From contig OZ242311.1 of the NCBI GenBank assembly GCA_965207885.1, forward strand, positions 4,096,001-4,160,000: a stretch of DNA of 64,000 nucleotides, in the 5' to 3' direction. The notes under the pieces were generated by a model, which saw only the letters and a list, made by a program, of their open reading frames with translations, was not told the origin of the DNA and did not search any database. Of the stretch, positions 1 through 64,000 are shown in pieces. A program made the position numbers and the translations under genes. Each line of letters starts with the position of its first letter. The stretch's first letter is position 1. The DNA comes from Candidatus Latescibacterota bacterium (GTDB lineage Bacteria > Latescibacterota > UBA2968).

Positions 1-43
1 GCGATTAAACCAATTCGCCTTTTGAATACGCTATAAAAAAATT

Positions 44-196
44 ATGCCCAAACTGATCACGCTTTTTGCCGTCATCGCGCTTTTGATCTGTCTGCTGTCG
101 CTGTTCTCACAGAGCCGTTTTTCTCTGTCTCTGGATGTGGACAGTGCAGCGCCGTATCTTGCAGCCGACGGATATGATGGGCGTAATACCAATTAA
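44..196 (+). pseudogene. Small ORF (50 aa) with signal-peptide-like N-terminus; probable truncated secreted-protein gene
   Basis: Manual translation MPKLITLFAVIALLICLLSLFSQSRFSLSLDVDSAAPYLAADGYDGRNTN*; below the ORF-track length cutoff. Confidence 0.3.
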
Positions 197-257
197 TCGC
201 GGATAACAAGAATATTTACGAGCCACTTCTGGCGCGTTAAAAAGTTGGAGGGTAAGC

Positions 258-1244
258 ATGTCGTTGAAATTACGCGCTCTTATCTGGGGTACTGTTTTGT
301 TGATGGGAGTTTTATCTAATATGGGTACTGCGTGGGCGCAGATACCACCACAAGATGTGGTCGTTTTGCCCAGGGAGCAACTGACTATCAGGTCTGTCGG
401 CGATGTGTTTCAGGATTGTCTAGTTTGTCCAGAGGTGGTCATTTTACCACCGGGGCATTTTCTGATGGGATCCGTAAGACGAGGGCTGGAAACTGTGACG
501 CGGAACGAGATGCCGCAGCATCTGGTGACGATAGGACAGCCCATAGTCGTGGGGCGATATGAGGTGACGTTTGCCCAATGGGAGGCTTGTGTGAGGGATG
601 GGGGCTGCAACGGCTATAAGCCGAAAGATGAGAAGTGGGGCAGGGGCAATCGCCCGGTGATCCATGTGGATTGGGATGACGCGCAGGGCTATGTCTCGTG
701 GCTCAGTCGTAAGACGGGAAAGCCGTATCGTCTGCTGAGTGAGGCCGAGTGGGAGTATGCCGCGCGGGCTGGTACGACAACGCCCTATTATTGGGGGGAC
801 GACCCGCGAAGGACTGAGATTTGCGCGTATGCAAATGCGGGTCCCTATCATCGCTGTGCGGATAAAACCCTGCCTGTCGGGTCGTTGCGTCCGAATAACT
901 TTGGTTTGTACGATATGAGCGGCAATGTGCTGGAGTGGACAGCGGACTGCTGGAATGATACCTACGACGGCGCGCCCTCACAGGGCAGTGCCTGGCAAGA
1001 GGGGAATTGCAAGATGCGGGTTCTTCGGGGCGGGTCCTGGTACGAGCATGCGCGTATGGATGTTGTCGGCCCTTTTCGTTCTGCCGCACGCCATCGCGGC
1101 GGTGGGAGCGCAAAATACATCGGCTTTCGGGTTGCGCGGACGATGGCTGTGGCGCCAAATCCCTACCGTGGGCAGCGTGAATATCGGGAGGGAATGCCCC
1201 AACAACAACCTTCCCGAGAACGGCCCGAGTCCAGGTCGCCGTGA
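258..1244 (+). CDS. Formylglycine-generating-enzyme (SUMF1/FGE-sulfatase) domain secreted protein
   Basis: Signal peptide; motifs F(L)MGS, YEVT, PVIHVDW, RLLSEAEWEYAARAG, PNNFGLYDMSGNVLEW, RVLRGGSW, IGFRVAR; GGAGG RBS. Confidence 0.9.
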   Translation: MSLKLRALIWGTVLLMGVLSNMGTAWAQIPPQDVVVLPREQLTIRSVGDVFQDCLVCPEVVILPPGHFLMGSVRRGLETVTRNEMPQHLVTIGQPIVVGRYEVTFAQWEACVRDGGCNGYKPKDEKWGRGNRPVIHVDWDDAQGYVSWLSRKTGKPYRLLSEAEWEYAARAGTTTPYYWGDDPRRTEICAYANAGPYHRCADKTLPVGSLRPNNFGLYDMSGNVLEWTADCWNDTYDGAPSQGSAWQEGNCKMRVLRGGSWYEHARMDVVGPFRSAARHRGGGSAKYIGFRVARTMAVAPNPYRGQREYREGMPQQQPSRERPESRSP

Positions 1245-1254
1245 AAATTGGTCC

Positions 1255-1292
1255 GTAGGGGCAGGTCTTGTGCCTGCCCGTCGTCCGTAGGG
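1255..1292 (+). repeat. GTAG-type REP palindrome plus a truncated second copy
   Basis: GTAGGGGCAGGTCTTGTGCCTGCCC (GGGCAGG/CCTGCCC stem) followed by a second GTCCGTAGGG. Confidence 0.65.
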
Positions 1293-1382
1293 CTGGCATT
1301 TGACAATGTCTTTGGGCAGATATATCTTTTGAAATCTACCTCTGTGTTTGCCACATGGATTTCTATAGAGAGGATGTGGTCC

Positions 1383-2960
1383 ATGCGCTTCTTCAATACG
1401 ACCGGCCCGGTGGTGGCAGCAGACCATTACTGCATCCCGCCTCTGGAACGGCTGAACCTTGTCGATGTGCGCCGGCTTATCCGCGACAAACGCTACTTTG
1501 TTTTGCACGCGCCCCGGCAGACGGGCAAGACTTCGGCATTGTTGGCGCTGCGCGATTTGCTCAATGCCGAAGACGCCTACCGGTGTGTGTACGTCAATAT
1601 CGAAGGAGGGCAGGCCGCACGCGAAGATGTGGAACAGGTGATGCGTACCATTCTGGGCGAACTGGCATCCTGGGCGCGTTCGACACTGGGCGACGAATTT
1701 TTGGACGATATTTGGCCCGACATTCTGGCAAAATACGGACCTCACGGTGCCCTGCGCGAAGCGTTGACGCGCTGGACTGAGGCGAACTCAAAACCCCTGG
1801 TACTGCTTATTGATGAGATCGATGCTCTGATTGGCGATTCTCTATTGTCTGTGCTGCGGCAGTTGCGGGCTGGCTATGTCCGCCGTCCAGCGGGTTTTCC
1901 GCAGAGTGTGGTGCTGTGCGGGGTGCGCGATGTGCGCGATTATCGTATCCATTCCACCGCAGAGAACGCACTTATTGCCGGTGGCAGTGCGTTCAATATC
2001 AGAGCGCGATCCCTTCGCCTGGGCGATTTCTCGCGGGACGAGGTGATTGCTCTGCTCAATCAGCATACAGAGGAGACGGGACAGGTGTTCACCGCCGATG
2101 CGCTGGAGACGGTCTGGACACAGACGCAAGGGCAACCCTATCTGGTGAACGCGCTGGCGGATGAGACCTGTTTTCATGACGGGGACACAGCAGACCGACT
2201 TCGTCCGATCACCGCAGACGACATCCTCGAAGCGCAAGAGCAACTCATCCTGCGCCGAGAAACACATTTGGATCAGTTGGCCGATAAGTTGCAGGAAGAA
2301 CGCGTACAGCGCGTGATTGAACCGCTGCTGAGTGGTGGAGAGGACAGCGACTTCTCCACGCGCGACCTCGAGTACGTCCGCGACCTGGGTTTGATTGCAT
2401 CCGAAGATCCACTCCGTATTGCCAATCCGATCTACGCGGAAATCGTCCCACGCGAATTGACCTACGCAGCCCAGGTGGGACTTAATGAGGATACAGCCTG
2501 GTATGTCAATGCTGATGGCAGCTTGAATGTAGTCAAGCTGATGACCGAGTTTCAGACTTTTTTCCGCGAGCATTCAGAGCATTGGGTGACGCGGTTCCAA
2601 TATCAGGAGGCGGGTCCGCAGTTGCTGTTGCAGGCGTTTTTGCAGCGCATTGTGAACAGTGGCGGGCGCATTGAACGGGAGTATGGTTTGGGACGTGGAC
2701 GCACCGATCTGTTGATCTTATGGCCGCAGGGCGATCAGACGCACAAAATCGTGATTGAATGTAAATTGCTCCACAAGAGTCTGGACCAGACCATTGCCGA
2801 GGGTCTGGAACAGACGGCGGAATACATGGATCGCTGCAATGCAGAGGCAGGCCATCTGGTGATTTTTGACCGTCGCGCAGGCAGGCGTTGGGAGGATAAG
2901 GTGTTCCACCGTCGCCGTGCGTCTGAAGGTGGTGTTGAGATAGACGTATGGGGCATGTGA
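1383..2960 (+). CDS. AAA-family ATPase with C-terminal PD-(D/E)XK nuclease-like domain
   Basis: Start re-assigned to MRFFNTTGP; Walker A HAPRQTGKTS, Walker B LLIDEID, C-terminal REY..GRTDL..VIECK. Confidence 0.85.
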   Translation: MRFFNTTGPVVAADHYCIPPLERLNLVDVRRLIRDKRYFVLHAPRQTGKTSALLALRDLLNAEDAYRCVYVNIEGGQAAREDVEQVMRTILGELASWARSTLGDEFLDDIWPDILAKYGPHGALREALTRWTEANSKPLVLLIDEIDALIGDSLLSVLRQLRAGYVRRPAGFPQSVVLCGVRDVRDYRIHSTAENALIAGGSAFNIRARSLRLGDFSRDEVIALLNQHTEETGQVFTADALETVWTQTQGQPYLVNALADETCFHDGDTADRLRPITADDILEAQEQLILRRETHLDQLADKLQEERVQRVIEPLLSGGEDSDFSTRDLEYVRDLGLIASEDPLRIANPIYAEIVPRELTYAAQVGLNEDTAWYVNADGSLNVVKLMTEFQTFFREHSEHWVTRFQYQEAGPQLLLQAFLQRIVNSGGRIEREYGLGRGRTDLLILWPQGDQTHKIVIECKLLHKSLDQTIAEGLEQTAEYMDRCNAEAGHLVIFDRRAGRRWEDKVFHRRRASEGGVEIDVWGM

Positions 2961-3020
2961 TCCTTTGCGTCTTGTTCATCTGTTGATGACTGCAAGAAGG
3001 TTTAAATATTATCTCAATAG

Positions 3021-3437
3021 GTTGCGTACCCACTGCCGCAACTCGATGAACGCGGCAAGGCACGCCTGACTACGTGGTTGGTTGATCAACACCGATTGGG
3101 CGTCAAATATCCGGAAATACTACAGCAAACGATCACGGAGGTGGAACAGCAAAAGGATTTGTCCGTCCACGACCGTGCAGACCGGCTTCTTCAGTACATT
3201 GGAGATCAAACTGTAGAGATCGGCACAGAATGTGTTTTCACGCCCGAAGAAATGCTCTCCACAGCGATAGCAGCATGGTCGGAATCCCTCAGCCAGGAAG
3301 AGGTGCAATATCTACTAAATTATTTGGATAATCAGGGTTGGATAGCACTACGTGAATATCCTCCAGGTAAATACACAATATCGGTCAGATACACCCTAAC
3401 GGTCGAAGGATACGCTCGGCTTGCAGAGCTTAAGTAA
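3021..3437 (+). pseudogene. Gene fragment lacking start and C-terminal domain
   Basis: Frame open from a stop at 3018: ..QLDERGKARLTTWLVDQHRLG..LTVEGYARLAELK*; no credible RBS/ATG. Confidence 0.5.
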
Positions 3438-3990
3438 GGCAAAAAATGAAGTATTCCAGTTGGAGCTTGAGTGGCTAAATCCGGGCTATCCCTCCTATAA
3501 AATTTCTTTAAAAAACAAAAGCCGCCAAACCGCAAAAAATATTTATTGTCTCGCGATATTCTTTGACGAAAAACAAAAAATAATCGGTATGGATCATATA
3601 AAAGTACCTGAAATAGGTGGTTTAGAGAAAGAGGAGGTAAGGCGTGAGAGTATTTTCACTTACGAGAGTGGGAAGGAAGAGAAAGAATTCAAAAATTGGG
3701 TTTCGAGAATGAATGATGATCAGCGGGTTCGTGTATTAACCGACCAGCTCATTGAGGATTCTAACCAGCTCATTGAGAAGTCAAAAGAAATTTTGGAAAG
3801 GGTAAAAAGAAATCAATCGATTACGAATGATGAGGCTCGTGTATATGCTCGACAAAATTTTGAGAACTTTAAAGAAATTAACGACTATAATTTTCTTGCC
3901 CCTGATATGAAAAAGAAGGACTGGCAAACAGCAATTCTTGAATATAAACTGGAGGGAAATTTTACGATTCGATATGACGTGGGTAAGTAG
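3421..3990 (+). CDS. Hypothetical protein, AT-rich, probably 5'-truncated
   Basis: 189-aa ORF with TTG start overlapping the upstream fragment; internal 21-nt duplication (DQLIEDS/NQLIEKS). Confidence 0.45.
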   Translation: MQSLSKAKNEVFQLELEWLNPGYPSYKISLKNKSRQTAKNIYCLAIFFDEKQKIIGMDHIKVPEIGGLEKEEVRRESIFTYESGKEEKEFKNWVSRMNDDQRVRVLTDQLIEDSNQLIEKSKEILERVKRNQSITNDEARVYARQNFENFKEINDYNFLAPDMKKKDWQTAILEYKLEGNFTIRYDVGK

Positions 3991-4056
3991 TCGCCCCTGA
4001 GGCGCGATTATCATCTGTTGCTTCGGGAGTAGGGATAGTAATAAAAAAAGGACAGC

Positions 4057-4374
4057 ATGATGATGGACCAAACAATCTTGGACAACATTATTCGTCGAAT
4101 TGTGGCAGTGGCTGATCCGGAGAAGATCATCCTGTTCGGGTCTGCTGCGCGAGGCAATATGAATCGTCATAGCGATGTCGATTTGCTCATCGTCAAGGAG
4201 GGTGAGGATCCACTCGATCTCATGGGACAGATTTACCAGAATTTGCACGGAGTAGGTGCAGCCGTTGACGCTATCGTGGTCACGCCCCAGGCCATCGAGC
4301 GCTACAAGGATAGCCACGCCCTGATTATCAAGCCCGCGCTGCAGGAAGGAAAGGTCATCTATGAATCTCCCTGA
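4057..4374 (+). CDS. Minimal nucleotidyltransferase (MNT) antitoxin
   Basis: IILFGSAARG...SDVDLLIV Pol-beta-like NTase motif; overlaps downstream HEPN gene. Confidence 0.9.
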   Translation: MMMDQTILDNIIRRIVAVADPEKIILFGSAARGNMNRHSDVDLLIVKEGEDPLDLMGQIYQNLHGVGAAVDAIVVTPQAIERYKDSHALIIKPALQEGKVIYESP

Positions 4375-4753
4375 ACGCTTTCCTCCGGACGATCCTCGGG
4401 AATGGATGAACCGCGCCCGAAGTGACCTGACGCAAGCAAAGAGCCAGGTGCCTGGCGTCTATTTTGAAAATTTGTGCTTCAATGCGCAGCAGGCAGCCGA
4501 AAAGGCTATCAAAGCCGTGATGATCACACGCAATATCGAGTTCCCTTTTGTGCATGACCTTGCCCGTCTGTTATCACTACTCATAGAAGAGAAAAAGTCT
4601 ATACCATCGGCAATCAGTCGAGCCAGTGTATTGACCAAATATGCCACCATTACGCGCTATCCCGGCGACATCAGGCCCGTTACCGAAGCAGAGTATCGGG
4701 AAGCCATAGCCATTGCCGAAGCCGTCGTCCATTGGGCTGAGGAGCAGATATGA
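4361..4753 (+). CDS. HEPN-domain protein (MNT-HEPN module)
   Basis: W..RA.SDL, CFNAQQAAEKAIKA, HDLARLL, TRYPG motifs. Confidence 0.9.
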   Translation: MNLPERFPPDDPREWMNRARSDLTQAKSQVPGVYFENLCFNAQQAAEKAIKAVMITRNIEFPFVHDLARLLSLLIEEKKSIPSAISRASVLTKYATITRYPGDIRPVTEAEYREAIAIAEAVVHWAEEQI

Positions 4754-4985
4754 TCCCAAAGCATGCAAGCGTCTGGTGCAAAAAAGTAAGCATTGGCCGG
4801 GTGATTCCCTTACATCTCACACCCGACCAGGAGTGGCAGATCGGGGAGAACAGGTATATGAATTTTTATATCTGAATGGTGGACACAATTCTGGAACCTG
4901 GAGTTGGGGAAAGCCAGGGCCAGCCAATGGTGCACTGCTTTTTCCAGATGCGCTTGAGTTCTTTTTTACACAGATACGGGGTTGA
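4750..4985 (+). pseudogene. C-terminal fragment of an unknown gene
   Basis: Open frame ..GEQVYEFLYLNGGHNSGTWSWGKPGPANGALLFPDALEFFF..* with no start, abutting the HEPN stop. Confidence 0.35.
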
Positions 4986-4986
4986 T

Positions 4987-5379
4987 ATGGTGGACGAAGA
5001 ACAAGACGATCCTGCTTTCGATGAAAAAGAGGAGTTGGATGCAGGGATACCATATAATGAATTCCCATGGCTGCGGGAGACTTTGCGGGAGGAATCCCAG
5101 AAACTGAGGGATGGTTTTAGATCTCCCAATATCAAGATTAAATTGTATAAAGCGCAGAATGGAAGATGTAATGCCCCTTGTGGTAAAAATGGTAAAGGGC
5201 GAAAATTTCCAATAGATATATTTGAAGTTGACCACATAGACCCCAGGTCTAAAGGGGGTAAGGATATTGACGAGAACTTACAATTGCTATGTCCTACCTG
5301 TAACCGTCGCAAGGGCAATATGCCCATGCAGGATTTTGTGGATAAATTCGCTCAAAAAAAAATCCCTTTCGACAAATGA
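4987..5379 (+). CDS. HNH endonuclease
   Basis: LYKAQNGRC..C, EVDHIDPRSKGG...NLQLLCPTCNRRKG; ATG at 4987. Confidence 0.85.
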   Translation: MVDEEQDDPAFDEKEELDAGIPYNEFPWLRETLREESQKLRDGFRSPNIKIKLYKAQNGRCNAPCGKNGKGRKFPIDIFEVDHIDPRSKGGKDIDENLQLLCPTCNRRKGNMPMQDFVDKFAQKKIPFDK

Positions 5380-5394
5380 ATTTCAACAAGAGGA

Positions 5395-6099
5395 TTGCTA
5401 ACAGTGAGTTGGGATTATAGAGCATTGACAGTTTATTCTTATCAAGTTTCTCTCGGTTATATCGAATCAGTTTTACACATACAAAACGTTATTATTCCCG
5501 CTATAAATAGAGGTGAAATAAAGGAAGTTAGTGACCGATCTTCTTTTCACAGTCTGAGGATATGTTCTCTGGACTCTTTACACAACTCTTTTGAACAACT
5601 ACTCAGGTCAATGGTTTATCTTGAAGGAGAGATTAAGAATTCAAAAGACTTTGGCAAAGATCATAACTTAGTTAAAATACTTAATCTGATGAATGACCAA
5701 GATAAGTATAATTCAGAGGTAGAGTCTTTGTTAGAAATTTACTATCGCAATGCTGCTGGTTCTGGACGATTGCCTACAAAGAGTTCATTTGAGAGTATTT
5801 TCAGATCAAATATGAAATTGGATAGAATTGTTTATCACGTTCAAGATATTTACAGACGGAATGGTGGCAAGAATATGAGGTATTCTTATGAGAAAGATGC
5901 CAGAGGAGGAGGAAAGTTTTGTATCATAGAAACCAGAGAGGTTTGGAGAACGTTGGTAATTCTACTTGCTTTTGCCTACGCTCACAAGGACAGGATTCTA
6001 AGTCAGTATAAAGATTTCAATAGTAATTTTAACCACTTGATTTATTTGAGCAGTGAGTTTTCACTATTCGACAAGTATCTCAAGTTTAAGCTCGGTTAG
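5395..6099 (+). CDS. AT-rich hypothetical protein, possible divergent HEPN-fold protein
   Basis: 234-aa ORF; SFEQLLRS...KDHNLVKIL...MRYS pattern parallels the HEPN E..LKA/H.L..L/RY pattern. Confidence 0.5.
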   Translation: MLTVSWDYRALTVYSYQVSLGYIESVLHIQNVIIPAINRGEIKEVSDRSSFHSLRICSLDSLHNSFEQLLRSMVYLEGEIKNSKDFGKDHNLVKILNLMNDQDKYNSEVESLLEIYYRNAAGSGRLPTKSSFESIFRSNMKLDRIVYHVQDIYRRNGGKNMRYSYEKDARGGGKFCIIETREVWRTLVILLAFAYAHKDRILSQYKDFNSNFNHLIYLSSEFSLFDKYLKFKLG

Positions 6100-6147
6100 G
6101 CTCAATTCTTAGTTTACATAATGAAATTCAAGATTTTGAACTATGTT

Positions 6148-6180
6148 CTTGTAACACATTGCTCAACAATCAGTTACAAG
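6148..6180. repeat. Inverted repeat 3' of tRNA-Leu(TAA) (terminator or att-associated dyad)
   Basis: CTTGTAAC-N17-GTTACAAG. Confidence 0.45.
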
Positions 6181-6217
6181 GAAATCTAAATAAGCCTTAT
6201 TTCCTAAAATAAAAAAA

Positions 6218-6302
6218 TGCCGAGAACGGGACTCGAACCCGTACGGGCGATTAGCCCAAGGGATTTTAAGTCCCTCGTGTCTACCAATTCCACCATCTCG
6301 GC
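6218..6302 (-). tRNA. tRNA-Leu(TAA), CCA not encoded
   Basis: Reverse complement GCCGAGATGGTGGAATTGGTAGACACGAGGGACTTAAAATCCCT..long variable arm..GGTTCGAGTCCCGTTCTCGGCA. Confidence 0.96.
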
Positions 6303-6313
6303 ACTACATAAAA

Positions 6314-6342
6314 AAAATAGGTAAAGGTGTCCTGCTTGTCAA
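6314..6342 (-). promoter_or_regulatory. sigma70-like promoter of tRNA-Leu(TAA)
   Basis: TTGACA-N17-TATTTT on the minus strand just upstream of the tRNA. Confidence 0.65.
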
Positions 6343-6368
6343 ACGCACAATTTCTTTTTTTGCAGCGC

Positions 6369-7274
6369 TCAACCATCCAATCGTTCGGCCAGCGCACAGG
6401 TGGCTGGCGTGCCATCTACTTCTGCAAACACTTTCCCAAATTCCTCCGGAGAAACCTGCCGCGTATTCTCTCCGCGATACTGAAATTGCAGTGCCCTGCG
6501 GCGGTGCGGACTGCGGTTTGGAGGCGTCTGATGGGGCAGCATCGCCGAAAAGATCATCGCCCCTCCCGCCTTCATTTCCAGCGGAACCGCATCGCTATAA
6601 TCCAACCGACCTTCCACAATCTGACAGTCAATCGTATGTACGTGTTTGAATGCCTCGCCCTTGTGCCTACCGGGCAACACATGCATGCACCCATTCTCTA
6701 TCGTTGCATCGTCCAGCGTAATCCACGCCGTCGCAACCGCCTCTAAGGGCAACCAGTCAAAATAGGCATTGTCCTGATGCCAGGGCTTTTCCGATCCAAT
6801 AAACGGCGGCTTGGAAAGAGCCATCTCATTTTTCAAAACCACCTTCTGCCCCAGAACGCGCGCTACAAATCCCATGATACGTGGGTGTTCGACCAGGGCT
6901 ATAAATGTGGGATGCGCCTGATGATATCCATGCAACTTGCGAAAATTAAGCTCGGCTTCGGCATTTGCCAATGCAAGAGGGTCCTCAACACCTTGCTCAA
7001 AGTGAATCCCAAACGGGCCGTCTAATTCCTGCACCTGAACGCCAGCATAGTTCCCCCTTGTCCCGGGTTTTTCTTCCCGCACCCGTGCCCGGCCAGCGCG
7101 TGCCTCGTCCATCAACCACCCCGTGATCTCGCTCAAAGCCATCCGAGCGGCCTCGACCTCTTCGGCAGTCAACACATTTTCAAATGCCAGATACCCATCC
7201 CGGTGAAATTGCGCCACCAGGGCATCGTCCAGGACCTCTGGACAATCCGGTAAACGCGCTATTGACACAGACAT
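6369..7274 (-). CDS. Phytanoyl-CoA dioxygenase (PhyH) family Fe(II)/2OG dioxygenase
   Basis: FHRDGYL, KPWHQDNAYF (HxD), NGCMHVLPG, H..PPNRS..RR; start MSVS after GGAGGG. Confidence 0.9.
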   Translation of the reverse strand: MSVSIARLPDCPEVLDDALVAQFHRDGYLAFENVLTAEEVEAARMALSEITGWLMDEARAGRARVREEKPGTRGNYAGVQVQELDGPFGIHFEQGVEDPLALANAEAELNFRKLHGYHQAHPTFIALVEHPRIMGFVARVLGQKVVLKNEMALSKPPFIGSEKPWHQDNAYFDWLPLEAVATAWITLDDATIENGCMHVLPGRHKGEAFKHVHTIDCQIVEGRLDYSDAVPLEMKAGGAMIFSAMLPHQTPPNRSPHRRRALQFQYRGENTRQVSPEEFGKVFAEVDGTPATCALAERLDG

Positions 7275-7364
7275 CTTGCCCTCCTGCATTACAAAATACC
7301 AAACGCCATTTCCAAAGAAATTTAAAGCATTTCAACACACTTGACAAGAAAATCGAAACAAATA

Positions 7365-7396
7365 ACCGGTCAATCTCATCATCGAAATTGACCGGC
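7365..7396 (-). terminator. Hairpin downstream of tRNA-Cys
   Basis: CCGGTCAAT...ATTGACCGG inverted repeat, T-rich tail on the minus strand. Confidence 0.55.
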
Positions 7397-7403
7397 TGAT
7401 TTT

Positions 7404-7477
7404 TGGAGGTGCCGGGCGGATTCGAACCGCCGATAAAGGCTTTGCAGGCCTCTGCCTTACCGCTTGGCCACGGCACC
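7404..7477 (-). tRNA. tRNA-Cys(GCA)
   Basis: Reverse complement GGTGCCGTGGCCAAGCGGTAAGGCAGAGGCCTGCAAAGCCTTTATCGGCGGTTCGAATCCGCCCGGCACCTCCA. Confidence 0.97.
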
Positions 7478-7507
7478 CAATACGCTGTGTTTGATCCGCG
7501 AAGCGTT

Positions 7508-7536
7508 AAAATACCGTACTTTATATCGAATGTCAA
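7508..7536 (-). promoter_or_regulatory. sigma70-like promoter of tRNA-Cys
   Basis: TTGACA-N17-TATTTT on the minus strand. Confidence 0.65.
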
Positions 7537-7545
7537 GGGGTGGCG

Positions 7546-8199
7546 TCAACGCGCAGCCCAGTTAATACCGCGTCGCTGGATCTCTTTCGCCTCTGGCACA
7601 TCAAAATCCACGGCTTTGTGCCCCAGGGAAGAGTAAAACACCCGTCCTGCACCCCACAGGCGTTTCCAAACTACCGGCATCACACAACCATTGACCCAGG
7701 GGGCCACATCGGTCTCAAACGTCGTTGTCACCAGCACTTCATTTCCCGGATCAGTATGCATATAATACTGCTCGGAATGCATCGCAAAATCGCTCAGACC
7801 CGCCACAATCGGATCATCTGCTTTTTCCGGCACAATATTGACCTCATAATCGATCACCCCACCCGGGTGCGACACCCACTGCCCGCCCGTCATCCACTGA
7901 TAGCCCGTATTATTGCGAAATGCATCGCACATCCCACCGTGCCATCCCGCCAATCCAACGCCACTCTTAACCGCCCCTTGAAGCCCCTGTTCCTGTCCTT
8001 TTTCAATGCTACCCATCGTCCAGCACGGCACAACCACGCTCAGTTCCGACATGTAATCCGCATCCGTATAAACATCCATTGAATCGCGAACATCTACATC
8101 AAACCCATCTGCTTCCAGTAACGGCGCAAAAATATCCACACATTCCTTTGGCTCGTGCCCTTGCCAACCACCCCATACCATCAGAGCTTTCTTACTCAT
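7546..8199 (-). CDS. ThuA-like domain protein
   Basis: [50 protein letters not shown]. Confidence 0.88.
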
Positions 8200-8224
8200 C
8201 TTCATCTCCTTATTTGAAAATCTG

Positions 8225-9280
8225 TCAACTGCCCAGCGCAAAAGCCAGGCCCCTATCTTCTGCTGTCTTCTTCAGATCATTTAACGTAACAGCATTCAAC
8301 GGTATGCCCTGTTTGCGATACGCATTCCGCCGCAGGGCTTCGGGTTCACCAGGGGCAAATAGCCGATCCACCCCAGGCGCCCTTTTGCAGGCATGAATCT
8401 GCTGAATCGCATTGTCAATCCGCGCCTTGAATCGCGCCACATCTTCAAAAGCACCCACCCGAATAGCCGCTACAAAATGACCATCTTCACCTGCCTGTGG
8501 TCCATCTTCCATATTGCCCAATTCGGTGCCATAGCTCGCGCCGGATAACATAGAAGACAAAATCCCCATCACCATGGCCAGTGCCACACCTTTAAATTGC
8601 CCAATCGGCATCAACAAACCATCTATCGCCTTTACGGGATCGGTCGTCGGCACCCCATCCGCATCCATAGCCCACCCTTCTGGCAGGGTCAGTCCTTTTT
8701 GTTCATATACGCGAATTTTCCCATGCGCAGAGCCTGAAAATGCCGCGTCAAAAACAATGGGGAATTCCCCACCGGCGGGAATCGCCACACTCAAGGGATT
8801 GATACCCAGGATACGCTCAGCACCTCCCCACGGAGCCATTGTGGGCAAAGCATTGGTCGTCGCAACCCCAATCATATCGCAATCCAGGGCCATACGCGCA
8901 AAATACCCCACGGCACCGCAGTGATTACTGCCCCGAATACCCGCGGCTGCTATACCAATATCCCGAGCGCGAGCAATCACCTGCTGCATCGCAAACCCCA
9001 TCCCAATCTGCCCCATAGAATTGCCCCCATCCACCACCAGACACGCCCCATTATCCTTCACCACCTCGGGTTTGCCATTTGGATCCACGCCATCAACCGT
9101 CAACTTCCTCACGTATTCGGGAACGCGCAATACCCCGTGCGAATGCACCCCACCGAGATCCGCATCCACCAGCGAATCCGCCAACAGATGTGCATCCCCT
9201 TCACCCATCCCACACGTCTCAAAAATTGCCTGCACCAGATCCAACAGCGCCCCAGCAGCCACACGCCTTTCATTCTCCAT
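8225..9280 (-). CDS. Ldh_2 (malate/L-lactate/ureidoglycolate dehydrogenase) family oxidoreductase
   Basis: [39 protein letters not shown]; start MENERR. Confidence 0.9.
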
Positions 9281-9284
9281 TGCA

Positions 9285-9710
9285 CTATCCCTCAAAAATC
9301 TCTCTAAATTTTTGGGGTACGGGTCTGATTCTTCGAGTACTATAATCGAGAAACACAATGCCCGTCTTCGCGCGCGCCACCTCTCGCCCATCGGATTTGG
9401 CACGCAAAAGATAAAACAAATCACATCCCGTGCGCGAAAAATTGCACACCGCCACATCGCCCACAAGCGTCTCGCCGTAAAAAGCCTCGCTTCGAAAAAC
9501 AATCACAGCATCAATCATCAAAATACCCACCCCATCCACATCTAACTCCGTAAAACCGTACTCTGCAAACAAACGCGCACGCACCTCGTGACACAGGGAC
9601 AACACCGCATCGTTGCCCAGATGCCCGCCGTAATTGATATCCGAAACTCTCAACGAAATTTCAGTTGTAAAGATAAACTCATCTGGCAATGCCAGCTTCA
9701 CCCTGCCCAT
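9285..9710 (-). CDS. Hotdog-fold acyl-CoA thioesterase
   Basis: LRVSDINYGGHLGND, EAFYG, AKTGIVFLDY. Confidence 0.88.
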   Translation of the reverse strand: MGRVKLALPDEFIFTTEISLRVSDINYGGHLGNDAVLSLCHEVRARLFAEYGFTELDVDGVGILMIDAVIVFRSEAFYGETLVGDVAVCNFSRTGCDLFYLLRAKSDGREVARAKTGIVFLDYSTRRIRPVPQKFREIFEG

Positions 9711-9743
9711 CAAAAGCCCTCCAAACGAATCAGCGAATCTACG

Positions 9744-9774
9744 GAACGGTGTACAACTGGTTCAGGCCAGTTCA
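9744..9774 (+). repeat. Dispersed hairpin element, copy 1 (short loop)
   Basis: GAACGGTGTACAACTGGTTCAGGCCAGTTCA flanked by TCTACG on both sides. Confidence 0.85.
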
Positions 9775-9792
9775 TCTACGAATCAAAAAAGC

Positions 9793-9823
9793 CGTCATTG
9801 CGGCAGGGTGTTAGCCGCAATCC
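9793..9823 (+). repeat. CGTC-type REP-like palindrome
   Basis: CGTCATTGCGGC-AGGGTGTTA-GCCGCAATCC (ATTGCGGC/GCCGCAAT stem). Confidence 0.65.
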
Positions 9824-9848
9824 AGAGGTTTTGGGTGGTAGGGCGGGG

Positions 9849-10035
9849 TTCGTCTATTCGTCTATTCGTCTATTCGTCTATTCGTCTATTCGTCTATTCG
9901 TCTATTCGTCTATTCGTCTATTCGTCTATTCGTCTATTCGTCTATTCGTCTATTCGTCTATTCGTCTATTCGTCTATTCGTCTATTCGTCTATTCGTCTA
10001 TTCGTCTATTCGTCTATTCGTCTATTCGTCTATTC
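9849..10035. repeat. Perfect octamer tandem repeat (TTCGTCTA)x23 + TTC
   Basis: 184 nt of perfect units counted from 9849 to 10032; abuts the stop codon at 10036. Confidence 0.98.
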
Positions 10036-10773
10036 TCAATGCTTACACGCCACATGTCGATCTTTGTATATCCCCTTTAGAAACTTTTCTGGATTGAGTT
10101 CTTCTGGCAAATAATGCCATGCCGTGCTATAGCGCGTGCGATTGCTGTGGTTATCATAAGCACCGTGCAGGAGATTGGCGGAAAACAGAACAACTGTACC
10201 AGCGGGAATGACCAGATCCACAGCCTGCGATTCATCGACCACTGTCCAACGGCCGTGCCTGCCTATATTTTTGTGGTGTTCGGCAATCTCACCCATCCGG
10301 TGGCTACCGGGCACCACCCGCAAACACCCATTCTCCAAATCTGAATCTTCCAGATAAATACCGCAACTGATAATGCGATCCGTATCGGTCCCAAAATAAA
10401 AATTGTCCTGATGCCAGCCCGTTGACGTACCGCCATTGGGCAACTTGGGAAAAAACTTGGTGCCAAACAAATCGATATTTTCACCAATTAATACCGCCAC
10501 GCGGTCTAAAATCGCCGGTTCACGCGCCAGTTCCAACACGCGGGCATCAACCACACAAACACCCTGAATTTTGTGCAACAAGCCCGCCCGGGGTTCCCCG
10601 CACTCGTCCAACTCGAGCGTCCAGTGCGGCACCTCCTCTGTCAGCTTGCTACCCTCTGCGACCAGTTCATCAAATACCTGCTTGTAATAGGCCAATCGCT
10701 CGCCCTGGATCAGGCTCTCAAAAACGAGATACCCATCTTCTCGAAACTGCTGTACCTGTTCGTCTGTCAACAT
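10036..10773 (-). CDS. PhyH family dioxygenase
   Basis: MLTDEQVQQFREDGYL, GWHQDNFYF, NGCLRVVPGSH, LHGAYDNHSNRTR; GGGAGG RBS. Confidence 0.9.
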   Translation of the reverse strand: MLTDEQVQQFREDGYLVFESLIQGERLAYYKQVFDELVAEGSKLTEEVPHWTLELDECGEPRAGLLHKIQGVCVVDARVLELAREPAILDRVAVLIGENIDLFGTKFFPKLPNGGTSTGWHQDNFYFGTDTDRIISCGIYLEDSDLENGCLRVVPGSHRMGEIAEHHKNIGRHGRWTVVDESQAVDLVIPAGTVVLFSANLLHGAYDNHSNRTRYSTAWHYLPEELNPEKFLKGIYKDRHVACKH

Positions 10774-10789
10774 GAAAAACCTCCCTGTC

Positions 10790-11743
10790 TCATTTCTCAC
10801 TGCGAATTTCCCTATTCAACCGCGCGGCCTTCACCAACTCGCGCTCCAGCAATTGGTAATAGGCTGCAGAATCCATCGTCGCTTTTTTCTTCACCAGAGC
10901 CTGCACCTCGTCAATCGCCTTACCATAAGCTGCGACAAGCGCGGGCGAAGCACCTTTGGGAACGAGAAAATTGAGCAAAAAACAACGGTCTGCCAACATT
11001 CCATCGCCCGCGTCGATATCGGACAGACGCGTACCCAACCCATCGCCATTATCGTCCAAAATCGCGTTCTCTGTCGCAATCAGCCCCTCACTCAAAAACC
11101 AGGCATCTGTCAGTGAAGATGCCTGGGTGCAAATCTCCAGAACCGAAATGCGGTCATCGCGATTTTGATCTGCACTACCATCCTCCAGTGCCTGAACAAA
11201 AAAACGCATAAATTGCGTGGCATTGCGTTGATCCATACTGCGCGTACTCGCGCATATAATACGCCCATCTCGACTCAGTGCATTGACAAAAGGCGCACTC
11301 ATCGACGCACCATTGACAACAATAATGCGCCGCACAGATAACATCTTCAAAAATCCATCCAGATCTTCAGCTGTCAAATCCGCACCGGGAATATTCAACT
11401 TGGCAACCTGGCGACGATAGCTTCCGTGCCCAATTAAAAAAATGAACACATCGTCACCCGACGTTACCCGCTCCGACAAACCGCGGAATACATTGCGGAT
11501 GCCTGCTATTGATGACATGCCATCGGCATTCTCACCCGTCTCATTCACCAATAGCACATTTGCCGCGGGATGATCACATCGCTCAATCAGCACCCGGCGC
11601 AAACGCTGCCCCCAATCGTCAAACCGCTCGGAATACTCGTCCTCTCCACCGCTACCGCTGATGATCACATCAAAAACAGCGGCATTTGCCTGCGCCAGCA
11701 TCAACACCCAAATTGGGAAAATCCATAATATGCCTTTTTTCAC
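10790..11743 (-). CDS. Secreted caspase/legumain(C13)-fold-like hypothetical protein
   Basis: Signal peptide; IFLIGHGS, VVNGASMSAPF, DQNRDDRIS; GTG start overlaps upstream stop. Confidence 0.55.
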   Translation of the reverse strand: MKKGILWIFPIWVLMLAQANAAVFDVIISGSGGEDEYSERFDDWGQRLRRVLIERCDHPAANVLLVNETGENADGMSSIAGIRNVFRGLSERVTSGDDVFIFLIGHGSYRRQVAKLNIPGADLTAEDLDGFLKMLSVRRIIVVNGASMSAPFVNALSRDGRIICASTRSMDQRNATQFMRFFVQALEDGSADQNRDDRISVLEICTQASSLTDAWFLSEGLIATENAILDDNGDGLGTRLSDIDAGDGMLADRCFLLNFLVPKGASPALVAAYGKAIDEVQALVKKKATMDSAAYYQLLERELVKAARLNREIRSEK

Positions 11744-14097
11744 GGCTCTCCCCGCTTCCGTCTCAAATACCATTCAACGCAAAGCAACAACACGAGTAGA
11801 ATATAAAAAGGCGGAAAATGCCACAACGGAAAACGATCCAATCGCGCATGAGCCTGGTCGGTATATGGAATCTGCTCAGCCAATTCGTCGAGCGCGTCCA
11901 ACTCGATAAATTTGCCACCCGTGTGTGCAGACAGGCGTTTCAAAAAATCGGGATTATAACGCGCAGACAAAAACTCGAGATGATCCGGTCGCGCCAGCAC
12001 AGCCGCGTCCAACTGCCCAATATCTACGCCATCGGAATCGCGCGCCGTGAGCTTCACTCGGTGCAATCCCGCTTCTGTAGCCTCAAAAATCGCAGAATAC
12101 GCACCCACCTCGGCGATCGATTCAGAAATCGGCAATCTAACCGTCCCACCATTCGGTATCTCGACCTGCACATCGACGGACAGCCCTTCGCGAGGTTCGA
12201 AAAGAGAATCGCGCACCACAAACTTCAAATCGCGCATGTCTCCTACGACAACATCCTCGCCGCTATCGATCATCGTCACAGGCTCTGGCACCCGCATTGC
12301 CAGCAAACGCGCCAACTGCCGCCAAAAGCGTTCGTGAGCGGCATCTTCAACATTCTGCATCATCTGCCACTGCCACGTCTCGCCCGTACCCAACGCAGCA
12401 CTCAAACCCTCTCCATACCGCTGCCAGGCAAACAGCGGCTGTGCATCCACAGCTTCAGACTCGGCATCCACCGTCGCCATCACCGTTGCACCAGCGCGCA
12501 CAGACGCAAACGCATTGACCCCGTAAAGCGCGGACAAATTCGCCCACTGCTCGGCATTGACTTCGGCATCTTCGCTCAAAGACCAGACCCCGGACAATAC
12601 GCCTTCAATCGTCGGCTTAGCGCGAAAAGCCACATCGTCGTAATCACCCGCAGGGCCCAACACAACGGGCAACATCGGTTCAATAGTAGAATGCGCCCAC
12701 CCGCCCTCTGAGTACGCGCGGGGACCGCCCAGCATCAAAAAACTGCCCCCGCGTTTGGACACAAATTCCCGCGTCAAATTGAGTTGGGCAAGAGAAAAGA
12801 AATCGCGCTCAATATCCCCCCAGATCATCACATGGTAGCGAAAAAGCTCTGACACATCTGAAGGATACCCTCCCGCCAACTCCGACTCTGACACGCCAAT
12901 GCGGATAAAAACCGCTTCGTCATAACGCGGCGCATTCAGCGCCTGATCGTCAAAACCTTCAAACAGGGGATTCGCCATTGTCGCATCGCGCCCACGGAAA
13001 ACAAACTTGCGCTCGGCACCAGAAATGCGAACCAGACTCGACAAAACGAGTTGCGGCGCTCCATCTAAGGCACGCCGCAAAAACTTGCCCTCCCAATTGG
13101 GACGCCCGCTAAAATACAAAATGCGAAAAACGCGCTCGCGATTATCCACCAGAATATCTCGCGCATTATTCTCAGCAATGCGGTCTTTGGTCGCAACATC
13201 CGTGGTATCTGCCAAACGCACCCGCACGCGGTGTGATACCCAGCCATCTCTTTGCGGATCAAAAGCGAGCCGAACGTAATTTTCTTCTTCTGGTCCCACA
13301 ATCGAAAGCGGTGACGACGCCACCACCCGCTTGCCATCCAGCACATCGACCACCACATCTTCACCGCCCAACCCCTCGGCCACCACCCGCGCGGTAACCG
13401 CCATCTCATCGGATCGCACGCGCGACACCGATACATCGGTCAATGCCAGATCGCGCCAGAGATCATCGCGTCCTATTCCCACTGTAAAAACGGGCACATC
13501 GCGGGACAAATCCGTTATCTGAACAGGCGAGACACTTTGCTGCACCCCATCGCTAAACACCACCACAGCCGACACCGCAGCCCCCGACATTTGCTTGAGC
13601 ACCCCGCGAACTGCACCGACAATATCTGTTCGCCCCTGATCAAACGCGAGATCCTCAACCTCATTAACGCGCGCTGTCGTGCTGCCAAACCGAAACCGCG
13701 CCACCTGATGGGATTGCGTCAAAACGCGCTCAAAATCCGATCCCTGATACACCTGCACAAATCTTTCTGCCCGCGCCTGCCCATCGTATTCGGGCACCGT
13801 CATACTGCGGGAATCATCAAACAAAACAGGCACAAAATGCGTACCAGGCTCCAATTTTCGCGCCACCAGCGCAGGTCCCAATAACAAAAATAGCACCAGC
13901 GCCAATGCCACCCCGCGCAATCCAATCAACGCCTTTGAAAGCGCGGGTCGCCGCCTGTGCCAGAACAACACACTCGCACAAAAAACAACACCGAGAAGGA
14001 CCAACGCCACAGGCCATGCGACATCCAGTACAAACCGCACATCCCGATATACAGCGGCGCGATCCCCGGCCAACAAGTGTAATAACCAGTCAGTCAC
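11740..14097 (-). CDS. Membrane protein with vWA domain and glutamine-amidotransferase-like domain
   Basis: N-terminal TMs, DDSRSM MIDAS, VVFSDG, GGSFLMLGG, C-terminal EWYLRRK anchor. Confidence 0.75.
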   Translation of the reverse strand: MTDWLLHLLAGDRAAVYRDVRFVLDVAWPVALVLLGVVFCASVLFWHRRRPALSKALIGLRGVALALVLFLLLGPALVARKLEPGTHFVPVLFDDSRSMTVPEYDGQARAERFVQVYQGSDFERVLTQSHQVARFRFGSTTARVNEVEDLAFDQGRTDIVGAVRGVLKQMSGAAVSAVVVFSDGVQQSVSPVQITDLSRDVPVFTVGIGRDDLWRDLALTDVSVSRVRSDEMAVTARVVAEGLGGEDVVVDVLDGKRVVASSPLSIVGPEEENYVRLAFDPQRDGWVSHRVRVRLADTTDVATKDRIAENNARDILVDNRERVFRILYFSGRPNWEGKFLRRALDGAPQLVLSSLVRISGAERKFVFRGRDATMANPLFEGFDDQALNAPRYDEAVFIRIGVSESELAGGYPSDVSELFRYHVMIWGDIERDFFSLAQLNLTREFVSKRGGSFLMLGGPRAYSEGGWAHSTIEPMLPVVLGPAGDYDDVAFRAKPTIEGVLSGVWSLSEDAEVNAEQWANLSALYGVNAFASVRAGATVMATVDAESEAVDAQPLFAWQRYGEGLSAALGTGETWQWQMMQNVEDAAHERFWRQLARLLAMRVPEPVTMIDSGEDVVVGDMRDLKFVVRDSLFEPREGLSVDVQVEIPNGGTVRLPISESIAEVGAYSAIFEATEAGLHRVKLTARDSDGVDIGQLDAAVLARPDHLEFLSARYNPDFLKRLSAHTGGKFIELDALDELAEQIPYTDQAHARLDRFPLWHFPPFYILLVLLLCVEWYLRRKRGEP

Positions 14098-17000
14098 TTC
14101 TCATTTTCCGTCAACGCTTTAAAATACTCGGCAACGCGGGCGCGGTATTGCTCGGGAATTTCGTCTGTCTTGCCAGCGGAAAGGCCATAGTCTCCTTTTC
14201 GCTCGCGAATCAGCACCGACAATTCTTCGGCAGACAGCGTCAAAGGCTTGATTGCACGCTCAAAAATCAAATCGTACTGCGGCACCGCTCCCTTGCGATG
14301 ATAATCGCGCCCAATACCCGCCAGATCTTCGCGGATACCCGTCAAACGCTGTCGCACACCCAAATCAGTCGGCAAAAGCGACTCGGCCTCGCGCAAGCGA
14401 TCCATCCAATCGCGAAAACCGCCTTCGGCAAAACGCCGCAACGCATCGGGATCTTGCGGTCCCCATCCAAATCGCCCGTCACCATCCCCTCTTTCTCCCC
14501 CCATCACACTCTCCAGACGCTCCTGCGCCCGCTCCAGCGCCTCCAGATCGTCGCGCACCAGAAGTTGCGCGACACCATCGAGTTTTTCAGCCGCCTGATC
14601 CAACTTCTCCGCCACGCCGCGCTCGTGTGTTTCCGATGCCTGCCACGCTCCCAATCTCACCAATCGCTCGCCCGCTTGCATATCTTCAAAAATGCCCTCT
14701 CGGCTCGTCTCGCGCAGCCAGTCATTGAGTTTTTGCGCCATCAAACCCTGGCTTTCAGCGGCCTTTTCTGCCAACGCACTCGCTTCCTCCATCATATCGC
14801 GGAACTGATCGGTCGTGCGTTGCTTGCCCTCGAGCATCTCGCTCAATGCGCGCTCCGAATCAGACAGCGTTCCGCGCTGCGTCTGCTGCTCCTGAGCCTG
14901 TGCGACCAGACCGCGCTGTTGGGCCCGCAAACTATCCATATTCTCTTGCAACATTCTCATGCGCTCAGCCGCAGCCCCGCGCGACAAATTGCCCAATTGC
15001 TCCTGCACATCGCGCAATGCGTCCAAAGCGCGATTGCCCGCAGCCCGCGCCCGTTGCAACTGATCGTTATTCAGATTTTGCGCGCTGCGATTCATCTGCC
15101 GCCGCGCACCTTCCAATTGTTCCCGCGCCCGCCGCGCCTGTTGTGGATCCATATCCCCAGACGCAATCTCGCCATTGACTGCATCGAGCGCGTCCATCGT
15201 CTGACGCTGCGCTTCGCGCAACTGCTCCAAGCGCCGTTCGGCTTCTTCGCGGGCTTCGCGCTCCAGCTTTTCAGCCTCTGAAATCAACTGCGCCACATCT
15301 TCGTTAATCGCCGCCTGCCGCCTGGTCAATTCCTCAATTTTATTTTGTGCTTCTGCCGTCTCAGCAAGTTGCTGTTGCAATGTAGATGCCTCTTCCCGAA
15401 AATCTCGCCGTTGCGCCAACTCCAGACCATCTAACTCGCGTTGCTGTGCCTGACCCCCACCACCTCCGCGCTGTCGCTGCCTGCCTTGCACCACCTCAGA
15501 CTCTCTCGGTCTTCTCTGCAAAAGATATCGATACGCGCGCTGAGCGTGCCCCCAGGCCCTTGCCAATGCCGCATCCGGATCGTCAAAAGACGCCTCGTGC
15601 AATGCCTCTACAACACCCGCAAACTCAGCTTCCAAATCCGCTGCCTGATTCCTCACAGAACCCCGAACATTCTCCTGCGCTTCAATAATGGCGTGCTTTT
15701 GCTCATCGTATTCTTCCCGATCCATTCCCGACGCGCCTTTGCGCAAATTCCAGATCGCGATAATCACCTGCTTCTGACCCTCAGCACCACCCCGCTGCCC
15801 CCTGCCCTGCCCCTGTTGACCACCCTCGTTGCTCACAGCCTGGCGATAGAGTCTTTCAAAAGGCCGAATCTCCAAAAAATAGGGATCGCCCAGAGTCTCA
15901 ATCTCAGACCGTCCAGGCTTGCCATCTTCTGCCCAGACCGTCCAGGTAATAAAATCACCCGCCGCGAGTTCCAGATCTTCCAGTGCCATCGGATACTCAC
16001 CCTCTGCGCTCTCTATCCGCGCTGTCTCCGTCTTAAGAGAAATCCGCACGGGATCGCGCCCTGCAACCTCGTATTGCAAACCGTAATCCGTGAGCCTGTA
16101 ATCGTCTTTTATCGAAAACCCAAAAGCCACTTCCTCAATTGCCGTAGCTTCGTCATCCCCGCGTGGAAAACGAACCTGAATGCGCGGCGGCTGATCGACC
16201 TTCGCCGTAATTTTATACGCGCGCGCATACTCATTTTCCTCGCCATCGGCATCTCGCAACGCCACCTCGTATGTCCCGTTCTCTGTAATCGACAGTGCGC
16301 CTTCCCACAAGGCATCATCTGACTTTTTTAACGCCATTTCTTTTTCACCATCCAATACCAGCGATGCCTTCTCCAACTCTTTATTGACCGTCACTGATAC
16401 AACCACCTCCGTGCCTTCAGGCGCCGTAATATCACCGCCATAAGGCACATCGCGGTCCTCCATTTCCAAATAATCGGGATAGCGATATAGAAGTCCAATC
16501 GACACGACCTCGGGCGGCGTCCACACCGAAAGAGTATAGACATCGGAACGATAAGACCCCACCTGCACCTGGTACTCTGTATCGGCATACAAATCGCGCA
16601 ATTGATGGGCAAACACATCGCCAGCCTCACCAGGCTCTAAAGGCGCGGTTTGCCAGTCCCCGCCCGATGGCCGCCACTGAATTGCCTTGCTCGCACCCAT
16701 AAGATCTGTCGTCACCCAAACCATCTGATGCGCCCCGCGGCGCACCCGCGCATCACCCGGTTCAACCGTATAGGGCAAAGGCAAAGCTGGTGCAAAAAAC
16801 AACCGTCCCGCAATATCGCCCAGATTAACCTGCCACAATGCCACGAGCAACACAACAGCACCCAATCCCCAAACCCCAACAGCCGCGCGGCGCACCCGCT
16901 TCAAAACGCGCAAATCAATCACAGGTGGCGCCTGTATCGCCGACAATTCGCGCACCTGCTGAAACACCTGCTCGGTCATCCACTCGGAAACCGGCGTTGA

Positions 17001-17330
17001 CCCGTGCAGCGACACAGTACTCACAATCAGATCCTCAAGATCGGGATGATGTGCATCGAGAAACAGCGCGATCTGCTCTCGTGTCACCACCGTCCGCTGC
17101 GGAACGTACAACCACTTATAACCCGCGCCAAAGACCAGAATGAGAAATGCCAGAACCGGCACAATCACAGGCACGCGATCGGCAAAAGCCACCACAGCGC
17201 ACAACCCGATCAGCAACCCCAAAAACACCGCGCCAAACATCAACCGACCCTGCAAACGCCGCCGCCGCTCAAACTGCGCGGCAACTTCGCGGATCGCGTG
17301 TTCCAATTTAAGCGGTAGCAATGGTATCAT
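14094..17330 (-). CDS. DUF4175-like membrane protein with long coiled-coil
   Basis: Three N-terminal TMs, Ig-like middle (DQPP, DDYRL), Q/E-rich coiled coil, terminal PEQYRARVAEYFKAL. Confidence 0.75.
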   Translation of the reverse strand: MIPLLPLKLEHAIREVAAQFERRRRLQGRLMFGAVFLGLLIGLCAVVAFADRVPVIVPVLAFLILVFGAGYKWLYVPQRTVVTREQIALFLDAHHPDLEDLIVSTVSLHGSTPVSEWMTEQVFQQVRELSAIQAPPVIDLRVLKRVRRAAVGVWGLGAVVLLVALWQVNLGDIAGRLFFAPALPLPYTVEPGDARVRRGAHQMVWVTTDLMGASKAIQWRPSGGDWQTAPLEPGEAGDVFAHQLRDLYADTEYQVQVGSYRSDVYTLSVWTPPEVVSIGLLYRYPDYLEMEDRDVPYGGDITAPEGTEVVVSVTVNKELEKASLVLDGEKEMALKKSDDALWEGALSITENGTYEVALRDADGEENEYARAYKITAKVDQPPRIQVRFPRGDDEATAIEEVAFGFSIKDDYRLTDYGLQYEVAGRDPVRISLKTETARIESAEGEYPMALEDLELAAGDFITWTVWAEDGKPGRSEIETLGDPYFLEIRPFERLYRQAVSNEGGQQGQGRGQRGGAEGQKQVIIAIWNLRKGASGMDREEYDEQKHAIIEAQENVRGSVRNQAADLEAEFAGVVEALHEASFDDPDAALARAWGHAQRAYRYLLQRRPRESEVVQGRQRQRGGGGGQAQQRELDGLELAQRRDFREEASTLQQQLAETAEAQNKIEELTRRQAAINEDVAQLISEAEKLEREAREEAERRLEQLREAQRQTMDALDAVNGEIASGDMDPQQARRAREQLEGARRQMNRSAQNLNNDQLQRARAAGNRALDALRDVQEQLGNLSRGAAAERMRMLQENMDSLRAQQRGLVAQAQEQQTQRGTLSDSERALSEMLEGKQRTTDQFRDMMEEASALAEKAAESQGLMAQKLNDWLRETSREGIFEDMQAGERLVRLGAWQASETHERGVAEKLDQAAEKLDGVAQLLVRDDLEALERAQERLESVMGGERGDGDGRFGWGPQDPDALRRFAEGGFRDWMDRLREAESLLPTDLGVRQRLTGIREDLAGIGRDYHRKGAVPQYDLIFERAIKPLTLSAEELSVLIRERKGDYGLSAGKTDEIPEQYRARVAEYFKALTENEK

Positions 17331-19243
17331 GTCCGTACCTCCCGCGCACTCAAATACGCGGCGTAAAAATGTTCAATCAAAAGCAAAGCGAGCAAAAATC
17401 CGAGTATCCAGCGGCCGTATTCATACACAATTGAAAGATCAGTCGATTGTTTGCCACCTCGCTGAAATAACACGGGCGCATCGCACAGCCGAATCTCAAA
17501 TTCCGCGGGCGTTATTCGCGCCAGATCGCTCTCTCGGTCTATGACATTGACCGATGCGATTTGCGTTCCCCACTGATATACGCCGGGCACCTGGAATATA
17601 CGCGCATCGCCAACGGCAGAATCCGATCCCTCTGGTCCCATAACTCGTTCCACCGCATCAGACGTGCTTATGGCATCGCCCACCAGATAATCTGTCTCGA
17701 TCTCCCGATCTCCCGATAAATAGCGCAACGTCTCGTGCAACAAAGGCACAAACCGCGGCGTCCGCGCCAGATTTGAACGATCAAACCCCATCCCACCGGC
17801 CCAGACCACGATGCGCCCTTCTCCTATTCTGCCTTCGACAATAGCGGGCATCAAATCGTCGTATTTTGCCAGCACCGCGGCTGAACTGTCAGCGGTAATA
17901 ATGTGGTAATTCTCATAACGCACAGATGAAAAATCGTTAAATCGCGCGCCCCTGAAAGGACGAAAAATGGGGTGCTCCAAATCGACCCACGCCAGCGCGG
18001 CATAACCCGCATCCTCCACCCCAGAAATCCTTATATTTGCGTACGCGAGCAAAGCATTCACAGACTGAATACCGGCATCCCTGCGAAGCGGCAAAAACAG
18101 CGCCCCTCCATTCTCAACATACTCTCTAAACTCACTCACAGCAGTCACATCTTCGGCAATCACCGCCGACCCCATAAGGTCCCCAGACCATGTCAATCGC
18201 CAATCCGCACCCTCGGGCACAGCAGCCTTGAGCATAAACCTCGAGGACTCCGAAGCATTCAACACCGCGATGGGATGTTGCGGTTTGGCAAGCCACGTAA
18301 AAAAACGGCGATCATCTCGCTGCAGCCCATCGCCTCCCGCAAGCGCGACATATCCGTTTATCCCATCCTCCAAAGGCACGGAGAAAGCCACCTGCGTCGC
18401 ATTTCCCGGCAACACCATTACATCGCGCGTTTCTATCACCTCTCCACCGACCATTAGCTGCGCGGCAAACGCGCCTTGTCCAGACCAATTTCTCACGCGA
18501 GCGCGAACCCGTAACACATCGTCCTTTAAAGCCCGCACAGCGAGCGCGTCAACCGACGCATTGGACACCTGCGCGGTACCCACATCCACCACTTGAAGCG
18601 CAATCGCACCCGGCAACCGCCATCCCATATCGGACAGCGACATACCACTCGCCTGAAAATCGCTGATCACGTGAACCACGCGCTTCACCTGCGCAGTATC
18701 AGCCGCAAAAACATGCTCAACTGCCTGAAGTGCCGAAACATAATCGGTATGTGCCCACGTCACATCGGCGATCTCAATAGCGTGTCGAACATCTGCCACA
18801 TCACCCGAAAGCGGCACATCGACCACAGCCTGCTGTGCAAATCGCACAAATCCAACCCGATCCCCCGGTCCCACAGTCTCCAACACGGCCTTCGCCCCTG
18901 TTTTCGCGCGCTCCCACACCCCATCATATCCCATACTCAGCGAAACATCCATCGCAATCACATGATCTGTTCGCCCCGAAGGTGCTGCTTCAGCATCTAA
19001 CATCATCTCTTGAAAAGGCCGCGCAAACGCAAGTGCCAGGGCGACCAGCACCGCCATTCTCAACAACATCAACACAATGTGTTGAACGCGCCTGCGCTCG
19101 ATCACCTCGCGCTTGATATCGGGAACAAACATCAAACTGCTAAACCGCACGGTCTCGCGCTCGGGGCGGCGAATGCGATGCACAAAATAGGGAATGCCAA
19201 TCAGCGCAACACCAAATGCAAATAGCGGGACCAGCAACCCCAT
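17327..19243 (-). CDS. BatA-domain/vWA protein
   Basis: IPYFVH..FSSLMF..LLRM..LAFARP (BatA), DVSLSM MIDAS, ISDFQ, C-terminal TM. Confidence 0.85.
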   Translation of the reverse strand: MGLLVPLFAFGVALIGIPYFVHRIRRPERETVRFSSLMFVPDIKREVIERRRVQHIVLMLLRMAVLVALALAFARPFQEMMLDAEAAPSGRTDHVIAMDVSLSMGYDGVWERAKTGAKAVLETVGPGDRVGFVRFAQQAVVDVPLSGDVADVRHAIEIADVTWAHTDYVSALQAVEHVFAADTAQVKRVVHVISDFQASGMSLSDMGWRLPGAIALQVVDVGTAQVSNASVDALAVRALKDDVLRVRARVRNWSGQGAFAAQLMVGGEVIETRDVMVLPGNATQVAFSVPLEDGINGYVALAGGDGLQRDDRRFFTWLAKPQHPIAVLNASESSRFMLKAAVPEGADWRLTWSGDLMGSAVIAEDVTAVSEFREYVENGGALFLPLRRDAGIQSVNALLAYANIRISGVEDAGYAALAWVDLEHPIFRPFRGARFNDFSSVRYENYHIITADSSAAVLAKYDDLMPAIVEGRIGEGRIVVWAGGMGFDRSNLARTPRFVPLLHETLRYLSGDREIETDYLVGDAISTSDAVERVMGPEGSDSAVGDARIFQVPGVYQWGTQIASVNVIDRESDLARITPAEFEIRLCDAPVLFQRGGKQSTDLSIVYEYGRWILGFLLALLLIEHFYAAYLSAREVRT

Positions 19244-20190
19244 CACACACCTCCCCGCGACCGCCTGCTCGGCGCGATCAGCCCATCGTTGCGCCGATGT
19301 AAAAACCGATGCAACGCCATATCCAGAGGTTCAGAACACGCGAACTCTTCAATATCGATTTCCGCTGCCAAACACGCTTCTCTTATCGCGTCAAAATGTC
19401 GCCTGCGATTATCCAAATAGGCCTCTCGCACCTCCTCTGGCACGGCAAATTGCTCACGATTGTCCTCGGCATCCACCAGCGTCACCGACCGATCAAAGGG
19501 AAACGTCTGCTCAGCTGGATCACTCACCTGCAACACCAGCACATCGTGACGCTGCGCCCGCAAGGAACGCAAATGCACAATCATCTCATCTGCCGGATGC
19601 AACAAATCGCCGATTAGCACCACCATGCCCCGCGCAGGCAACACATCGCCCATCACGCGCAATGTCCCCGCCGTATCCGTCTCTTCACCCGCGGGCCTCA
19701 AATTGTCGATCTCCATCAAAATACGATGGCGTTGCCCATCTCGACGACGCGCTGGCACATGCACAATCAACTCCCGATGATAAGCGGCAAAACCCACGGC
19801 ATCCCCCTGACCAGAAGCCAGCATCACCAGACACGCCGCCAGCATCTGTGCATAGCGAAACTTGCTCACTTCTCCCGAACCATAGTCCATAGAAGCGCTG
19901 CAATCCAGCAAAACAGTAGAACGCAAATTGCGCTCATCCTGAAACTGCTTCACATGCAGCCGATCACTCCGCCCGTACAGCCGCCAATCCACAAAGCGCA
20001 AATCATCGCCCCAGGCGTAGGGACGATATTGGGCAAACTCGACCGACGCCCCGTGGTGAATACTGCGATGCGCCCCACCTTGCAACCCTGAAATAACCGT
20101 ACGCGCCAGAAGTTCCAGATCCGCAATACGCGCCAATTCTGCCGGATCGAGATATGTGTAAATAGAATTTTGCATAGCGGTCAGTCTCAT
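19243..20190 (-). CDS. DUF58 domain protein
   Basis: GAHRS..GASVEFAQYRPY..GDDLRFVDWRLYGRSDR, LLDCSASM. Confidence 0.92.
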   Translation of the reverse strand: MRLTAMQNSIYTYLDPAELARIADLELLARTVISGLQGGAHRSIHHGASVEFAQYRPYAWGDDLRFVDWRLYGRSDRLHVKQFQDERNLRSTVLLDCSASMDYGSGEVSKFRYAQMLAACLVMLASGQGDAVGFAAYHRELIVHVPARRRDGQRHRILMEIDNLRPAGEETDTAGTLRVMGDVLPARGMVVLIGDLLHPADEMIVHLRSLRAQRHDVLVLQVSDPAEQTFPFDRSVTLVDAEDNREQFAVPEEVREAYLDNRRRHFDAIREACLAAEIDIEEFACSEPLDMALHRFLHRRNDGLIAPSRRSRGGV

Positions 20191-21215
20191 ACCAGATCCG
20201 CTTCCGGCGGTTGAATAGTCTCCAACAGTCGATTGATGACATTCTCGGCATTTACGCGATCGGCTTCAGCTCTAAAATTAGTCAAAATGCGGTGGCGCAA
20301 CACATTAGGCGCAACCGCCTGAACATCGCCAAAAGAAACGTGGTATCGCCCCTTGAGCAGTGCCCGCGCCTTCGCCCCCAGCAACAACCCCTGCACGCCG
20401 CGCGTCCCAGCCCCCCAACTCACCCATGAAGTCACAAAATCCGGCGCTGTATCGCCAGGGCGGCTCGCCTGCACCAGTTGCACCGCATAACGCGCCACAG
20501 GCTCGGCAACCGGAACCATTCGCACCAGCCTGGCAAAATCGAGCATATCTGTCCCCGTAAACACAGGCTCGACCTCTTCGGCCTCAATCGCCGTCGTGCG
20601 CGTCGCCACGTCCAACTCTTCATCCTCCGCCAAATAATCAATCCAGATATTCATCATAAAACGGTCCAACTGCGCCTCGGGCAGTGGATAAGTACCCTCC
20701 AACTCAATGGGATTCTGCGTCGCCAGAACAAAAAACGGTTGCTCCAGCGCGTGCAAATTACCCCCTATTGTCACCTGCTTCTCCTCCATCGCCTCCAGCA
20801 GTGCAGCCTGCGTCTTAGGCGGTGTGCGGTTAATCTCATCAGCCAGCAAAATATGCGTAAAAACAGGACCCGGAATAAACCGCAACTCGCGGTGCCCTCC
20901 CACACGATCCTCATCGATAATCTCTGTACCCGTTATATCCGAAGGCATTAGATCTGGCGTAAACTGAACGCGCTTAAAATCCAAATCCAGAATCTTCGCA
21001 ATCGTACGCACCAGCAGCGTCTTTGCCAAACCCGGTGCCCCTGTCAACAAACAATGGCCGCCGCTAAACAACACAATCAGCAGCGACTCAATAACCTCAT
21101 CCTGCCCGACGATCACCTTGCGAATCTGCTCCATCATCCGCGCTCGACCATCGCGCAACTTGTCTATCGCCTCGGCTTCAAATGGCGTTTCCTGTACTTG
21201 AATGGTTTCTCCCAA
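20187..21215 (-). CDS. moxR: MoxR-family AAA+ ATPase
   Basis: GAPGLAKT, RVQFTPDLMPSDITG, LADEINRTPPKTQAALLEAMEE, ATQNPIELEGTYPLPEAQLDRF. Confidence 0.95.
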   Translation of the reverse strand: MGETIQVQETPFEAEAIDKLRDGRARMMEQIRKVIVGQDEVIESLLIVLFSGGHCLLTGAPGLAKTLLVRTIAKILDLDFKRVQFTPDLMPSDITGTEIIDEDRVGGHRELRFIPGPVFTHILLADEINRTPPKTQAALLEAMEEKQVTIGGNLHALEQPFFVLATQNPIELEGTYPLPEAQLDRFMMNIWIDYLAEDEELDVATRTTAIEAEEVEPVFTGTDMLDFARLVRMVPVAEPVARYAVQLVQASRPGDTAPDFVTSWVSWGAGTRGVQGLLLGAKARALLKGRYHVSFGDVQAVAPNVLRHRILTNFRAEADRVNAENVINRLLETIQPPEADLV

Positions 21216-21232
21216 AAATCACCTCAATTATT

Positions 21233-22087
21233 TTAATGCGTCATCGCATACACCACGATATTAATACCCATCGGATACGCCTTAGGCGCGGAAAAATGGC
21301 GAAAATACTCGTAATTCTCGCCCTCTCGCTCCCAGCCATCGCCCAAATCTGTATTGTGCATCACCACGACCATCAACCGCCCATCCCGGTCAAAAATACC
21401 CTTGCAGTGCGCCTCAGAACCGTATTGGTCATAACGCCCTGCCCAGCCCTCATAAGTAATCCCCGTCGATTGCCAGTCCCAGAAACTCCCCAGACCCGGC
21501 ACCTGCGGCACCTCCTTAATATCAAACACAATGTGAAACAACTCGTGATCCAGCGGAATATCCACCAGGGGAAATTCATCGGGTGGCAACACCTGAGAAA
21601 TCTCGTACTCCCAATTTCGCCACGCGTCATCTCCCCAGAAATCATCCACCAGCAAAAAACCACCGCGCAACAAATAATCGCGCAACCCTTCCTGCTCGGA
21701 CACACTCAGCGCCATCCGTCCCACTTCGAGCATATAAGTAAACGGATACTTAAACACCTCGGGATCATCGAGACGCACGACCACATGCTTAAACCGCCCA
21801 TCTTCTGTGCGATTCACATTGAGCGTTGTAATTTGAGACAACCGCAGTGAAAAATTCTCATCCGACTCGGGATAATCCACCGACCAACTGCCCCGCCGCC
21901 GCCGATACCCCCAATCATCATCGCCCGTATAATTCGAATACTCGATACGACAAAACGTAAACGTATTACCCGGAAAAATATCGCGTTCCATCCGCTCAAT
22001 AGGACCTCGCCGTCTGCGACCGAACTGTGCATCGACATCCCACTCGGGCATCAACAGCACCAACAAACACGCCAACAAAATTCGCAT
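21233..22087 (-). CDS. DUF4159 domain protein
   Basis: WSVDYP, LRDYLLRGGFLLVDDFWG, HNTDLGDGWE, GINIVVYAMTH. Confidence 0.9.
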   Translation of the reverse strand: MRILLACLLVLLMPEWDVDAQFGRRRRGPIERMERDIFPGNTFTFCRIEYSNYTGDDDWGYRRRRGSWSVDYPESDENFSLRLSQITTLNVNRTEDGRFKHVVVRLDDPEVFKYPFTYMLEVGRMALSVSEQEGLRDYLLRGGFLLVDDFWGDDAWRNWEYEISQVLPPDEFPLVDIPLDHELFHIVFDIKEVPQVPGLGSFWDWQSTGITYEGWAGRYDQYGSEAHCKGIFDRDGRLMVVVMHNTDLGDGWEREGENYEYFRHFSAPKAYPMGINIVVYAMTH

Positions 22088-24510
22088 CACGGCACCTCCA
22101 CCAATTCCAACAACAACTGTTGTGCATCCCAAAAATGCGGCATGGTTTCCAACAGCGCGAGCACCTCGGCTTTTGCTGCCACAACCTCGCCCTTTTTTAC
22201 GAGCGCCTCCGCCAGATTGAGCCGATGCTCGGCGCGTCCTGGTACATCCAGATAAATAAGCCGACGCCAATCCGCGATAGCCGCATTCCAGTCTTCCAGC
22301 ATCTCGTAAACCTCGGCGCTTTGTGTCAGTATCTCAACCTGAAAAGGACGCACCGCCAACGCCCGGTCCAGCACTGCACGCGCAGCCGTCCAGTCTTTAT
22401 CCTCCACATAAAATCCACTCAATAACAGGCAGGCTTCATGCGCCATCGCATCCCATCCAACGAGCTTTTTTAATGCTTTGCGATACCACTCCGGATCACC
22501 GCGCACAGCACCGGCATCTGCCCATAGCCGCAAAGGCGCATCTTCCGCAGCATAGTCCGGATACAAAGCGTACGCCTCCAGGAAAAACCGCTCGGCATCC
22601 GCCCAGTTTTCTGTCTCAACTGCCTCTTTTCCGGCATCCACCGCCTTGCGAAACTCCGAATTTTTGGACAGCGCCTTGAGGGGTGCGCATCGATTCCCCA
22701 GATATTCCATAAACCGCTCATCCATAAGACGGGCAGAAACACCACTGGCCGAAATCAACGCCTCAACAGCCTCCATGCCATCGCCAATGCGGTCGAGTGC
22801 CGTCACCAGTGCATCGTGACCGTAGTGATTCACGTAAAAAGCCACAAACTCGCCCGATACAAAATACCCATACATCAGATGCATCGGCGTTTCTGGATCG
22901 GTAAAAAACCGCCCGAGATCGCCTACAGCGGGAAACCCCTCGCCATCTACAATATGTTTAAATTCCGGCCCCAGTCGCTGCCCCCACGACACATCCTTTT
23001 GCGTCTCTTCATAGACCGAAATCCCCTCCGACAACCAGCGCGGCATGCGATTGTGGGTCTTTTGCAGCGTAATCACATGCACAAACTCGTGCCACAACAC
23101 CTGTTGCCAGTTCATCGTACCGGGTGGTCGTGCCCGGGGAGAATCCATCGTAACCAACCGCCCAAAACAAATACCCAAATGCCCCGCATTGCCCGGCAGT
23201 CCAACCGACCGCACCATAAACACATCGTGATCGTCAAACACCTGCACCACCACGGGCGTGTGCAACTCAATATTGTATTTTCTCTGATAGTATAAAGCCG
23301 CTTCATTGAGCAGCTTCAACAACTCATCGGACATCACCTCGGCTTCTTGCCTGGGCAATTGCAACTTAAAAATACCGCGCGATATCGTCACAAAACCATC
23401 GATCGCATCGGCAGCTTCGAGTAAGTTATACGCCCGCACGCTATATGGGTCGGCAGCAAAAACTTGCTCCAACTCGCTCCGAGCCTCGGCATCTTTGCCC
23501 AACCGCAACAAATCATACGCCAACAGCAAACGCGCCTCGACATCTTTTGCATCAATTTCCAATGCACGCGCTTGAAAAGCACGCCCTTCTTCAAACCGGT
23601 ATTGCCGCGACGCAATGCGCCCGGGAATGCGAAAAGCCCCTGAAAAATACCTATTAAAAGCCAATACTCGTTCCTGCGTCTTTTGCATCGCCGCAGAATC
23701 GTCCAATAAAAAAAACGCCGCCGCCTTTAACCCCAGCGCTTTCAGGTGATTTGGATTAACAGAAAGGATAGAATCCAACACCTCAAGCGCATCATGTGGC
23801 GCATTGCGATCCAGCAATTGCTCGGCTTGCAACCGCTGGACCTCTAAATGATTCGGATTGAGGGCGAGAAGTTGCGCCATCACTTCCAAAACCCGCTCAT
23901 CGCCCGCGCGGTAATAACACCACATCAACCCCGCCAAAGCCTCCTGGTTCTCGGGATCCAACGCGATCGCTGCACCGTATTTTTCTGACGCCACGTCAAA
24001 AGCGCGTTTATTCAGTGCCAGATTGCCCGCCGCAACCAGCACAGACGCGCTATTGGGAAAAACCTCAGCCATCAAATTGTAAAACCGCAACAGCGATTTT
24101 GGATCTTCGCCCTTTAACTCGCGCAGACGCGCAACCGCGACCAAATCATCGACATCAGGGCGATATTCCGACAACAAACGCACCTGATCCTCGGCCTTCA
24201 TCAATGCCAGACCATAATCGCCCATCCGACCGCGCATGCGATACAACTCGGCCAATCGCACGGTCACATCGAGTGCACTTCCAACCCCTTCCAATTGTGC
24301 AATCGCTTCGTCAACGCGACCTGTTAGCACCAGCAACTCAGCATAATCCCGCCGCGTTGACCACGGATGATAAGACGCGCGCTCGAGCACTTTCACCGCC
24401 TCGGCATAATCACCCCGCGCCCACAGCACGCGATAATCTGTCTCCTGCGCAGAAACGCTGTCCGAGCTAAGAAGGATTACAAAGATTAAATATGTAATTT
24501 GAAAACGCAT
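22087..24510 (-). CDS. TPR-repeat protein with peptidase MA-like (HExxH) domain
   Basis: Signal peptide, TPR-like helices, VLWHEFVHVITL..PRWLSEG. Confidence 0.85.
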   Translation of the reverse strand: MRFQITYLIFVILLSSDSVSAQETDYRVLWARGDYAEAVKVLERASYHPWSTRRDYAELLVLTGRVDEAIAQLEGVGSALDVTVRLAELYRMRGRMGDYGLALMKAEDQVRLLSEYRPDVDDLVAVARLRELKGEDPKSLLRFYNLMAEVFPNSASVLVAAGNLALNKRAFDVASEKYGAAIALDPENQEALAGLMWCYYRAGDERVLEVMAQLLALNPNHLEVQRLQAEQLLDRNAPHDALEVLDSILSVNPNHLKALGLKAAAFFLLDDSAAMQKTQERVLAFNRYFSGAFRIPGRIASRQYRFEEGRAFQARALEIDAKDVEARLLLAYDLLRLGKDAEARSELEQVFAADPYSVRAYNLLEAADAIDGFVTISRGIFKLQLPRQEAEVMSDELLKLLNEAALYYQRKYNIELHTPVVVQVFDDHDVFMVRSVGLPGNAGHLGICFGRLVTMDSPRARPPGTMNWQQVLWHEFVHVITLQKTHNRMPRWLSEGISVYEETQKDVSWGQRLGPEFKHIVDGEGFPAVGDLGRFFTDPETPMHLMYGYFVSGEFVAFYVNHYGHDALVTALDRIGDGMEAVEALISASGVSARLMDERFMEYLGNRCAPLKALSKNSEFRKAVDAGKEAVETENWADAERFFLEAYALYPDYAAEDAPLRLWADAGAVRGDPEWYRKALKKLVGWDAMAHEACLLLSGFYVEDKDWTAARAVLDRALAVRPFQVEILTQSAEVYEMLEDWNAAIADWRRLIYLDVPGRAEHRLNLAEALVKKGEVVAAKAEVLALLETMPHFWDAQQLLLELVEVP

Positions 24511-24622
24511 AATCAGTGAGTAAAATTATTCCCTATTCAAAGGCATATTGAAGCGTTCTTCGCATATCAATTTCGACCTCAATATCATCAGGTTTGTTCC
24601 CCTCACACTTTTCCCTTCACAG

Positions 24623-24659
24623 TGAACTGGTCTGAACCGCGACCAGTTGTACACCGTTC
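24623..24659 (-). repeat. Dispersed hairpin element, copy 2
   Basis: Reverse complement GAACGGTGTACAACTGGTCGCGGTTCAGACCAGTTCA inside a degenerate pyrimidine-rich heptamer array. Confidence 0.85.
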
Positions 24660-24676
24660 CTCCCTTCCCCTCCTTC

Positions 24677-25648
24677 TCACCTATTATACGGAAAATGCCC
24701 CCCGCGCACATTGCGCCATACCGCGTCACAAGCCTCTAACACATCCTCATCCAAACGCCCATCTGCCGCCTGAATATTGTGCGCCAGGTGTTCCAACTTG
24801 CTCGCACCCAAAATCATCGAATCGACAATCGACTGAGACATCAACCATTGCAAAGACAATTCAATCATCGTCTTGCCCGCATTATGTGCAATCTGCTTCA
24901 ATTCATCAAGCGCATCAAAATTGCGATCATACCAGAACCTGCCGTAATAATCCCTATTCAAATCGAAACGCGTGCCCTCTGCCGGTTCAGTATCCCTCGT
25001 GTGCTTGCCCGTCAGCATACCCGCAGCGAGCGGATTATATACCGCCATTCCGATATTCATTTCACGACTAAACGCAACGCACTCTTCATCAATACTCCGC
25101 GTAATCAAATTATAGGGCACCTGCAACACCACGGGCGGTGCCCAATTGTTTACATCGCATTTCCAAAGCGCTTTCATCACCTGCCACGAAGCGAAATTCG
25201 ACATCCCCACATATATGACCTTCCCCTGTTGTACCAATGTGTCAAACGCCGCCATTGTCTCTTCAAGAGGCGTATTCCAATCGGGCTTGTGCAAATAGAG
25301 AATATCCAGACAATCGGTCTGCAACCGCTTCAAACACGCTTCCACTCCCCGAATCACGTGCCAGCGGTGCAAGCCCTGATCCTTAATCTCATCCTGTCCG
25401 ACAAAATTGGCGATCTTGCTCGCCAAAATCACCCGATCGCGTTTGCCCTTGAGCGCCGTACCCACAATTTCTTCGGACACGCCATTCACATAAGTATCTG
25501 CCGTATCGATAAAATTCACACCGGCATCCAGAGCCGTATCTACCATGCGAATAGACGTAGCCTCATCGGCCTGGTCGCCAAATGTCATAGCTCCCAAACA
25601 TATACGCGACACGCGAATACCCGTCCCTCTTAAAACGCGATACTCCAT
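24677..25648 (-). CDS. Aldo/keto reductase
   Basis: ICLGAMTFG, NFIDTADTY, SEEIVG, LKRLQTD..LYLH, GKVIYVGMSN, YNPLAAGMLTGK. Confidence 0.93.
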   Translation of the reverse strand: MEYRVLRGTGIRVSRICLGAMTFGDQADEATSIRMVDTALDAGVNFIDTADTYVNGVSEEIVGTALKGKRDRVILASKIANFVGQDEIKDQGLHRWHVIRGVEACLKRLQTDCLDILYLHKPDWNTPLEETMAAFDTLVQQGKVIYVGMSNFASWQVMKALWKCDVNNWAPPVVLQVPYNLITRSIDEECVAFSREMNIGMAVYNPLAAGMLTGKHTRDTEPAEGTRFDLNRDYYGRFWYDRNFDALDELKQIAHNAGKTMIELSLQWLMSQSIVDSMILGASKLEHLAHNIQAADGRLDEDVLEACDAVWRNVRGGHFPYNR

Positions 25649-25738
25649 CTCTCCTCCTAACTGTTGCTTGTGCAATCTTTTTTCTTATCTTTAACTATCG
25701 CTATAACATAACACCATCTCGTGACTTCGCAATATACT

Positions 25739-25912
25739 ATGGTCTGGCTCTTCATCTTTATTTTTATCGCATTTTGGGTCTATATGGGCATTGAACTCTA
25801 CCTGTATTTCCGAAAACCCAAACATACCGACAACTGGGATGAAATGTCCGAATGGGCGTGGCGGCGCACGGTGCGCAAAGCCATTGACGAGATGTTAAAA
25901 GAGAAGCGGTAG
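25739..25912 (+). CDS. Small membrane protein
   Basis: Single hydrophobic N-terminal segment then charged tail; upstream of ctaA. Confidence 0.45.
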   Translation: MVWLFIFIFIAFWVYMGIELYLYFRKPKHTDNWDEMSEWAWRRTVRKAIDEMLKEKR

Positions 25913-25924
25913 TCAGCAGGTTTT

Positions 25925-26866
25925 ATGAACGCATTCCAAAAAACCGCCATCACCACCCTCGTCGCGATCCTCTTGCTCATCGGCGTTGGCAGTCTCGTGC
26001 GCGTTTCAGGCGCGGGCCTGGGATGTCCAGACTGGCCCCGGTGCTGGGGCTGCTGGTTCCCGCCCTCGAGTATCGACGACATCGACCGGGCCTATCTCGC
26101 AGAACGCGGGCTAAACATCGAAGACTTCAACCCTGTCAAAATGTGGATCGAATACATCAACCGCCTCATCGGCATAATCATCGGCCTGCTGGTTATCGCC
26201 ACCTTCTTGCGCGCCATCCCATATCGAAAAACACACCCCGCCATCTTCTATGGATCGCTAATAGCCGTCTTCCTGGTTGGCTTTGAAGGCTGGCTCGGCG
26301 GTCAAGTCGTAAAATCCGGCCTCAAACCCGGCATGATCACATTGCACATGGCAGGCGCAATGGTACTCTTGTGCCTGTTGCTCTACGTCACATTTCGCGC
26401 CGTTGACATCCGCCTTCCCGCCACATTGCCCTCCCCCAAAGTGCTCGCCCATCTCTCGGCCTTGCTCTTCATCATCGTATGTATTCAAATGCTACTCGGC
26501 ACACAGGTGCGCGAAGCCATCGATCCCTACATCAAAAACAGCGCGGGCGTCTCTCGCAGTGCATGGATCGCCAATATTGGCCTTATGGATCACATCCACC
26601 GCTCTTTCACCTGGGTGGTAATTGCCGTTGCCGCTTATCTCGTCTATATCATACGCAAAAATGCAATAAGAGGCTTGCTCAAAGTGAGCAGCTACCTCGC
26701 ATTCGCACTCATTCTGTTTCAAGCAGCCAATGGCATAGCTCTGGCGTATGGCGGGCTACCCCGCGTATTTCAAGTACTCCATCTCGTGACCGCGGCCCTG
26801 CTAATCTGCGCGGTCTATGCCCTGTGGCTCACACTGAGAACCATCAACACAAGGAGGTCTTCATGA
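25925..26866 (+). CDS. ctaA: Heme A synthase (COX15/CtaA family)
   Basis: VR..GAGLGCPDWPRC, WIEYINR, GWLGG, LH, LLGTQVRE, HIHR, QVLHL; about 8 TMs. Confidence 0.88.
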   Translation: MNAFQKTAITTLVAILLLIGVGSLVRVSGAGLGCPDWPRCWGCWFPPSSIDDIDRAYLAERGLNIEDFNPVKMWIEYINRLIGIIIGLLVIATFLRAIPYRKTHPAIFYGSLIAVFLVGFEGWLGGQVVKSGLKPGMITLHMAGAMVLLCLLLYVTFRAVDIRLPATLPSPKVLAHLSALLFIIVCIQMLLGTQVREAIDPYIKNSAGVSRSAWIANIGLMDHIHRSFTWVVIAVAAYLVYIIRKNAIRGLLKVSSYLAFALILFQAANGIALAYGGLPRVFQVLHLVTAALLICAVYALWLTLRTINTRRSS

Positions 26867-27822
26867 AAGTTTCCGTCTGGCACCGCGAACTCTCCGATTC
26901 GTATCTGCGATTTGTCACCCAACTCGGCGCTGACGCCCTCGATTTTGGGACTGATACGGACATTCCCGGCGTTGCAGAACAGGGGTATCCCGACCTGGAC
27001 GAACTTCTAAAAGTAAAGAAAAAAATCCATTCCTGGGGCCTGTCGATCAACCGCGTCAGCCTGCCGAATATCACGGAAAAATTTATGACCGATCAACCCG
27101 GCGGCGAAAAAGAACTCGAAAATACATGTACGGCACTGCGCATACTTGCCGAAGCAGGCGTACCCATTGCACGACAGCGATTCTGGGGCGACACCTTTAA
27201 CGAACTCATGTTTCGCTACCGATCTGAACACCGCGGCGGATACCTCTCGCGAGGCGAAAGTCAGGCACTGACCAATCCCGTGCCCGAAACCCCCGATTAC
27301 GAAGCCCTGCAAGACTGGTGGAAACACTTCTGCATCGTCTATGAAAACCTCGTGCCCATAGCCGAAGAAACCGGGATTAAGCTCGCCATTCACCCGTCCG
27401 ACACCCCCAATCCGGACACCCCGTTGGGCGGCCTGGGATTTCACCGCGTCATCGACGCCTTTCCCAGCGCGCAAGTCGGCTATCTCTACTGCTGTGGCAC
27501 CCGCGCCGAAGCTGGCGGCTCACCGCTCGTCCTCGACGAAATTAACAACTACGGCCGCAAAGGTCGTATCTTCATGATACACTTCCGCAACGTGCGCGGC
27601 TCACTCGCCACGGCGCGCGGTTTTGAAGAAACTTTGCTCGATGACGGCGACATGAACATGTTTAAGCTCTTGCTGGAACTCAATCGCGTGGGCTTTGATG
27701 GCTGTCTGAATCCCGACCACATTCCTGGGCTCGAAGGCGACAACGATCCCATCACGGGCGGGCTGGCTTACTCCGTGGGCTACATCAAAGCACTATTTGC
27801 CGCCCTTGCCGCCCTGCCATAA
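26863..27822 (+). CDS. Mannonate dehydratase (UxuA)-like protein
   Basis: PIAEETGIKLAIHPSD, IHFRNVRG, FEETLLDDGD, NPDHIP, YSVGYIKAL; AAGGAGG RBS. Confidence 0.85.
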   Translation: MKVSVWHRELSDSYLRFVTQLGADALDFGTDTDIPGVAEQGYPDLDELLKVKKKIHSWGLSINRVSLPNITEKFMTDQPGGEKELENTCTALRILAEAGVPIARQRFWGDTFNELMFRYRSEHRGGYLSRGESQALTNPVPETPDYEALQDWWKHFCIVYENLVPIAEETGIKLAIHPSDTPNPDTPLGGLGFHRVIDAFPSAQVGYLYCCGTRAEAGGSPLVLDEINNYGRKGRIFMIHFRNVRGSLATARGFEETLLDDGDMNMFKLLLELNRVGFDGCLNPDHIPGLEGDNDPITGGLAYSVGYIKALFAALAALP

Positions 27823-27849
27823 TGCGGCGACTGCGACGCGCTCACCATC

Positions 27850-27878
27850 TTGACAACCCATAAGCGATTTGATATATT
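27850..27878 (+). promoter_or_regulatory. sigma70-like promoter of tRNA-Leu(CAG)
   Basis: TTGACA-N17-TATATT. Confidence 0.7.
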
Positions 27879-27899
27879 TGCCTTCGCACTGGATCAGGT

Positions 27900-27986
27900 G
27901 CCGAAGTGATGGAACTGGTAGACGTGCGGCGTTCAGGGCGCCGTGGGCTTAGGCCCGTGTGGGTTCGAATCCCACCTTCGGCACCA
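27900..27986 (+). tRNA. tRNA-Leu(CAG)
   Basis: GCCGAAGTGATGGAACTGGTAGACGTGCGGCGTTCAGGGCGCCG..long variable arm..GGTTCGAATCCCACCTTCGGCACCA. Confidence 0.97.
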
Positions 27987-28007
27987 TAAATTCTCACATA
28001 GAACACA

Positions 28008-28042
28008 GAAAGGGTTATGCCGCTCGGCATAACCCTTTTTTA
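28008..28042 (+). terminator. Rho-independent terminator
   Basis: AAAGGGTTATGCCG-CT-CGGCATAACCCTTTTTT. Confidence 0.85.
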
Positions 28043-28061
28043 TACACAACGGAGCGCGAGG

Positions 28062-28949
28062 GTGATCAATTACGGCGAAGGAGTTGCACTTGGGGCGTCA
28101 TTGGTTTGGGCATCCACCAGCCTCGTCTTAAGAACGCTATCCCAGCATCAGCCATCGGCACTCATCACAGCCATCCGCTGTGGGATTTCTGGACCTTTTT
28201 TCTGGATGCTATTGCCTTTCGGTCCCCCCCTATCCACACTGATCAACGTACCGCTACACGAATGGGGCCTTTTGATCGGCTCCGTATTCATCGGCATAGT
28301 CATTGGCGATCAGCTCTATTTGCACGCCATGAAAGAAATTGGCGTATCGCGCACAATGGCTCTGGTTGGCACACTTCCAATTACCACGCTAATTTGGGAA
28401 CAATTGCTACTCGATGTACCCGTCACCCACACCTTTATTTTTGGATGCGTGTTGGCGGCATCCGGCGTTATCTTACTCTCTCAACGACCACGCAAAAAAC
28501 GCCAGGACACACAGGAACATCCCATCCGCCTCAAACGCGGGATAATCTTCGCCCTTCTTACAGCCTTGCTCTGGGGTTTGAGTACCACCATGCTCAAACC
28601 TGCAATGACCCATCTCACCAGCATTCAGGCCAACAGCGTGCGAATGCCGCTCGTAGCCATGGCATTATTTGGTATTTGGCGGCTCAATCAGGGGCGCGGC
28701 AACCTGCGCGACATCGGATGGCGGACATTTGCTCTGATTGCCCTGACCGGACTTTTGGGCATGGGCTTCGGATCATTCTTCTATGTCGAAGCCGTACTGT
28801 TTATCGGACCAGCCAAAACAGCAACACTAACAACTGCAACACCCGTCCTCGCACTCATCCTAGCCGTGATCTTTCTCAAAGAACAAATTACGCTCCGCCT
28901 CCTCACGGGGGTTGCCCTCTGCGTGGCTGGCGTTCTCCTCGTGCTTTGA
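28062..28949 (+). CDS. DMT/EamA family transporter
   Basis: About 10 TMs in two EamA-like halves; GTG start after GAGG. Confidence 0.88.
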   Translation: MINYGEGVALGASLVWASTSLVLRTLSQHQPSALITAIRCGISGPFFWMLLPFGPPLSTLINVPLHEWGLLIGSVFIGIVIGDQLYLHAMKEIGVSRTMALVGTLPITTLIWEQLLLDVPVTHTFIFGCVLAASGVILLSQRPRKKRQDTQEHPIRLKRGIIFALLTALLWGLSTTMLKPAMTHLTSIQANSVRMPLVAMALFGIWRLNQGRGNLRDIGWRTFALIALTGLLGMGFGSFFYVEAVLFIGPAKTATLTTATPVLALILAVIFLKEQITLRLLTGVALCVAGVLLVL

Positions 28950-28964
28950 TCCTTGATTGCACAG

Positions 28965-28993
28965 TTGACAAAGTCTTAAGTACAAATTAAACT
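28965..28993 (+). promoter_or_regulatory. sigma70-like promoter of nitrile hydratase operon
   Basis: TTGACA-N17-TAAACT. Confidence 0.6.
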
Positions 28994-29048
28994 ATGTCCC
29001 CTTCAGAAACCCAGTGAATATACACGACAGCTAAAAACAGGAGCAAAC

Positions 29049-29720
29049 ATGGACGGCATTCACGACATGGGCGGGATGCATGGATTTGGTCCCATAGAGC
29101 GCGAAGAAAACGAACCCTTATTTCACCACCCCTGGGAAAGCCGGGTACTCGCCATATCCGTAGCCACACCTGTGCCGATCCCCGGAGGCTCTCGCAACAA
29201 CATCGAAAACATGGATCCGGCGCACTACCTCTCGTCCAGCTATTACGAAAAATGGCTATACTCCCGTATCAAAGGACTGATCGACGCAGGCGTACTAACC
29301 CCGGAAGAGATGGAAACGCGGATGGCGCTCTTCCGCAACAATCCCAATGCCGAAACTCCTGCACACCCCGATCCCGATGCCGTCAGGGCAGAACTCAAAC
29401 GATCCCGTCCCGCTAATCCACCCAAACAAAAAATGGACATCCAGCCACAATTTTCCAATGGTGACCGCGTAAAAGCGCGCAATATCCATCCCGAAGGGCA
29501 CACCCGGCTTCCCCGATACGTACGGGGCAAATACGGCACAATCACCAATTACTACGGCATCGATAACCTCCAGGACACCGAACTGCCTGCAGGATGTAAA
29601 AATCGCCAGCAACCCTTATACGCCGTGCGCTTTGAAGCCTCGGAACTGTGGGATAGTGCCGCCGAAACAAAAAGTGCCGTCTATCTGGACATGTGGGAAA
29701 GCTATCTGGAACCCATTTAA
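29049..29720 (+). CDS. nthB: Nitrile hydratase beta subunit
   Basis: [50 protein letters not shown]. Confidence 0.96.
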
Positions 29721-29748
29721 CCATCCCCAGGCACAAAAGGATATTTTT

Positions 29749-30348
29749 ATGAACACAGTTACCCAAACCGAGACCGATGTAGCCCTGCGCACCAGAGCAC
29801 TCGAATCGCTCCTGATCGAAAAGGGATTGATTACAACAGAAATTATAGACGAAGTCGTGGAAAAATACGAAAAAGACGTAGGTCCCCTCAACGGTGCCAG
29901 AGTGGTTGCCCGCGCCTGGACCGATCCGGACTACAAGCGACGGCTAATAGAAGATGGCAGTTCGGCAATTGCCGAACTGGGGTTTGACAGCGCGCAGGGT
30001 GCCAAAATCGTCGTACTGGAAAACACATCAAGTGTCCACCATCTCGTCGTCTGCACCCTTTGCTCTTGTTATCCCTGGTCCGTACTCGGCTTGCCCCCGA
30101 ACTGGTATAAATCCTACGCGTACCGCTCGCGAGCCGTGCGAGAACCGAGAGCCGTCTTGCGAGAATTCGACCTCGACCTGTCCGACGCCGTAGAAATCCG
30201 CGTATGGGACAGCAACTCGGACCTCCGTTACATGGTCCTACCCGAACGTCCTACCGGCACAGAAGACTACACCGAAGAACAACTCATACCTCTTGTCACA
30301 CGCGACTCAATGATCGGCGTCGCCAAAATCGAATCGCCCTCAAAGTGA
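29749..30348 (+). CDS. nthA: Nitrile hydratase alpha subunit, cobalt type
   Basis: [11 protein letters not shown] metal motif (Thr/Tyr = Co-type), [19 protein letters not shown]. Confidence 0.97.
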
Positions 30349-30355
30349 AGCCGAA

Positions 30356-30712
30356 ATGACGCAAAAAACCGACAAAAATATCGCCACCATGGAAACAAAA
30401 AACGCCCTGCCCAGAGAAAATGGAGAACTCGTTTTTCAAGCACCCTGGGAAGCACGCGCTTTCGGCCTTGCCGTTGCACTCAACGAAAAAAACCTCTACG
30501 AATGGCGGGAGTTCAGTTCCCAATTGGCTTCGGAAATCGCAACAGCAGAACAAAACAACAACCCATCGAGCTACTATTTCCGATGGGTCGCATCCCTCGA
30601 AGAACTGCTCATTGATCGGGGCTTGATCAGCCGGGAACAACTGGACGCCAGAACAGCGGAATACGCCATTCACGACGATCACGATCATCACGACCATCAT
30701 CACGACCGCTAA
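30356..30712 (+). CDS. Nitrile hydratase accessory (activator) protein with His-rich tail
   Basis: VFQAPWEARAFGLAVAL, YYFRWVASLE, HDDHDHHDHHHDR. Confidence 0.92.
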   Translation: MTQKTDKNIATMETKNALPRENGELVFQAPWEARAFGLAVALNEKNLYEWREFSSQLASEIATAEQNNNPSSYYFRWVASLEELLIDRGLISREQLDARTAEYAIHDDHDHHDHHHDR

Positions 30713-30733
30713 AATTTACAACCAGCAAACCAG

Positions 30734-30767
30734 AAAGGGTTACGCCATCTCGACGTAACCCTTTTTT
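30734..30767 (+). terminator. Rho-independent terminator of nth operon
   Basis: AAAGGGTTACGCC-ATCTC-GACGTAACCCTTTTTT. Confidence 0.85.
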
Positions 30768-30850
30768 ACTATTAACTTTACTGGCGTTGTGCCCAGCGTA
30801 TGCCTATGCTGTGAGCCTTCTCAAATTACGCGCTCTTCTTTTGATTTTTC

Positions 30851-30879
30851 CATCTGCGTTCATCTGCGTTCATCTGTGG
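30851..30879. repeat. Decamer tandem repeat (CATCTGCGTT)x2 + CATCTGTGG
   Basis: Direct reading; lies 10 nt beyond the sulfatase stop. Confidence 0.75.
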
Positions 30880-30888
30880 ATGCTTTTT

Positions 30889-32325
30889 TCAACGCTCTCG
30901 CCCAGACACAAACAAATCGTAAGAATTTGACTGCCAGCCGCCATCATTTACAATCCCATCGTTGGTATCTCTCAGCCATTCGACCATGCGATCCTTCATG
31001 CGTCTGAGCACATGTTTGTACCCCAGCTTAGGCGCCAAATTGTGCAACTCCCCGGGATCACTCTCCAGGTCGTAGAGTTCATCCTCACTACACGGATTGT
31101 AGATATACTTCCACTTTCTGGTCTGCACCATCCGAATCGTACACAGCGCAGGCTCGTACCCGTGATGCTCTGCAAAAATATCCTCTCGCCAATCCGACGG
31201 TGTCTCCCCGCGCAGCAAGGGCAATAAAGAACACCCATCGACCTTATCGGGAATATCCACGCCCGCTATCTCGAGAAACGTCGGCATCATATCGACCAAA
31301 CTCACAAAATCATCGCAAACATGATTGGGTTCAACAACACCCGGCCAACGGATCGCCAATGGAATCTGGTGCGTCTCGTTGTACATATTCATCATCTTAT
31401 TAAACAAACGGTGACTGCCCAGCATATCGCCGTGATCCGAACTGTACACAATCATCGTATTGTCCAGCTGCCCCACGCGTTCCAAAGCATGCAGAACGCG
31501 CTGCACCTGATCATCGATAAACGTACAGTATCCCCAATAGGTCGCGATCACCTTCTGCCAATCTTGCCAGGTCAAATGGCTGGCATTCCACCTGAGCATC
31601 TCCTTTTGTTGGACACTCGGTTTATCGACAAACTGCTCGTCAAAATTGATCCAGCGCGCCACAGTATCGGGATCGTACATGGTATCATACGGTTCCGGCA
31701 CACAATAGGGAAAATGTGGACCAAAAAAACTGCTACAAATCATAAAGGGTTTATCGCCCCCACAAAATCCCTCAATCAGATCAATCGTCCTATCAGCAGT
31801 CCAGTGCTCCTGCATATACTCGGCGGGCAACTGCGACCGACCGCAAAAAGGCGCGTCACCCCCCCATTCCATGCGCTGAACCTCCTGAGCATATCCCCAA
31901 TCAAAACCCGCATCGCGCACACTCTGGTTCCAATCGCGCGTCCTATGCCACGGATCAAACCCCCAAAACTCGCTATCGCCCTCCCTGGGCAAATGCCACT
32001 TCCCCACATAACCGACATTATAACCCGCGTCAGATAAAATCTGCGGATAGGCGGGCTTATCCAGAATATTCAAATCAAAAGCCCGATTAAAATTACCCAT
32101 ATTCGATAGCTGCCCATGATTGTGTGGAAACATCCCCGTAAGCAGCGAACCGCGTGCAGGAGAGCAAAGAGCGATGGGCGTATAAGCCCGGCAAAAACGC
32201 ATGCCCTCTCTGGCAATGCGATCAATCGCCGGCGTCTTGCACACCGCATTGCCATTAAATCCCAGCGAATCATAGCGCTGCATATCGGTAAGCAAAAAAA
32301 GGATATTGGGTCTCTCCGTGTTCAT
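30889..32325 (-). CDS. Sulfatase (Cys-type)
   Basis: PNILFLLTD, CSPARGSLLTG, VGKWHL, GPHFP, SDHGDMLGSH, ELYDLESDPGE. Confidence 0.95.
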   Translation of the reverse strand: MNTERPNILFLLTDMQRYDSLGFNGNAVCKTPAIDRIAREGMRFCRAYTPIALCSPARGSLLTGMFPHNHGQLSNMGNFNRAFDLNILDKPAYPQILSDAGYNVGYVGKWHLPREGDSEFWGFDPWHRTRDWNQSVRDAGFDWGYAQEVQRMEWGGDAPFCGRSQLPAEYMQEHWTADRTIDLIEGFCGGDKPFMICSSFFGPHFPYCVPEPYDTMYDPDTVARWINFDEQFVDKPSVQQKEMLRWNASHLTWQDWQKVIATYWGYCTFIDDQVQRVLHALERVGQLDNTMIVYSSDHGDMLGSHRLFNKMMNMYNETHQIPLAIRWPGVVEPNHVCDDFVSLVDMMPTFLEIAGVDIPDKVDGCSLLPLLRGETPSDWREDIFAEHHGYEPALCTIRMVQTRKWKYIYNPCSEDELYDLESDPGELHNLAPKLGYKHVLRRMKDRMVEWLRDTNDGIVNDGGWQSNSYDLFVSGRER

Positions 32326-32352
32326 ATCAACCTCCTGATCATTTATCACTAA

Positions 32353-33593
32353 TTAATTTTTACCCCTCTGAAAACAAATCCAAAACAAAAACGCTCCTAT
32401 TCCCGTGAACACAGCCCCGGTCAAAAAAAGGCTCGAATATCCCGCAACCGGGATCATATACCCACCGCCCAGAGCCATTGCCGAATAGCCCATTCCCGAC
32501 ATCATAGCAGTCGCTCCCGACATGGCAGTACGCCAGCGCACGGGCACCAATTCCTGATGAAAAATGGCAAAAGCCGAGCGGCGTATCGAAGCCATCGCCA
32601 TAATCCCCATCAGACAAACCCCCGCAACAATCCAATTTGAAACCAGCGCCATAAAAAAAAGAAAAACAGCTGTAAAAATCGTTACCAGAACCACTGTCCG
32701 ACGAATGCCTAAACGCGCAGAGAAAAACGGAAGAGACAGCGCAGCCGGAACAGCGAGCAACTGCCCGCGGCGAGTTGTACACTGATAAGAGAAAGACTGA
32801 TATTGAGCCCTTCATCCATATAAACATTAAAAAATGTTCGCGCAGCCGCTTCGCCGGCAACGTGGAGAACGGAAATCAGTGCGGTAATAACAATGGCCGC
32901 AAGAGGAAGCACAGGCGCATTGGACACATCGCTATTATTCCCCTCTTCCCGCTTGCGTTCAACCTGAACATCCTGCGTGGCAAGCAGTGCGAAAACCGCC
33001 GGAATCAAACAAAGCACCCCGATGAACAGCGTATAGCGGTAAACGACCGGCTGCGCGAGTGAAACATCGAGCACATCTGCCAAATAATCCGGAACAACGC
33101 CCCCCAACATACTCCCGACAAATCCCGAAAATGGCATCAGCGCGGCCTGCACGGCAAAAACCGGATCGCGCTCAACCGGACTCGTAATGCCCATCAAATA
33201 AGGCGTGCCATTCACAATAAACAGCGCAATACCCATCACGCCGAGCGAATAAGAAATTAAAATAAAATAATCGCGCGTGCCGGAAGAAATCAACTCCGCC
33301 TGTGAAAGCAATCCAAAACCCGCCACAGCCACACAAATCCCAACAACCATCGTAAACCGACTGCCCCAGCGCCCACCCAGCATCCCGCTGGGCAAACTGG
33401 ACAGGGCAAAACAAAGTGCCCCCGTCGCATTGGCCAACCCCACAAATTGAGTATTATACCCCAGGCGCAACAAATAGAGATTGTACAAAAGGGGATAAAT
33501 ACCACCAAAAAGGACAAAACCAAACAGCGCATTAGCCATTAAATAGAGGCGCACATCGCGGGAAAAATGCACATTTGCAAAGAGAATAGGCAT
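32353..33593 (-). pseudogene. MFS transporter, frameshifted
   Basis: Two consecutive ORFs (33593-32709 and 32760-32353) form one MFS protein if one base is restored near 32765 (VQLAAG|QLLAVP). Confidence 0.8.
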
Positions 33594-33610
33594 CTGGATC
33601 AGGATGTTCA

Positions 33611-33640
33611 GAGCTTGCACTGGAGTGGTTCTATCCAGTG
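33611..33640 (+). repeat. Related hairpin element inside an AGGATGTTCAGGATG repeat
   Basis: AGGATGTTCA-GAGCTTGCACTGGAGTGGTTCTATCCAGT-GATGAAAGGATGTTCAGGATG. Confidence 0.7.
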
Positions 33641-33665
33641 ATGAAAGGATGTTCAGGATGACCGG

Positions 33666-34883
33666 CTACTGATTTCTACCCGAACCGAGCTTTTGCCATG
33701 CCGCAGGTAGATTGCCTTGCAGGAGTTCGCTTTTCATGCGGATATGTGCGGTATCTCGGTCCGCTGTATGTGCAGCCCAAAAAGTGCTATCTCGCGTGGT
33801 TGCCTCTGGCAGAATCACAATTTCCGGCGCCTCAAAAATTGCGGGTGGCAAATCCGCATTGAGATCATAGCGATAGCAACGCGTTGTCGCTTGCGCGGTA
33901 TAATCGCGTGTCTTAATCGTACAAATTTGGCGCGAGGGCAACCAGTACTCGTTGAGATATCGCGTATTTTGCTGATAAACCTGCCAGTGATCTATGCCGC
34001 GCAATTGCAAGAGCGCGGGAAAATTGAGACGCAGGTCATAGCCTACAAGTGAAAAGTCATCGCGGGCGATCCACAAATCGCCGAGCAAGCCCGGCTTGTG
34101 CCCGTGCCGCGGCGACACACCAATGCGCGAAACGTGAAGATCGCCCACTTGCACTGTGGAAATGCGTTCATAATGGTAGTGTTCAAGCGCGTCGGACGAT
34201 AGGGGATGCGGCGCGATTTCAAAGGATTTATCATCTACAATACCCCGTGCAGGACTTTGCGTGAGACCCGGCGAAACACTCAACCGCCACTTGCCCCAAT
34301 TGCGTATGCCCGTAATATGCTGCGCGAGACTATCGGGGGGTTGGTAATAGCCTTTAATCGTATATTCAATACCCGCAACGACTTCTTCTGTTTTGCGGTT
34401 GATCACCTTCTGGCTACTGTACGCATCAAATGCATAAGTATCCATATTTGCGTAACCAGTGTGGAGATATTCGAAGCGGGTATTCGCGATCAGGAGGCGG
34501 ATCAGATCGGGTGCTGAGATGTCCTGCACTGTGGTTTCCTCGCGCAGGAGTATAGGGATGGGTAAAAGTGAAAGTTCCAGCGTGGAGATCAAACCGCGCG
34601 AAAGCACGAGAGTCGTATCTGATGGGGCATACCCCTGGCGACGCGCCTGAACGTGTGCGATCCCCGGCGCGAGTCCTTCTATCTCAATGCGCCCGTGTAG
34701 ATCGGTAATGTGAACGCGGGGAAATTCGCCCGATCGACGGATAACAACAGTGGCATAAGGCAGGCTTGCACCTGTATCGGCATCGCGACACTGCGCGTCG
34801 AGAACAGATGTTGAATCAGTCTGGGCAAGTGAGATTGAAGGCCAGAGAAAAACAGAAAAAAAAAGAGGCAAAAAGCGGATCAT
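33666..34883 (-). CDS. Secreted protein with carboxypeptidase-regulatory-like N-domain (DUF5686-like)
   Basis: Signal peptide, DADTGASLPYATV..TDLHG, PLSSDALEHYHY, G.LWI..DDFSL, RDSTFW. Confidence 0.7.
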   Translation of the reverse strand: MIRFLPLFFSVFLWPSISLAQTDSTSVLDAQCRDADTGASLPYATVVIRRSGEFPRVHITDLHGRIEIEGLAPGIAHVQARRQGYAPSDTTLVLSRGLISTLELSLLPIPILLREETTVQDISAPDLIRLLIANTRFEYLHTGYANMDTYAFDAYSSQKVINRKTEEVVAGIEYTIKGYYQPPDSLAQHITGIRNWGKWRLSVSPGLTQSPARGIVDDKSFEIAPHPLSSDALEHYHYERISTVQVGDLHVSRIGVSPRHGHKPGLLGDLWIARDDFSLVGYDLRLNFPALLQLRGIDHWQVYQQNTRYLNEYWLPSRQICTIKTRDYTAQATTRCYRYDLNADLPPAIFEAPEIVILPEATTRDSTFWAAHTADRDTAHIRMKSELLQGNLPAAWQKLGSGRNQ

Positions 34884-35971
34884 TGTTTTTTGCCGCGCGC
34901 GAGAATATCCCACACGACTTCGACGCGGTCATCGCGCGTGCCGTAGATTTGATCGTGCAAAAATACGGTCATGTCGGAATACCCGGAAATAAATTGAATT
35001 TTATCGCCAATTTTTAGATCGCTATTCGTCAGGCTGAGTAAGGCGTGTTCTGCCGCCAGACCAGTTACGACAACATCTGTTCGGTCTTTGACCTCGGGCA
35101 ATGAAGGATGGCTACTCGTCGTCTTGCGCCCAGCATCGGCAACTGCGCGGTCGGGAGCCGCGCGACTGATAACCGTGGTCAGCACGGAAAGCGCGTGTTC
35201 CAAACCGCGAACATGGAGGCCATCGCGATAATAAGTATCCATAAAAATGCCCCCGCCGGCCTGTATCTCAGTAATACCGGGAAAATCGGGAGTAAATGCG
35301 AGCGTACCCGTACCGCCCGCACTGACAATACCCACGCATAACCCCGCATTCTCGATGAGATTGCGCGTCTTTGACAATTCCCCTACCGCCTTCTTGCAGG
35401 CGGCTTCTTTGGCGGCATCATCCAAAGACATTGCATGGCCTTCGTAACCCATAATCCCCGCAAAAACCACACCGGGCGCGGCATTAGCCTGCTGTGCCAG
35501 CGCAAGGGTTGGGGCTCCCGACGGCACGCCACAGCGTTTCATGCCAACATCTACTTCAACAAGCACGCGCACGTTGACCCCAACATCTGTGGCCGCGTCA
35601 CTTATCGCGCGGATATGAACGGGATCGTCAACCGCCACCATAACATCTGCGCGGCGGCGCAGGTGGACCAGACGCGCGACTTTTTCTCGCCCAACAACTT
35701 GATTGGCGACGAGTATATCCGAAATACCGGCATCTGCCAGTACCTCGGCTTCACCGAGTTTGGCACAGGTAATGCCAATAGCACCTGCACACAGTTGTTT
35801 GTGGGCAATAGCGGGCGTTTTGTGGCCCTTGGCATGGGGCCGCCAGTGCAACCCGCTATCTCGACATCGAGCCGCCATCTTCTGGATATTATTTTCCATC
35901 TTATCCAGATCAATGAGCAACGCGGGCGTATCGAGCATCTGTATGGATTGACCAATTGGAGAATAGGGCAT
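34880..35971 (-). CDS. DSD1/D-threonine-aldolase-like PLP enzyme (alanine racemase fold)
   Basis: LDTPALLID, WRPHAKGHK, CAKLGEAE, DVGMKRCG, MGYEGH, SAGGTG, DAGRK, AEH. Confidence 0.92.
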   Translation of the reverse strand: MPYSPIGQSIQMLDTPALLIDLDKMENNIQKMAARCRDSGLHWRPHAKGHKTPAIAHKQLCAGAIGITCAKLGEAEVLADAGISDILVANQVVGREKVARLVHLRRRADVMVAVDDPVHIRAISDAATDVGVNVRVLVEVDVGMKRCGVPSGAPTLALAQQANAAPGVVFAGIMGYEGHAMSLDDAAKEAACKKAVGELSKTRNLIENAGLCVGIVSAGGTGTLAFTPDFPGITEIQAGGGIFMDTYYRDGLHVRGLEHALSVLTTVISRAAPDRAVADAGRKTTSSHPSLPEVKDRTDVVVTGLAAEHALLSLTNSDLKIGDKIQFISGYSDMTVFLHDQIYGTRDDRVEVVWDILARGKKQ

Positions 35972-35990
35972 AATGGACCTTCTAACTTTC

Positions 35991-37004
35991 TCACCCGAGA
36001 TGAATATTGCTATCCCGCCACTCAGAAAGCGGAGGCAAAATACCGTCGTCAATAGTCTGGTCTCGCAACGCAGTCAGATGGGCGTAGGATTCGCGCAGAG
36101 CATTGATATCGTCTTCAGTGCCTTCGGGCAGGGACCAGTTCACACCCGAAGCAGACAGAGTCACAGGCATAGCCATCATAATATTGTCAAATTCCCCATC
36201 ATTAAGATATGCACCGCAGGGCCAATCATAAGACTCGCCCACCAGAACACCGCGCAGCATAAAAACGCTTTGTTGTGCCGGCGATTGAAACGAAGAACGC
36301 CCGCGCAGATCGATAATGCGAGCGCCTCCCCCTCGCACATGTTCTTGAACACCGGTCCATTCATCGGCACTCATGCCAACGCCATTGACGGTCTCTCCAT
36401 TGAGAATCTCCGTGAGAGGCGTGCCATCAATCTGAATACCACCAATAAACACGGCCATCTGTTCACCGTGCCCCCCGTACGTGCGGCAACCAGTGACTTT
36501 GCTTTGCAAAATATCGAAATGTTGTGCCAGTCGGGTTTGCAAGCGCGTGCTATCGAGCGCGGCGAGAGTCGTCACGCGCCCGGGTTCGAGTCCCGAATGT
36601 ACCAATGTAGTCAGCCCCGTAATGTCGGCGGGATTAAAAATAATGATGACAAACTTACAGTTGGAACAATACTGTTTGATATCGAGGCCGAGTTGTTTGG
36701 CAATTTCTGCATTATCGCGTCGCAAGTCTTCGCGGGTCATGCCTTCTTTGCGCGGCGCACCGCCCGAGCTAATAACATAAGAAGCACCTGCAAGTGCTTC
36801 GGCAGCATCGGTTGTCCACGTAACATCGGCATTGGGAAAACCGCAGTGATAAACCTCCTCGGCCGCACCTTCAAGCCCAGGCGCAAAAGGATCGTACATA
36901 GATACGCGAGACGCCGTGCCCGAAGACAGGAGCGTTTGCGCAAGGTTAGAACCAATGGCGCCTGCCGCGCCCATTACGGCAACTTTTTCATCTGTCAGGT
37001 ACAT
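35991..37004 (-). CDS. mdh: Malate dehydrogenase (LDH/MDH family)
   Basis: GAAGAIGS, GAPRKEGMTREDL, FNPAD, LDSTR, GGHGE, RGRSSFQSP. Confidence 0.88.
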   Translation of the reverse strand: MYLTDEKVAVMGAAGAIGSNLAQTLLSSGTASRVSMYDPFAPGLEGAAEEVYHCGFPNADVTWTTDAAEALAGASYVISSGGAPRKEGMTREDLRRDNAEIAKQLGLDIKQYCSNCKFVIIIFNPADITGLTTLVHSGLEPGRVTTLAALDSTRLQTRLAQHFDILQSKVTGCRTYGGHGEQMAVFIGGIQIDGTPLTEILNGETVNGVGMSADEWTGVQEHVRGGGARIIDLRGRSSFQSPAQQSVFMLRGVLVGESYDWPCGAYLNDGEFDNIMMAMPVTLSASGVNWSLPEGTEDDINALRESYAHLTALRDQTIDDGILPPLSEWRDSNIHLG

Positions 37005-37032
37005 CGATACTCCTCTTTCTGGTGATGATTGA

Positions 37033-37062
37033 GAAAACCCCGCACTTTTGTACGGGGTTTTC
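37033..37062. terminator. Hairpin terminator after the TPR gene
   Basis: GAAAACCCCG-CACTTTTGTA-CGGGGTTTTC. Confidence 0.65.
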
Positions 37063-37120
37063 GGGTTTGAATTATTTGTCTAAATACCCACTGTGGTTAG
37101 AACGAAACGCGATTGATCAT

Positions 37121-38302
37121 CTACTCCTGATTTTGAAGCGCCTCGTACATCTGAAATGCCTCAGTTGCTTTTTTCACACATTCTGCGGCAACTTCACCTT
37201 CCGATACTTCTGATTTGCGCGCATAAACGCGAGACAACGCCGCCCATGCTCTGGCATTACTCGCCTGCAACTCGGTCACTTTTGTAAAAGCGTCAATAGC
37301 TCTATCATAAGCATCTATTTTATCTGCGAGCAGACCAAGCTGGTACCACGCATCGGCGTCAGTCGGATTTGCTTCAACGCTTTTTGCAAACAGATCAAGT
37401 GCTTTATCGCCTTTGTCGAGTTGCTTATACGCAATAGCGAGATTGAACAGCGCGTCCATATTATCGGGTTGTATCTCAACCACTTTTTCGAGAATTGCGG
37501 CAGATTTTTCGTAGTTCTCTGCCTGCAAATAAATGGTCGCGGCAATATTTAAAATTTTGGGATCATCACCGGCAATAGCCAGTGCTTTCTCCGCTGATTC
37601 CGCCGCGCCTTCTTTGTCGCCCAGTCGATATTGGGCAATCGACATGTGCTGCAAAATATTGATTTCTTCGGGATCAATCTCATGGCCCTTTTTGAACGCT
37701 TCAAGTGCTTCTTCGATCCGTTCGACATTCATAAGCGCGCCGCCCAAATTGAAAAAGGACTGCGCTTTTTTGGGATTGAGTTCAATCGCCTTCTGATACA
37801 TCTCAATACCCGCTTCTGAACTGCCCATATTGAGATGCGTAATAGCCAGCCCTTCATAAGCGTCGGCTTCATTGGGATTAATCGTAATGGCGAGATCGAA
37901 TTGCTCAATGGCAAAATCGAACCTCTGGGCATTCATCCCCTTGACGGCCATGTTGTAATACCGCGTCCAGTAATCTTTGCGATCGCTATCGACTTTCCTT
38001 TTCCACTTTCTGTCCGTTACCAGATTATAGTGCTCATTCATCTCTTCAAAAAGCTCTTTCTGGCCGTATAGCCAACCCAAATAATACTGCACCTCGGAAT
38101 CGTCGGGACGTCCTTCCGCCGCGATCATATACTGTTCCATCGCCTTGTCGTATTGGCGCTGGTTGATATACAATTTGCCCGAGCGTTTGGCTACTGAAGC
38201 CTGTCCTTTGGTCACTTTTGCCTCTGCGGTCTGTACGAACAATGGTGTCGCAGCAAAGGCCAGTGCAAGGGCAACAATAAATCCGCGCTTAAAAAATGTC
38301 AT
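37121..38302 (-). CDS. Secreted TPR-repeat protein
   Basis: Signal peptide (AEA), multiple 34-aa TPR motifs. Confidence 0.9.
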   Translation of the reverse strand: MTFFKRGFIVALALAFAATPLFVQTAEAKVTKGQASVAKRSGKLYINQRQYDKAMEQYMIAAEGRPDDSEVQYYLGWLYGQKELFEEMNEHYNLVTDRKWKRKVDSDRKDYWTRYYNMAVKGMNAQRFDFAIEQFDLAITINPNEADAYEGLAITHLNMGSSEAGIEMYQKAIELNPKKAQSFFNLGGALMNVERIEEALEAFKKGHEIDPEEINILQHMSIAQYRLGDKEGAAESAEKALAIAGDDPKILNIAATIYLQAENYEKSAAILEKVVEIQPDNMDALFNLAIAYKQLDKGDKALDLFAKSVEANPTDADAWYQLGLLADKIDAYDRAIDAFTKVTELQASNARAWAALSRVYARKSEVSEGEVAAECVKKATEAFQMYEALQNQE

Positions 38303-38369
38303 GGGAATCTTCCTTTCTCAACGCAACCGGCGCGTTCCGGCAGCAGGTTAAATGACAATGCACACCGCC

Positions 38370-38398
38370 AATATATGCAGTGTGTAAAATCCTGTCAA
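38370..38398 (-). promoter_or_regulatory. sigma70-like promoter of the TPR gene
   Basis: TTGACA-N17-TATATT on the minus strand. Confidence 0.6.
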
Positions 38399-38438
38399 GT
38401 CTCTGCGCGAAGGCGCAAACTGCACGCCGCTATTACCC

Positions 38439-38624
38439 TTATTGTTCCGATAGAAGCGTGCCGCCTCGCGCCCAGTGATCGCGGGAAATATCTTCGATAA
38501 CGACCATCGTCCCATCGGCTTTGGCATCGCAAATATTGACCATCGCATCGGTAATAGCTCTGGCGAGTTCGCGTTTTTGCTCGTGCGTGCGGCCTTCGAG
38601 CATTTTAACATTAATGAAAGGCAT
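38439..38624 (-). CDS. 4-oxalocrotonate tautomerase family protein
   Basis: Catalytic Pro1 (MPFINV), GRTHEQKR, WARGG; 61 aa; GGAGG RBS. Confidence 0.92.
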   Translation of the reverse strand: MPFINVKMLEGRTHEQKRELARAITDAMVNICDAKADGTMVVIEDISRDHWARGGTLLSEQ

Positions 38625-38635
38625 AGTACCTCCTT

Positions 38636-39967
38636 TTAAAAAATAATCAGTTCTGGACTCTGCAACCTGGGAACCGCGGGTTTGGACGCGCCAAAGGAAA
38701 AAGCAACCGGCAAGCTAAAGCCGCGGATAGTACCCAGGGTTCTATTATCTTCGAGATCGACAATATAGACCTGTAAATTGCCCGTTGAAGCCAAACTTTC
38801 AAGGCTTTCGACACCAGCGACATAGACCGTCTTACCGTCGGGTTTAAGGCCGATATTGCCCACGATTACACCGACAAAAATTTCGGCGGTTTGTCTCCAT
38901 GTTTGTGTATCGATAACCACAATACCTCCCCAGAACGCGGGCACGGAATTGCCCAACGCATCAAAGCCCAAAAAGATTCGGTAGAGAGATACGACAAGGC
39001 GCGTGCCATCTGCGGAAAGCGCGATATCGCGAACTTCAATGTCCAGATCATTGGCCTGACCGAGCGTGAGGCTATCGGCAATCGCTTTGGTGCTGGTATT
39101 GACTTTGAGCACGCGGCCTGCACGAGTGTTGTTGAGATAAAGGCTTTGTCCATCGGGCGAGACGGCCAATCGACTGACGGTTTGGCCCACAGAGATACTG
39201 TCGATCAGCGCTGGAATACCCGTATCAATAACAGACACGGCATTTGTAGCATTGCCGTGCCCAACATAGAGACGCGCGCCATCGGGCGAGATAGCAATGC
39301 CACGGGGCGTGGGCGGAACATCGATGATGTCCAGGGGCTGACCTGCAAGTACATCAAAAACTTCGACTGTAGCCCCCTCTTCTTCGGTCACGTATGCAAA
39401 CTGGTGATCGGGTGAAAGCGCAATGTGAAAACCGCCCCGACTCGTAAATCCTCCGCCAGGTGCGACTGGCATTTCGAGTGAGAGTTGAAAATCGGGGATC
39501 CCATCTTCAGTAAATGCGTGGAAGGTATCTCTACCTGCCACATAAAGTCGCTTGTTGATATTGGAAAACGCGATACCCCGCGGAAAATCGGCGGAAAACG
39601 TTCGGCTGGGATCGAGCAAATTAGTCGAAGTATCGATAACTCGGATATTGGCACCTAGAACATCGCTAATATAAAGAAATCGAGGCTCGGGTCCTGCCGG
39701 TGGAGTCGTCGGACTTGAAGACCCGCCAAAAGCATTGACAAAAAGCAGAAAGTCCGAAAAGTCGATTGTGCCATTGCCGTCGAGGTCGAGTTTTTCATTG
39801 AAATCATCCTGACCGGCAGACTTGCCAAAACCCTGAGCAAACGCCAGAAAATCAGTAAAATCAACGGTGCCATTGCCATCAAAATCAGCGGATTTTGTTT
39901 CCTGGGCATCGAGCAGTGGAGCTATCAAAATTAGTGTGAGAGACAATACAATCGCGGTATATTTCAT
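38636..39967 (-). CDS. Secreted EF-hand/dockerin-like + YVTN/YncE beta-propeller protein
   Basis: DFDGNGTVDFTDFL and DLDGNGTIDFSDFL; repeated SPDG..LYV blades. Confidence 0.8.
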   Translation of the reverse strand: MKYTAIVLSLTLILIAPLLDAQETKSADFDGNGTVDFTDFLAFAQGFGKSAGQDDFNEKLDLDGNGTIDFSDFLLFVNAFGGSSSPTTPPAGPEPRFLYISDVLGANIRVIDTSTNLLDPSRTFSADFPRGIAFSNINKRLYVAGRDTFHAFTEDGIPDFQLSLEMPVAPGGGFTSRGGFHIALSPDHQFAYVTEEEGATVEVFDVLAGQPLDIIDVPPTPRGIAISPDGARLYVGHGNATNAVSVIDTGIPALIDSISVGQTVSRLAVSPDGQSLYLNNTRAGRVLKVNTSTKAIADSLTLGQANDLDIEVRDIALSADGTRLVVSLYRIFLGFDALGNSVPAFWGGIVVIDTQTWRQTAEIFVGVIVGNIGLKPDGKTVYVAGVESLESLASTGNLQVYIVDLEDNRTLGTIRGFSLPVAFSFGASKPAVPRLQSPELIIF

Positions 39968-40092
39968 AATATTTCCTTTTTGAAGGGTACTTATGATACA
40001 TTTGACCGTTGAGGCTGTCAATCTGAATTGATTACATTTTGGGACGCTTTCCTTTGGCTTATAGTTCCCGGTTCTAAATAAAAGGAGATATT

Positions 40093-40878
40093 GTGTTACC
40101 TGATTATCCGACGATTTTCTGGATTTTGGCTGTCATTTCTGTAATTTTTGTCGGTATAGCCAAAGCCGGGTTTGGCGGAGGTGTTGGCATTTTGGCAACG
40201 CCACTCATGGCACTTGTCATTCCAGTGGCAGACTCGGCAGCGATTTTGTTACCACTCTTAATGGTTTGCGATGTATTTGCCGTTGCACACTACCGCAAGC
40301 ATTTTCATCGGCGCAGTGTAAAATTGCTCTTGCCCGGTGCGGCAATCGGGATCGGTATAGGAGCATTATTCTTTGGATATTTCAGCGCGAATGAGCGCGT
40401 ATTGCAACTCGGTTTGGGGATTTTGAGTTTGTTTTTTGTGGTATTCCAGGCTTTGCGCGCAGTGATTACGGGCGCACTTACAAAGCGACACCCACACAGT
40501 GCAGAAGGCGTTTTCATGGGCGCAATAGCGGGCTTTACGTCAACCATCGCACATGCTGGCGGTCCCCCCACAACCATCTATTTGCTTCCCCAACAATTGC
40601 CCCGCAACCTCTTTGTGGGAACGACCGTAATTCTTTTTGCCGCGATCAATCAGATGAAATTAATTCCCTATTTGGGATTGGATATTTTGCGAGCCGAACA
40701 TCTCGTCACAATCGCAATCCTATCCCCATTGGGCTACGCAGGCGTGAGGTTGGGCATTTTTTTTAATAAGCGTTTCACAGACCACTGGTTTAATATAGTC
40801 GTCTATTCAATTCTATTTATCGCAGGCGTACAGTTGATTTCGGGCAAAAACTTAATTCAATTGTTAGGCATTGTGTAA
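40093..40878 (+). CDS. Sulfite exporter TauE/SafE family protein
   Basis: GIAKAGFGGG, LLPLLMVCD, HAGGPP, KLIPY. Confidence 0.88.
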   Translation: MLPDYPTIFWILAVISVIFVGIAKAGFGGGVGILATPLMALVIPVADSAAILLPLLMVCDVFAVAHYRKHFHRRSVKLLLPGAAIGIGIGALFFGYFSANERVLQLGLGILSLFFVVFQALRAVITGALTKRHPHSAEGVFMGAIAGFTSTIAHAGGPPTTIYLLPQQLPRNLFVGTTVILFAAINQMKLIPYLGLDILRAEHLVTIAILSPLGYAGVRLGIFFNKRFTDHWFNIVVYSILFIAGVQLISGKNLIQLLGIV

Positions 40879-40957
40879 ACTGTAAAATTGTCCTATTTTT
40901 TAGAAAAAGGGCCGGGGACTGGTGTGATCCTTTCACGTCTCACTCTGGAGGTTGGCC

Positions 40958-41611
40958 ATGGCATCGCGCATCTGCTTTATACTGACCTGTATCATCGCTT
41001 TTTCCGGGTGTTATACGCAACTTCGGGCACCGCGCGTTCACCGTGAACAACGCGCTGAATCCCCTGTCAAGCCTTCCGAGAATTCTGTACAGCGATTTGA
41101 ATATTACTACTACAATTATTGCAATCCATCTCCTCTGCCATTTTACGAATCATACCATCCATATCGCCCGTACCGTCCATATCGGCGATATCCGCGCTGG
41201 AACCGGCACCGCCTCATCTGGAAATATTCGAGCTGGGCAAGCGTGTACGACCCGTGGTGGCGGGGGTGGTCGCCGAGGATTTTGGTGCCTCATATTGTAT
41301 ATGCGCCAGCGCCAACGGTAAGACCTCAAATAGAACGCGAGCAAGTCAATCCGCGTCCCCGTATCAGATACACAGGCGTGCGTGGCGAACCCGCCTCGGC
41401 CAGCACAATTCGGTCGGGCAACACCACAACTGAAAGCACACCTACAGCACAGCCGGAGAACTCGCGCAGCACCAAAACGAAAAGCACACAGCAAACGGAG
41501 AACTCGCGTAGTACCAAAACACAATCATCAGAAAAATCAAAAAAAGAAGAAAAATCTGAAAAACGCGAAGAGAAACGCTCAACGCAGCGCCGCAGAGGGG
41601 AGATGAGATAA
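40958..41611 (+). CDS. Hypothetical lipoprotein with Y/P/W-rich middle and low-complexity tail
   Basis: Lipobox FSGC; 42-nt tandem duplication at 41444-41527. Confidence 0.7.
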   Translation: MASRICFILTCIIAFSGCYTQLRAPRVHREQRAESPVKPSENSVQRFEYYYYNYCNPSPLPFYESYHPYRPYRPYRRYPRWNRHRLIWKYSSWASVYDPWWRGWSPRILVPHIVYAPAPTVRPQIEREQVNPRPRIRYTGVRGEPASASTIRSGNTTTESTPTAQPENSRSTKTKSTQQTENSRSTKTQSSEKSKKEEKSEKREEKRSTQRRRGEMR

Positions 41612-42885
41612 TGTCCAAACATCTCTGTATCCCGACATTTGTGATTTGCGTCTTCGCGGTATCTGTCCCTGCACAAGAAGTCGCTCTCGATAGCTTTTCT
41701 GGCATTGGTGCCCGCGCCATGGGCATGGGCGGTGCTTATATTTCCGTATCCGATGATTTTTCTGGCCTGTTCTGGAACCCCGCGGGATTGGCGCGAATCG
41801 AGCGCGGAACCGTAAATTGGGGCGTTTCGCACGACCGATTTCGCAACATATCGCAATTTTTTGACCGTTCTTCAACCCTCGAATTGCGCAGTACGCGCAT
41901 TGCATCCCTGGGTTTTGTCTATCCCGTTCCCGTGTATCGCGGGAGTCTGGTCTTTGCCGGAGGCTTTGGGCGCAATCAAAATTTTGATGGAGGATTACAG
42001 ATTGATGCGTATGATACCATCGCCAATTTTGATAAAGCGGGATTTTCAGAAGACAAAGGCGCTCTCGGCGCGTGGACATTTGGGGCTGCAATTGATCTGA
42101 TGCCGCGTTTGTCGGCGGGGATCTCGTTGTTTCGCTGGGGGGGAACCAATCGCTTTTTACAGGAATTGACCCTTGAAGATGTGCAGCGGGTACACGCCGA
42201 CACCATCCGCATCTTCCAGCGTTTTGAATCTGAGGAACGCTATTCTGCCTGGGGCATCCAGGGCGGCATTCGGTATTGGCATCCCACGGGATTTCAATTT
42301 GGCATTGTGGCAACAGCGGCCACGCCATTGCGCGTATCGGCTGAGCTGGCGGATGAATTTGAAGACGAGTTTGAAGACCGCACAGATACCTATCCACGCG
42401 AATCTTTTTCGGACGCATATGAAATTCGTCAACCCCTGACTTTTGGGATGGGAATTGGATGGTCGTCGGGAGGATTGACGGTGAGCGGCGACGTACATTA
42501 CGGCGATTTGCAAGAAATAACTTACGAGATTTTGCCACTCAATATTGCACCCAATGTCGATGATTTCCGGCGGCAATATCGCAGTGCGGCGCGGCTGCAT
42601 TTGGGATGTGAATATGTCATTTCGCATTGGGGCATCGCGTTCAGAGGTGGTTACTACCGCGACCCGGTTCGCTATGTGGGGGGCGGCAGTGTCCCAGAAA
42701 TACAAATTGAGACAGACCGCGATGCATGGACACTCGGTTTTGGCACCGAATTGGAAAAGGCTGTAACCCTGGATTTTGCCGCAGTGATTGGCGGCTACAA
42801 AGCCATTGAAGGTAATCGCGCAGATCGCGTACGTGCAGTGCGGGTACTCGCCTCCGCGCGTTTTTATTTTTTTACAGGACTTTAG
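41611..42885 (+). CDS. Outer-membrane beta-barrel, OmpP1/FadL-like
   Basis: GARAMGMGGAY..DDFSGLFWNPAGLA N-terminal motif; alternating beta strands. Confidence 0.8.
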   Translation: MSKHLCIPTFVICVFAVSVPAQEVALDSFSGIGARAMGMGGAYISVSDDFSGLFWNPAGLARIERGTVNWGVSHDRFRNISQFFDRSSTLELRSTRIASLGFVYPVPVYRGSLVFAGGFGRNQNFDGGLQIDAYDTIANFDKAGFSEDKGALGAWTFGAAIDLMPRLSAGISLFRWGGTNRFLQELTLEDVQRVHADTIRIFQRFESEERYSAWGIQGGIRYWHPTGFQFGIVATAATPLRVSAELADEFEDEFEDRTDTYPRESFSDAYEIRQPLTFGMGIGWSSGGLTVSGDVHYGDLQEITYEILPLNIAPNVDDFRRQYRSAARLHLGCEYVISHWGIAFRGGYYRDPVRYVGGGSVPEIQIETDRDAWTLGFGTELEKAVTLDFAAVIGGYKAIEGNRADRVRAVRVLASARFYFFTGL

Positions 42886-42904
42886 AAAGCACAAAGGAGT
42901 TAGC

Positions 42905-43669
42905 ATGGATCAGTATATTTCTGAAACACAGTGGGCAACATTTGAAGCGCAAGGGTATCTTCATTTGGGCAAAGTAATGGACGATGGGGAACTGGAGGCA
43001 TTACAGCAGCGAATTGATGAGATCATGCTCGGCACGGCGTCCATCGACTACGATCATGTAATGATGCAACTGGATTCTGACCCCGAAAACAATGGAAAAC
43101 CCGGCCCTCAGAGCAAAGGACATAAATACGCGACACTCGGATATCGCAAAATTCAAAATTTGGAATTGGATCCCCTCTTTCTCTCATTTTTACAAAAACC
43201 ACAGTTTCGAGAAATCTGCGAACACATCTATGGCAAAAATACGCCCGTAGATTGTTTTAGGGCGATGTTTATGAACAAACCCGCGCACGACGGCACCCCG
43301 CTGGTATGGCATCAGGACCGCTGGACCGATCTAACCCTCGATCCTCAAATCACGATATGGACGGCTCTGGATCCCACATCAGTTGAAAACGGCTGTGTGA
43401 AAATTATTCCGAAATCGCATCACAGGCTGATAAATCCCCAGCAAGGCTCCGGATTTTTGACCGAAGAACACATCGAGACCATTGTATCCCAATACGAGCC
43501 AATAGATTTAATATTAGAAGCCGGCGACTCTGTTCTGCTCCACAACTGGATGCTGCACAGTTCGGGCGTAAACACCACAGATATTGCGCGCCGCGCATTC
43601 AGCGTGTGTTATATGCACGGTGACACGCGCTCATTGCGCGGCAGCACCTTCACCCGCGTCTTTGAATAG
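42905..43669 (+). CDS. PhyH family dioxygenase
   Basis: FEAQGYL, WHQD, ENGCVKIIPKSH, LHSSGVN..RRAFS; AAGGAG RBS. Confidence 0.9.
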   Translation: MDQYISETQWATFEAQGYLHLGKVMDDGELEALQQRIDEIMLGTASIDYDHVMMQLDSDPENNGKPGPQSKGHKYATLGYRKIQNLELDPLFLSFLQKPQFREICEHIYGKNTPVDCFRAMFMNKPAHDGTPLVWHQDRWTDLTLDPQITIWTALDPTSVENGCVKIIPKSHHRLINPQQGSGFLTEEHIETIVSQYEPIDLILEAGDSVLLHNWMLHSSGVNTTDIARRAFSVCYMHGDTRSLRGSTFTRVFE

Positions 43670-43672
43670 ACG

Positions 43673-43709
43673 GAGCGGTGTAAAACTGGCCGTATCTCAG
43701 GCCAGTTCA
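43673..43709 (+). repeat. Dispersed hairpin element, copy 3
   Basis: GAGCGGTGTAAAACTGGCCGTATCTCAGGCCAGTTCA flanked by TAGACG on both sides. Confidence 0.85.
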
Positions 43710-43772
43710 TAGACGAACCCCACTCCATCACTCAAAGTTGCACCAAACTCCGTCGTTGATTCGCTGATTTAT

Positions 43773-45506
43773 ATGTCTGACCCCATCGTTTTATTTGAAT
43801 CGCATCGCAAAGGTGCGAGTTATCGTTTTTGCGACCTGTGCGATACCATTTGCGTTTCGCATCCCAAAGATGTTGCTCCCGCACTCGAACGCATTGAACA
43901 GGCTGTCCATTCGGGATTACACGCAGCGGGATTTTTGTCTTATGAAGCCGCATCGGGTCTGGATCCCGTTTTAAAAACGCACGTACCGGGAGATTTTCCA
44001 CTCATGTGGTTCGGCCTGTTTCGGCATCGAGAACATATCCCTGTCGGAACACCGAATGATAGAAACTACGATCTGGACTCATGGCGCCCCTCTGTTTCGC
44101 GCGCTGCTTACGATACCGCCCTGAATCGCATTCGAGACCTCATCATTGCCGGCGATACCTATCAGGTTAATTATTCCTTCCGAATGCGGGCAAATTTTTC
44201 GGGCAATAGCCTGAGTTTTTATCGCGATCTATGTCGGGCGCAGCGCACGGATTATGCGGCGTATCTGGATATCGGGCGATTTCAAATCCTATCGGCTTCG
44301 CCCGAATTGTTTTTTTCGTTAAAAAATAACACGTTAATCGCGCGTCCGATGAAAGGCACTGCACCTCGGGGACGATGGTGGGAAGAAGATGAAGCGCGTA
44401 CAAAACAGCTTCAAAAATCCGAGAAAGACCGCGCGGAAAATGTGATGATCGTCGATTTGATGCGCAGCGATTTGGGGCGCGTTTCAAGTGGTGTGAAAGT
44501 GCCATTACTATGGCAGGTCGAACGTTATGAAACCGTATTGCAGATGACCTCAACCGTGACATCGCGCATGCGTTGTGGCGTGGGGTTGCGCGAACTGGTG
44601 ACAGCGCTCTTTCCGTGCGGCTCCGTAACCGGTGCGCCCAAAGTGCGTACCATGGAAATTATCAAAGAAGTAGAGCGAACTGCGCGGGGAATTTATACTG
44701 GAAGCATTGGCTACCTGTCGCCGGGAGGGGACATAGCCTTTAATGTGGCGATTCGCACAGTCTGTATTGACCGCAAAACGGGTATTGCAGAATTTGGTGT
44801 GGGCAGTGGCATAACCTGTGATTCCTCAAATGATGGCGAGTATGAAGAGTGTTTGACCAAAGCGCGCATGCTCGCAGAACGACAACCTGTTTTTGACCTG
44901 TTTGAAACCCTGCGATACGACGGCAAAAACGGGTTCTTTTTGTTAAATCGTCACATAGATCGAATAGAAGCGTCCTCGCGGTATTTTGGATTTGCTTTTG
45001 ATCGGTTAAACGTCCTATCTGAGCTCGAAAAGGCAGTATCGGGTCTGGATACACCACAACGGGTGCGCCTTGTCCTATCGCGCAGGGGCTGTGTACAGGT
45101 TGAAACCACACCACTTAAAAATGCATCGCAAGATCGCGTACTTTCCGCCCGTATCTCACCACTACCGGTTGACAGCCGCGATCCCCTATTATTTCACAAA
45201 ACAACGCGCCGCGAACCCTATACCTCTCGATTGAACATGTATCCCCTATGTGAAGAAATCATTCTCATCAACGAACGCGGCGAAGCTACAGAATGCAGCA
45301 TTGGCAATCTCGTCGCCAAATGGGACGACCTGTATGTAACACCTCCCATTTCCTGTGGCCTGTTGGGCGGCACCTTTCGCGCCGAATTATTATCGCGAGG
45401 CAAAGTTACGGAGCAAGTGTTAAAAATAGATGACCTGAAACGCGCGGAGGTACTCTACATGATCAATTCTGTGCGAAAATGGACAAGGCTTAAACTTATT
45501 GAATAG
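43773..45506 (+). CDS. pabB: Aminodeoxychorismate synthase component I fused to ADC-lyase (class IV PLP) domain
   Basis: GDTYQVNY, SASPELF, PMKGT, KDRAENVMIVDL, FPCGSVTGAPK, NVAIRT; C-terminal FETLR, HKTT, GLLGGTFR. Confidence 0.92.
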   Translation: MSDPIVLFESHRKGASYRFCDLCDTICVSHPKDVAPALERIEQAVHSGLHAAGFLSYEAASGLDPVLKTHVPGDFPLMWFGLFRHREHIPVGTPNDRNYDLDSWRPSVSRAAYDTALNRIRDLIIAGDTYQVNYSFRMRANFSGNSLSFYRDLCRAQRTDYAAYLDIGRFQILSASPELFFSLKNNTLIARPMKGTAPRGRWWEEDEARTKQLQKSEKDRAENVMIVDLMRSDLGRVSSGVKVPLLWQVERYETVLQMTSTVTSRMRCGVGLRELVTALFPCGSVTGAPKVRTMEIIKEVERTARGIYTGSIGYLSPGGDIAFNVAIRTVCIDRKTGIAEFGVGSGITCDSSNDGEYEECLTKARMLAERQPVFDLFETLRYDGKNGFFLLNRHIDRIEASSRYFGFAFDRLNVLSELEKAVSGLDTPQRVRLVLSRRGCVQVETTPLKNASQDRVLSARISPLPVDSRDPLLFHKTTRREPYTSRLNMYPLCEEIILINERGEATECSIGNLVAKWDDLYVTPPISCGLLGGTFRAELLSRGKVTEQVLKIDDLKRAEVLYMINSVRKWTRLKLIE

Positions 45507-45515
45507 GAGATATTT

Positions 45516-46718
45516 ATGTACCGCATCGGACAACCCGAAGCCAAGCGCGTGGAAACCCTCCTGGAAAGCGGTGAAATTTTTCGCTATGGCAAGGCCGGCG
45601 AATGCGACCAATTTGAAGCAGACTGGGGAAAGCGATTGGGCGGTGTTCAGGTCCGCATGACCACCAGCGGCACGGCATCGCTCTATTGCGCCCTCATTGG
45701 CCTGAAAGTTGGACCGGGCGATTCGGTCATTGTGCCATCGTGTACCTATATGGCGACCGCACTCGCCGTTGTTGCCGCAGGAGCCATGCCCATTATTGCC
45801 GAAGTAGATGAATCGATCACCCTCTCGCCCGAAGATGTCGAGCAAAAAATTGCCCCGCACACAAAAGCCATCATTCCCGTGCATATGTGGGGATTGCCCT
45901 GTAATATGGACGCACTGATGGATATAGCAGAAAAACGCGGGGTAAAAGTATTGGAAGATGCCTGCCAGGCCGTGGGTGGTGGATACAAAGGGCGCGAACT
46001 CGGGTCCATCGGACATGCCGGGGCATTCAGCTTTAACTATTTCAAAAACATGACCAGCGGCGAAGGCGGCGCGTTTGTCTCTGCTGATGACTCTGTATTT
46101 CGGCGCGGATCAGTAGCAGCAGATTGTTGTTCTTATTACTGGAATCCCGACGAACACCGCCCAAATGAACAATTTGTCGGATTGAATTTCAGAGCCACTG
46201 AAATCTCGGGCGCCATTCTCAACGCACAACTCGAGCGCATCGACGAAATGTTGGATCGCATGCGCGGACACAAACGAACCCTGACAAAAGTGGGCGAAGA
46301 CGCGGGCCTGACATCCATTACAAACAACAGTCTGGATTGCGAATGCGGGACCCATGTCGGCTTTATTTTCAATTCCGAAGAAAACGCTCGCGCCTTTGCC
46401 AAACAGATATCGGAATTGAAAGGACGCGCTTTTTTGCCCATCGACACCGGGCGACACGTTTACACGCGATGGGATCCCATTATGCGAAAGCAGGGGGCAC
46501 ACCATCCCGCGCTCGACCCATTTAAACTGCCGCAAAACAAGGCATTGAATATCGAATATTCAATGGACATGTGCCCCAGGTCGCTGGATATCTTGAGCCG
46601 CGCAGTACTCATTGGCATGCACCCGGACAACGACCGAGAAAAGATAGATGAACTTGCAGACGCCATTCGGGAATCTGCACATGTTGTAAAACATCAAAAA
46701 AAGGAGATTTTGACATGA
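45516..46718 (+). CDS. DegT/DnrJ/EryC1/StrS aminotransferase
   Basis: TSGTASL, VHMWG, LEDACQA, FSFNYFKNMTSGEGG. Confidence 0.92.
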   Translation: MYRIGQPEAKRVETLLESGEIFRYGKAGECDQFEADWGKRLGGVQVRMTTSGTASLYCALIGLKVGPGDSVIVPSCTYMATALAVVAAGAMPIIAEVDESITLSPEDVEQKIAPHTKAIIPVHMWGLPCNMDALMDIAEKRGVKVLEDACQAVGGGYKGRELGSIGHAGAFSFNYFKNMTSGEGGAFVSADDSVFRRGSVAADCCSYYWNPDEHRPNEQFVGLNFRATEISGAILNAQLERIDEMLDRMRGHKRTLTKVGEDAGLTSITNNSLDCECGTHVGFIFNSEENARAFAKQISELKGRAFLPIDTGRHVYTRWDPIMRKQGAHHPALDPFKLPQNKALNIEYSMDMCPRSLDILSRAVLIGMHPDNDREKIDELADAIRESAHVVKHQKKEILT

Positions 46719-47338
46719 AAATGCAATGGATGTTGATTCTAATTTTGACCCTGAGCAACAGTGTATTGGCTGCGCCGAGCAAACCAGCACCTCGCAAACC
46801 CAAGGAAGGCCAAAACGAAATCGCGATCCGTCACCATAAAGAAGGCTTGCGCCACCGGGATGCGGCCTGGGTCTATGAAGAAAAAATGTCGGGCACAGAA
46901 GGAGAAGAGCGAGAAACGTACGCGCGGTTTATCCAGGACCTGTACAATCGCGCACTGGGAGAATTTGCGAAAGCGACCGAGCAGGACTCGACGTATTACC
47001 AGGCATTTAGCAGTTTGGGATACGTCAAGCGCAAAACCGGAGATATGGACGGAGCAATGGCAGCGTACAATCGCGCTTTGACATTAAATCCAAACTACGC
47101 AGAAGCCATTGAATATCGCGCAGAAGCGTATTTGATCGTGGGACAGGTGGAAAAAATGAAAAAAGCGTATGGGGTATTGGCCGCACTGAATCGCCCTCAC
47201 GCAGCGCGATTGTTGACCTTTGTAACACAATGGGCAGATGGCGCAACCGATGCAGATATGGCAACCTCTTTGCGGACATGGGCATCTGAACAAAAAGAAA
47301 AACTCGGCGAGGTAAAAACATTTGTTGAGAAATGGTGA
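46715..47338 (+). CDS. Secreted TPR protein
   Basis: Signal peptide; AFSSLGY..AYNRALTLNPNYAEAIEY. Confidence 0.8.
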   Translation: MKMQWMLILILTLSNSVLAAPSKPAPRKPKEGQNEIAIRHHKEGLRHRDAAWVYEEKMSGTEGEERETYARFIQDLYNRALGEFAKATEQDSTYYQAFSSLGYVKRKTGDMDGAMAAYNRALTLNPNYAEAIEYRAEAYLIVGQVEKMKKAYGVLAALNRPHAARLLTFVTQWADGATDADMATSLRTWASEQKEKLGEVKTFVEKW

Positions 47339-47341
47339 TAT

Positions 47342-47405
47342 GTAGGAGTGGGTTTCGAGCGGGGTACAACTGGCCGTCTCTCAGGCCAGTTCAACCCGCT
47401 CCTAC
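47342..47405 (+). repeat. GTAG REP palindrome carrying dispersed hairpin element copy 4 (47357-47393) in its loop
   Basis: GTAGGAGTGGGTTTC-[GAGCGGGGTACAACTGGCCGTCTCTCAGGCCAGTTCA]-ACCCGCTCCTAC. Confidence 0.85.
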
Positions 47406-47411
47406 TAACCA

Positions 47412-48119
47412 CTAACCACTGACTGAAACAATCAAACCAATAAAACCACCAAAAGCCCCGCCCCAAACGACCAGCCAGCCCAGATGTTTGTGAATCATCT
47501 CCTGGACAATGGTCTTAACCATTTCGGGCGTCAACTCGTTTAGACGCTGCATAACAATGGCGTCAACCTTGTCAATCATTTCTTCCGTATAACTCGCGGT
47601 ATTCAACCCTCTCTGGATGGCATCGAGAAATTTGGGCGAGGATAGCAAGAGGCGGATTTCTACTCGGATTTTTTTTACAAAAGGATCTCTGAGAGGCTGT
47701 AATGCCGCTGTACCGCCGAACATATTGATTACGCTGCCAAAAGGAGAGGACATAACAGCCTCCATCAGGCGGCTGAAGATGCGGTCGCAGTCAACGGCCT
47801 CAATAACGGGGTCGGCATCGAACTCATCTGGAATTTTTTGTTCGGCGAGAAATTTTCTAACATTTTCAGCGGTAAAAAACTGATTCATAATCAAAGCGTG
47901 GATACCCGTCTTAAATTCTTCAAACCGACTCGGCACAACACCTGAACCATATAGTCCCGGCACTTTCTCAAAAAGCATGTGAACCGCCAACCAGTTGGTC
48001 AGGGCACCCGAAGTTGCAAAAAGCCCAACCGCGAGCAAATGATCGGAATAAACAGGACTGACATAACCTGCACCGATCACGCCGACCGCGAGCAGATTTG
48101 TCACAAGGCTTTTATTCAT
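47412..48119 (-). CDS. DUF445 family membrane protein
   Basis: SGALTNWLAVHMLFEKVPGLYGSGV; HLGWLVVWGG. Confidence 0.88.
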   Translation of the reverse strand: MNKSLVTNLLAVGVIGAGYVSPVYSDHLLAVGLFATSGALTNWLAVHMLFEKVPGLYGSGVVPSRFEEFKTGIHALIMNQFFTAENVRKFLAEQKIPDEFDADPVIEAVDCDRIFSRLMEAVMSSPFGSVINMFGGTAALQPLRDPFVKKIRVEIRLLLSSPKFLDAIQRGLNTASYTEEMIDKVDAIVMQRLNELTPEMVKTIVQEMIHKHLGWLVVWGGAFGGFIGLIVSVSG

Positions 48120-48154
48120 ACCGGAGTCCTTACAGGGAAATAGCGAAAAAAATC

Positions 48155-49225
48155 TCAGAGATAGCAGAACAACGTGGCAATCAGATTGTCAAAAACGCTC
48201 AGACGGCAGACCTCATAACCGTGGGAATTTTCTCTCGGATACCCAATAGTTGCAGCACGAGGCACGTGACCCGCCTGAAGAACGCCCGAGGCATCGGACG
48301 CCGCGCGATCGTAAACAGCGTATTGCAATTGTGTACCCGCGCGTTGCGCTGCTGCTGCGAGATCGGCAATCAAGCCCTGATCGAAATGCATCTGGCTATC
48401 TCTTGACCAGACCGCTGGGCGACCATCGAGTTGAAGTTGTTGGTTCCTCGGCATAGGAGCAGAATCAACCGCGATAAAAATTTCGACCGGGTTTCGCGCG
48501 GTCCAGCCACGTGCCCCAATCAATCCGGTTTCTTCTTGAACGAGAAAACACAGGCAGGTGGTGCGATTGGGTATTGTCTTTTCTTCCGAAATGCGCTGAA
48601 GCAGGCGCAGAAGGGTGAGACTCCCGCCCCGGTTGTCAAATAACCACGCGGAAACGAGCGGATCGTCGGGTGGCCCAAAAAAATGAGGACCGCGCACACC
48701 TGCCACTGGTACAGCAGTCGATCCAACGCGCACACCTGCGCGGGCGAGTTGATCGGGTGTCAGACCAGTGAGCAAATGACAATAGGGCCAGGTAATGCCA
48801 CTTTGCCCCGTTGCAAATTGCGTGTTGGGATCCGACGGATCAGTCGTATGCGTAGAACCAAAACAGAGATGTGCCGCAACCGTCTCTGCACCATCTGAAA
48901 CGATTTCAACAGGACATTCGCCGAGTTTCCAGGGATGCAACCCACCGCTCGGGCGCACCTGCAGGGTACCATCGGCATTGATGGCGGTAATCACCATGGC
49001 GAGTTCGTCCATATGACTGGCAAGCGCGATATGCCCCAGATCGGGATTTTGCCCGGGCACTTCCACCCAAACATTGCCCTGCTGGTCTTGTTTTGGTGCA
49101 TGCCCCAAATCGGCAATGCGATCCATAATAACCCGGGCCATAAGTTCTTCGCGGCCCGATGGTGCGGGAACGCGCAAAAGGTCTGACAACAAAAGTACAT
49201 TGGGATCATCTTGAGGATAAGACAT
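48155..49225 (-). CDS. M42/M20-family metallopeptidase
   Basis: PAPSGRE, ASHMDE, FDNRGG, VQEETG, SDAS, NSHGYE. Confidence 0.88.
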   Translation of the reverse strand: MSYPQDDPNVLLLSDLLRVPAPSGREELMARVIMDRIADLGHAPKQDQQGNVWVEVPGQNPDLGHIALASHMDELAMVITAINADGTLQVRPSGGLHPWKLGECPVEIVSDGAETVAAHLCFGSTHTTDPSDPNTQFATGQSGITWPYCHLLTGLTPDQLARAGVRVGSTAVPVAGVRGPHFFGPPDDPLVSAWLFDNRGGSLTLLRLLQRISEEKTIPNRTTCLCFLVQEETGLIGARGWTARNPVEIFIAVDSAPMPRNQQLQLDGRPAVWSRDSQMHFDQGLIADLAAAAQRAGTQLQYAVYDRAASDASGVLQAGHVPRAATIGYPRENSHGYEVCRLSVFDNLIATLFCYL

Positions 49226-49380
49226 AAAATGTCACCTTTTCGTTTCAGGATTATTATCGACCACTAAGAATACGCTGGCGCGTGCAATTTATCAAGTGCT
49301 TTCAAAATTCATGAAGCCTTTTGGTGTGTTATCCGTCCAATGATTTGACATAAAGCCTTATACCCTTCCATGTGAGAAAA

Positions 49381-52300
49381 ATGATGGACCGTCAGTCTGC
49401 CTTATTGCCGCGCATTTCAGTGAATCGCCCCGTTACGGTTGCGATGTGTCTGGTCGCGTTATTACTGGTGGGTATTATGGCCTATTTCCGCGTACCGGTG
49501 AAATTTTTCCCCTCGGGATTTACACCGGCTTTTTTGTATGTGGATATTGAATACAATCACCGCAACGCCTCGCCCCAGGAAGCCGAACAACAAATCGCCC
49601 GCCCACTGGAAGAACAGTTGCGCGCGGTAAAGGGCATAAAGAAAATTCGCACGTACAGCGCGTCTTATGGCGTGGATGCGCCCATTGAGTTTCAGCCCGA
49701 TACAGATATGGTCCTGGCTTATAATCAGGTGATAGATCGCCTTGAGCGTCTCAAATTAGAATTGCCAGAAGAGGTACGCGATCAAGTCTATGTGTATAAG
49801 TTTAATGTAGATAGCTGGTCCATTATGTGGGCGGGCGTCTCTCTGGATCCATCGGTTGTCGATCCCTATCAGTTCTTAAACCTGCATGTGAAACGGCGTT
49901 TGGAGCGGGTCGAGGGCGTGGGTAGAGTCAGCTTTTGGGGCGTGGATGAGAAAGAAGTCATGATCGAACTCAGCCACGAGCGATTGATGACCCGGGGGGT
50001 GGATTTGGGAACGGTGGTGCAATCGCTGCGCTCGGACAACTTCGCGCTTTCGGTCGGGCATGTGCGCGAAGGCGGCAAGCGATTTTTTGTGCGCTCACTC
50101 GCCAAATATCAAAGTGTAGATGAAATCAAAAATATTCTCATTCGCACCCCCCGGAGCGAAGTGCGTCTTGGAGATGTATCAGACATAGTTTACGACATCC
50201 CCGGACGGTCCTGGTATCAGCGCATTGATGGACGAGAAGCCGTATCAATAGCGATTTATCAAGAATCGGGCGCCAATATTGTAGAAGTATGCGAGCGCGT
50301 GGTGGCGGCTTTTCAGGAGATTGAAAGCGATCCGTCGATGGAAAAAAAGATCGCTTTTAATGTGTTTTTTAATCAGGGCGAATACATTAGCGATTCAATT
50401 CGCAATTTGGAAACCACAGGACTTTGGGGCGGGTTATTTGCCGCGATGGTTCTGCTATTCTTTTTGAAAACATTGCGCATGACAGCGATTATCACCCTAT
50501 CTATTCCCCTGTGCGTGATGATTACGATTACAGCACTTTATTTTCTCGGCTGGTCGCTCAATGTGCTGACCATGATGGGCCTGATGGTAGGCGTGGGAAT
50601 GGTGGTCGATAATGCCATTGTAATCCTGGAAAATATCTATCGCATGCGCGGCAAAGGGCTGCCCGGCAAAGAAGCGGCCATCGCAGGTGCTGGCGAAGTC
50701 GGATTGGCGATCACTATGGCAACGCTCACAACTGTTGTCGTATTTTTGCCGCTGATGCTGATGAGCGGCAGTGTAGAATTGACCTTTTTTCTCGCGCGCA
50801 TTGGTGTGCCGGTTGTGGTCGCACTTGTGGGATCGCTATTTGTGGCACTCATTTTTATTCCGCAGGCATCATTGCGTTTTGGAGGTTCCCAGGTCAAAGC
50901 CGACCCCTCGATAATTCAACGCACGCGCCATTATTACACACGCATGCTGAACTGGACACTCACCCATCGGCGCGATGCATTTTTGATCGCTCTCGCCCTG
51001 CTCGGAAGCATCAGCTATCCAATGAACGAACTCAAGCGCGGCGATTCAGACGGCAGCATGCTCAATGATTTTCGCATCGAGTTCAGTTTTCCAAAGGATT
51101 TTGGCATTCGAGATGCCAGCGACACAATCGCAGAAGTCGAGGATTTTTTAGATGCCCGCCGCGAGAAATACGGCATAGAGACCATGCGCGTGTGGTTTAG
51201 ATCTACGTATGGCTCTATTCACGTCTTTCTGAAAAAGACCAATGAAGCCTGGTGGCAGACAACCTATAAATCCGTACGCGCATTGATCGGTATTCCCATA
51301 CAACAGCATCTAACACGCAACGCCGTCATCGAAGACCTGAAAAAGCACGGCCCCCAATTTGTAGGCGTCAAAGTGGCTGTACAGGGGCAAAGCAGGAGCG
51401 GTGGTGAAGGCGGTGATTCTGCCGTTTCACTGGCTCTCTATGGGGATAATGTCGATGTACTCGCGAATCTGGTGCAAGAGGTTGACCGACGGCTAAAAGA
51501 AATCCCCTCGGTCATAAGCGTAGATTCAGACCTGGAACGCGCCAATGATGAAGTACAGGTCATTATCGACCGGGAACGCGCACAAAAATTTGGACTCGTA
51601 GCTCGAGACGTGGGACGCAGCATTGGTTTCGCGCTCCAGGGCGTACAATTGCCCTATCTCCAGTCTGACAACCACGAAATCAGGGTGCGGCTGTATTTGG
51701 AAAAATTGAACCAGCAAACACTGCAACGCCTGAAGCGTTTGACTTTTCCGTCTGAAACGGGCACACAGGTTTCATTGCTGGACTTTGCCACCCTGCGCGT
51801 AGATCAAGGACGCGGCACCATCAGGCGAGAAGATGGCAAAACGCGGTTGCGGGTGCGGGCTTTTACGACCAAAGAAGATATCAAAGAACTGTATGGAGAA
51901 ATTGACCGCGCAATGGAAGGATTTGAAATGCCGCGCGGTTATACCTGGGACAAAGGGGAAAGATATTCCAAGCTGCGGGAAGAAGATTACACCATGTATT
52001 TCGCCGCGATTATGGCCGTGACCTGTGTCTTCCTGTTGATGGGCGTTTTGTTCGAGTCCTTTATCCTGCCATTTTCTGTTTTGTTTTCCATCCCGTTTGC
52101 CGGTCTGGGGGTTTATTGGACACTTTATGCGACCCAAACACCTATGGCAGGATTGGCCATGGTAGGTATCATTGTGCTCATCGGTGTGGTCGTCAACAAT
52201 GCGATTGTGCTAGTCGATATGGTGAACCGCCTGCGCGCGGAGGGCATGAATAGAACCGCTGCAATCATGGAAGCCGGTGCAAATCGCTTTCGCCCCATTA

Positions 52301-52557
52301 TGATGACGACATTTACAACAGTCTGCGGCCTTTTGCCAATGGCTCTGGGAAGCAGTAAAGTTCTGGGACAGCCCTATGCACCTATGGGATTCACCATGAT
52401 CGGCGGCCTGCTCTCTTCGACTCTGCTTACCCTGCTGCTCGTCCCCTTGTTTTACACATTTTTGGATGACTTACGCTCAGCCCTCAAAAGGCTGACAAAT
52501 AGTGCCTTCAACGCGCTGAAAGTTGGCGACACACAGGCGGCAGACATGGCGGATTAA
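49381..52557 (+). CDS. RND efflux transporter permease (AcrB/CzcA family)
   Basis: SVNRPV, GMVVDNAIVILENIYR, GVVVNNAIVLVD, RFRPIMMTT. Confidence 0.95.
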   Translation: MMDRQSALLPRISVNRPVTVAMCLVALLLVGIMAYFRVPVKFFPSGFTPAFLYVDIEYNHRNASPQEAEQQIARPLEEQLRAVKGIKKIRTYSASYGVDAPIEFQPDTDMVLAYNQVIDRLERLKLELPEEVRDQVYVYKFNVDSWSIMWAGVSLDPSVVDPYQFLNLHVKRRLERVEGVGRVSFWGVDEKEVMIELSHERLMTRGVDLGTVVQSLRSDNFALSVGHVREGGKRFFVRSLAKYQSVDEIKNILIRTPRSEVRLGDVSDIVYDIPGRSWYQRIDGREAVSIAIYQESGANIVEVCERVVAAFQEIESDPSMEKKIAFNVFFNQGEYISDSIRNLETTGLWGGLFAAMVLLFFLKTLRMTAIITLSIPLCVMITITALYFLGWSLNVLTMMGLMVGVGMVVDNAIVILENIYRMRGKGLPGKEAAIAGAGEVGLAITMATLTTVVVFLPLMLMSGSVELTFFLARIGVPVVVALVGSLFVALIFIPQASLRFGGSQVKADPSIIQRTRHYYTRMLNWTLTHRRDAFLIALALLGSISYPMNELKRGDSDGSMLNDFRIEFSFPKDFGIRDASDTIAEVEDFLDARREKYGIETMRVWFRSTYGSIHVFLKKTNEAWWQTTYKSVRALIGIPIQQHLTRNAVIEDLKKHGPQFVGVKVAVQGQSRSGGEGGDSAVSLALYGDNVDVLANLVQEVDRRLKEIPSVISVDSDLERANDEVQVIIDRERAQKFGLVARDVGRSIGFALQGVQLPYLQSDNHEIRVRLYLEKLNQQTLQRLKRLTFPSETGTQVSLLDFATLRVDQGRGTIRREDGKTRLRVRAFTTKEDIKELYGEIDRAMEGFEMPRGYTWDKGERYSKLREEDYTMYFAAIMAVTCVFLLMGVLFESFILPFSVLFSIPFAGLGVYWTLYATQTPMAGLAMVGIIVLIGVVVNNAIVLVDMVNRLRAEGMNRTAAIMEAGANRFRPIMMTTFTTVCGLLPMALGSSKVLGQPYAPMGFTMIGGLLSSTLLTLLLVPLFYTFLDDLRSALKRLTNSAFNALKVGDTQAADMAD

Positions 52558-52578
52558 TTTTGCTCACCTTCTTGAACC

Positions 52579-53604
52579 TCACGAAAGTTCGACATCCACT
52601 GGAGCTTTTCGCTCAATACTATCGCAAATCGCCTCGCATACCACCATCGCCTGACACGCATCTCGCAGGGTTGGTGAACCTGACTCCCCTTTTTGTACAG
52701 CCCGCGCAAAAGCCTGCATTTGCCCCCAGTATCCACTTCGTTTTTCCGCATTGTCCCGCACTGCGGGCGAATAAGATTGGGATGGAATACCGGGCGAGGG
52801 TTGGTATCCCCCTTCGGGCGAGTGGGGTTCAAAATCCAACGTGTGCAAATTCACCAAACGCAAATGCGCCCGCGCATCGCCCGCCGCTTCAATTTTGCAC
52901 GTCCAGTTCGGGGTACAACCCGTCAGCGTAATCATTCCGGTTGCACCGCTATCAAAATGCGCGGTACAGGCAATTGCAAATCGCCCGCCCTCACCAACCG
53001 ACAAATCCGCGTAAACCCGCTCGATTTCCCCACCCAAAAAACGCGCGAGATCTACCGCGTGTGTTGACTGAAAAATCATATACTGCCAGCCCGCGCGATA
53101 GTCTGAATCATCCGGCCACATCGGACCTGGCATAAAATACCGACTCTCCAAAAAAAGCAATTTCCCAAACTCGGGCGTCGCCATCAATTCCCGAAATTTC
53201 TGCACCCCGGGCGCGTGTCGCATGTTGTGACCAATCTGCGTAATAAGCCCTCGCCCCTCAGCCATATCGGCCAACTCGCGCGCATGGGCTGTTAAACGCG
53301 CCGAAGGCTTCTCCATCATCAACGGCAACCCCGCTGCCAGCACCTGCTTGCCGCACTCAAAGTGCATATCCGGTGGCCCCACAACCATCACGGCATCTAG
53401 ATCTTCCTTCTCTATCATATCAGACAAATTTGTGTACCATCTTCTCGCCCCAAAAAATCGCGCATTACGCTCTGCCAGTTCCACTTGCAAATCACAGCAG
53501 GCGTACAGATCCAATTCTGGTATGGTTGCAAAATTGGGATACCACGATGCACTCGCCTGTCTCCCACAGCCTACAAATCCAACGCGAACAGGTGCGTCAC
53601 TCAT
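52579..53604 (-). CDS. Gfo/Idh/MocA oxidoreductase
   Basis: VGFVGCG, MEKP, GHNMR, HAVD. Confidence 0.9.
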   Translation of the reverse strand: MSDAPVRVGFVGCGRQASASWYPNFATIPELDLYACCDLQVELAERNARFFGARRWYTNLSDMIEKEDLDAVMVVGPPDMHFECGKQVLAAGLPLMMEKPSARLTAHARELADMAEGRGLITQIGHNMRHAPGVQKFRELMATPEFGKLLFLESRYFMPGPMWPDDSDYRAGWQYMIFQSTHAVDLARFLGGEIERVYADLSVGEGGRFAIACTAHFDSGATGMITLTGCTPNWTCKIEAAGDARAHLRLVNLHTLDFEPHSPEGGYQPSPGIPSQSYSPAVRDNAEKRSGYWGQMQAFARAVQKGESGSPTLRDACQAMVVCEAICDSIERKAPVDVELS

Positions 53605-54149
53605 TTTTCACCCCTCAGTTTATTGCGAAACGACTTGCGAAACTTTTGTACTTTGGGATTGATAACAAAGATGCAATACGGTTGATATGGATTTTCGACA
53701 AAATAATTCTGATGATACGCTTCCCCCTCATAAAATATTGGAAGTGGCGCAATCTCCGTCACAATCGGATCAGCCCATAAATCCGATGCCTCTGTCTCTG
53801 CCATTGACTGCTCGGCAATTTTCTTCTGCTCTTCATCGTGATAATAGATCACCGATCGATACTGCGTACCCACGTCATTCCCCTGACGATTCAATGTCGT
53901 TGGGTCATGAGTACGCCAAAAAATGAACAGAATCTCCTCAAACGAAATCACAGTCGGATCAAACGCAATCTGCACCACCTCTGCGTGTCCTGTGGTACCC
54001 GAACACACCTGCTGATACGTCGGGTTCTCTACTGCCCCTCCCGTGTACCCCGACACGACTTTATGCACGCCAATCACATCCTGATAAATCGCCTCCACGC
54101 ACCAAAAACACCCGCCCCCGAGCGTCGCGGTCTCCATTGTACTGGACAT
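53601..54149 (-). CDS. msrA: Peptide methionine (S)-S-oxide reductase
   Basis: GGCFWCVE, SGYTGG, GTTGHAE, HDPTTLNRQGNDVGTQYRS, YHQNY. Confidence 0.97.
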   Translation of the reverse strand: MSSTMETATLGGGCFWCVEAIYQDVIGVHKVVSGYTGGAVENPTYQQVCSGTTGHAEVVQIAFDPTVISFEEILFIFWRTHDPTTLNRQGNDVGTQYRSVIYYHDEEQKKIAEQSMAETEASDLWADPIVTEIAPLPIFYEGEAYHQNYFVENPYQPYCIFVINPKVQKFRKSFRNKLRGEK

Positions 54150-54194
54150 ATTAATACTCCTTATATGGCTATTTACACGCTACACTTTTCACTC

Positions 54195-54223
54195 ATCATA
54201 TTCCCCCCCACACCTTTTGTCAA
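54195..54223 (-). promoter_or_regulatory. sigma70 promoter of msrA operon
   Basis: TTGACA-N17-TATGAT on the minus strand. Confidence 0.7.
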
Positions 54224-54265
54224 GGCGAAATCAGAATCCCACCGCACAGCGGATGGCGATTTTCT

Positions 54266-54295
54266 ATTTGACACACGCGCGCGATCCTGTCAAAT
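54266..54295. promoter_or_regulatory. Dyad overlapping the promoter of the fucosidase operon
   Basis: ATTTGACA-N14-TGTCAAAT; also reads TTGACA-N17-CAAATT. Confidence 0.5.
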
Positions 54296-54346
54296 TAAAC
54301 CCTTGTTTTAGACCGCTACTTTTCCCCAACCTTAAAGGAGATTTAC

Positions 54347-55171
54347 ATGCCCCAACGGGAATTCAACCTCAAATACGCTCCGCACTACGGCCATTTCTCA
54401 AACAGCGCGGGCGATGACTATCTCGACCAACTCAAATACGCCGCAGATCAGGGCTTTACAGCCTGGGAAGACAATGGCATGCCCAAACGCGACATAGGAA
54501 TGCAAGAAAAAATCGCCGCAGAAATGACCCGATTAAACCTCGAAATGGGTGTTTTTGTCGCCACGGGATCTTTTTCAGATGTCACATTTGCCGGCGACGA
54601 TGAAGATGCAAAACAGGCTGTGCTAAAAGATATTAAATCCGCCATAGAAGTTGCCAAGCGCGTAAATGCAAAATGGTGTACAGTCGTACCCGGCCTTTAC
54701 GACTTAAAACTCGCGTGGGATTATCAAACAGCCAATGTGATCGAACTGCTCAAACGATGCTGCGACATTCTCGAAGAATCGGGTCTGGTAATGGTATTGG
54801 AACCGCTCAATCGCCTGACGAACCACCCCCGCGTTTATCTGGCTGGCTCGCCACAGGCATATCTGGTCTGCCAGGCCGTCAACCACCCGTGTTGCAAAAT
54901 CCTCTTTGACATCTACCATCAGCAAATCACCGAAGGCAATCTCATTCCCAACATCGACCGCTGCTGGCCTGAAATCGGTATTTTTCAAGTGGGCGACAAC
55001 CCCGGTCGCAAAGAGCCCACCACTGGTGAAATCAACTACAAAAGTATCTTCAAGCATCTACACGAAAAAGGCTGCACGAGCATCGTCGGCATGGAACACG
55101 GCATCAGCCTGCCCGGCAAAGAAGGCGAAGACCGTCTGATCCAGGCTTATGTCGAATCGGATGATTTTTAG
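54347..55171 (+). CDS. Hydroxypyruvate-isomerase-like TIM-barrel protein
   Basis: VLEPLN, KILFDIYHQQITEGN, GDNPGRKEPTTGEINY, GMEH. Confidence 0.9.
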   Translation: MPQREFNLKYAPHYGHFSNSAGDDYLDQLKYAADQGFTAWEDNGMPKRDIGMQEKIAAEMTRLNLEMGVFVATGSFSDVTFAGDDEDAKQAVLKDIKSAIEVAKRVNAKWCTVVPGLYDLKLAWDYQTANVIELLKRCCDILEESGLVMVLEPLNRLTNHPRVYLAGSPQAYLVCQAVNHPCCKILFDIYHQQITEGNLIPNIDRCWPEIGIFQVGDNPGRKEPTTGEINYKSIFKHLHEKGCTSIVGMEHGISLPGKEGEDRLIQAYVESDDF

Positions 55172-55187
55172 GTAAGGAGTCTATCTC

Positions 55188-56186
55188 ATGAAAGCAATCC
55201 TCGTCGGCCTCGGTGGTCGTGCGCGTCACTGGCAGGCCGCGTGTGAAGCACATCCCGAAGTCGAATTGGTCGCCTATGTCGAACCCTCAGCAGAAAACAA
55301 AAAACGCGCGATAGAAGAACGCGGCGTACCCGCGAATCTCATCTACGACGACCTCAGCGATGCCGCCTCAGTAGAAGCCGACTTTGTCGTTGATGTCACC
55401 CCACCCGCTGTTCACGAAATCATCGCAATGAAAGCCTTTGATGCGGGCCTCAATCTATTGGGCGAAAAACCCCTGAGCGATAACTTCGAAGCCGCTAAGC
55501 ACATCGTTGAGGCGGGCAAAAAAGCGGGTGTCAAACACATGATCACACAGAACTATCGCTTTAATGAACTGCCCCGAACCACAAGGCGCTTGCTCGAAGC
55601 CAGACATATTGGCGACGTGGCGCAACTCGACGTATCGCTCTATGTCGATTGGGCAGACAATCCGGGCAGCCACTATGTGACGGAACCCTATATGTTCCTC
55701 ACCGACATGGGCATCCACCACTTTGACATGATGCGCTATACCCTCAATGCCGACCCCATCAGCGCACACGCCATCACCTGGAATTTGCCCTGGGGCTGGC
55801 ATCAGGGCGACGCCTGTCAGATTATCGTCTTCAAATTTGAAAACGGCATTGTCGCCACACATCGCGGTATTGGCTGCACAATGGGACATGTGCCTGCAGG
55901 ACACAACGGCGAATGGCGCTACGAAGGGCCAAAAGGCACGCTCACGTGGGAGGGCTTTGACCTCTTTTACACACTCAAGCACAAACAGAATCCACAAATC
56001 CGCGAGCAAATCGAACTCGACGAAAGCGACGGACCAAATCCCGTGCTCAACGAATTTGTTCGCGCCCTTCAAGAGGACCGCCAACCCGAATGCAATGCCG
56101 AAGACAATCTAAAATCCATGTCCATGGTCTTCGGAGCCGTCACGAGTGCAAAGGAAGGACGAGAAGTACAGCTATCAGAGCTATAA
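55188..56186 (+). CDS. Gfo/Idh/MocA oxidoreductase
   Basis: VGLGG, GEKP, QNYRF, DMGIHHFD. Confidence 0.9.
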   Translation: MKAILVGLGGRARHWQAACEAHPEVELVAYVEPSAENKKRAIEERGVPANLIYDDLSDAASVEADFVVDVTPPAVHEIIAMKAFDAGLNLLGEKPLSDNFEAAKHIVEAGKKAGVKHMITQNYRFNELPRTTRRLLEARHIGDVAQLDVSLYVDWADNPGSHYVTEPYMFLTDMGIHHFDMMRYTLNADPISAHAITWNLPWGWHQGDACQIIVFKFENGIVATHRGIGCTMGHVPAGHNGEWRYEGPKGTLTWEGFDLFYTLKHKQNPQIREQIELDESDGPNPVLNEFVRALQEDRQPECNAEDNLKSMSMVFGAVTSAKEGREVQLSEL

Positions 56187-56198
56187 AAAGGAGAACAC

Positions 56199-57506
56199 AT
56201 GGTAGATCTACAGGGTGACACAAGCTGGTTTACACACGACCGTTTTGGACTGTTCATCCACTGGGGATTGTACGCATTGCCCGCGCGACACGAGTGGGTG
56301 AAGCAGCGAGAAGAAATACCCGACGCGCAATACGGTCGTTACTTAAAATACTTTGATCCGGATTTGTACGATCCCGAAGCGTGGGCAGATGCAGCGGCCA
56401 ATGCGGGCATGAAATATTTTTGTGTCACCACCAAACACCACGAAGGCTTTGCGCTGTGGGACTCCAAACTGACGGAATACAAAGCGACCAACACCCCCGC
56501 GCGCAGGGACTTGTTAAAACCCATGGTAGAAGCATTTCGGTCACGCGGAATGAAGGTCGGCTTTTATCACTCCCTGATCGACTGGCACCATCCGCATTTC
56601 AGAATTGACGCTGTTCACAGCATGCGGAATCATCCCGATAAGGACAAGCTGAACGAACCCCGCGATCAGGCCCAATACGCGGCGTATCTGCGCGGTCAGG
56701 TCCGCGAATTGCTCACCGAATACGGTAAAGTGGATATGCTCTTTTACGATTTTAGTTATCCAGCCGGCGCAAGGGGCAGGCCCGAGGGTTTTGACGGCAA
56801 GGGACGAGATGATTGGAACAGCATCGAACTGATGAAAATGACGCGCGAGTTGCAGCCGGGTATTGTGATTAACGACCGGCTGGACTTGGACGATGTGGAA
56901 GGCGGATGGGATTATCGCACACCCGAACAATTTATGCCGCGCGAGTGGGTCACCTATCAGGGCGAACGCGTATTGTGGGAGACCTGTCAAACATTTTCGG
57001 GGTCGTGGGGCTATCACCGCGATGAAACAAGTTGGAAAAGCATCGAGCAACTGGTGCAAATGCTGGTCGGCGTGGTAAGCCGCGGGGGCAATTTATTGCT
57101 CAATGTTGGACCGACCGGACGCGGGGTATTTGACGATCGAGCATTGGATTGCCTAAACGGAATGGGCGAATGGATGAAATGGCACAGCCGATCCATTTAT
57201 GGCTGTACTGCCGCGCCAGAGGAATTTCAGACGCCGGAGGATTGCCGCTTGACCTACAATCCCGACACCAATCGGCTGTACGTACACCTGTTCACCTACC
57301 CGTTTCGCCATCTGCATCTCGACGGATTTGCTGGCAAGGTAGAATACGCCCAGTTATTAAACGATGCTTCAGAAGTGCGATTTCACCAGCCCCGCGCTGG
57401 ACACACGGGAGACAGCAGTATCGAAAGAGAAACCCTGACACTGGAATTGCCCGTGCAAAAACCCAATGTGACAGTACCCGTAGTCGAGTTGTTTTTGAAG
57501 GAGTGA
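56199..57506 (+). CDS. Alpha-L-fucosidase (GH29)
   Basis: RFGLFIHWGLY, AGMKY..TTKHHEGF, SLIDWHHP, YDFS, INDR, WETC, GGNLLLNVGP. Confidence 0.96.
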   Translation: MVDLQGDTSWFTHDRFGLFIHWGLYALPARHEWVKQREEIPDAQYGRYLKYFDPDLYDPEAWADAAANAGMKYFCVTTKHHEGFALWDSKLTEYKATNTPARRDLLKPMVEAFRSRGMKVGFYHSLIDWHHPHFRIDAVHSMRNHPDKDKLNEPRDQAQYAAYLRGQVRELLTEYGKVDMLFYDFSYPAGARGRPEGFDGKGRDDWNSIELMKMTRELQPGIVINDRLDLDDVEGGWDYRTPEQFMPREWVTYQGERVLWETCQTFSGSWGYHRDETSWKSIEQLVQMLVGVVSRGGNLLLNVGPTGRGVFDDRALDCLNGMGEWMKWHSRSIYGCTAAPEEFQTPEDCRLTYNPDTNRLYVHLFTYPFRHLHLDGFAGKVEYAQLLNDASEVRFHQPRAGHTGDSSIERETLTLELPVQKPNVTVPVVELFLKE

Positions 57507-57510
57507 AAAA

Positions 57511-58218
57511 ATGACAATGACAGAAACGGACTTGCGAAAACTCAATGCCGACGAGTTGGAAATCTATCGCGAACAGGGCTATGTGATCGTGCCAGATATA
57601 TTTCCGCTGGAGGAACTCGCGGAAATCGACCGCGAGATCGATCGACTTCAGGAAACACAAAAAAAAACGGGGCGCAACAAGGGATGGATCATGCAGTTGG
57701 GATTGCGATCAGAAGTGACCCGCCAATTTGCCCAGGATGAGCGGGTATTGACACTGATCGAAGACATTGTAAAACCCGGCATTTCGATTTATTCGGCCAA
57801 ATTGACGGCAAAAGTGCCGCATTCCAACGACATCTGCCACTGGCACCAGGACGACGCGTATTACAATACACGCGCCCTGAGCAAAACGCGCATGTCCACC
57901 TGGATACCACTACAGGATGCAGATGAGACAAATGGGTGTTTGTGGGTCGTGCCACAAAGCCACAAGGGCGGCGTGGTCACGCATGGACCATTTGGCGGAC
58001 AATGCCCAAAATGTATGGGACCCGCCGATCTCATGTTCGACGATGCGATCCCCTGTCCTGTAAAAGCCGGGGATATCCTTTTATTTCACGCCTGTATGTG
58101 GCATCATTCCAAAGGCAACCAGACAGACCATATACGGCGGGCGTTTATTGTCTCGTATCAAGAGGCCACTGTGCTGCGTGGTAATGGCGATCAGTATAAA
58201 ATTCTGAGATCCGCATGA
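57511..58218 (+). CDS. PhyH family dioxygenase
   Basis: YREQGY, WHQDDAY, NGCLWVVPQSH, HHSKGN..RRA. Confidence 0.9.
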   Translation: MTMTETDLRKLNADELEIYREQGYVIVPDIFPLEELAEIDREIDRLQETQKKTGRNKGWIMQLGLRSEVTRQFAQDERVLTLIEDIVKPGISIYSAKLTAKVPHSNDICHWHQDDAYYNTRALSKTRMSTWIPLQDADETNGCLWVVPQSHKGGVVTHGPFGGQCPKCMGPADLMFDDAIPCPVKAGDILLFHACMWHHSKGNQTDHIRRAFIVSYQEATVLRGNGDQYKILRSA

Positions 58219-58274
58219 GGAGATGGTAGAACAGGAGTTTGGGATCTGTTATTCCCGCTCGACTTTCACCTTGT

Positions 58275-61200
58275 ATGAAATATAAAATCCCAAAACTAAA
58301 AATTTTCTCGCTTCTCCCCCCCATCCGCGTCTTACCCTTCCTTTTCTTGTGCGCTACCCTATTGCACGCACCCACATGGGCGCAATCTCAGGCAACCACC
58401 GGCGTTATCCGCGGCTTTGTCTGGGATCAGTTCGGCAACCCCATTGGCAATGCCACCATCGCCCTCAAAGAAACCAGCACCAATTACCGGCGCACCCTCA
58501 CATCATCCGATCTCGGGATATTCACCGCAACCTTGTTACCCCTGGGTTTTTACGACATCACAGTACAGGCGGAAGGACAGGCAGAAGTGCGTCAAACAGG
58601 GGTGCAAGTGCGGGTTGGCGAGACAGTGGAACTCGTCTTCAAAATGGCATTGCAAATGGACGAAGTCCTCATCGAAGCAAAGAGACCCGCCGTTGACATC
58701 ACCCAGAGCGAAACAGCCACGCGCCTGCCCGAAGCAGCCGTGCAGGACCTGCCCAACAACGGGCGCAACTTCCTCAACCTCACGCTGTTGACTCCAGGAG
58801 TGAGCATTGTGCAAGGCCCTGACGGCGATGAATTGACCATTGCCGGACAACGCGGCATACACAACAACATCTCGGTAGATGGCGCGGATTTCAACAACCC
58901 CTTCTTCGGCGAACAGCGCGGTGGACAGCGCCCCGCCTTTACCTTTAATTTAAACGCAGTAGCGGAAATGGTAGTCATATCCCAGGGAGCCAATGCCGAA
59001 TTCGGACGCTCCAGCGGGGGCTTTGTCAATGTCATCACCAAATCGGGCACCAACCAATTCCACGGATCCGTGCATTTTTTTGGCAAACACGACGCCCTGT
59101 CCAGCACAGTTAGGCACAACGGGACGGAACGCACGCCCAATTTCAAACAGGGGCAATTCGGCTTCACCCTGGGTGGCCCTCTAAAAAAGGACAGAGCATT
59201 TTTCTTTGCCGCGTATGACCAGCAAATTTTCAGAGATACCAAACAGAACAATATCGAGCGCGGAGATGCCAGCCTGCGCCACTTCATGGCCTCCGAATTC
59301 AACCTATCCGACGACTACGGCGCCATTGACCGCACCAACGATGCCCGCGCTTTTCTCCTCAAAGTCGATTACCACCTGTCGGAGGAACACTCCGCCACCT
59401 TCAAATACAATTACACCTGGTCCGAACAGGAAAACGGCACCTTTGATGTTGACTCCTGGGCGCGCAGCGCCAATGCGATAGAAAGGGACTGGTCACACGC
59501 CTTTAACGGCAGTTTGATTTCGCTTCTATCCACCAGCACGATCAACGAATTCCGCTTCCAAATCGCCCGCGAAGACCGTCCCCGTCCCTACGGTGGACCT
59601 CACAATCCCAATACCGGGCGGCCCTTTCCCGATACGGGCATGGACTTTGTACACGGCTATCGCTTTGGCATGCCCTTCTTCATCCCCATCGAATACTACG
59701 ACTCTCGCATCCAGTTGCTCAACAATATCTCCATAAGCAAGGACAATCACCTGATCAAAGCCGGGATCGAATGGAACCGCGTCGAATCCGTACAAACCTT
59801 TATCGGTTTTGCCAATGGACGCTACATCTTCAATTCCGTAGATGGCTTTCTCAACTTCGTCCAGCAGAGCAATACCTATGTCGAATGCTCAGACGGCAGC
59901 ACCAGTTCCACCGGGACCTGTCCCGATGGAACGGAAATCACCGGGCCTGTCCTCATCTACTTGCAGCAGTCCGGCGTCGGCGGCCTGAGCGTGGAAGAAG
60001 CGGGCACACAGAAGATCCCCCAGCACGAACTGGCTCTGTTTGTGCAGGACAGTTGGCAACCCTCGAACAAGCTTACACTCAATTACGGCTTGCGCTGGGA
60101 AGCGCAGATCCAGCCCGATGTAATCACCGATCCAGACGAGGTCTTTTTTGCCGATTTCATTGGCAAAACTGTCACTAACGAAACGGGCACATATACATTC
60201 CCATCCAACGGCAAAATTCCCTCTGACTGGGACATGTTCCAGCCGCGGTTGGGCATAGCTTACGATGTACACGGCGACAATAAGACCCTGTTGCGGGGCA
60301 GCGCGGGGATCTATTACGCCCGCATCCCCGGCTTGAACTTAGCCGGCACCCGCTCAACCAATGGCTCGCGCGGGCAATCCATCTTCCGCTCCAGCGCCCT
60401 GACGCCCGTATTGGGTCCGCCTCCACCCTACGGCGAGTTATTGCCCCCACCCCCAGGCGATCCCTTTCGCCCCAATATCTTTGTCTTCGACAAAAATTTT
60501 AAAAATCCCCGCACCATCAGCACACATGTCGGCCTCGAACGCGAATTGCATGCAAAGGGGGTAGTCGGTACCTTCGGCTATACATACTCCCACACCGACA
60601 ATCTCACGCGCTTTGTCAACCGCAACGACGCGGTCTTCGGTTCTCCCTGGTCAACGGGTTTGGGTCCCAATGGCAGCAACGGCCTCGGCGACTTAACCGT
60701 CGTCGAAAGCACGGCCAAATCGCGCTACCACGGCCTCAGCTTTGGGCTGCGCCAGATGGTGCAAGACAAATTCCAATTCCAGATGAACTATACCCTGTCC
60801 TGGGACAAATCCGACGACGACAACGAGCGCGATCCCTTCACCTTCCGCTACGTCGATGCAACGCAATTAGACCGAGAATGGGGCTATTCAGACCGCGACC
60901 AGCGCCACCGCTTCAATCTGTGGACTCTATCCAGATTGCCCGGCGATATATTCATCAACAATCGCATAAGCTACTATTCGGCACAACCCACCTCCGCATC
61001 CTGCACGGGCAAGCCCACGACCAATCCCTGGGGTGCTATCTCTGATCGTATATGCGCCGACGGCAGCATTATTCAACGCAACACCCTTCGTAAAGACAAT
61101 GCGTTTTTCTCCTGGGACACGCGCCTGTCCCACCCCATCCCATTGGGCAACAGCCATCTGGAAGCCATCGTCGAAGTCTTCAACCTGCTCAACACAGACA

Positions 61201-61310
61201 ACTTCCGCGATCCCTCCTCCGCAGGCCTGCTCTTCAACTTTGACGGTACCGTACAATCGGGCCTCGGCGACCCACGCGAAGTGCAAATCGGCATGCGCTA
61301 TGTTTTTTGA
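58275..61310 (+). CDS. TonB-dependent receptor, Oar-like
   Basis: Carboxypeptidase-regulatory N-domain, LPNNGRNF, AEFGRSSGG..TKSGTN, QPRLGIAY, terminal QIGMRYVF. Confidence 0.93.
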   Translation: MKYKIPKLKIFSLLPPIRVLPFLFLCATLLHAPTWAQSQATTGVIRGFVWDQFGNPIGNATIALKETSTNYRRTLTSSDLGIFTATLLPLGFYDITVQAEGQAEVRQTGVQVRVGETVELVFKMALQMDEVLIEAKRPAVDITQSETATRLPEAAVQDLPNNGRNFLNLTLLTPGVSIVQGPDGDELTIAGQRGIHNNISVDGADFNNPFFGEQRGGQRPAFTFNLNAVAEMVVISQGANAEFGRSSGGFVNVITKSGTNQFHGSVHFFGKHDALSSTVRHNGTERTPNFKQGQFGFTLGGPLKKDRAFFFAAYDQQIFRDTKQNNIERGDASLRHFMASEFNLSDDYGAIDRTNDARAFLLKVDYHLSEEHSATFKYNYTWSEQENGTFDVDSWARSANAIERDWSHAFNGSLISLLSTSTINEFRFQIAREDRPRPYGGPHNPNTGRPFPDTGMDFVHGYRFGMPFFIPIEYYDSRIQLLNNISISKDNHLIKAGIEWNRVESVQTFIGFANGRYIFNSVDGFLNFVQQSNTYVECSDGSTSSTGTCPDGTEITGPVLIYLQQSGVGGLSVEEAGTQKIPQHELALFVQDSWQPSNKLTLNYGLRWEAQIQPDVITDPDEVFFADFIGKTVTNETGTYTFPSNGKIPSDWDMFQPRLGIAYDVHGDNKTLLRGSAGIYYARIPGLNLAGTRSTNGSRGQSIFRSSALTPVLGPPPPYGELLPPPPGDPFRPNIFVFDKNFKNPRTISTHVGLERELHAKGVVGTFGYTYSHTDNLTRFVNRNDAVFGSPWSTGLGPNGSNGLGDLTVVESTAKSRYHGLSFGLRQMVQDKFQFQMNYTLSWDKSDDDNERDPFTFRYVDATQLDREWGYSDRDQRHRFNLWTLSRLPGDIFINNRISYYSAQPTSASCTGKPTTNPWGAISDRICADGSIIQRNTLRKDNAFFSWDTRLSHPIPLGNSHLEAIVEVFNLLNTDNFRDPSSAGLLFNFDGTVQSGLGDPREVQIGMRYVF

Positions 61311-61430
61311 CTATATTATATCAAATACCTTGACAGAATCTAAAACTCGGCTACTTTGCAGTTTATATGGCGGCTGTAGAAAGCCGGGATGGGATAGACC
61401 TTTTGCCACGATGCAACAGGGGGACTATTT

Positions 61431-61697
61431 ATGGATACGCACGACAATAATTTGACTGATATCCGGACGATCAAGGCATCGGAGTTCAAGGCCAAATGCC
61501 TCGAGCTAATGGACGAGGCGGCCGACAGTGGCATTGAAATTGTCATTACCAAGAATGGCCGACCTGTATCGCGTCTCGTTCCCTATCGCGAGAAGAAACC
61601 GAACATGTTTGGCAGGGACCGGGACAAAATTCGCATTATTGGCGACATTATTGAACCGATCGGCGTAACGTGGGATGCAGAGAAGGGTAAGACGTAG
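61431..61697 (+). CDS. Phd/YefM family antitoxin
   Basis: ASEFKAKCLELMD..IVITKNGRPVSRLVP. Confidence 0.88.
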   Translation: MDTHDNNLTDIRTIKASEFKAKCLELMDEAADSGIEIVITKNGRPVSRLVPYREKKPNMFGRDRDKIRIIGDIIEPIGVTWDAEKGKT

Positions 61698-61770
61698 AAG
61701 CAGGAGAGGCCCCCGCTTTTATAGCCCACGCATTGAGGGTAATCGCTCGAGCAAAAAAAAGGAGGCGGTT

Positions 61771-61980
61771 ATGATTAGAAGTTTCACATTGGATTTTTGG
61801 ATAGACGATGGTTGGTATGTTGGGAAACTACGTGAGGTTCCTGGTGTATTCAGCCAAGGTGCAAACCTGGAAGAATTAAAAATAAACATCAAAGACGCTT
61901 ATGATCTGATGATGGCAGAAACAATGCAGACTCCTGTAGAAAAGTCCGACTCAGTAGAACTGAAAATGGAAATACCTTGA
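61771..61980 (+). CDS. hicB: HicB family antitoxin (short form)
   Basis: DDGWYVG..PGVFSQG.NLEELK.NIKDA; GGAGG RBS. Confidence 0.88.
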   Translation: MIRSFTLDFWIDDGWYVGKLREVPGVFSQGANLEELKINIKDAYDLMMAETMQTPVEKSDSVELKMEIP

Positions 61981-62159
61981 AGCGAAGAGACCTTGTAAAA
62001 GAATTGACTGATGAAGGATGTTACTTGAAAAGGCATGGTGGAAGGCATGACATTTATGCTAATCCCCAGAACAATATGCAAGCACCAATACCAAGGCATC
62101 GAGAAATTAGGGAAAGTTTATGTAAACTGATTAAAAAACAACTGGGTATAGATTCCTAA
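61977..62159 (+). CDS. hicA: HicA family toxin
   Basis: KRRDLVKEL..RHGGRHDIY.NP..IPRHREI; TTG start overlapping the hicB stop. Confidence 0.88.
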   Translation: MKRRDLVKELTDEGCYLKRHGGRHDIYANPQNNMQAPIPRHREIRESLCKLIKKQLGIDS

Positions 62160-62207
62160 CAATATACCATAAATGTCGCTATCCAATTTTTTTTATATGA
62201 GAAGGAA

Positions 62208-64000
62208 ATGGCAAATACGCGAGAAGAAGTACTAAACACTGTTGTGGCTTCGATACTGTCCAAATATGACAGTATCGAGGCTGCCCCTGAACAGCGCGAA
62301 GGTCCAGAGGCGATTGATATTACGGTGCGACATGAGAATGCCCGCAATACAGAGGTGGTTATTGAAGCCAAAATTGGAACGTCTGCGGGAAAGAGGAAAG
62401 AAGCCGCCAAACAAGTTCGCCAGCGTTTGGAGAGTCGGCCAAGTGCTATGGCATTTGCGGTGTGTTATCCCAATGATCTCAAGGGGCTTGCCTCCCTGTC
62501 ACAACTGGAAACAGGCATGGCAAATACGCAGCAGCTATGTTTTGCCCATGTGACCCGCGTAGGCAAGGCACCCACATGGCGTGAAGGCTCTGTGCAGGAA
62601 TTTGCCAGCGTTTTATTCCAAAATGATCTTCCACAAAGTAATGTTGCGGATGCGATTGAGTATTCGGTTCGCCAAGCGGCAGACTTTATACAATCCGACA
62701 GAGAACTTTTCAACAAAAACTTTGCACCGTTGCTTGCCAAAGCACTGGCCTTGCCATCCGGAACCGAGAGGGATAACCGCGCTGCGGTGCTGATAGCTGC
62801 GCTGATGGTATCCAATGCCGCTTTGCTGCACCATCGGTTGCGGGTGGTGGATAGCCTTTCAGAAGTGCCAACCTTGAAGGACTGTATGGCAGGGCGATAG
62901 GCTTCTTTCAGCAATGACATCTGCTTGGGAATCCATATTAGAAATTGACTACCATCCCGTATTTGACCCTGCGGTATCGGTATTGGAAGCCTTTATGGAA
63001 GTAAAGAGCAGTGCGCGTATGCTTGCTGTCAATGCTATTCATTTGCTCGTCGAAAATGCCCTTGCACATGCAGATGATTTGGCTGCGCTGCGTTTCGATC
63101 ATGCGGGGCCATTATACCATCGCCTATTGGAATCGGCAAGGTATGATGGATCATTTTACACCAATAATATCTCTGCATTGTTGCTTTCCCGATTGGCTAT
63201 ACAAGAGAATTTTGCCGACTGGTCAGATTTGGACCGTCTGCGCGACCTTAAAGTGATTGACCCTGCCTGTGGAACAGGAACGCTGTTAATGGCCGCCATG
63301 CACACCATCCGTGATAGGTATATCAATGCTTCTGGCCGCGATATTGATTTGCTGCATTTGTGTTTGGTAGAAGATGTGCTTCATGGCCTGGACATCAATA
63401 GGCATGGCATCCAGTTAGCCGCCTGCAACTTGACGCTTGGTAATCCGCGTGTGGATTATACAAAGATGAATCTGCATACGATGCGCCATGGACCCCAACC
63501 TAACGGAGAAGTAAAGATAGGATCAGTGGAACTGCTTGCCACTGCACAGGATGATGGAGAACCAAACCTCACACAGTTTGTTTTACCACTGCCAAGAATG
63601 GAGGCTCTTGGAGCAGAACGCGCTCAGCCCGGCGAATCGTCCGATGATTCTTATATGGAGAAATTTGATGTTGTGATCATGAACCCGCCGTTTACCCGCA
63701 ATGATATACGCAATAGGCAATATACCGCGAGTGATCGTAAGCGTATTCAGGATCGAGAAAAGCAAGTTGTTGACTTTGTTCTGAGGCATAATCCAGAAGC
63801 CGGTGAAGCCATAGATCATACCAATGCGAGAGGCTTTTTTACGCCATTGGCGGATATGTTGTTAAAGGAGAAAACGGGTGTATTGGCTAAAGTTCTTCCG
63901 ACAACAGCTTTGATTGGCGCATCAGGAAAGCAGGAGCGCATGTTTCTTGCGAATCGTTTTCAGATTGAGACCATTATTACCAGCCATGACCCATCGCGTG
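62208..64000 (+). pseudogene. Type IIG/IIL-like restriction-modification gene (N6-adenine MTase), +1 frameshift near 62893; runs off the window
   Basis: N-terminal PEAIDI..VIEAK nuclease-like motif; after the shift the +1 frame gives VIDPACGTGTLL (motif I) and DVVIMNPPF (motif IV). Confidence 0.8.

Follow-up and report, generated by a model that had tools for sequence, protein, structure and literature searches.

A 30-38-nt hairpin nested in the repeats of a Latescibacterota genus behaves like mobile DNA, with a size among the smallest known

The means by which DNA elements of just 20-40 nt move have been an open question since the cyanobacterial small dispersed repeats (SDRs) were described. 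The question arises again in a 64-kb stretch of a Latescibacterota genome, here called the window, in which a short hairpin occurs four times, always inside another repeat. Is this hairpin mobile DNA in its own right, or is it a part of the repeats that carry it? Here, we show that the hairpin, at 30-38 nt, behaves like a mobile DNA element, which places it among the smallest known, and that it follows a simple insertion rule.

All four copies proposed in a sequence-only reading of the window were confirmed in their coordinates, strands and consensus, and each indeed lies in a different host repeat, namely an octamer arm, a degenerate heptamer array, a TAGACGAA arm and a GTAG-tagged REP. Copy 1 (9744..9774, plus strand) is a short-loop form of 31 nt, built from GAACGGTGTAC, the stem AACTGG / loop / CCAGTT and a final CA. 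It interrupts the NNNNCGAA octamer arm of a composite intergenic element (9722..10032, minus strand) that also holds 23 x TTCGTCTA; on the minus strand this host reads (TAGACGAA)23, a centre CCCCGCCCTACCACCCAAAACC..GCCGCAATGACGGC, and then the NNNNCGAA arm containing the copy. Copy 2 (24623..24659, minus strand, 37 nt) belongs to a subfamily with a GGTC/GACC stem and is hosted by a degenerate heptamer array of the CTTCACA/CTTCCCC type (24596..24690). Copy 3 (43673..43709, plus strand, 37 nt) has a GGCC stem and is flanked by TAGACG and TAGACGAA; its host is a composite element (43667..43769, plus strand) with a TAGACGAA arm, a centre and a CGTTGATT arm, lying between the stop of the upstream gene and the start of pabB. 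Copy 4 (47357..47393, plus strand, 37 nt) is located at the apex of the GTAG-tagged REP GTAGGAGTGGGTTTC[..]ACCCGCTCCTAC (47342..47405, plus strand), where the 5' tail GAGCGGG of the hairpin is able to pair with the right arm of the REP.

A pattern for the stem matched three times in the window, copy 1 being missed since its loop is too short for the pattern, and not once in 100 shuffles. Across the whole 6.23-Mb genome, nhmmer returned 51 hits at E<=0.05, including exactly four inside the window, and a covariance model (R1) also recovered exactly the four known copies there, a match that holds by construction as the model was built partly from them. Folding of the four copies as single-stranded DNA reproduces the hairpin that had been claimed (z-scores -2.0 to -4.0). 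Covariation of the stem, also claimed from the window, was seen as compensatory changes in a set of 48 hits (34 distinct) from several genomes, in an alignment fitted to the model: 97.8% of 232 cells were paired and 4 of 8 pairs had changed on both sides, which none of 500 shuffles reached. The element has a length of 30-38 nt and comprises an 11-nt conserved 5' tail (N-A-R-CGG-K-GTAC), a 6-8-bp hairpin and a 3' CA, and each of the 40 parsed copies has either GTAC or GTAA as its tag. The absence of real terminal inverted repeats (TIRs) was upheld, as the termini share only the 4 nt GAAC/GTTC; these and the lack of a target site duplication (TSD) set the element apart from DDE-type MITEs, which have TIRs of at least about 10 bp plus a TSD.

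The ends of the element and its strand sense are constant on integration; it replaces an AA dinucleotide and creates no target duplication. Paralogous empty sites were found for 20 of the 40 parsed copies, and among the listed examples of empty sites, covering about nine host types, the filler was AA in all but two (GA, AG). Orthologous and paralogous empty sites together bear out the proposal that AA in place of the hairpin restores the host. All 11 octamer-hosted copies follow the same strand rule, reading NNNNCG[hp]NNNNCGAA. Left flanks of the parsed copies end in ACG, TTC, AAT, AGT, CAG, CAC or GTG, and no conserved tetranucleotide was found 5' of the element among them. At the left end of an IS605-type element, the autonomous copy reads ..GGTG-AA-TCAACC and the TnpB-only copies ..GGTG[hairpin]TTGACC; since the hairpin is located about 175 nt inside this left end, at a point where AA stands in the autonomous copy, we rejected the idea that it forms the end of a TnpB insertion sequence. 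No target duplication was present at REP, IS, B or C hosts (B and C being mini-elements), where AA is lost instead. One allele, described below, could be read as a 7-nt duplication, but the REP, IS and B/C hosts are without any and the TSD reading was discarded. The comparison of empty and filled sites bears out the claim of fixed ends without TSD, and the non-autonomous nature of the element is likewise supported. Loss of two bases is not predicted by textbook transposition chemistry. We also considered the loop as a guide, its CGTCT being complementary to the AGACG of the octamer, and rejected this since loops vary within the same host (CGTTT, CGTAT, CACTT).

At orthologous sites the element is gained and lost independently of its host repeat, even between 99.5%-identical strains. 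Empty sites in sister genomes, suggested earlier as a check, were found for the hosts of copies 2, 3 and 4. The orthologue of the copy 2 array is filled in G020 and is without the hairpin in G003, G017, G002 and G010; for the copy 3 composite, G003 is without the hairpin, G000 has it in the left arm and G020 in the right arm; and the copy 4 REP is empty in G003 and G015 and carries the hairpin in opposite orientation in G009. As orthologous hosts are thus empty, filled, filled in the other arm or filled in reverse in different species, the mobility of the hairpin is independent of the host repeat. For copy 1, the orthologous site is only a 25-34-nt spacer in 6 species, and in 2 others it contains other composites with differently placed hairpins. 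At the strain level, contigs of strains X8 and X11 carry an extra 30-letter hairpin at site 43754-43760 of the copy 3 host. The X8 contig, with about 18 differences over 4.5 kb, represents a 99.5%-identical strain with one extra copy, and its allele is the one also readable as a 7-nt duplication; X8 has a 67-letter replacement as well. The X11 array has 3 additional units, so that array length itself is polymorphic, and within arrays hairpin gain and altered unit number are indistinguishable.

The element was present in all 20 other genomes of the genus that were searched, with 17-208 copies each and about 1,500 copies across the genus, and in none of 4 genomes from other genera of the family, while a reversed-pattern control in the same survey gave 0-1. 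The genus is sponge-associated and found in sponge and marine metagenomes, as a lineage of metagenome-assembled genomes. Viral contigs were tried as carriers and rejected, since the 5' tail was found in 0 of their 43 pattern hits, which we regard as chance matches; plasmids gave no match to the element, and our literature search returned no existing description of it for Latescibacterota. Copies sit overwhelmingly within other repeats, with hosts including octamer, heptamer and decamer arrays, REP apices, two other mini-elements, the IS605 left end and the element's own loop. Nesting is extensive, with copies inside each other's loops, inside the IS605 left end and inside a second mini-element of 23 nt. 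The suggestion that structured repeats are targeted stands in part: copies near tandem arrays are overrepresented (13 of 51, compared with 3.8% of non-coding AA/TT sites), but a single host family is linked to much of the spread, and this is also expected from hitch-hiking or gene conversion, so that targeting is only partly shown.

The reading that we favour, and consider probable, is that of an ultra-small non-autonomous mobile DNA family, confined to one Latescibacterota genus, which would spread by rare precise jumps combined with amplification inside a host-repeat family. Rare, precise jumps into new kinds of host would be catalysed in trans by an enzyme recognising the tail plus the hairpin, most likely on single-stranded or extruded DNA; this enzyme would not belong to the recognisable Y1/Y2 HUH transposases or the reverse transcriptases, and a function conserved in the host may be responsible. 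As a frequent secondary process, copies would then multiply within one host-repeat family via hitch-hiking, tandem slippage and ectopic gene conversion, and this second tier would account for the association between hairpin subfamilies and host types. That strong link between host and subfamily means that most copies need no transposition at all. A rather unlikely alternative takes this further and makes the hairpin a passenger module without dedicated transposition, spread only by homologous recombination, gene conversion, slippage and the movement of the host repeats themselves. It would account for the match of subfamilies to hosts, for the 20 of 20 sampled copies of G011 in one host family, for the tandem hairpin-plus-unit arrays with a period of 36-38 nt and the polymorphic array length (three more units in X11), and for the fact that no transposase tracks the element. 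It does not account for the same ends and the replaced AA in about nine hosts that share no flanking homology: homology-driven transfer cannot make the first jumps, and template switching by microhomology would give variable ends.

The sequence-only reading had instead favoured an HUH Y1 enzyme (IS200/IS605 TnpA or RAYT) moving a REP/PATE-like element in trans through single-stranded hairpin intermediates, an option that we now regard as quite unlikely. Several features do point that way. The single hairpin with a conserved 5'-foot tetranucleotide, GTAC/GTAA, resembles GTAG-tagged REPs, which the available text of PMC3733652 defines as imperfect palindromes in which one end carries GTAG or CGTC as an unpaired tag. 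Like REPs and REPINs, the element is a short, extragenic, multicopy hairpin without TSD, and it shares with IS200/IS605 and PATE elements the dependence on a hairpin, the lack of a TSD and a fixed strand sense. It lacks long TIRs, its size fits only single-strand chemistry, its GAGCGGG tail can pair with the REP right arm, and the source genome encodes one IS605-type tnpA. Against this, the Y1_Tnp profile (PF01797) was found in 12 of the 20 genus genomes and not in the other 8, which include G011, G015 and G016 with 200, 141 and 142 copies, single-contig genomes being among them. The one PF01797 hit of G000, the source genome, is the tnpA of an IS605-type element (locus L005), whose end hairpins, CCCAAGTC../CCCAATGC.., are unlike that of the element, and no RAYT flanked by the hairpins was found. 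Profiles for Y2_Tnp (Y2/IS91, PF04986) and for the reverse transcriptase RVT_1 (PF00078) were found in 1 and 7 of the 20 genomes, respectively; neither these nor Y1 HUH genes track element copy number in their presence, and all three were rejected as mobilisers. Also rejected were the genes between closely spaced copies, all of which are ordinary (rsmG-like, isochorismatase-like, a DUF1343-like protein and a sulfatase). Instead of separate left and right ends, the element has a single hairpin; it is not preceded by a conserved target tetranucleotide, and its insertion removes two bases. IS200/IS605 elements are known for a lagging-strand bias, whereas no clear replication-strand bias was seen in our counts: orientation against local GC skew in G000, where the skew is noisy, was 15/11 vs 14/11 (p=1), and a hand count of the GACA variant on the replichores of G011, with the origin assumed at dnaA, gave 21+/15- vs 16+/18-, tandem copies not being independent in such counts. 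Finally, the element differs from REPs and REPINs in its tag (not GTAG/CGTC) and in its arrangement as single or direct-tandem copies without inverted pairs, and it is itself a passenger inside genuine GTAG REPs of the same genomes.

Very unlikely, in our judgement, is a selected cis-acting signal, either a DNA hairpin bound by a protein or, within untranslated regions, a site of RNA stabilisation or processing, that spread through its function and not through selfish mobility. The compensatory changes that conserve the structure would fit such a role, as would the location of 43 of 51 copies outside ORFs, i.e. mostly intergenic, by a crude ORF call. Contigs from an RNA library span copies 3 and 4, one of them ending 11 nt past the REP, although transcription is not proven thereby. 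The orientation of the copies, however, has no clear bias to flanking genes (19 sense vs 11 antisense between co-directional gene pairs), and the four window copies have no T-run of an intrinsic terminator, the hairpin being followed by CA and then host sequence. A search of Rfam 15 with the window gave only 3 tRNAs at gathering thresholds, and positions 43550-43850 gave 0 matches at E<=1. Presence at the same site, moreover, varies between close species and strains.

Among known systems, our verdict is that the closest kind is that of the cyanobacterial SDRs (Elhai 2008), and that the element is a variant of this poorly understood kind, real and new. In the available portions of PMC4390886 and PMC5861425, SDRs are, like the element, very small dispersed repeats regarded as mobile and inserted precisely within other repeats, SDR5 splitting the HIP1 palindrome precisely between its nucleotides 3 and 4. 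The likeness is one of description, and the host phyla differ, Latescibacterota against cyanobacteria. Elhai and colleagues reportedly described SDR4, SDR5 and SDR6 in 2008 as families of hairpins that nest in one another and in heptamer arrays; they are said to be 21-27 nt long, shorter than the 30-38 nt of the element. To our knowledge, these SDRs have been reported from Nostocaceae only. Frequent nesting of hairpin repeats within one another is shared with the short, selfish palindromic repeats of organelle genomes, such as Volvox carteri mitochondrial and plastid DNA, given as 10-100-nt hairpins in the text available from PMC2670323. Those repeats differ in being organellar, AT-rich, perfect palindromes without a conserved single-stranded tail, and the AA rule is not reported in the same portion of that source.

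The Latescibacterota genus represents a second, unrelated lineage with SDR-like behaviour. With many closed genomes of 17-208 copies each, clean pairs of filled and empty sites and junctions that obey a simple rule (replacement of AA, one strand sense), the question of the mobiliser is open to comparative genomics and to simple plasmid assays; one comparative route is to look for genes that are common to both lineages yet missing from their relatives. A broader reading, which we hold to be doubtful, is that the hairpin and the 23-27-nt B and C mini-elements together make up a guild of 'nano-transposons' that nest in one another and would be the smallest known mobile DNAs; a conserved host enzyme, and not a transposase, would put each in place of a dinucleotide (AA in the case of the hairpin, CA in that of B) through a strand-transfer chemistry new to science, and this process may also seed octamer and heptamer arrays and mosaic intergenic elements, and may move the SDRs of Nostocaceae. 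In this uncultured, sponge-associated bacterium, the short intergenic spaces consist of tiny repeats nested in layers, and as these vary between close strains, they could serve as strain markers.

The hairpin element, a structured repeat of 30-38 nt, is real and belongs to a rare and poorly understood kind of element. Its ends are precise, it occupies AA in numerous unrelated repeats, and it turns over fast between species and strains. On re-reading the sequence, all four copies proposed for the window by the sequence-only reading were recovered, at 9744-9774 (copy 1, plus strand, 31 nt with a shorter loop), 24623-24659 (copy 2, minus strand), 43673-43709 (copy 3, plus) and 47357-47393 (copy 4, plus), the last three being 37 nt long. 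The stem pattern matched three times in the window and never in 100 shuffles, a covariance model partly built from these copies found the same four alone in the window, and folding as single-stranded DNA reproduced the proposed hairpin in all four (z-scores from -2.0 to -4.0). The source genome (G000; 6.23 Mb, single contig) held 51 nhmmer matches at E<=0.05, including the four in the window. The element comprises a conserved 11-nt 5' tail, N-A-(A/G)-C-G-G-(T/G)-G-T-A-(C/A), a stem starting with AACTG and ending with CAGTT, a variable loop of 4-10 nt and a 3' CA. Among 40 parsed G000 copies, stem positions 1-5 are near-invariant, position 6 has 24 G-C and 8 C-G pairs, and position 7 has 15 T-A and 12 C-G pairs. 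The proposed covariation of the stem held in 48 model matches (34 distinct) from several genomes, with the alignment fitted to the model: 97.8% of 232 cells were paired and both sides had changed in four of eight pairs, a level reached by none of 500 shuffles. Stem variants include AACTGACC/GGTCAGTT in other genomes and AAGTGC/GCACTT in a hairpin variant inside an IS. The sole inverted termini are GAAC/GTTC, in agreement with the claimed absence of terminal inverted repeats, and no matching family was found in Rfam.

For 20 of the 40 parsed copies, identical flanks lacking the hairpin occur elsewhere in G000, one additional match in this paralogous list being a self-match artefact. AA fills the empty site, as had been proposed, in all printed examples except two (GA and AG), and the rule is common to hosts without shared sequence: TAGACG-AA-TAGACGAA, TCAACG-AA-TCAACGAA, GGGTTTC-AA-ACCCGC (a REP apex), AACGCGAAT-AA-TTTGAGCG, GGCGAGT-AA-TTCGAGC, TTGTCAG-AA-TCAGGATG, CTCACAC-AA-AGACACAA, GAAGTGTG-AA-GGAGGAAG and, in the related genome G011, GGCAC-AA-AAGGCAC. 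The left end of an IS605 element also obeys it, the autonomous copy reading ..GGTGGTG-AA-TCAACC where six full-length 1.49-kb TnpB-only copies and a truncated one carry a hairpin variant. Hosts other than arrays show no flanking duplication, consistent with the suggested insertion without target duplication.

Six recognisable host classes account for 33 of the 40 parsed copies, namely NNNNCGAA octamer arrays (11 copies), GAAGTGT-type heptamer arrays (7), palindrome C (AAAACGCGAAT..TTTGAGCGTTTT; 6), a CAGGATG-repeat host (4), mini-element B (3) and GTAG REPs (2), and several of the seven unclassed copies likewise lie inside repeats. A TRF-called array lies no more than 25 nt from 13 of the 51 copies, whereas the same is true of 3.8% of non-coding AA/TT sites (binomial p = 4e-8). 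The octamer arrays serve as arms in about 40 composite intergenic elements of G000, laid out as (TAGACGAA)n, a conserved centre comprising CCCCGCCCAACCACCCAAA and a variable part, and (TTGATTCG)n. These arms are imperfect inverted octamer arrays, and a minority of composites carry a hairpin, whose orientation relative to the unit is identical in all 11 octamer-hosted copies. The window composite (9722-10032) has 23 units, other examples lie at G000:C1:5242, 32256 and 4617258, and composites are themselves present or absent between species at orthologous sites. Small RNAs that bind CsrA carry repeated GGA motifs, and similar-looking arrays of CAGGATG/AGGAT motifs lie downstream of one hairpin subfamily (G000:C1:581699, 660478, 2818182).

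The elements also nest: one hairpin sits in the loop of another on the opposite strand, and a head-to-tail pair was seen. A second family of such small elements is represented by the 23-nt B, TGAAGGCGAGT-AA-TYGAGCATG, to which C, AAAAACGCGART-AA-TTTGAGCGTTTT, is related; hairpins target the central AA in B and C alike, and inside hairpins B replaces CA at GTA-CA-ACTGG. G008 and G010 differ in whether a CGCAGATGAA decamer array contains C. B and C loci include G000:C1:3542245, 1982724 and 1626386, L163 (G007), L194 (G009), and L089 versus L088.

Empty orthologous sites, which the sequence-only reading had proposed to seek in sister genomes, were found for the hosts of copies 2, 3 and 4 in congeneric species whose flanking genes are about 90% identical. 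The copy-3 composite is hairpin-free in G003, where it shows six intact octamers; in G020 it carries a hairpin in the opposite arm in reversed orientation, and six species lack the composite wholly. At the copy-4 site, the REP is empty in G003 and G015 (GGGTTTTAAACCC and GGGTTCCAAACCC) and filled in opposite orientation with unchanged junctions in G009; in place of the REP, G008 has a decamer array with a hairpin-bearing C element, and G010 the array alone. The copy-2 site is filled in G020, holds hairpin-free arrays in G003, G017, G002 and G010, and has an empty REP in G012, G008 and G004, the same REP being filled in G009 by a hairpin itself containing B. Where copy 1 lies, nothing but a spacer of 25-34 nt is present in six species. 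At strain level, contigs from two public sequencing runs, X8 (spanning 42900-47389 with about 18 differing letters) and X11, carry an additional 30-letter hairpin in the right arm at 43754-43760, where array length is itself polymorphic; this can be read as AA replacement in an allele one octamer unit longer, or as a 7-nt duplication. At 46690-46698, near the aminotransferase/TPR gene junction, the X8 contig has 7 letters swapped for 67 others, which may be another small insertion. In an RNA library (X15), one contig runs across the TPR gene and stops 11 nt past the hairpin-bearing REP (47342-47416), which would fit, without proving, that the REP acts at the 3' end or as a stabiliser.

Amplification is largely host-linked. 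Hairpin subfamilies in G000 track host types, and 123 of the 200 copies in G011 belong to two short-loop variants; for one variant, all 20 copies sampled belong to a single host family, TTTAGCCAC(AAAAGGCAC)n, often forming tandem units of 36-38 nt (G011:C1:1841455-1841600, 2892220-2892320, 3392060-3392165). The array unit is the hairpin element plus AAGGC(ACA), superficially similar to CRISPR yet without variable spacers. The identical ends seen in hosts lacking shared flanks cannot be explained by pure conversion. We infer a two-tier spread, in which rare precise integrations, by an activity that would use the tail and hairpin, would be supplemented by frequent secondary spread within host-repeat families via hitch-hiking, slippage and ectopic conversion. 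The site-by-site variation in presence does not suit a purely functional cis-signal; between co-directional genes, orientation shows no clear bias, at 19 sense to 11 antisense.

The HUH/Y1 mobiliser suggested by the sequence-only reading finds no support in gene distribution, target pattern or strand statistics. The only Y1 gene in G000 is tnpA of an autonomous IS605-type element (L005, G000:C1:1449428-1452781; tnpA 139 aa, tnpB 367 aa), whose end hairpins are unlike the hairpin element. Its 1.49-kb TnpB-only relatives (L001, G000:C1:257600-260100) carry the hairpin variant some 175 nt in from their left end, and a different repeat holds three additional copies of the variant. Of the 20 further genomes in the genus, 12 gave a Y1_Tnp match, one a Y2_Tnp match and seven an RVT_1 match; Y1_Tnp was not found in G011, G015, G016, G017, G020, G004, G007 and G013 (91-99% complete, absence unproven), of which five are single contigs. 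Orientation showed no bias against local GC skew in G000 (15/11 versus 14/11, with an irregular skew curve), nor in a hand count over assumed, dnaA-based replichores of G011 (21+/15- versus 16+/18-), and only ordinary genes lie between close copies. Identical flanks in opposite orientation pair G000:C1 at about 5-105 kb with about 5.88-6.20 Mb (5242/5887590, 6541/5886271, 70939/6159983, 105327/6203547), which, with the irregular cumulative GC skew, points to an inverted duplication of large size or else to an artefact of assembly.

The closest known kind are the small dispersed repeats of Nostocaceae, of which SDR5 is described as inserting precisely into the HIP1 palindrome, between its nucleotides 3 and 4 (PMC4390886, PMC5861425); organelle palindromic repeats are likewise described as nested in each other (PMC2670323). 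The hairpin element fails a defining test of REPs, of PATEs and of DDE-type MITEs, and literature searches found no such elements described for Latescibacterota. None of 43 matches in viral contigs to the scan pattern GTAMAACTG-N5-20-CAGTTCA carried the 5' tail, and plasmids gave no match to the element. The scan pattern was absent from four genomes of other genera of the family, occurred once each in two of 16 sister-family genomes, and was present in all 20 other genomes of the genus, 17-208 times each, with 0-1 matches for the reversed control pattern. The pabB adjoining the hairpin element has its nearest relatives in Candidatus Latescibacterota MAGs, and most public runs containing the stretch come from sponge or marine metagenomes.
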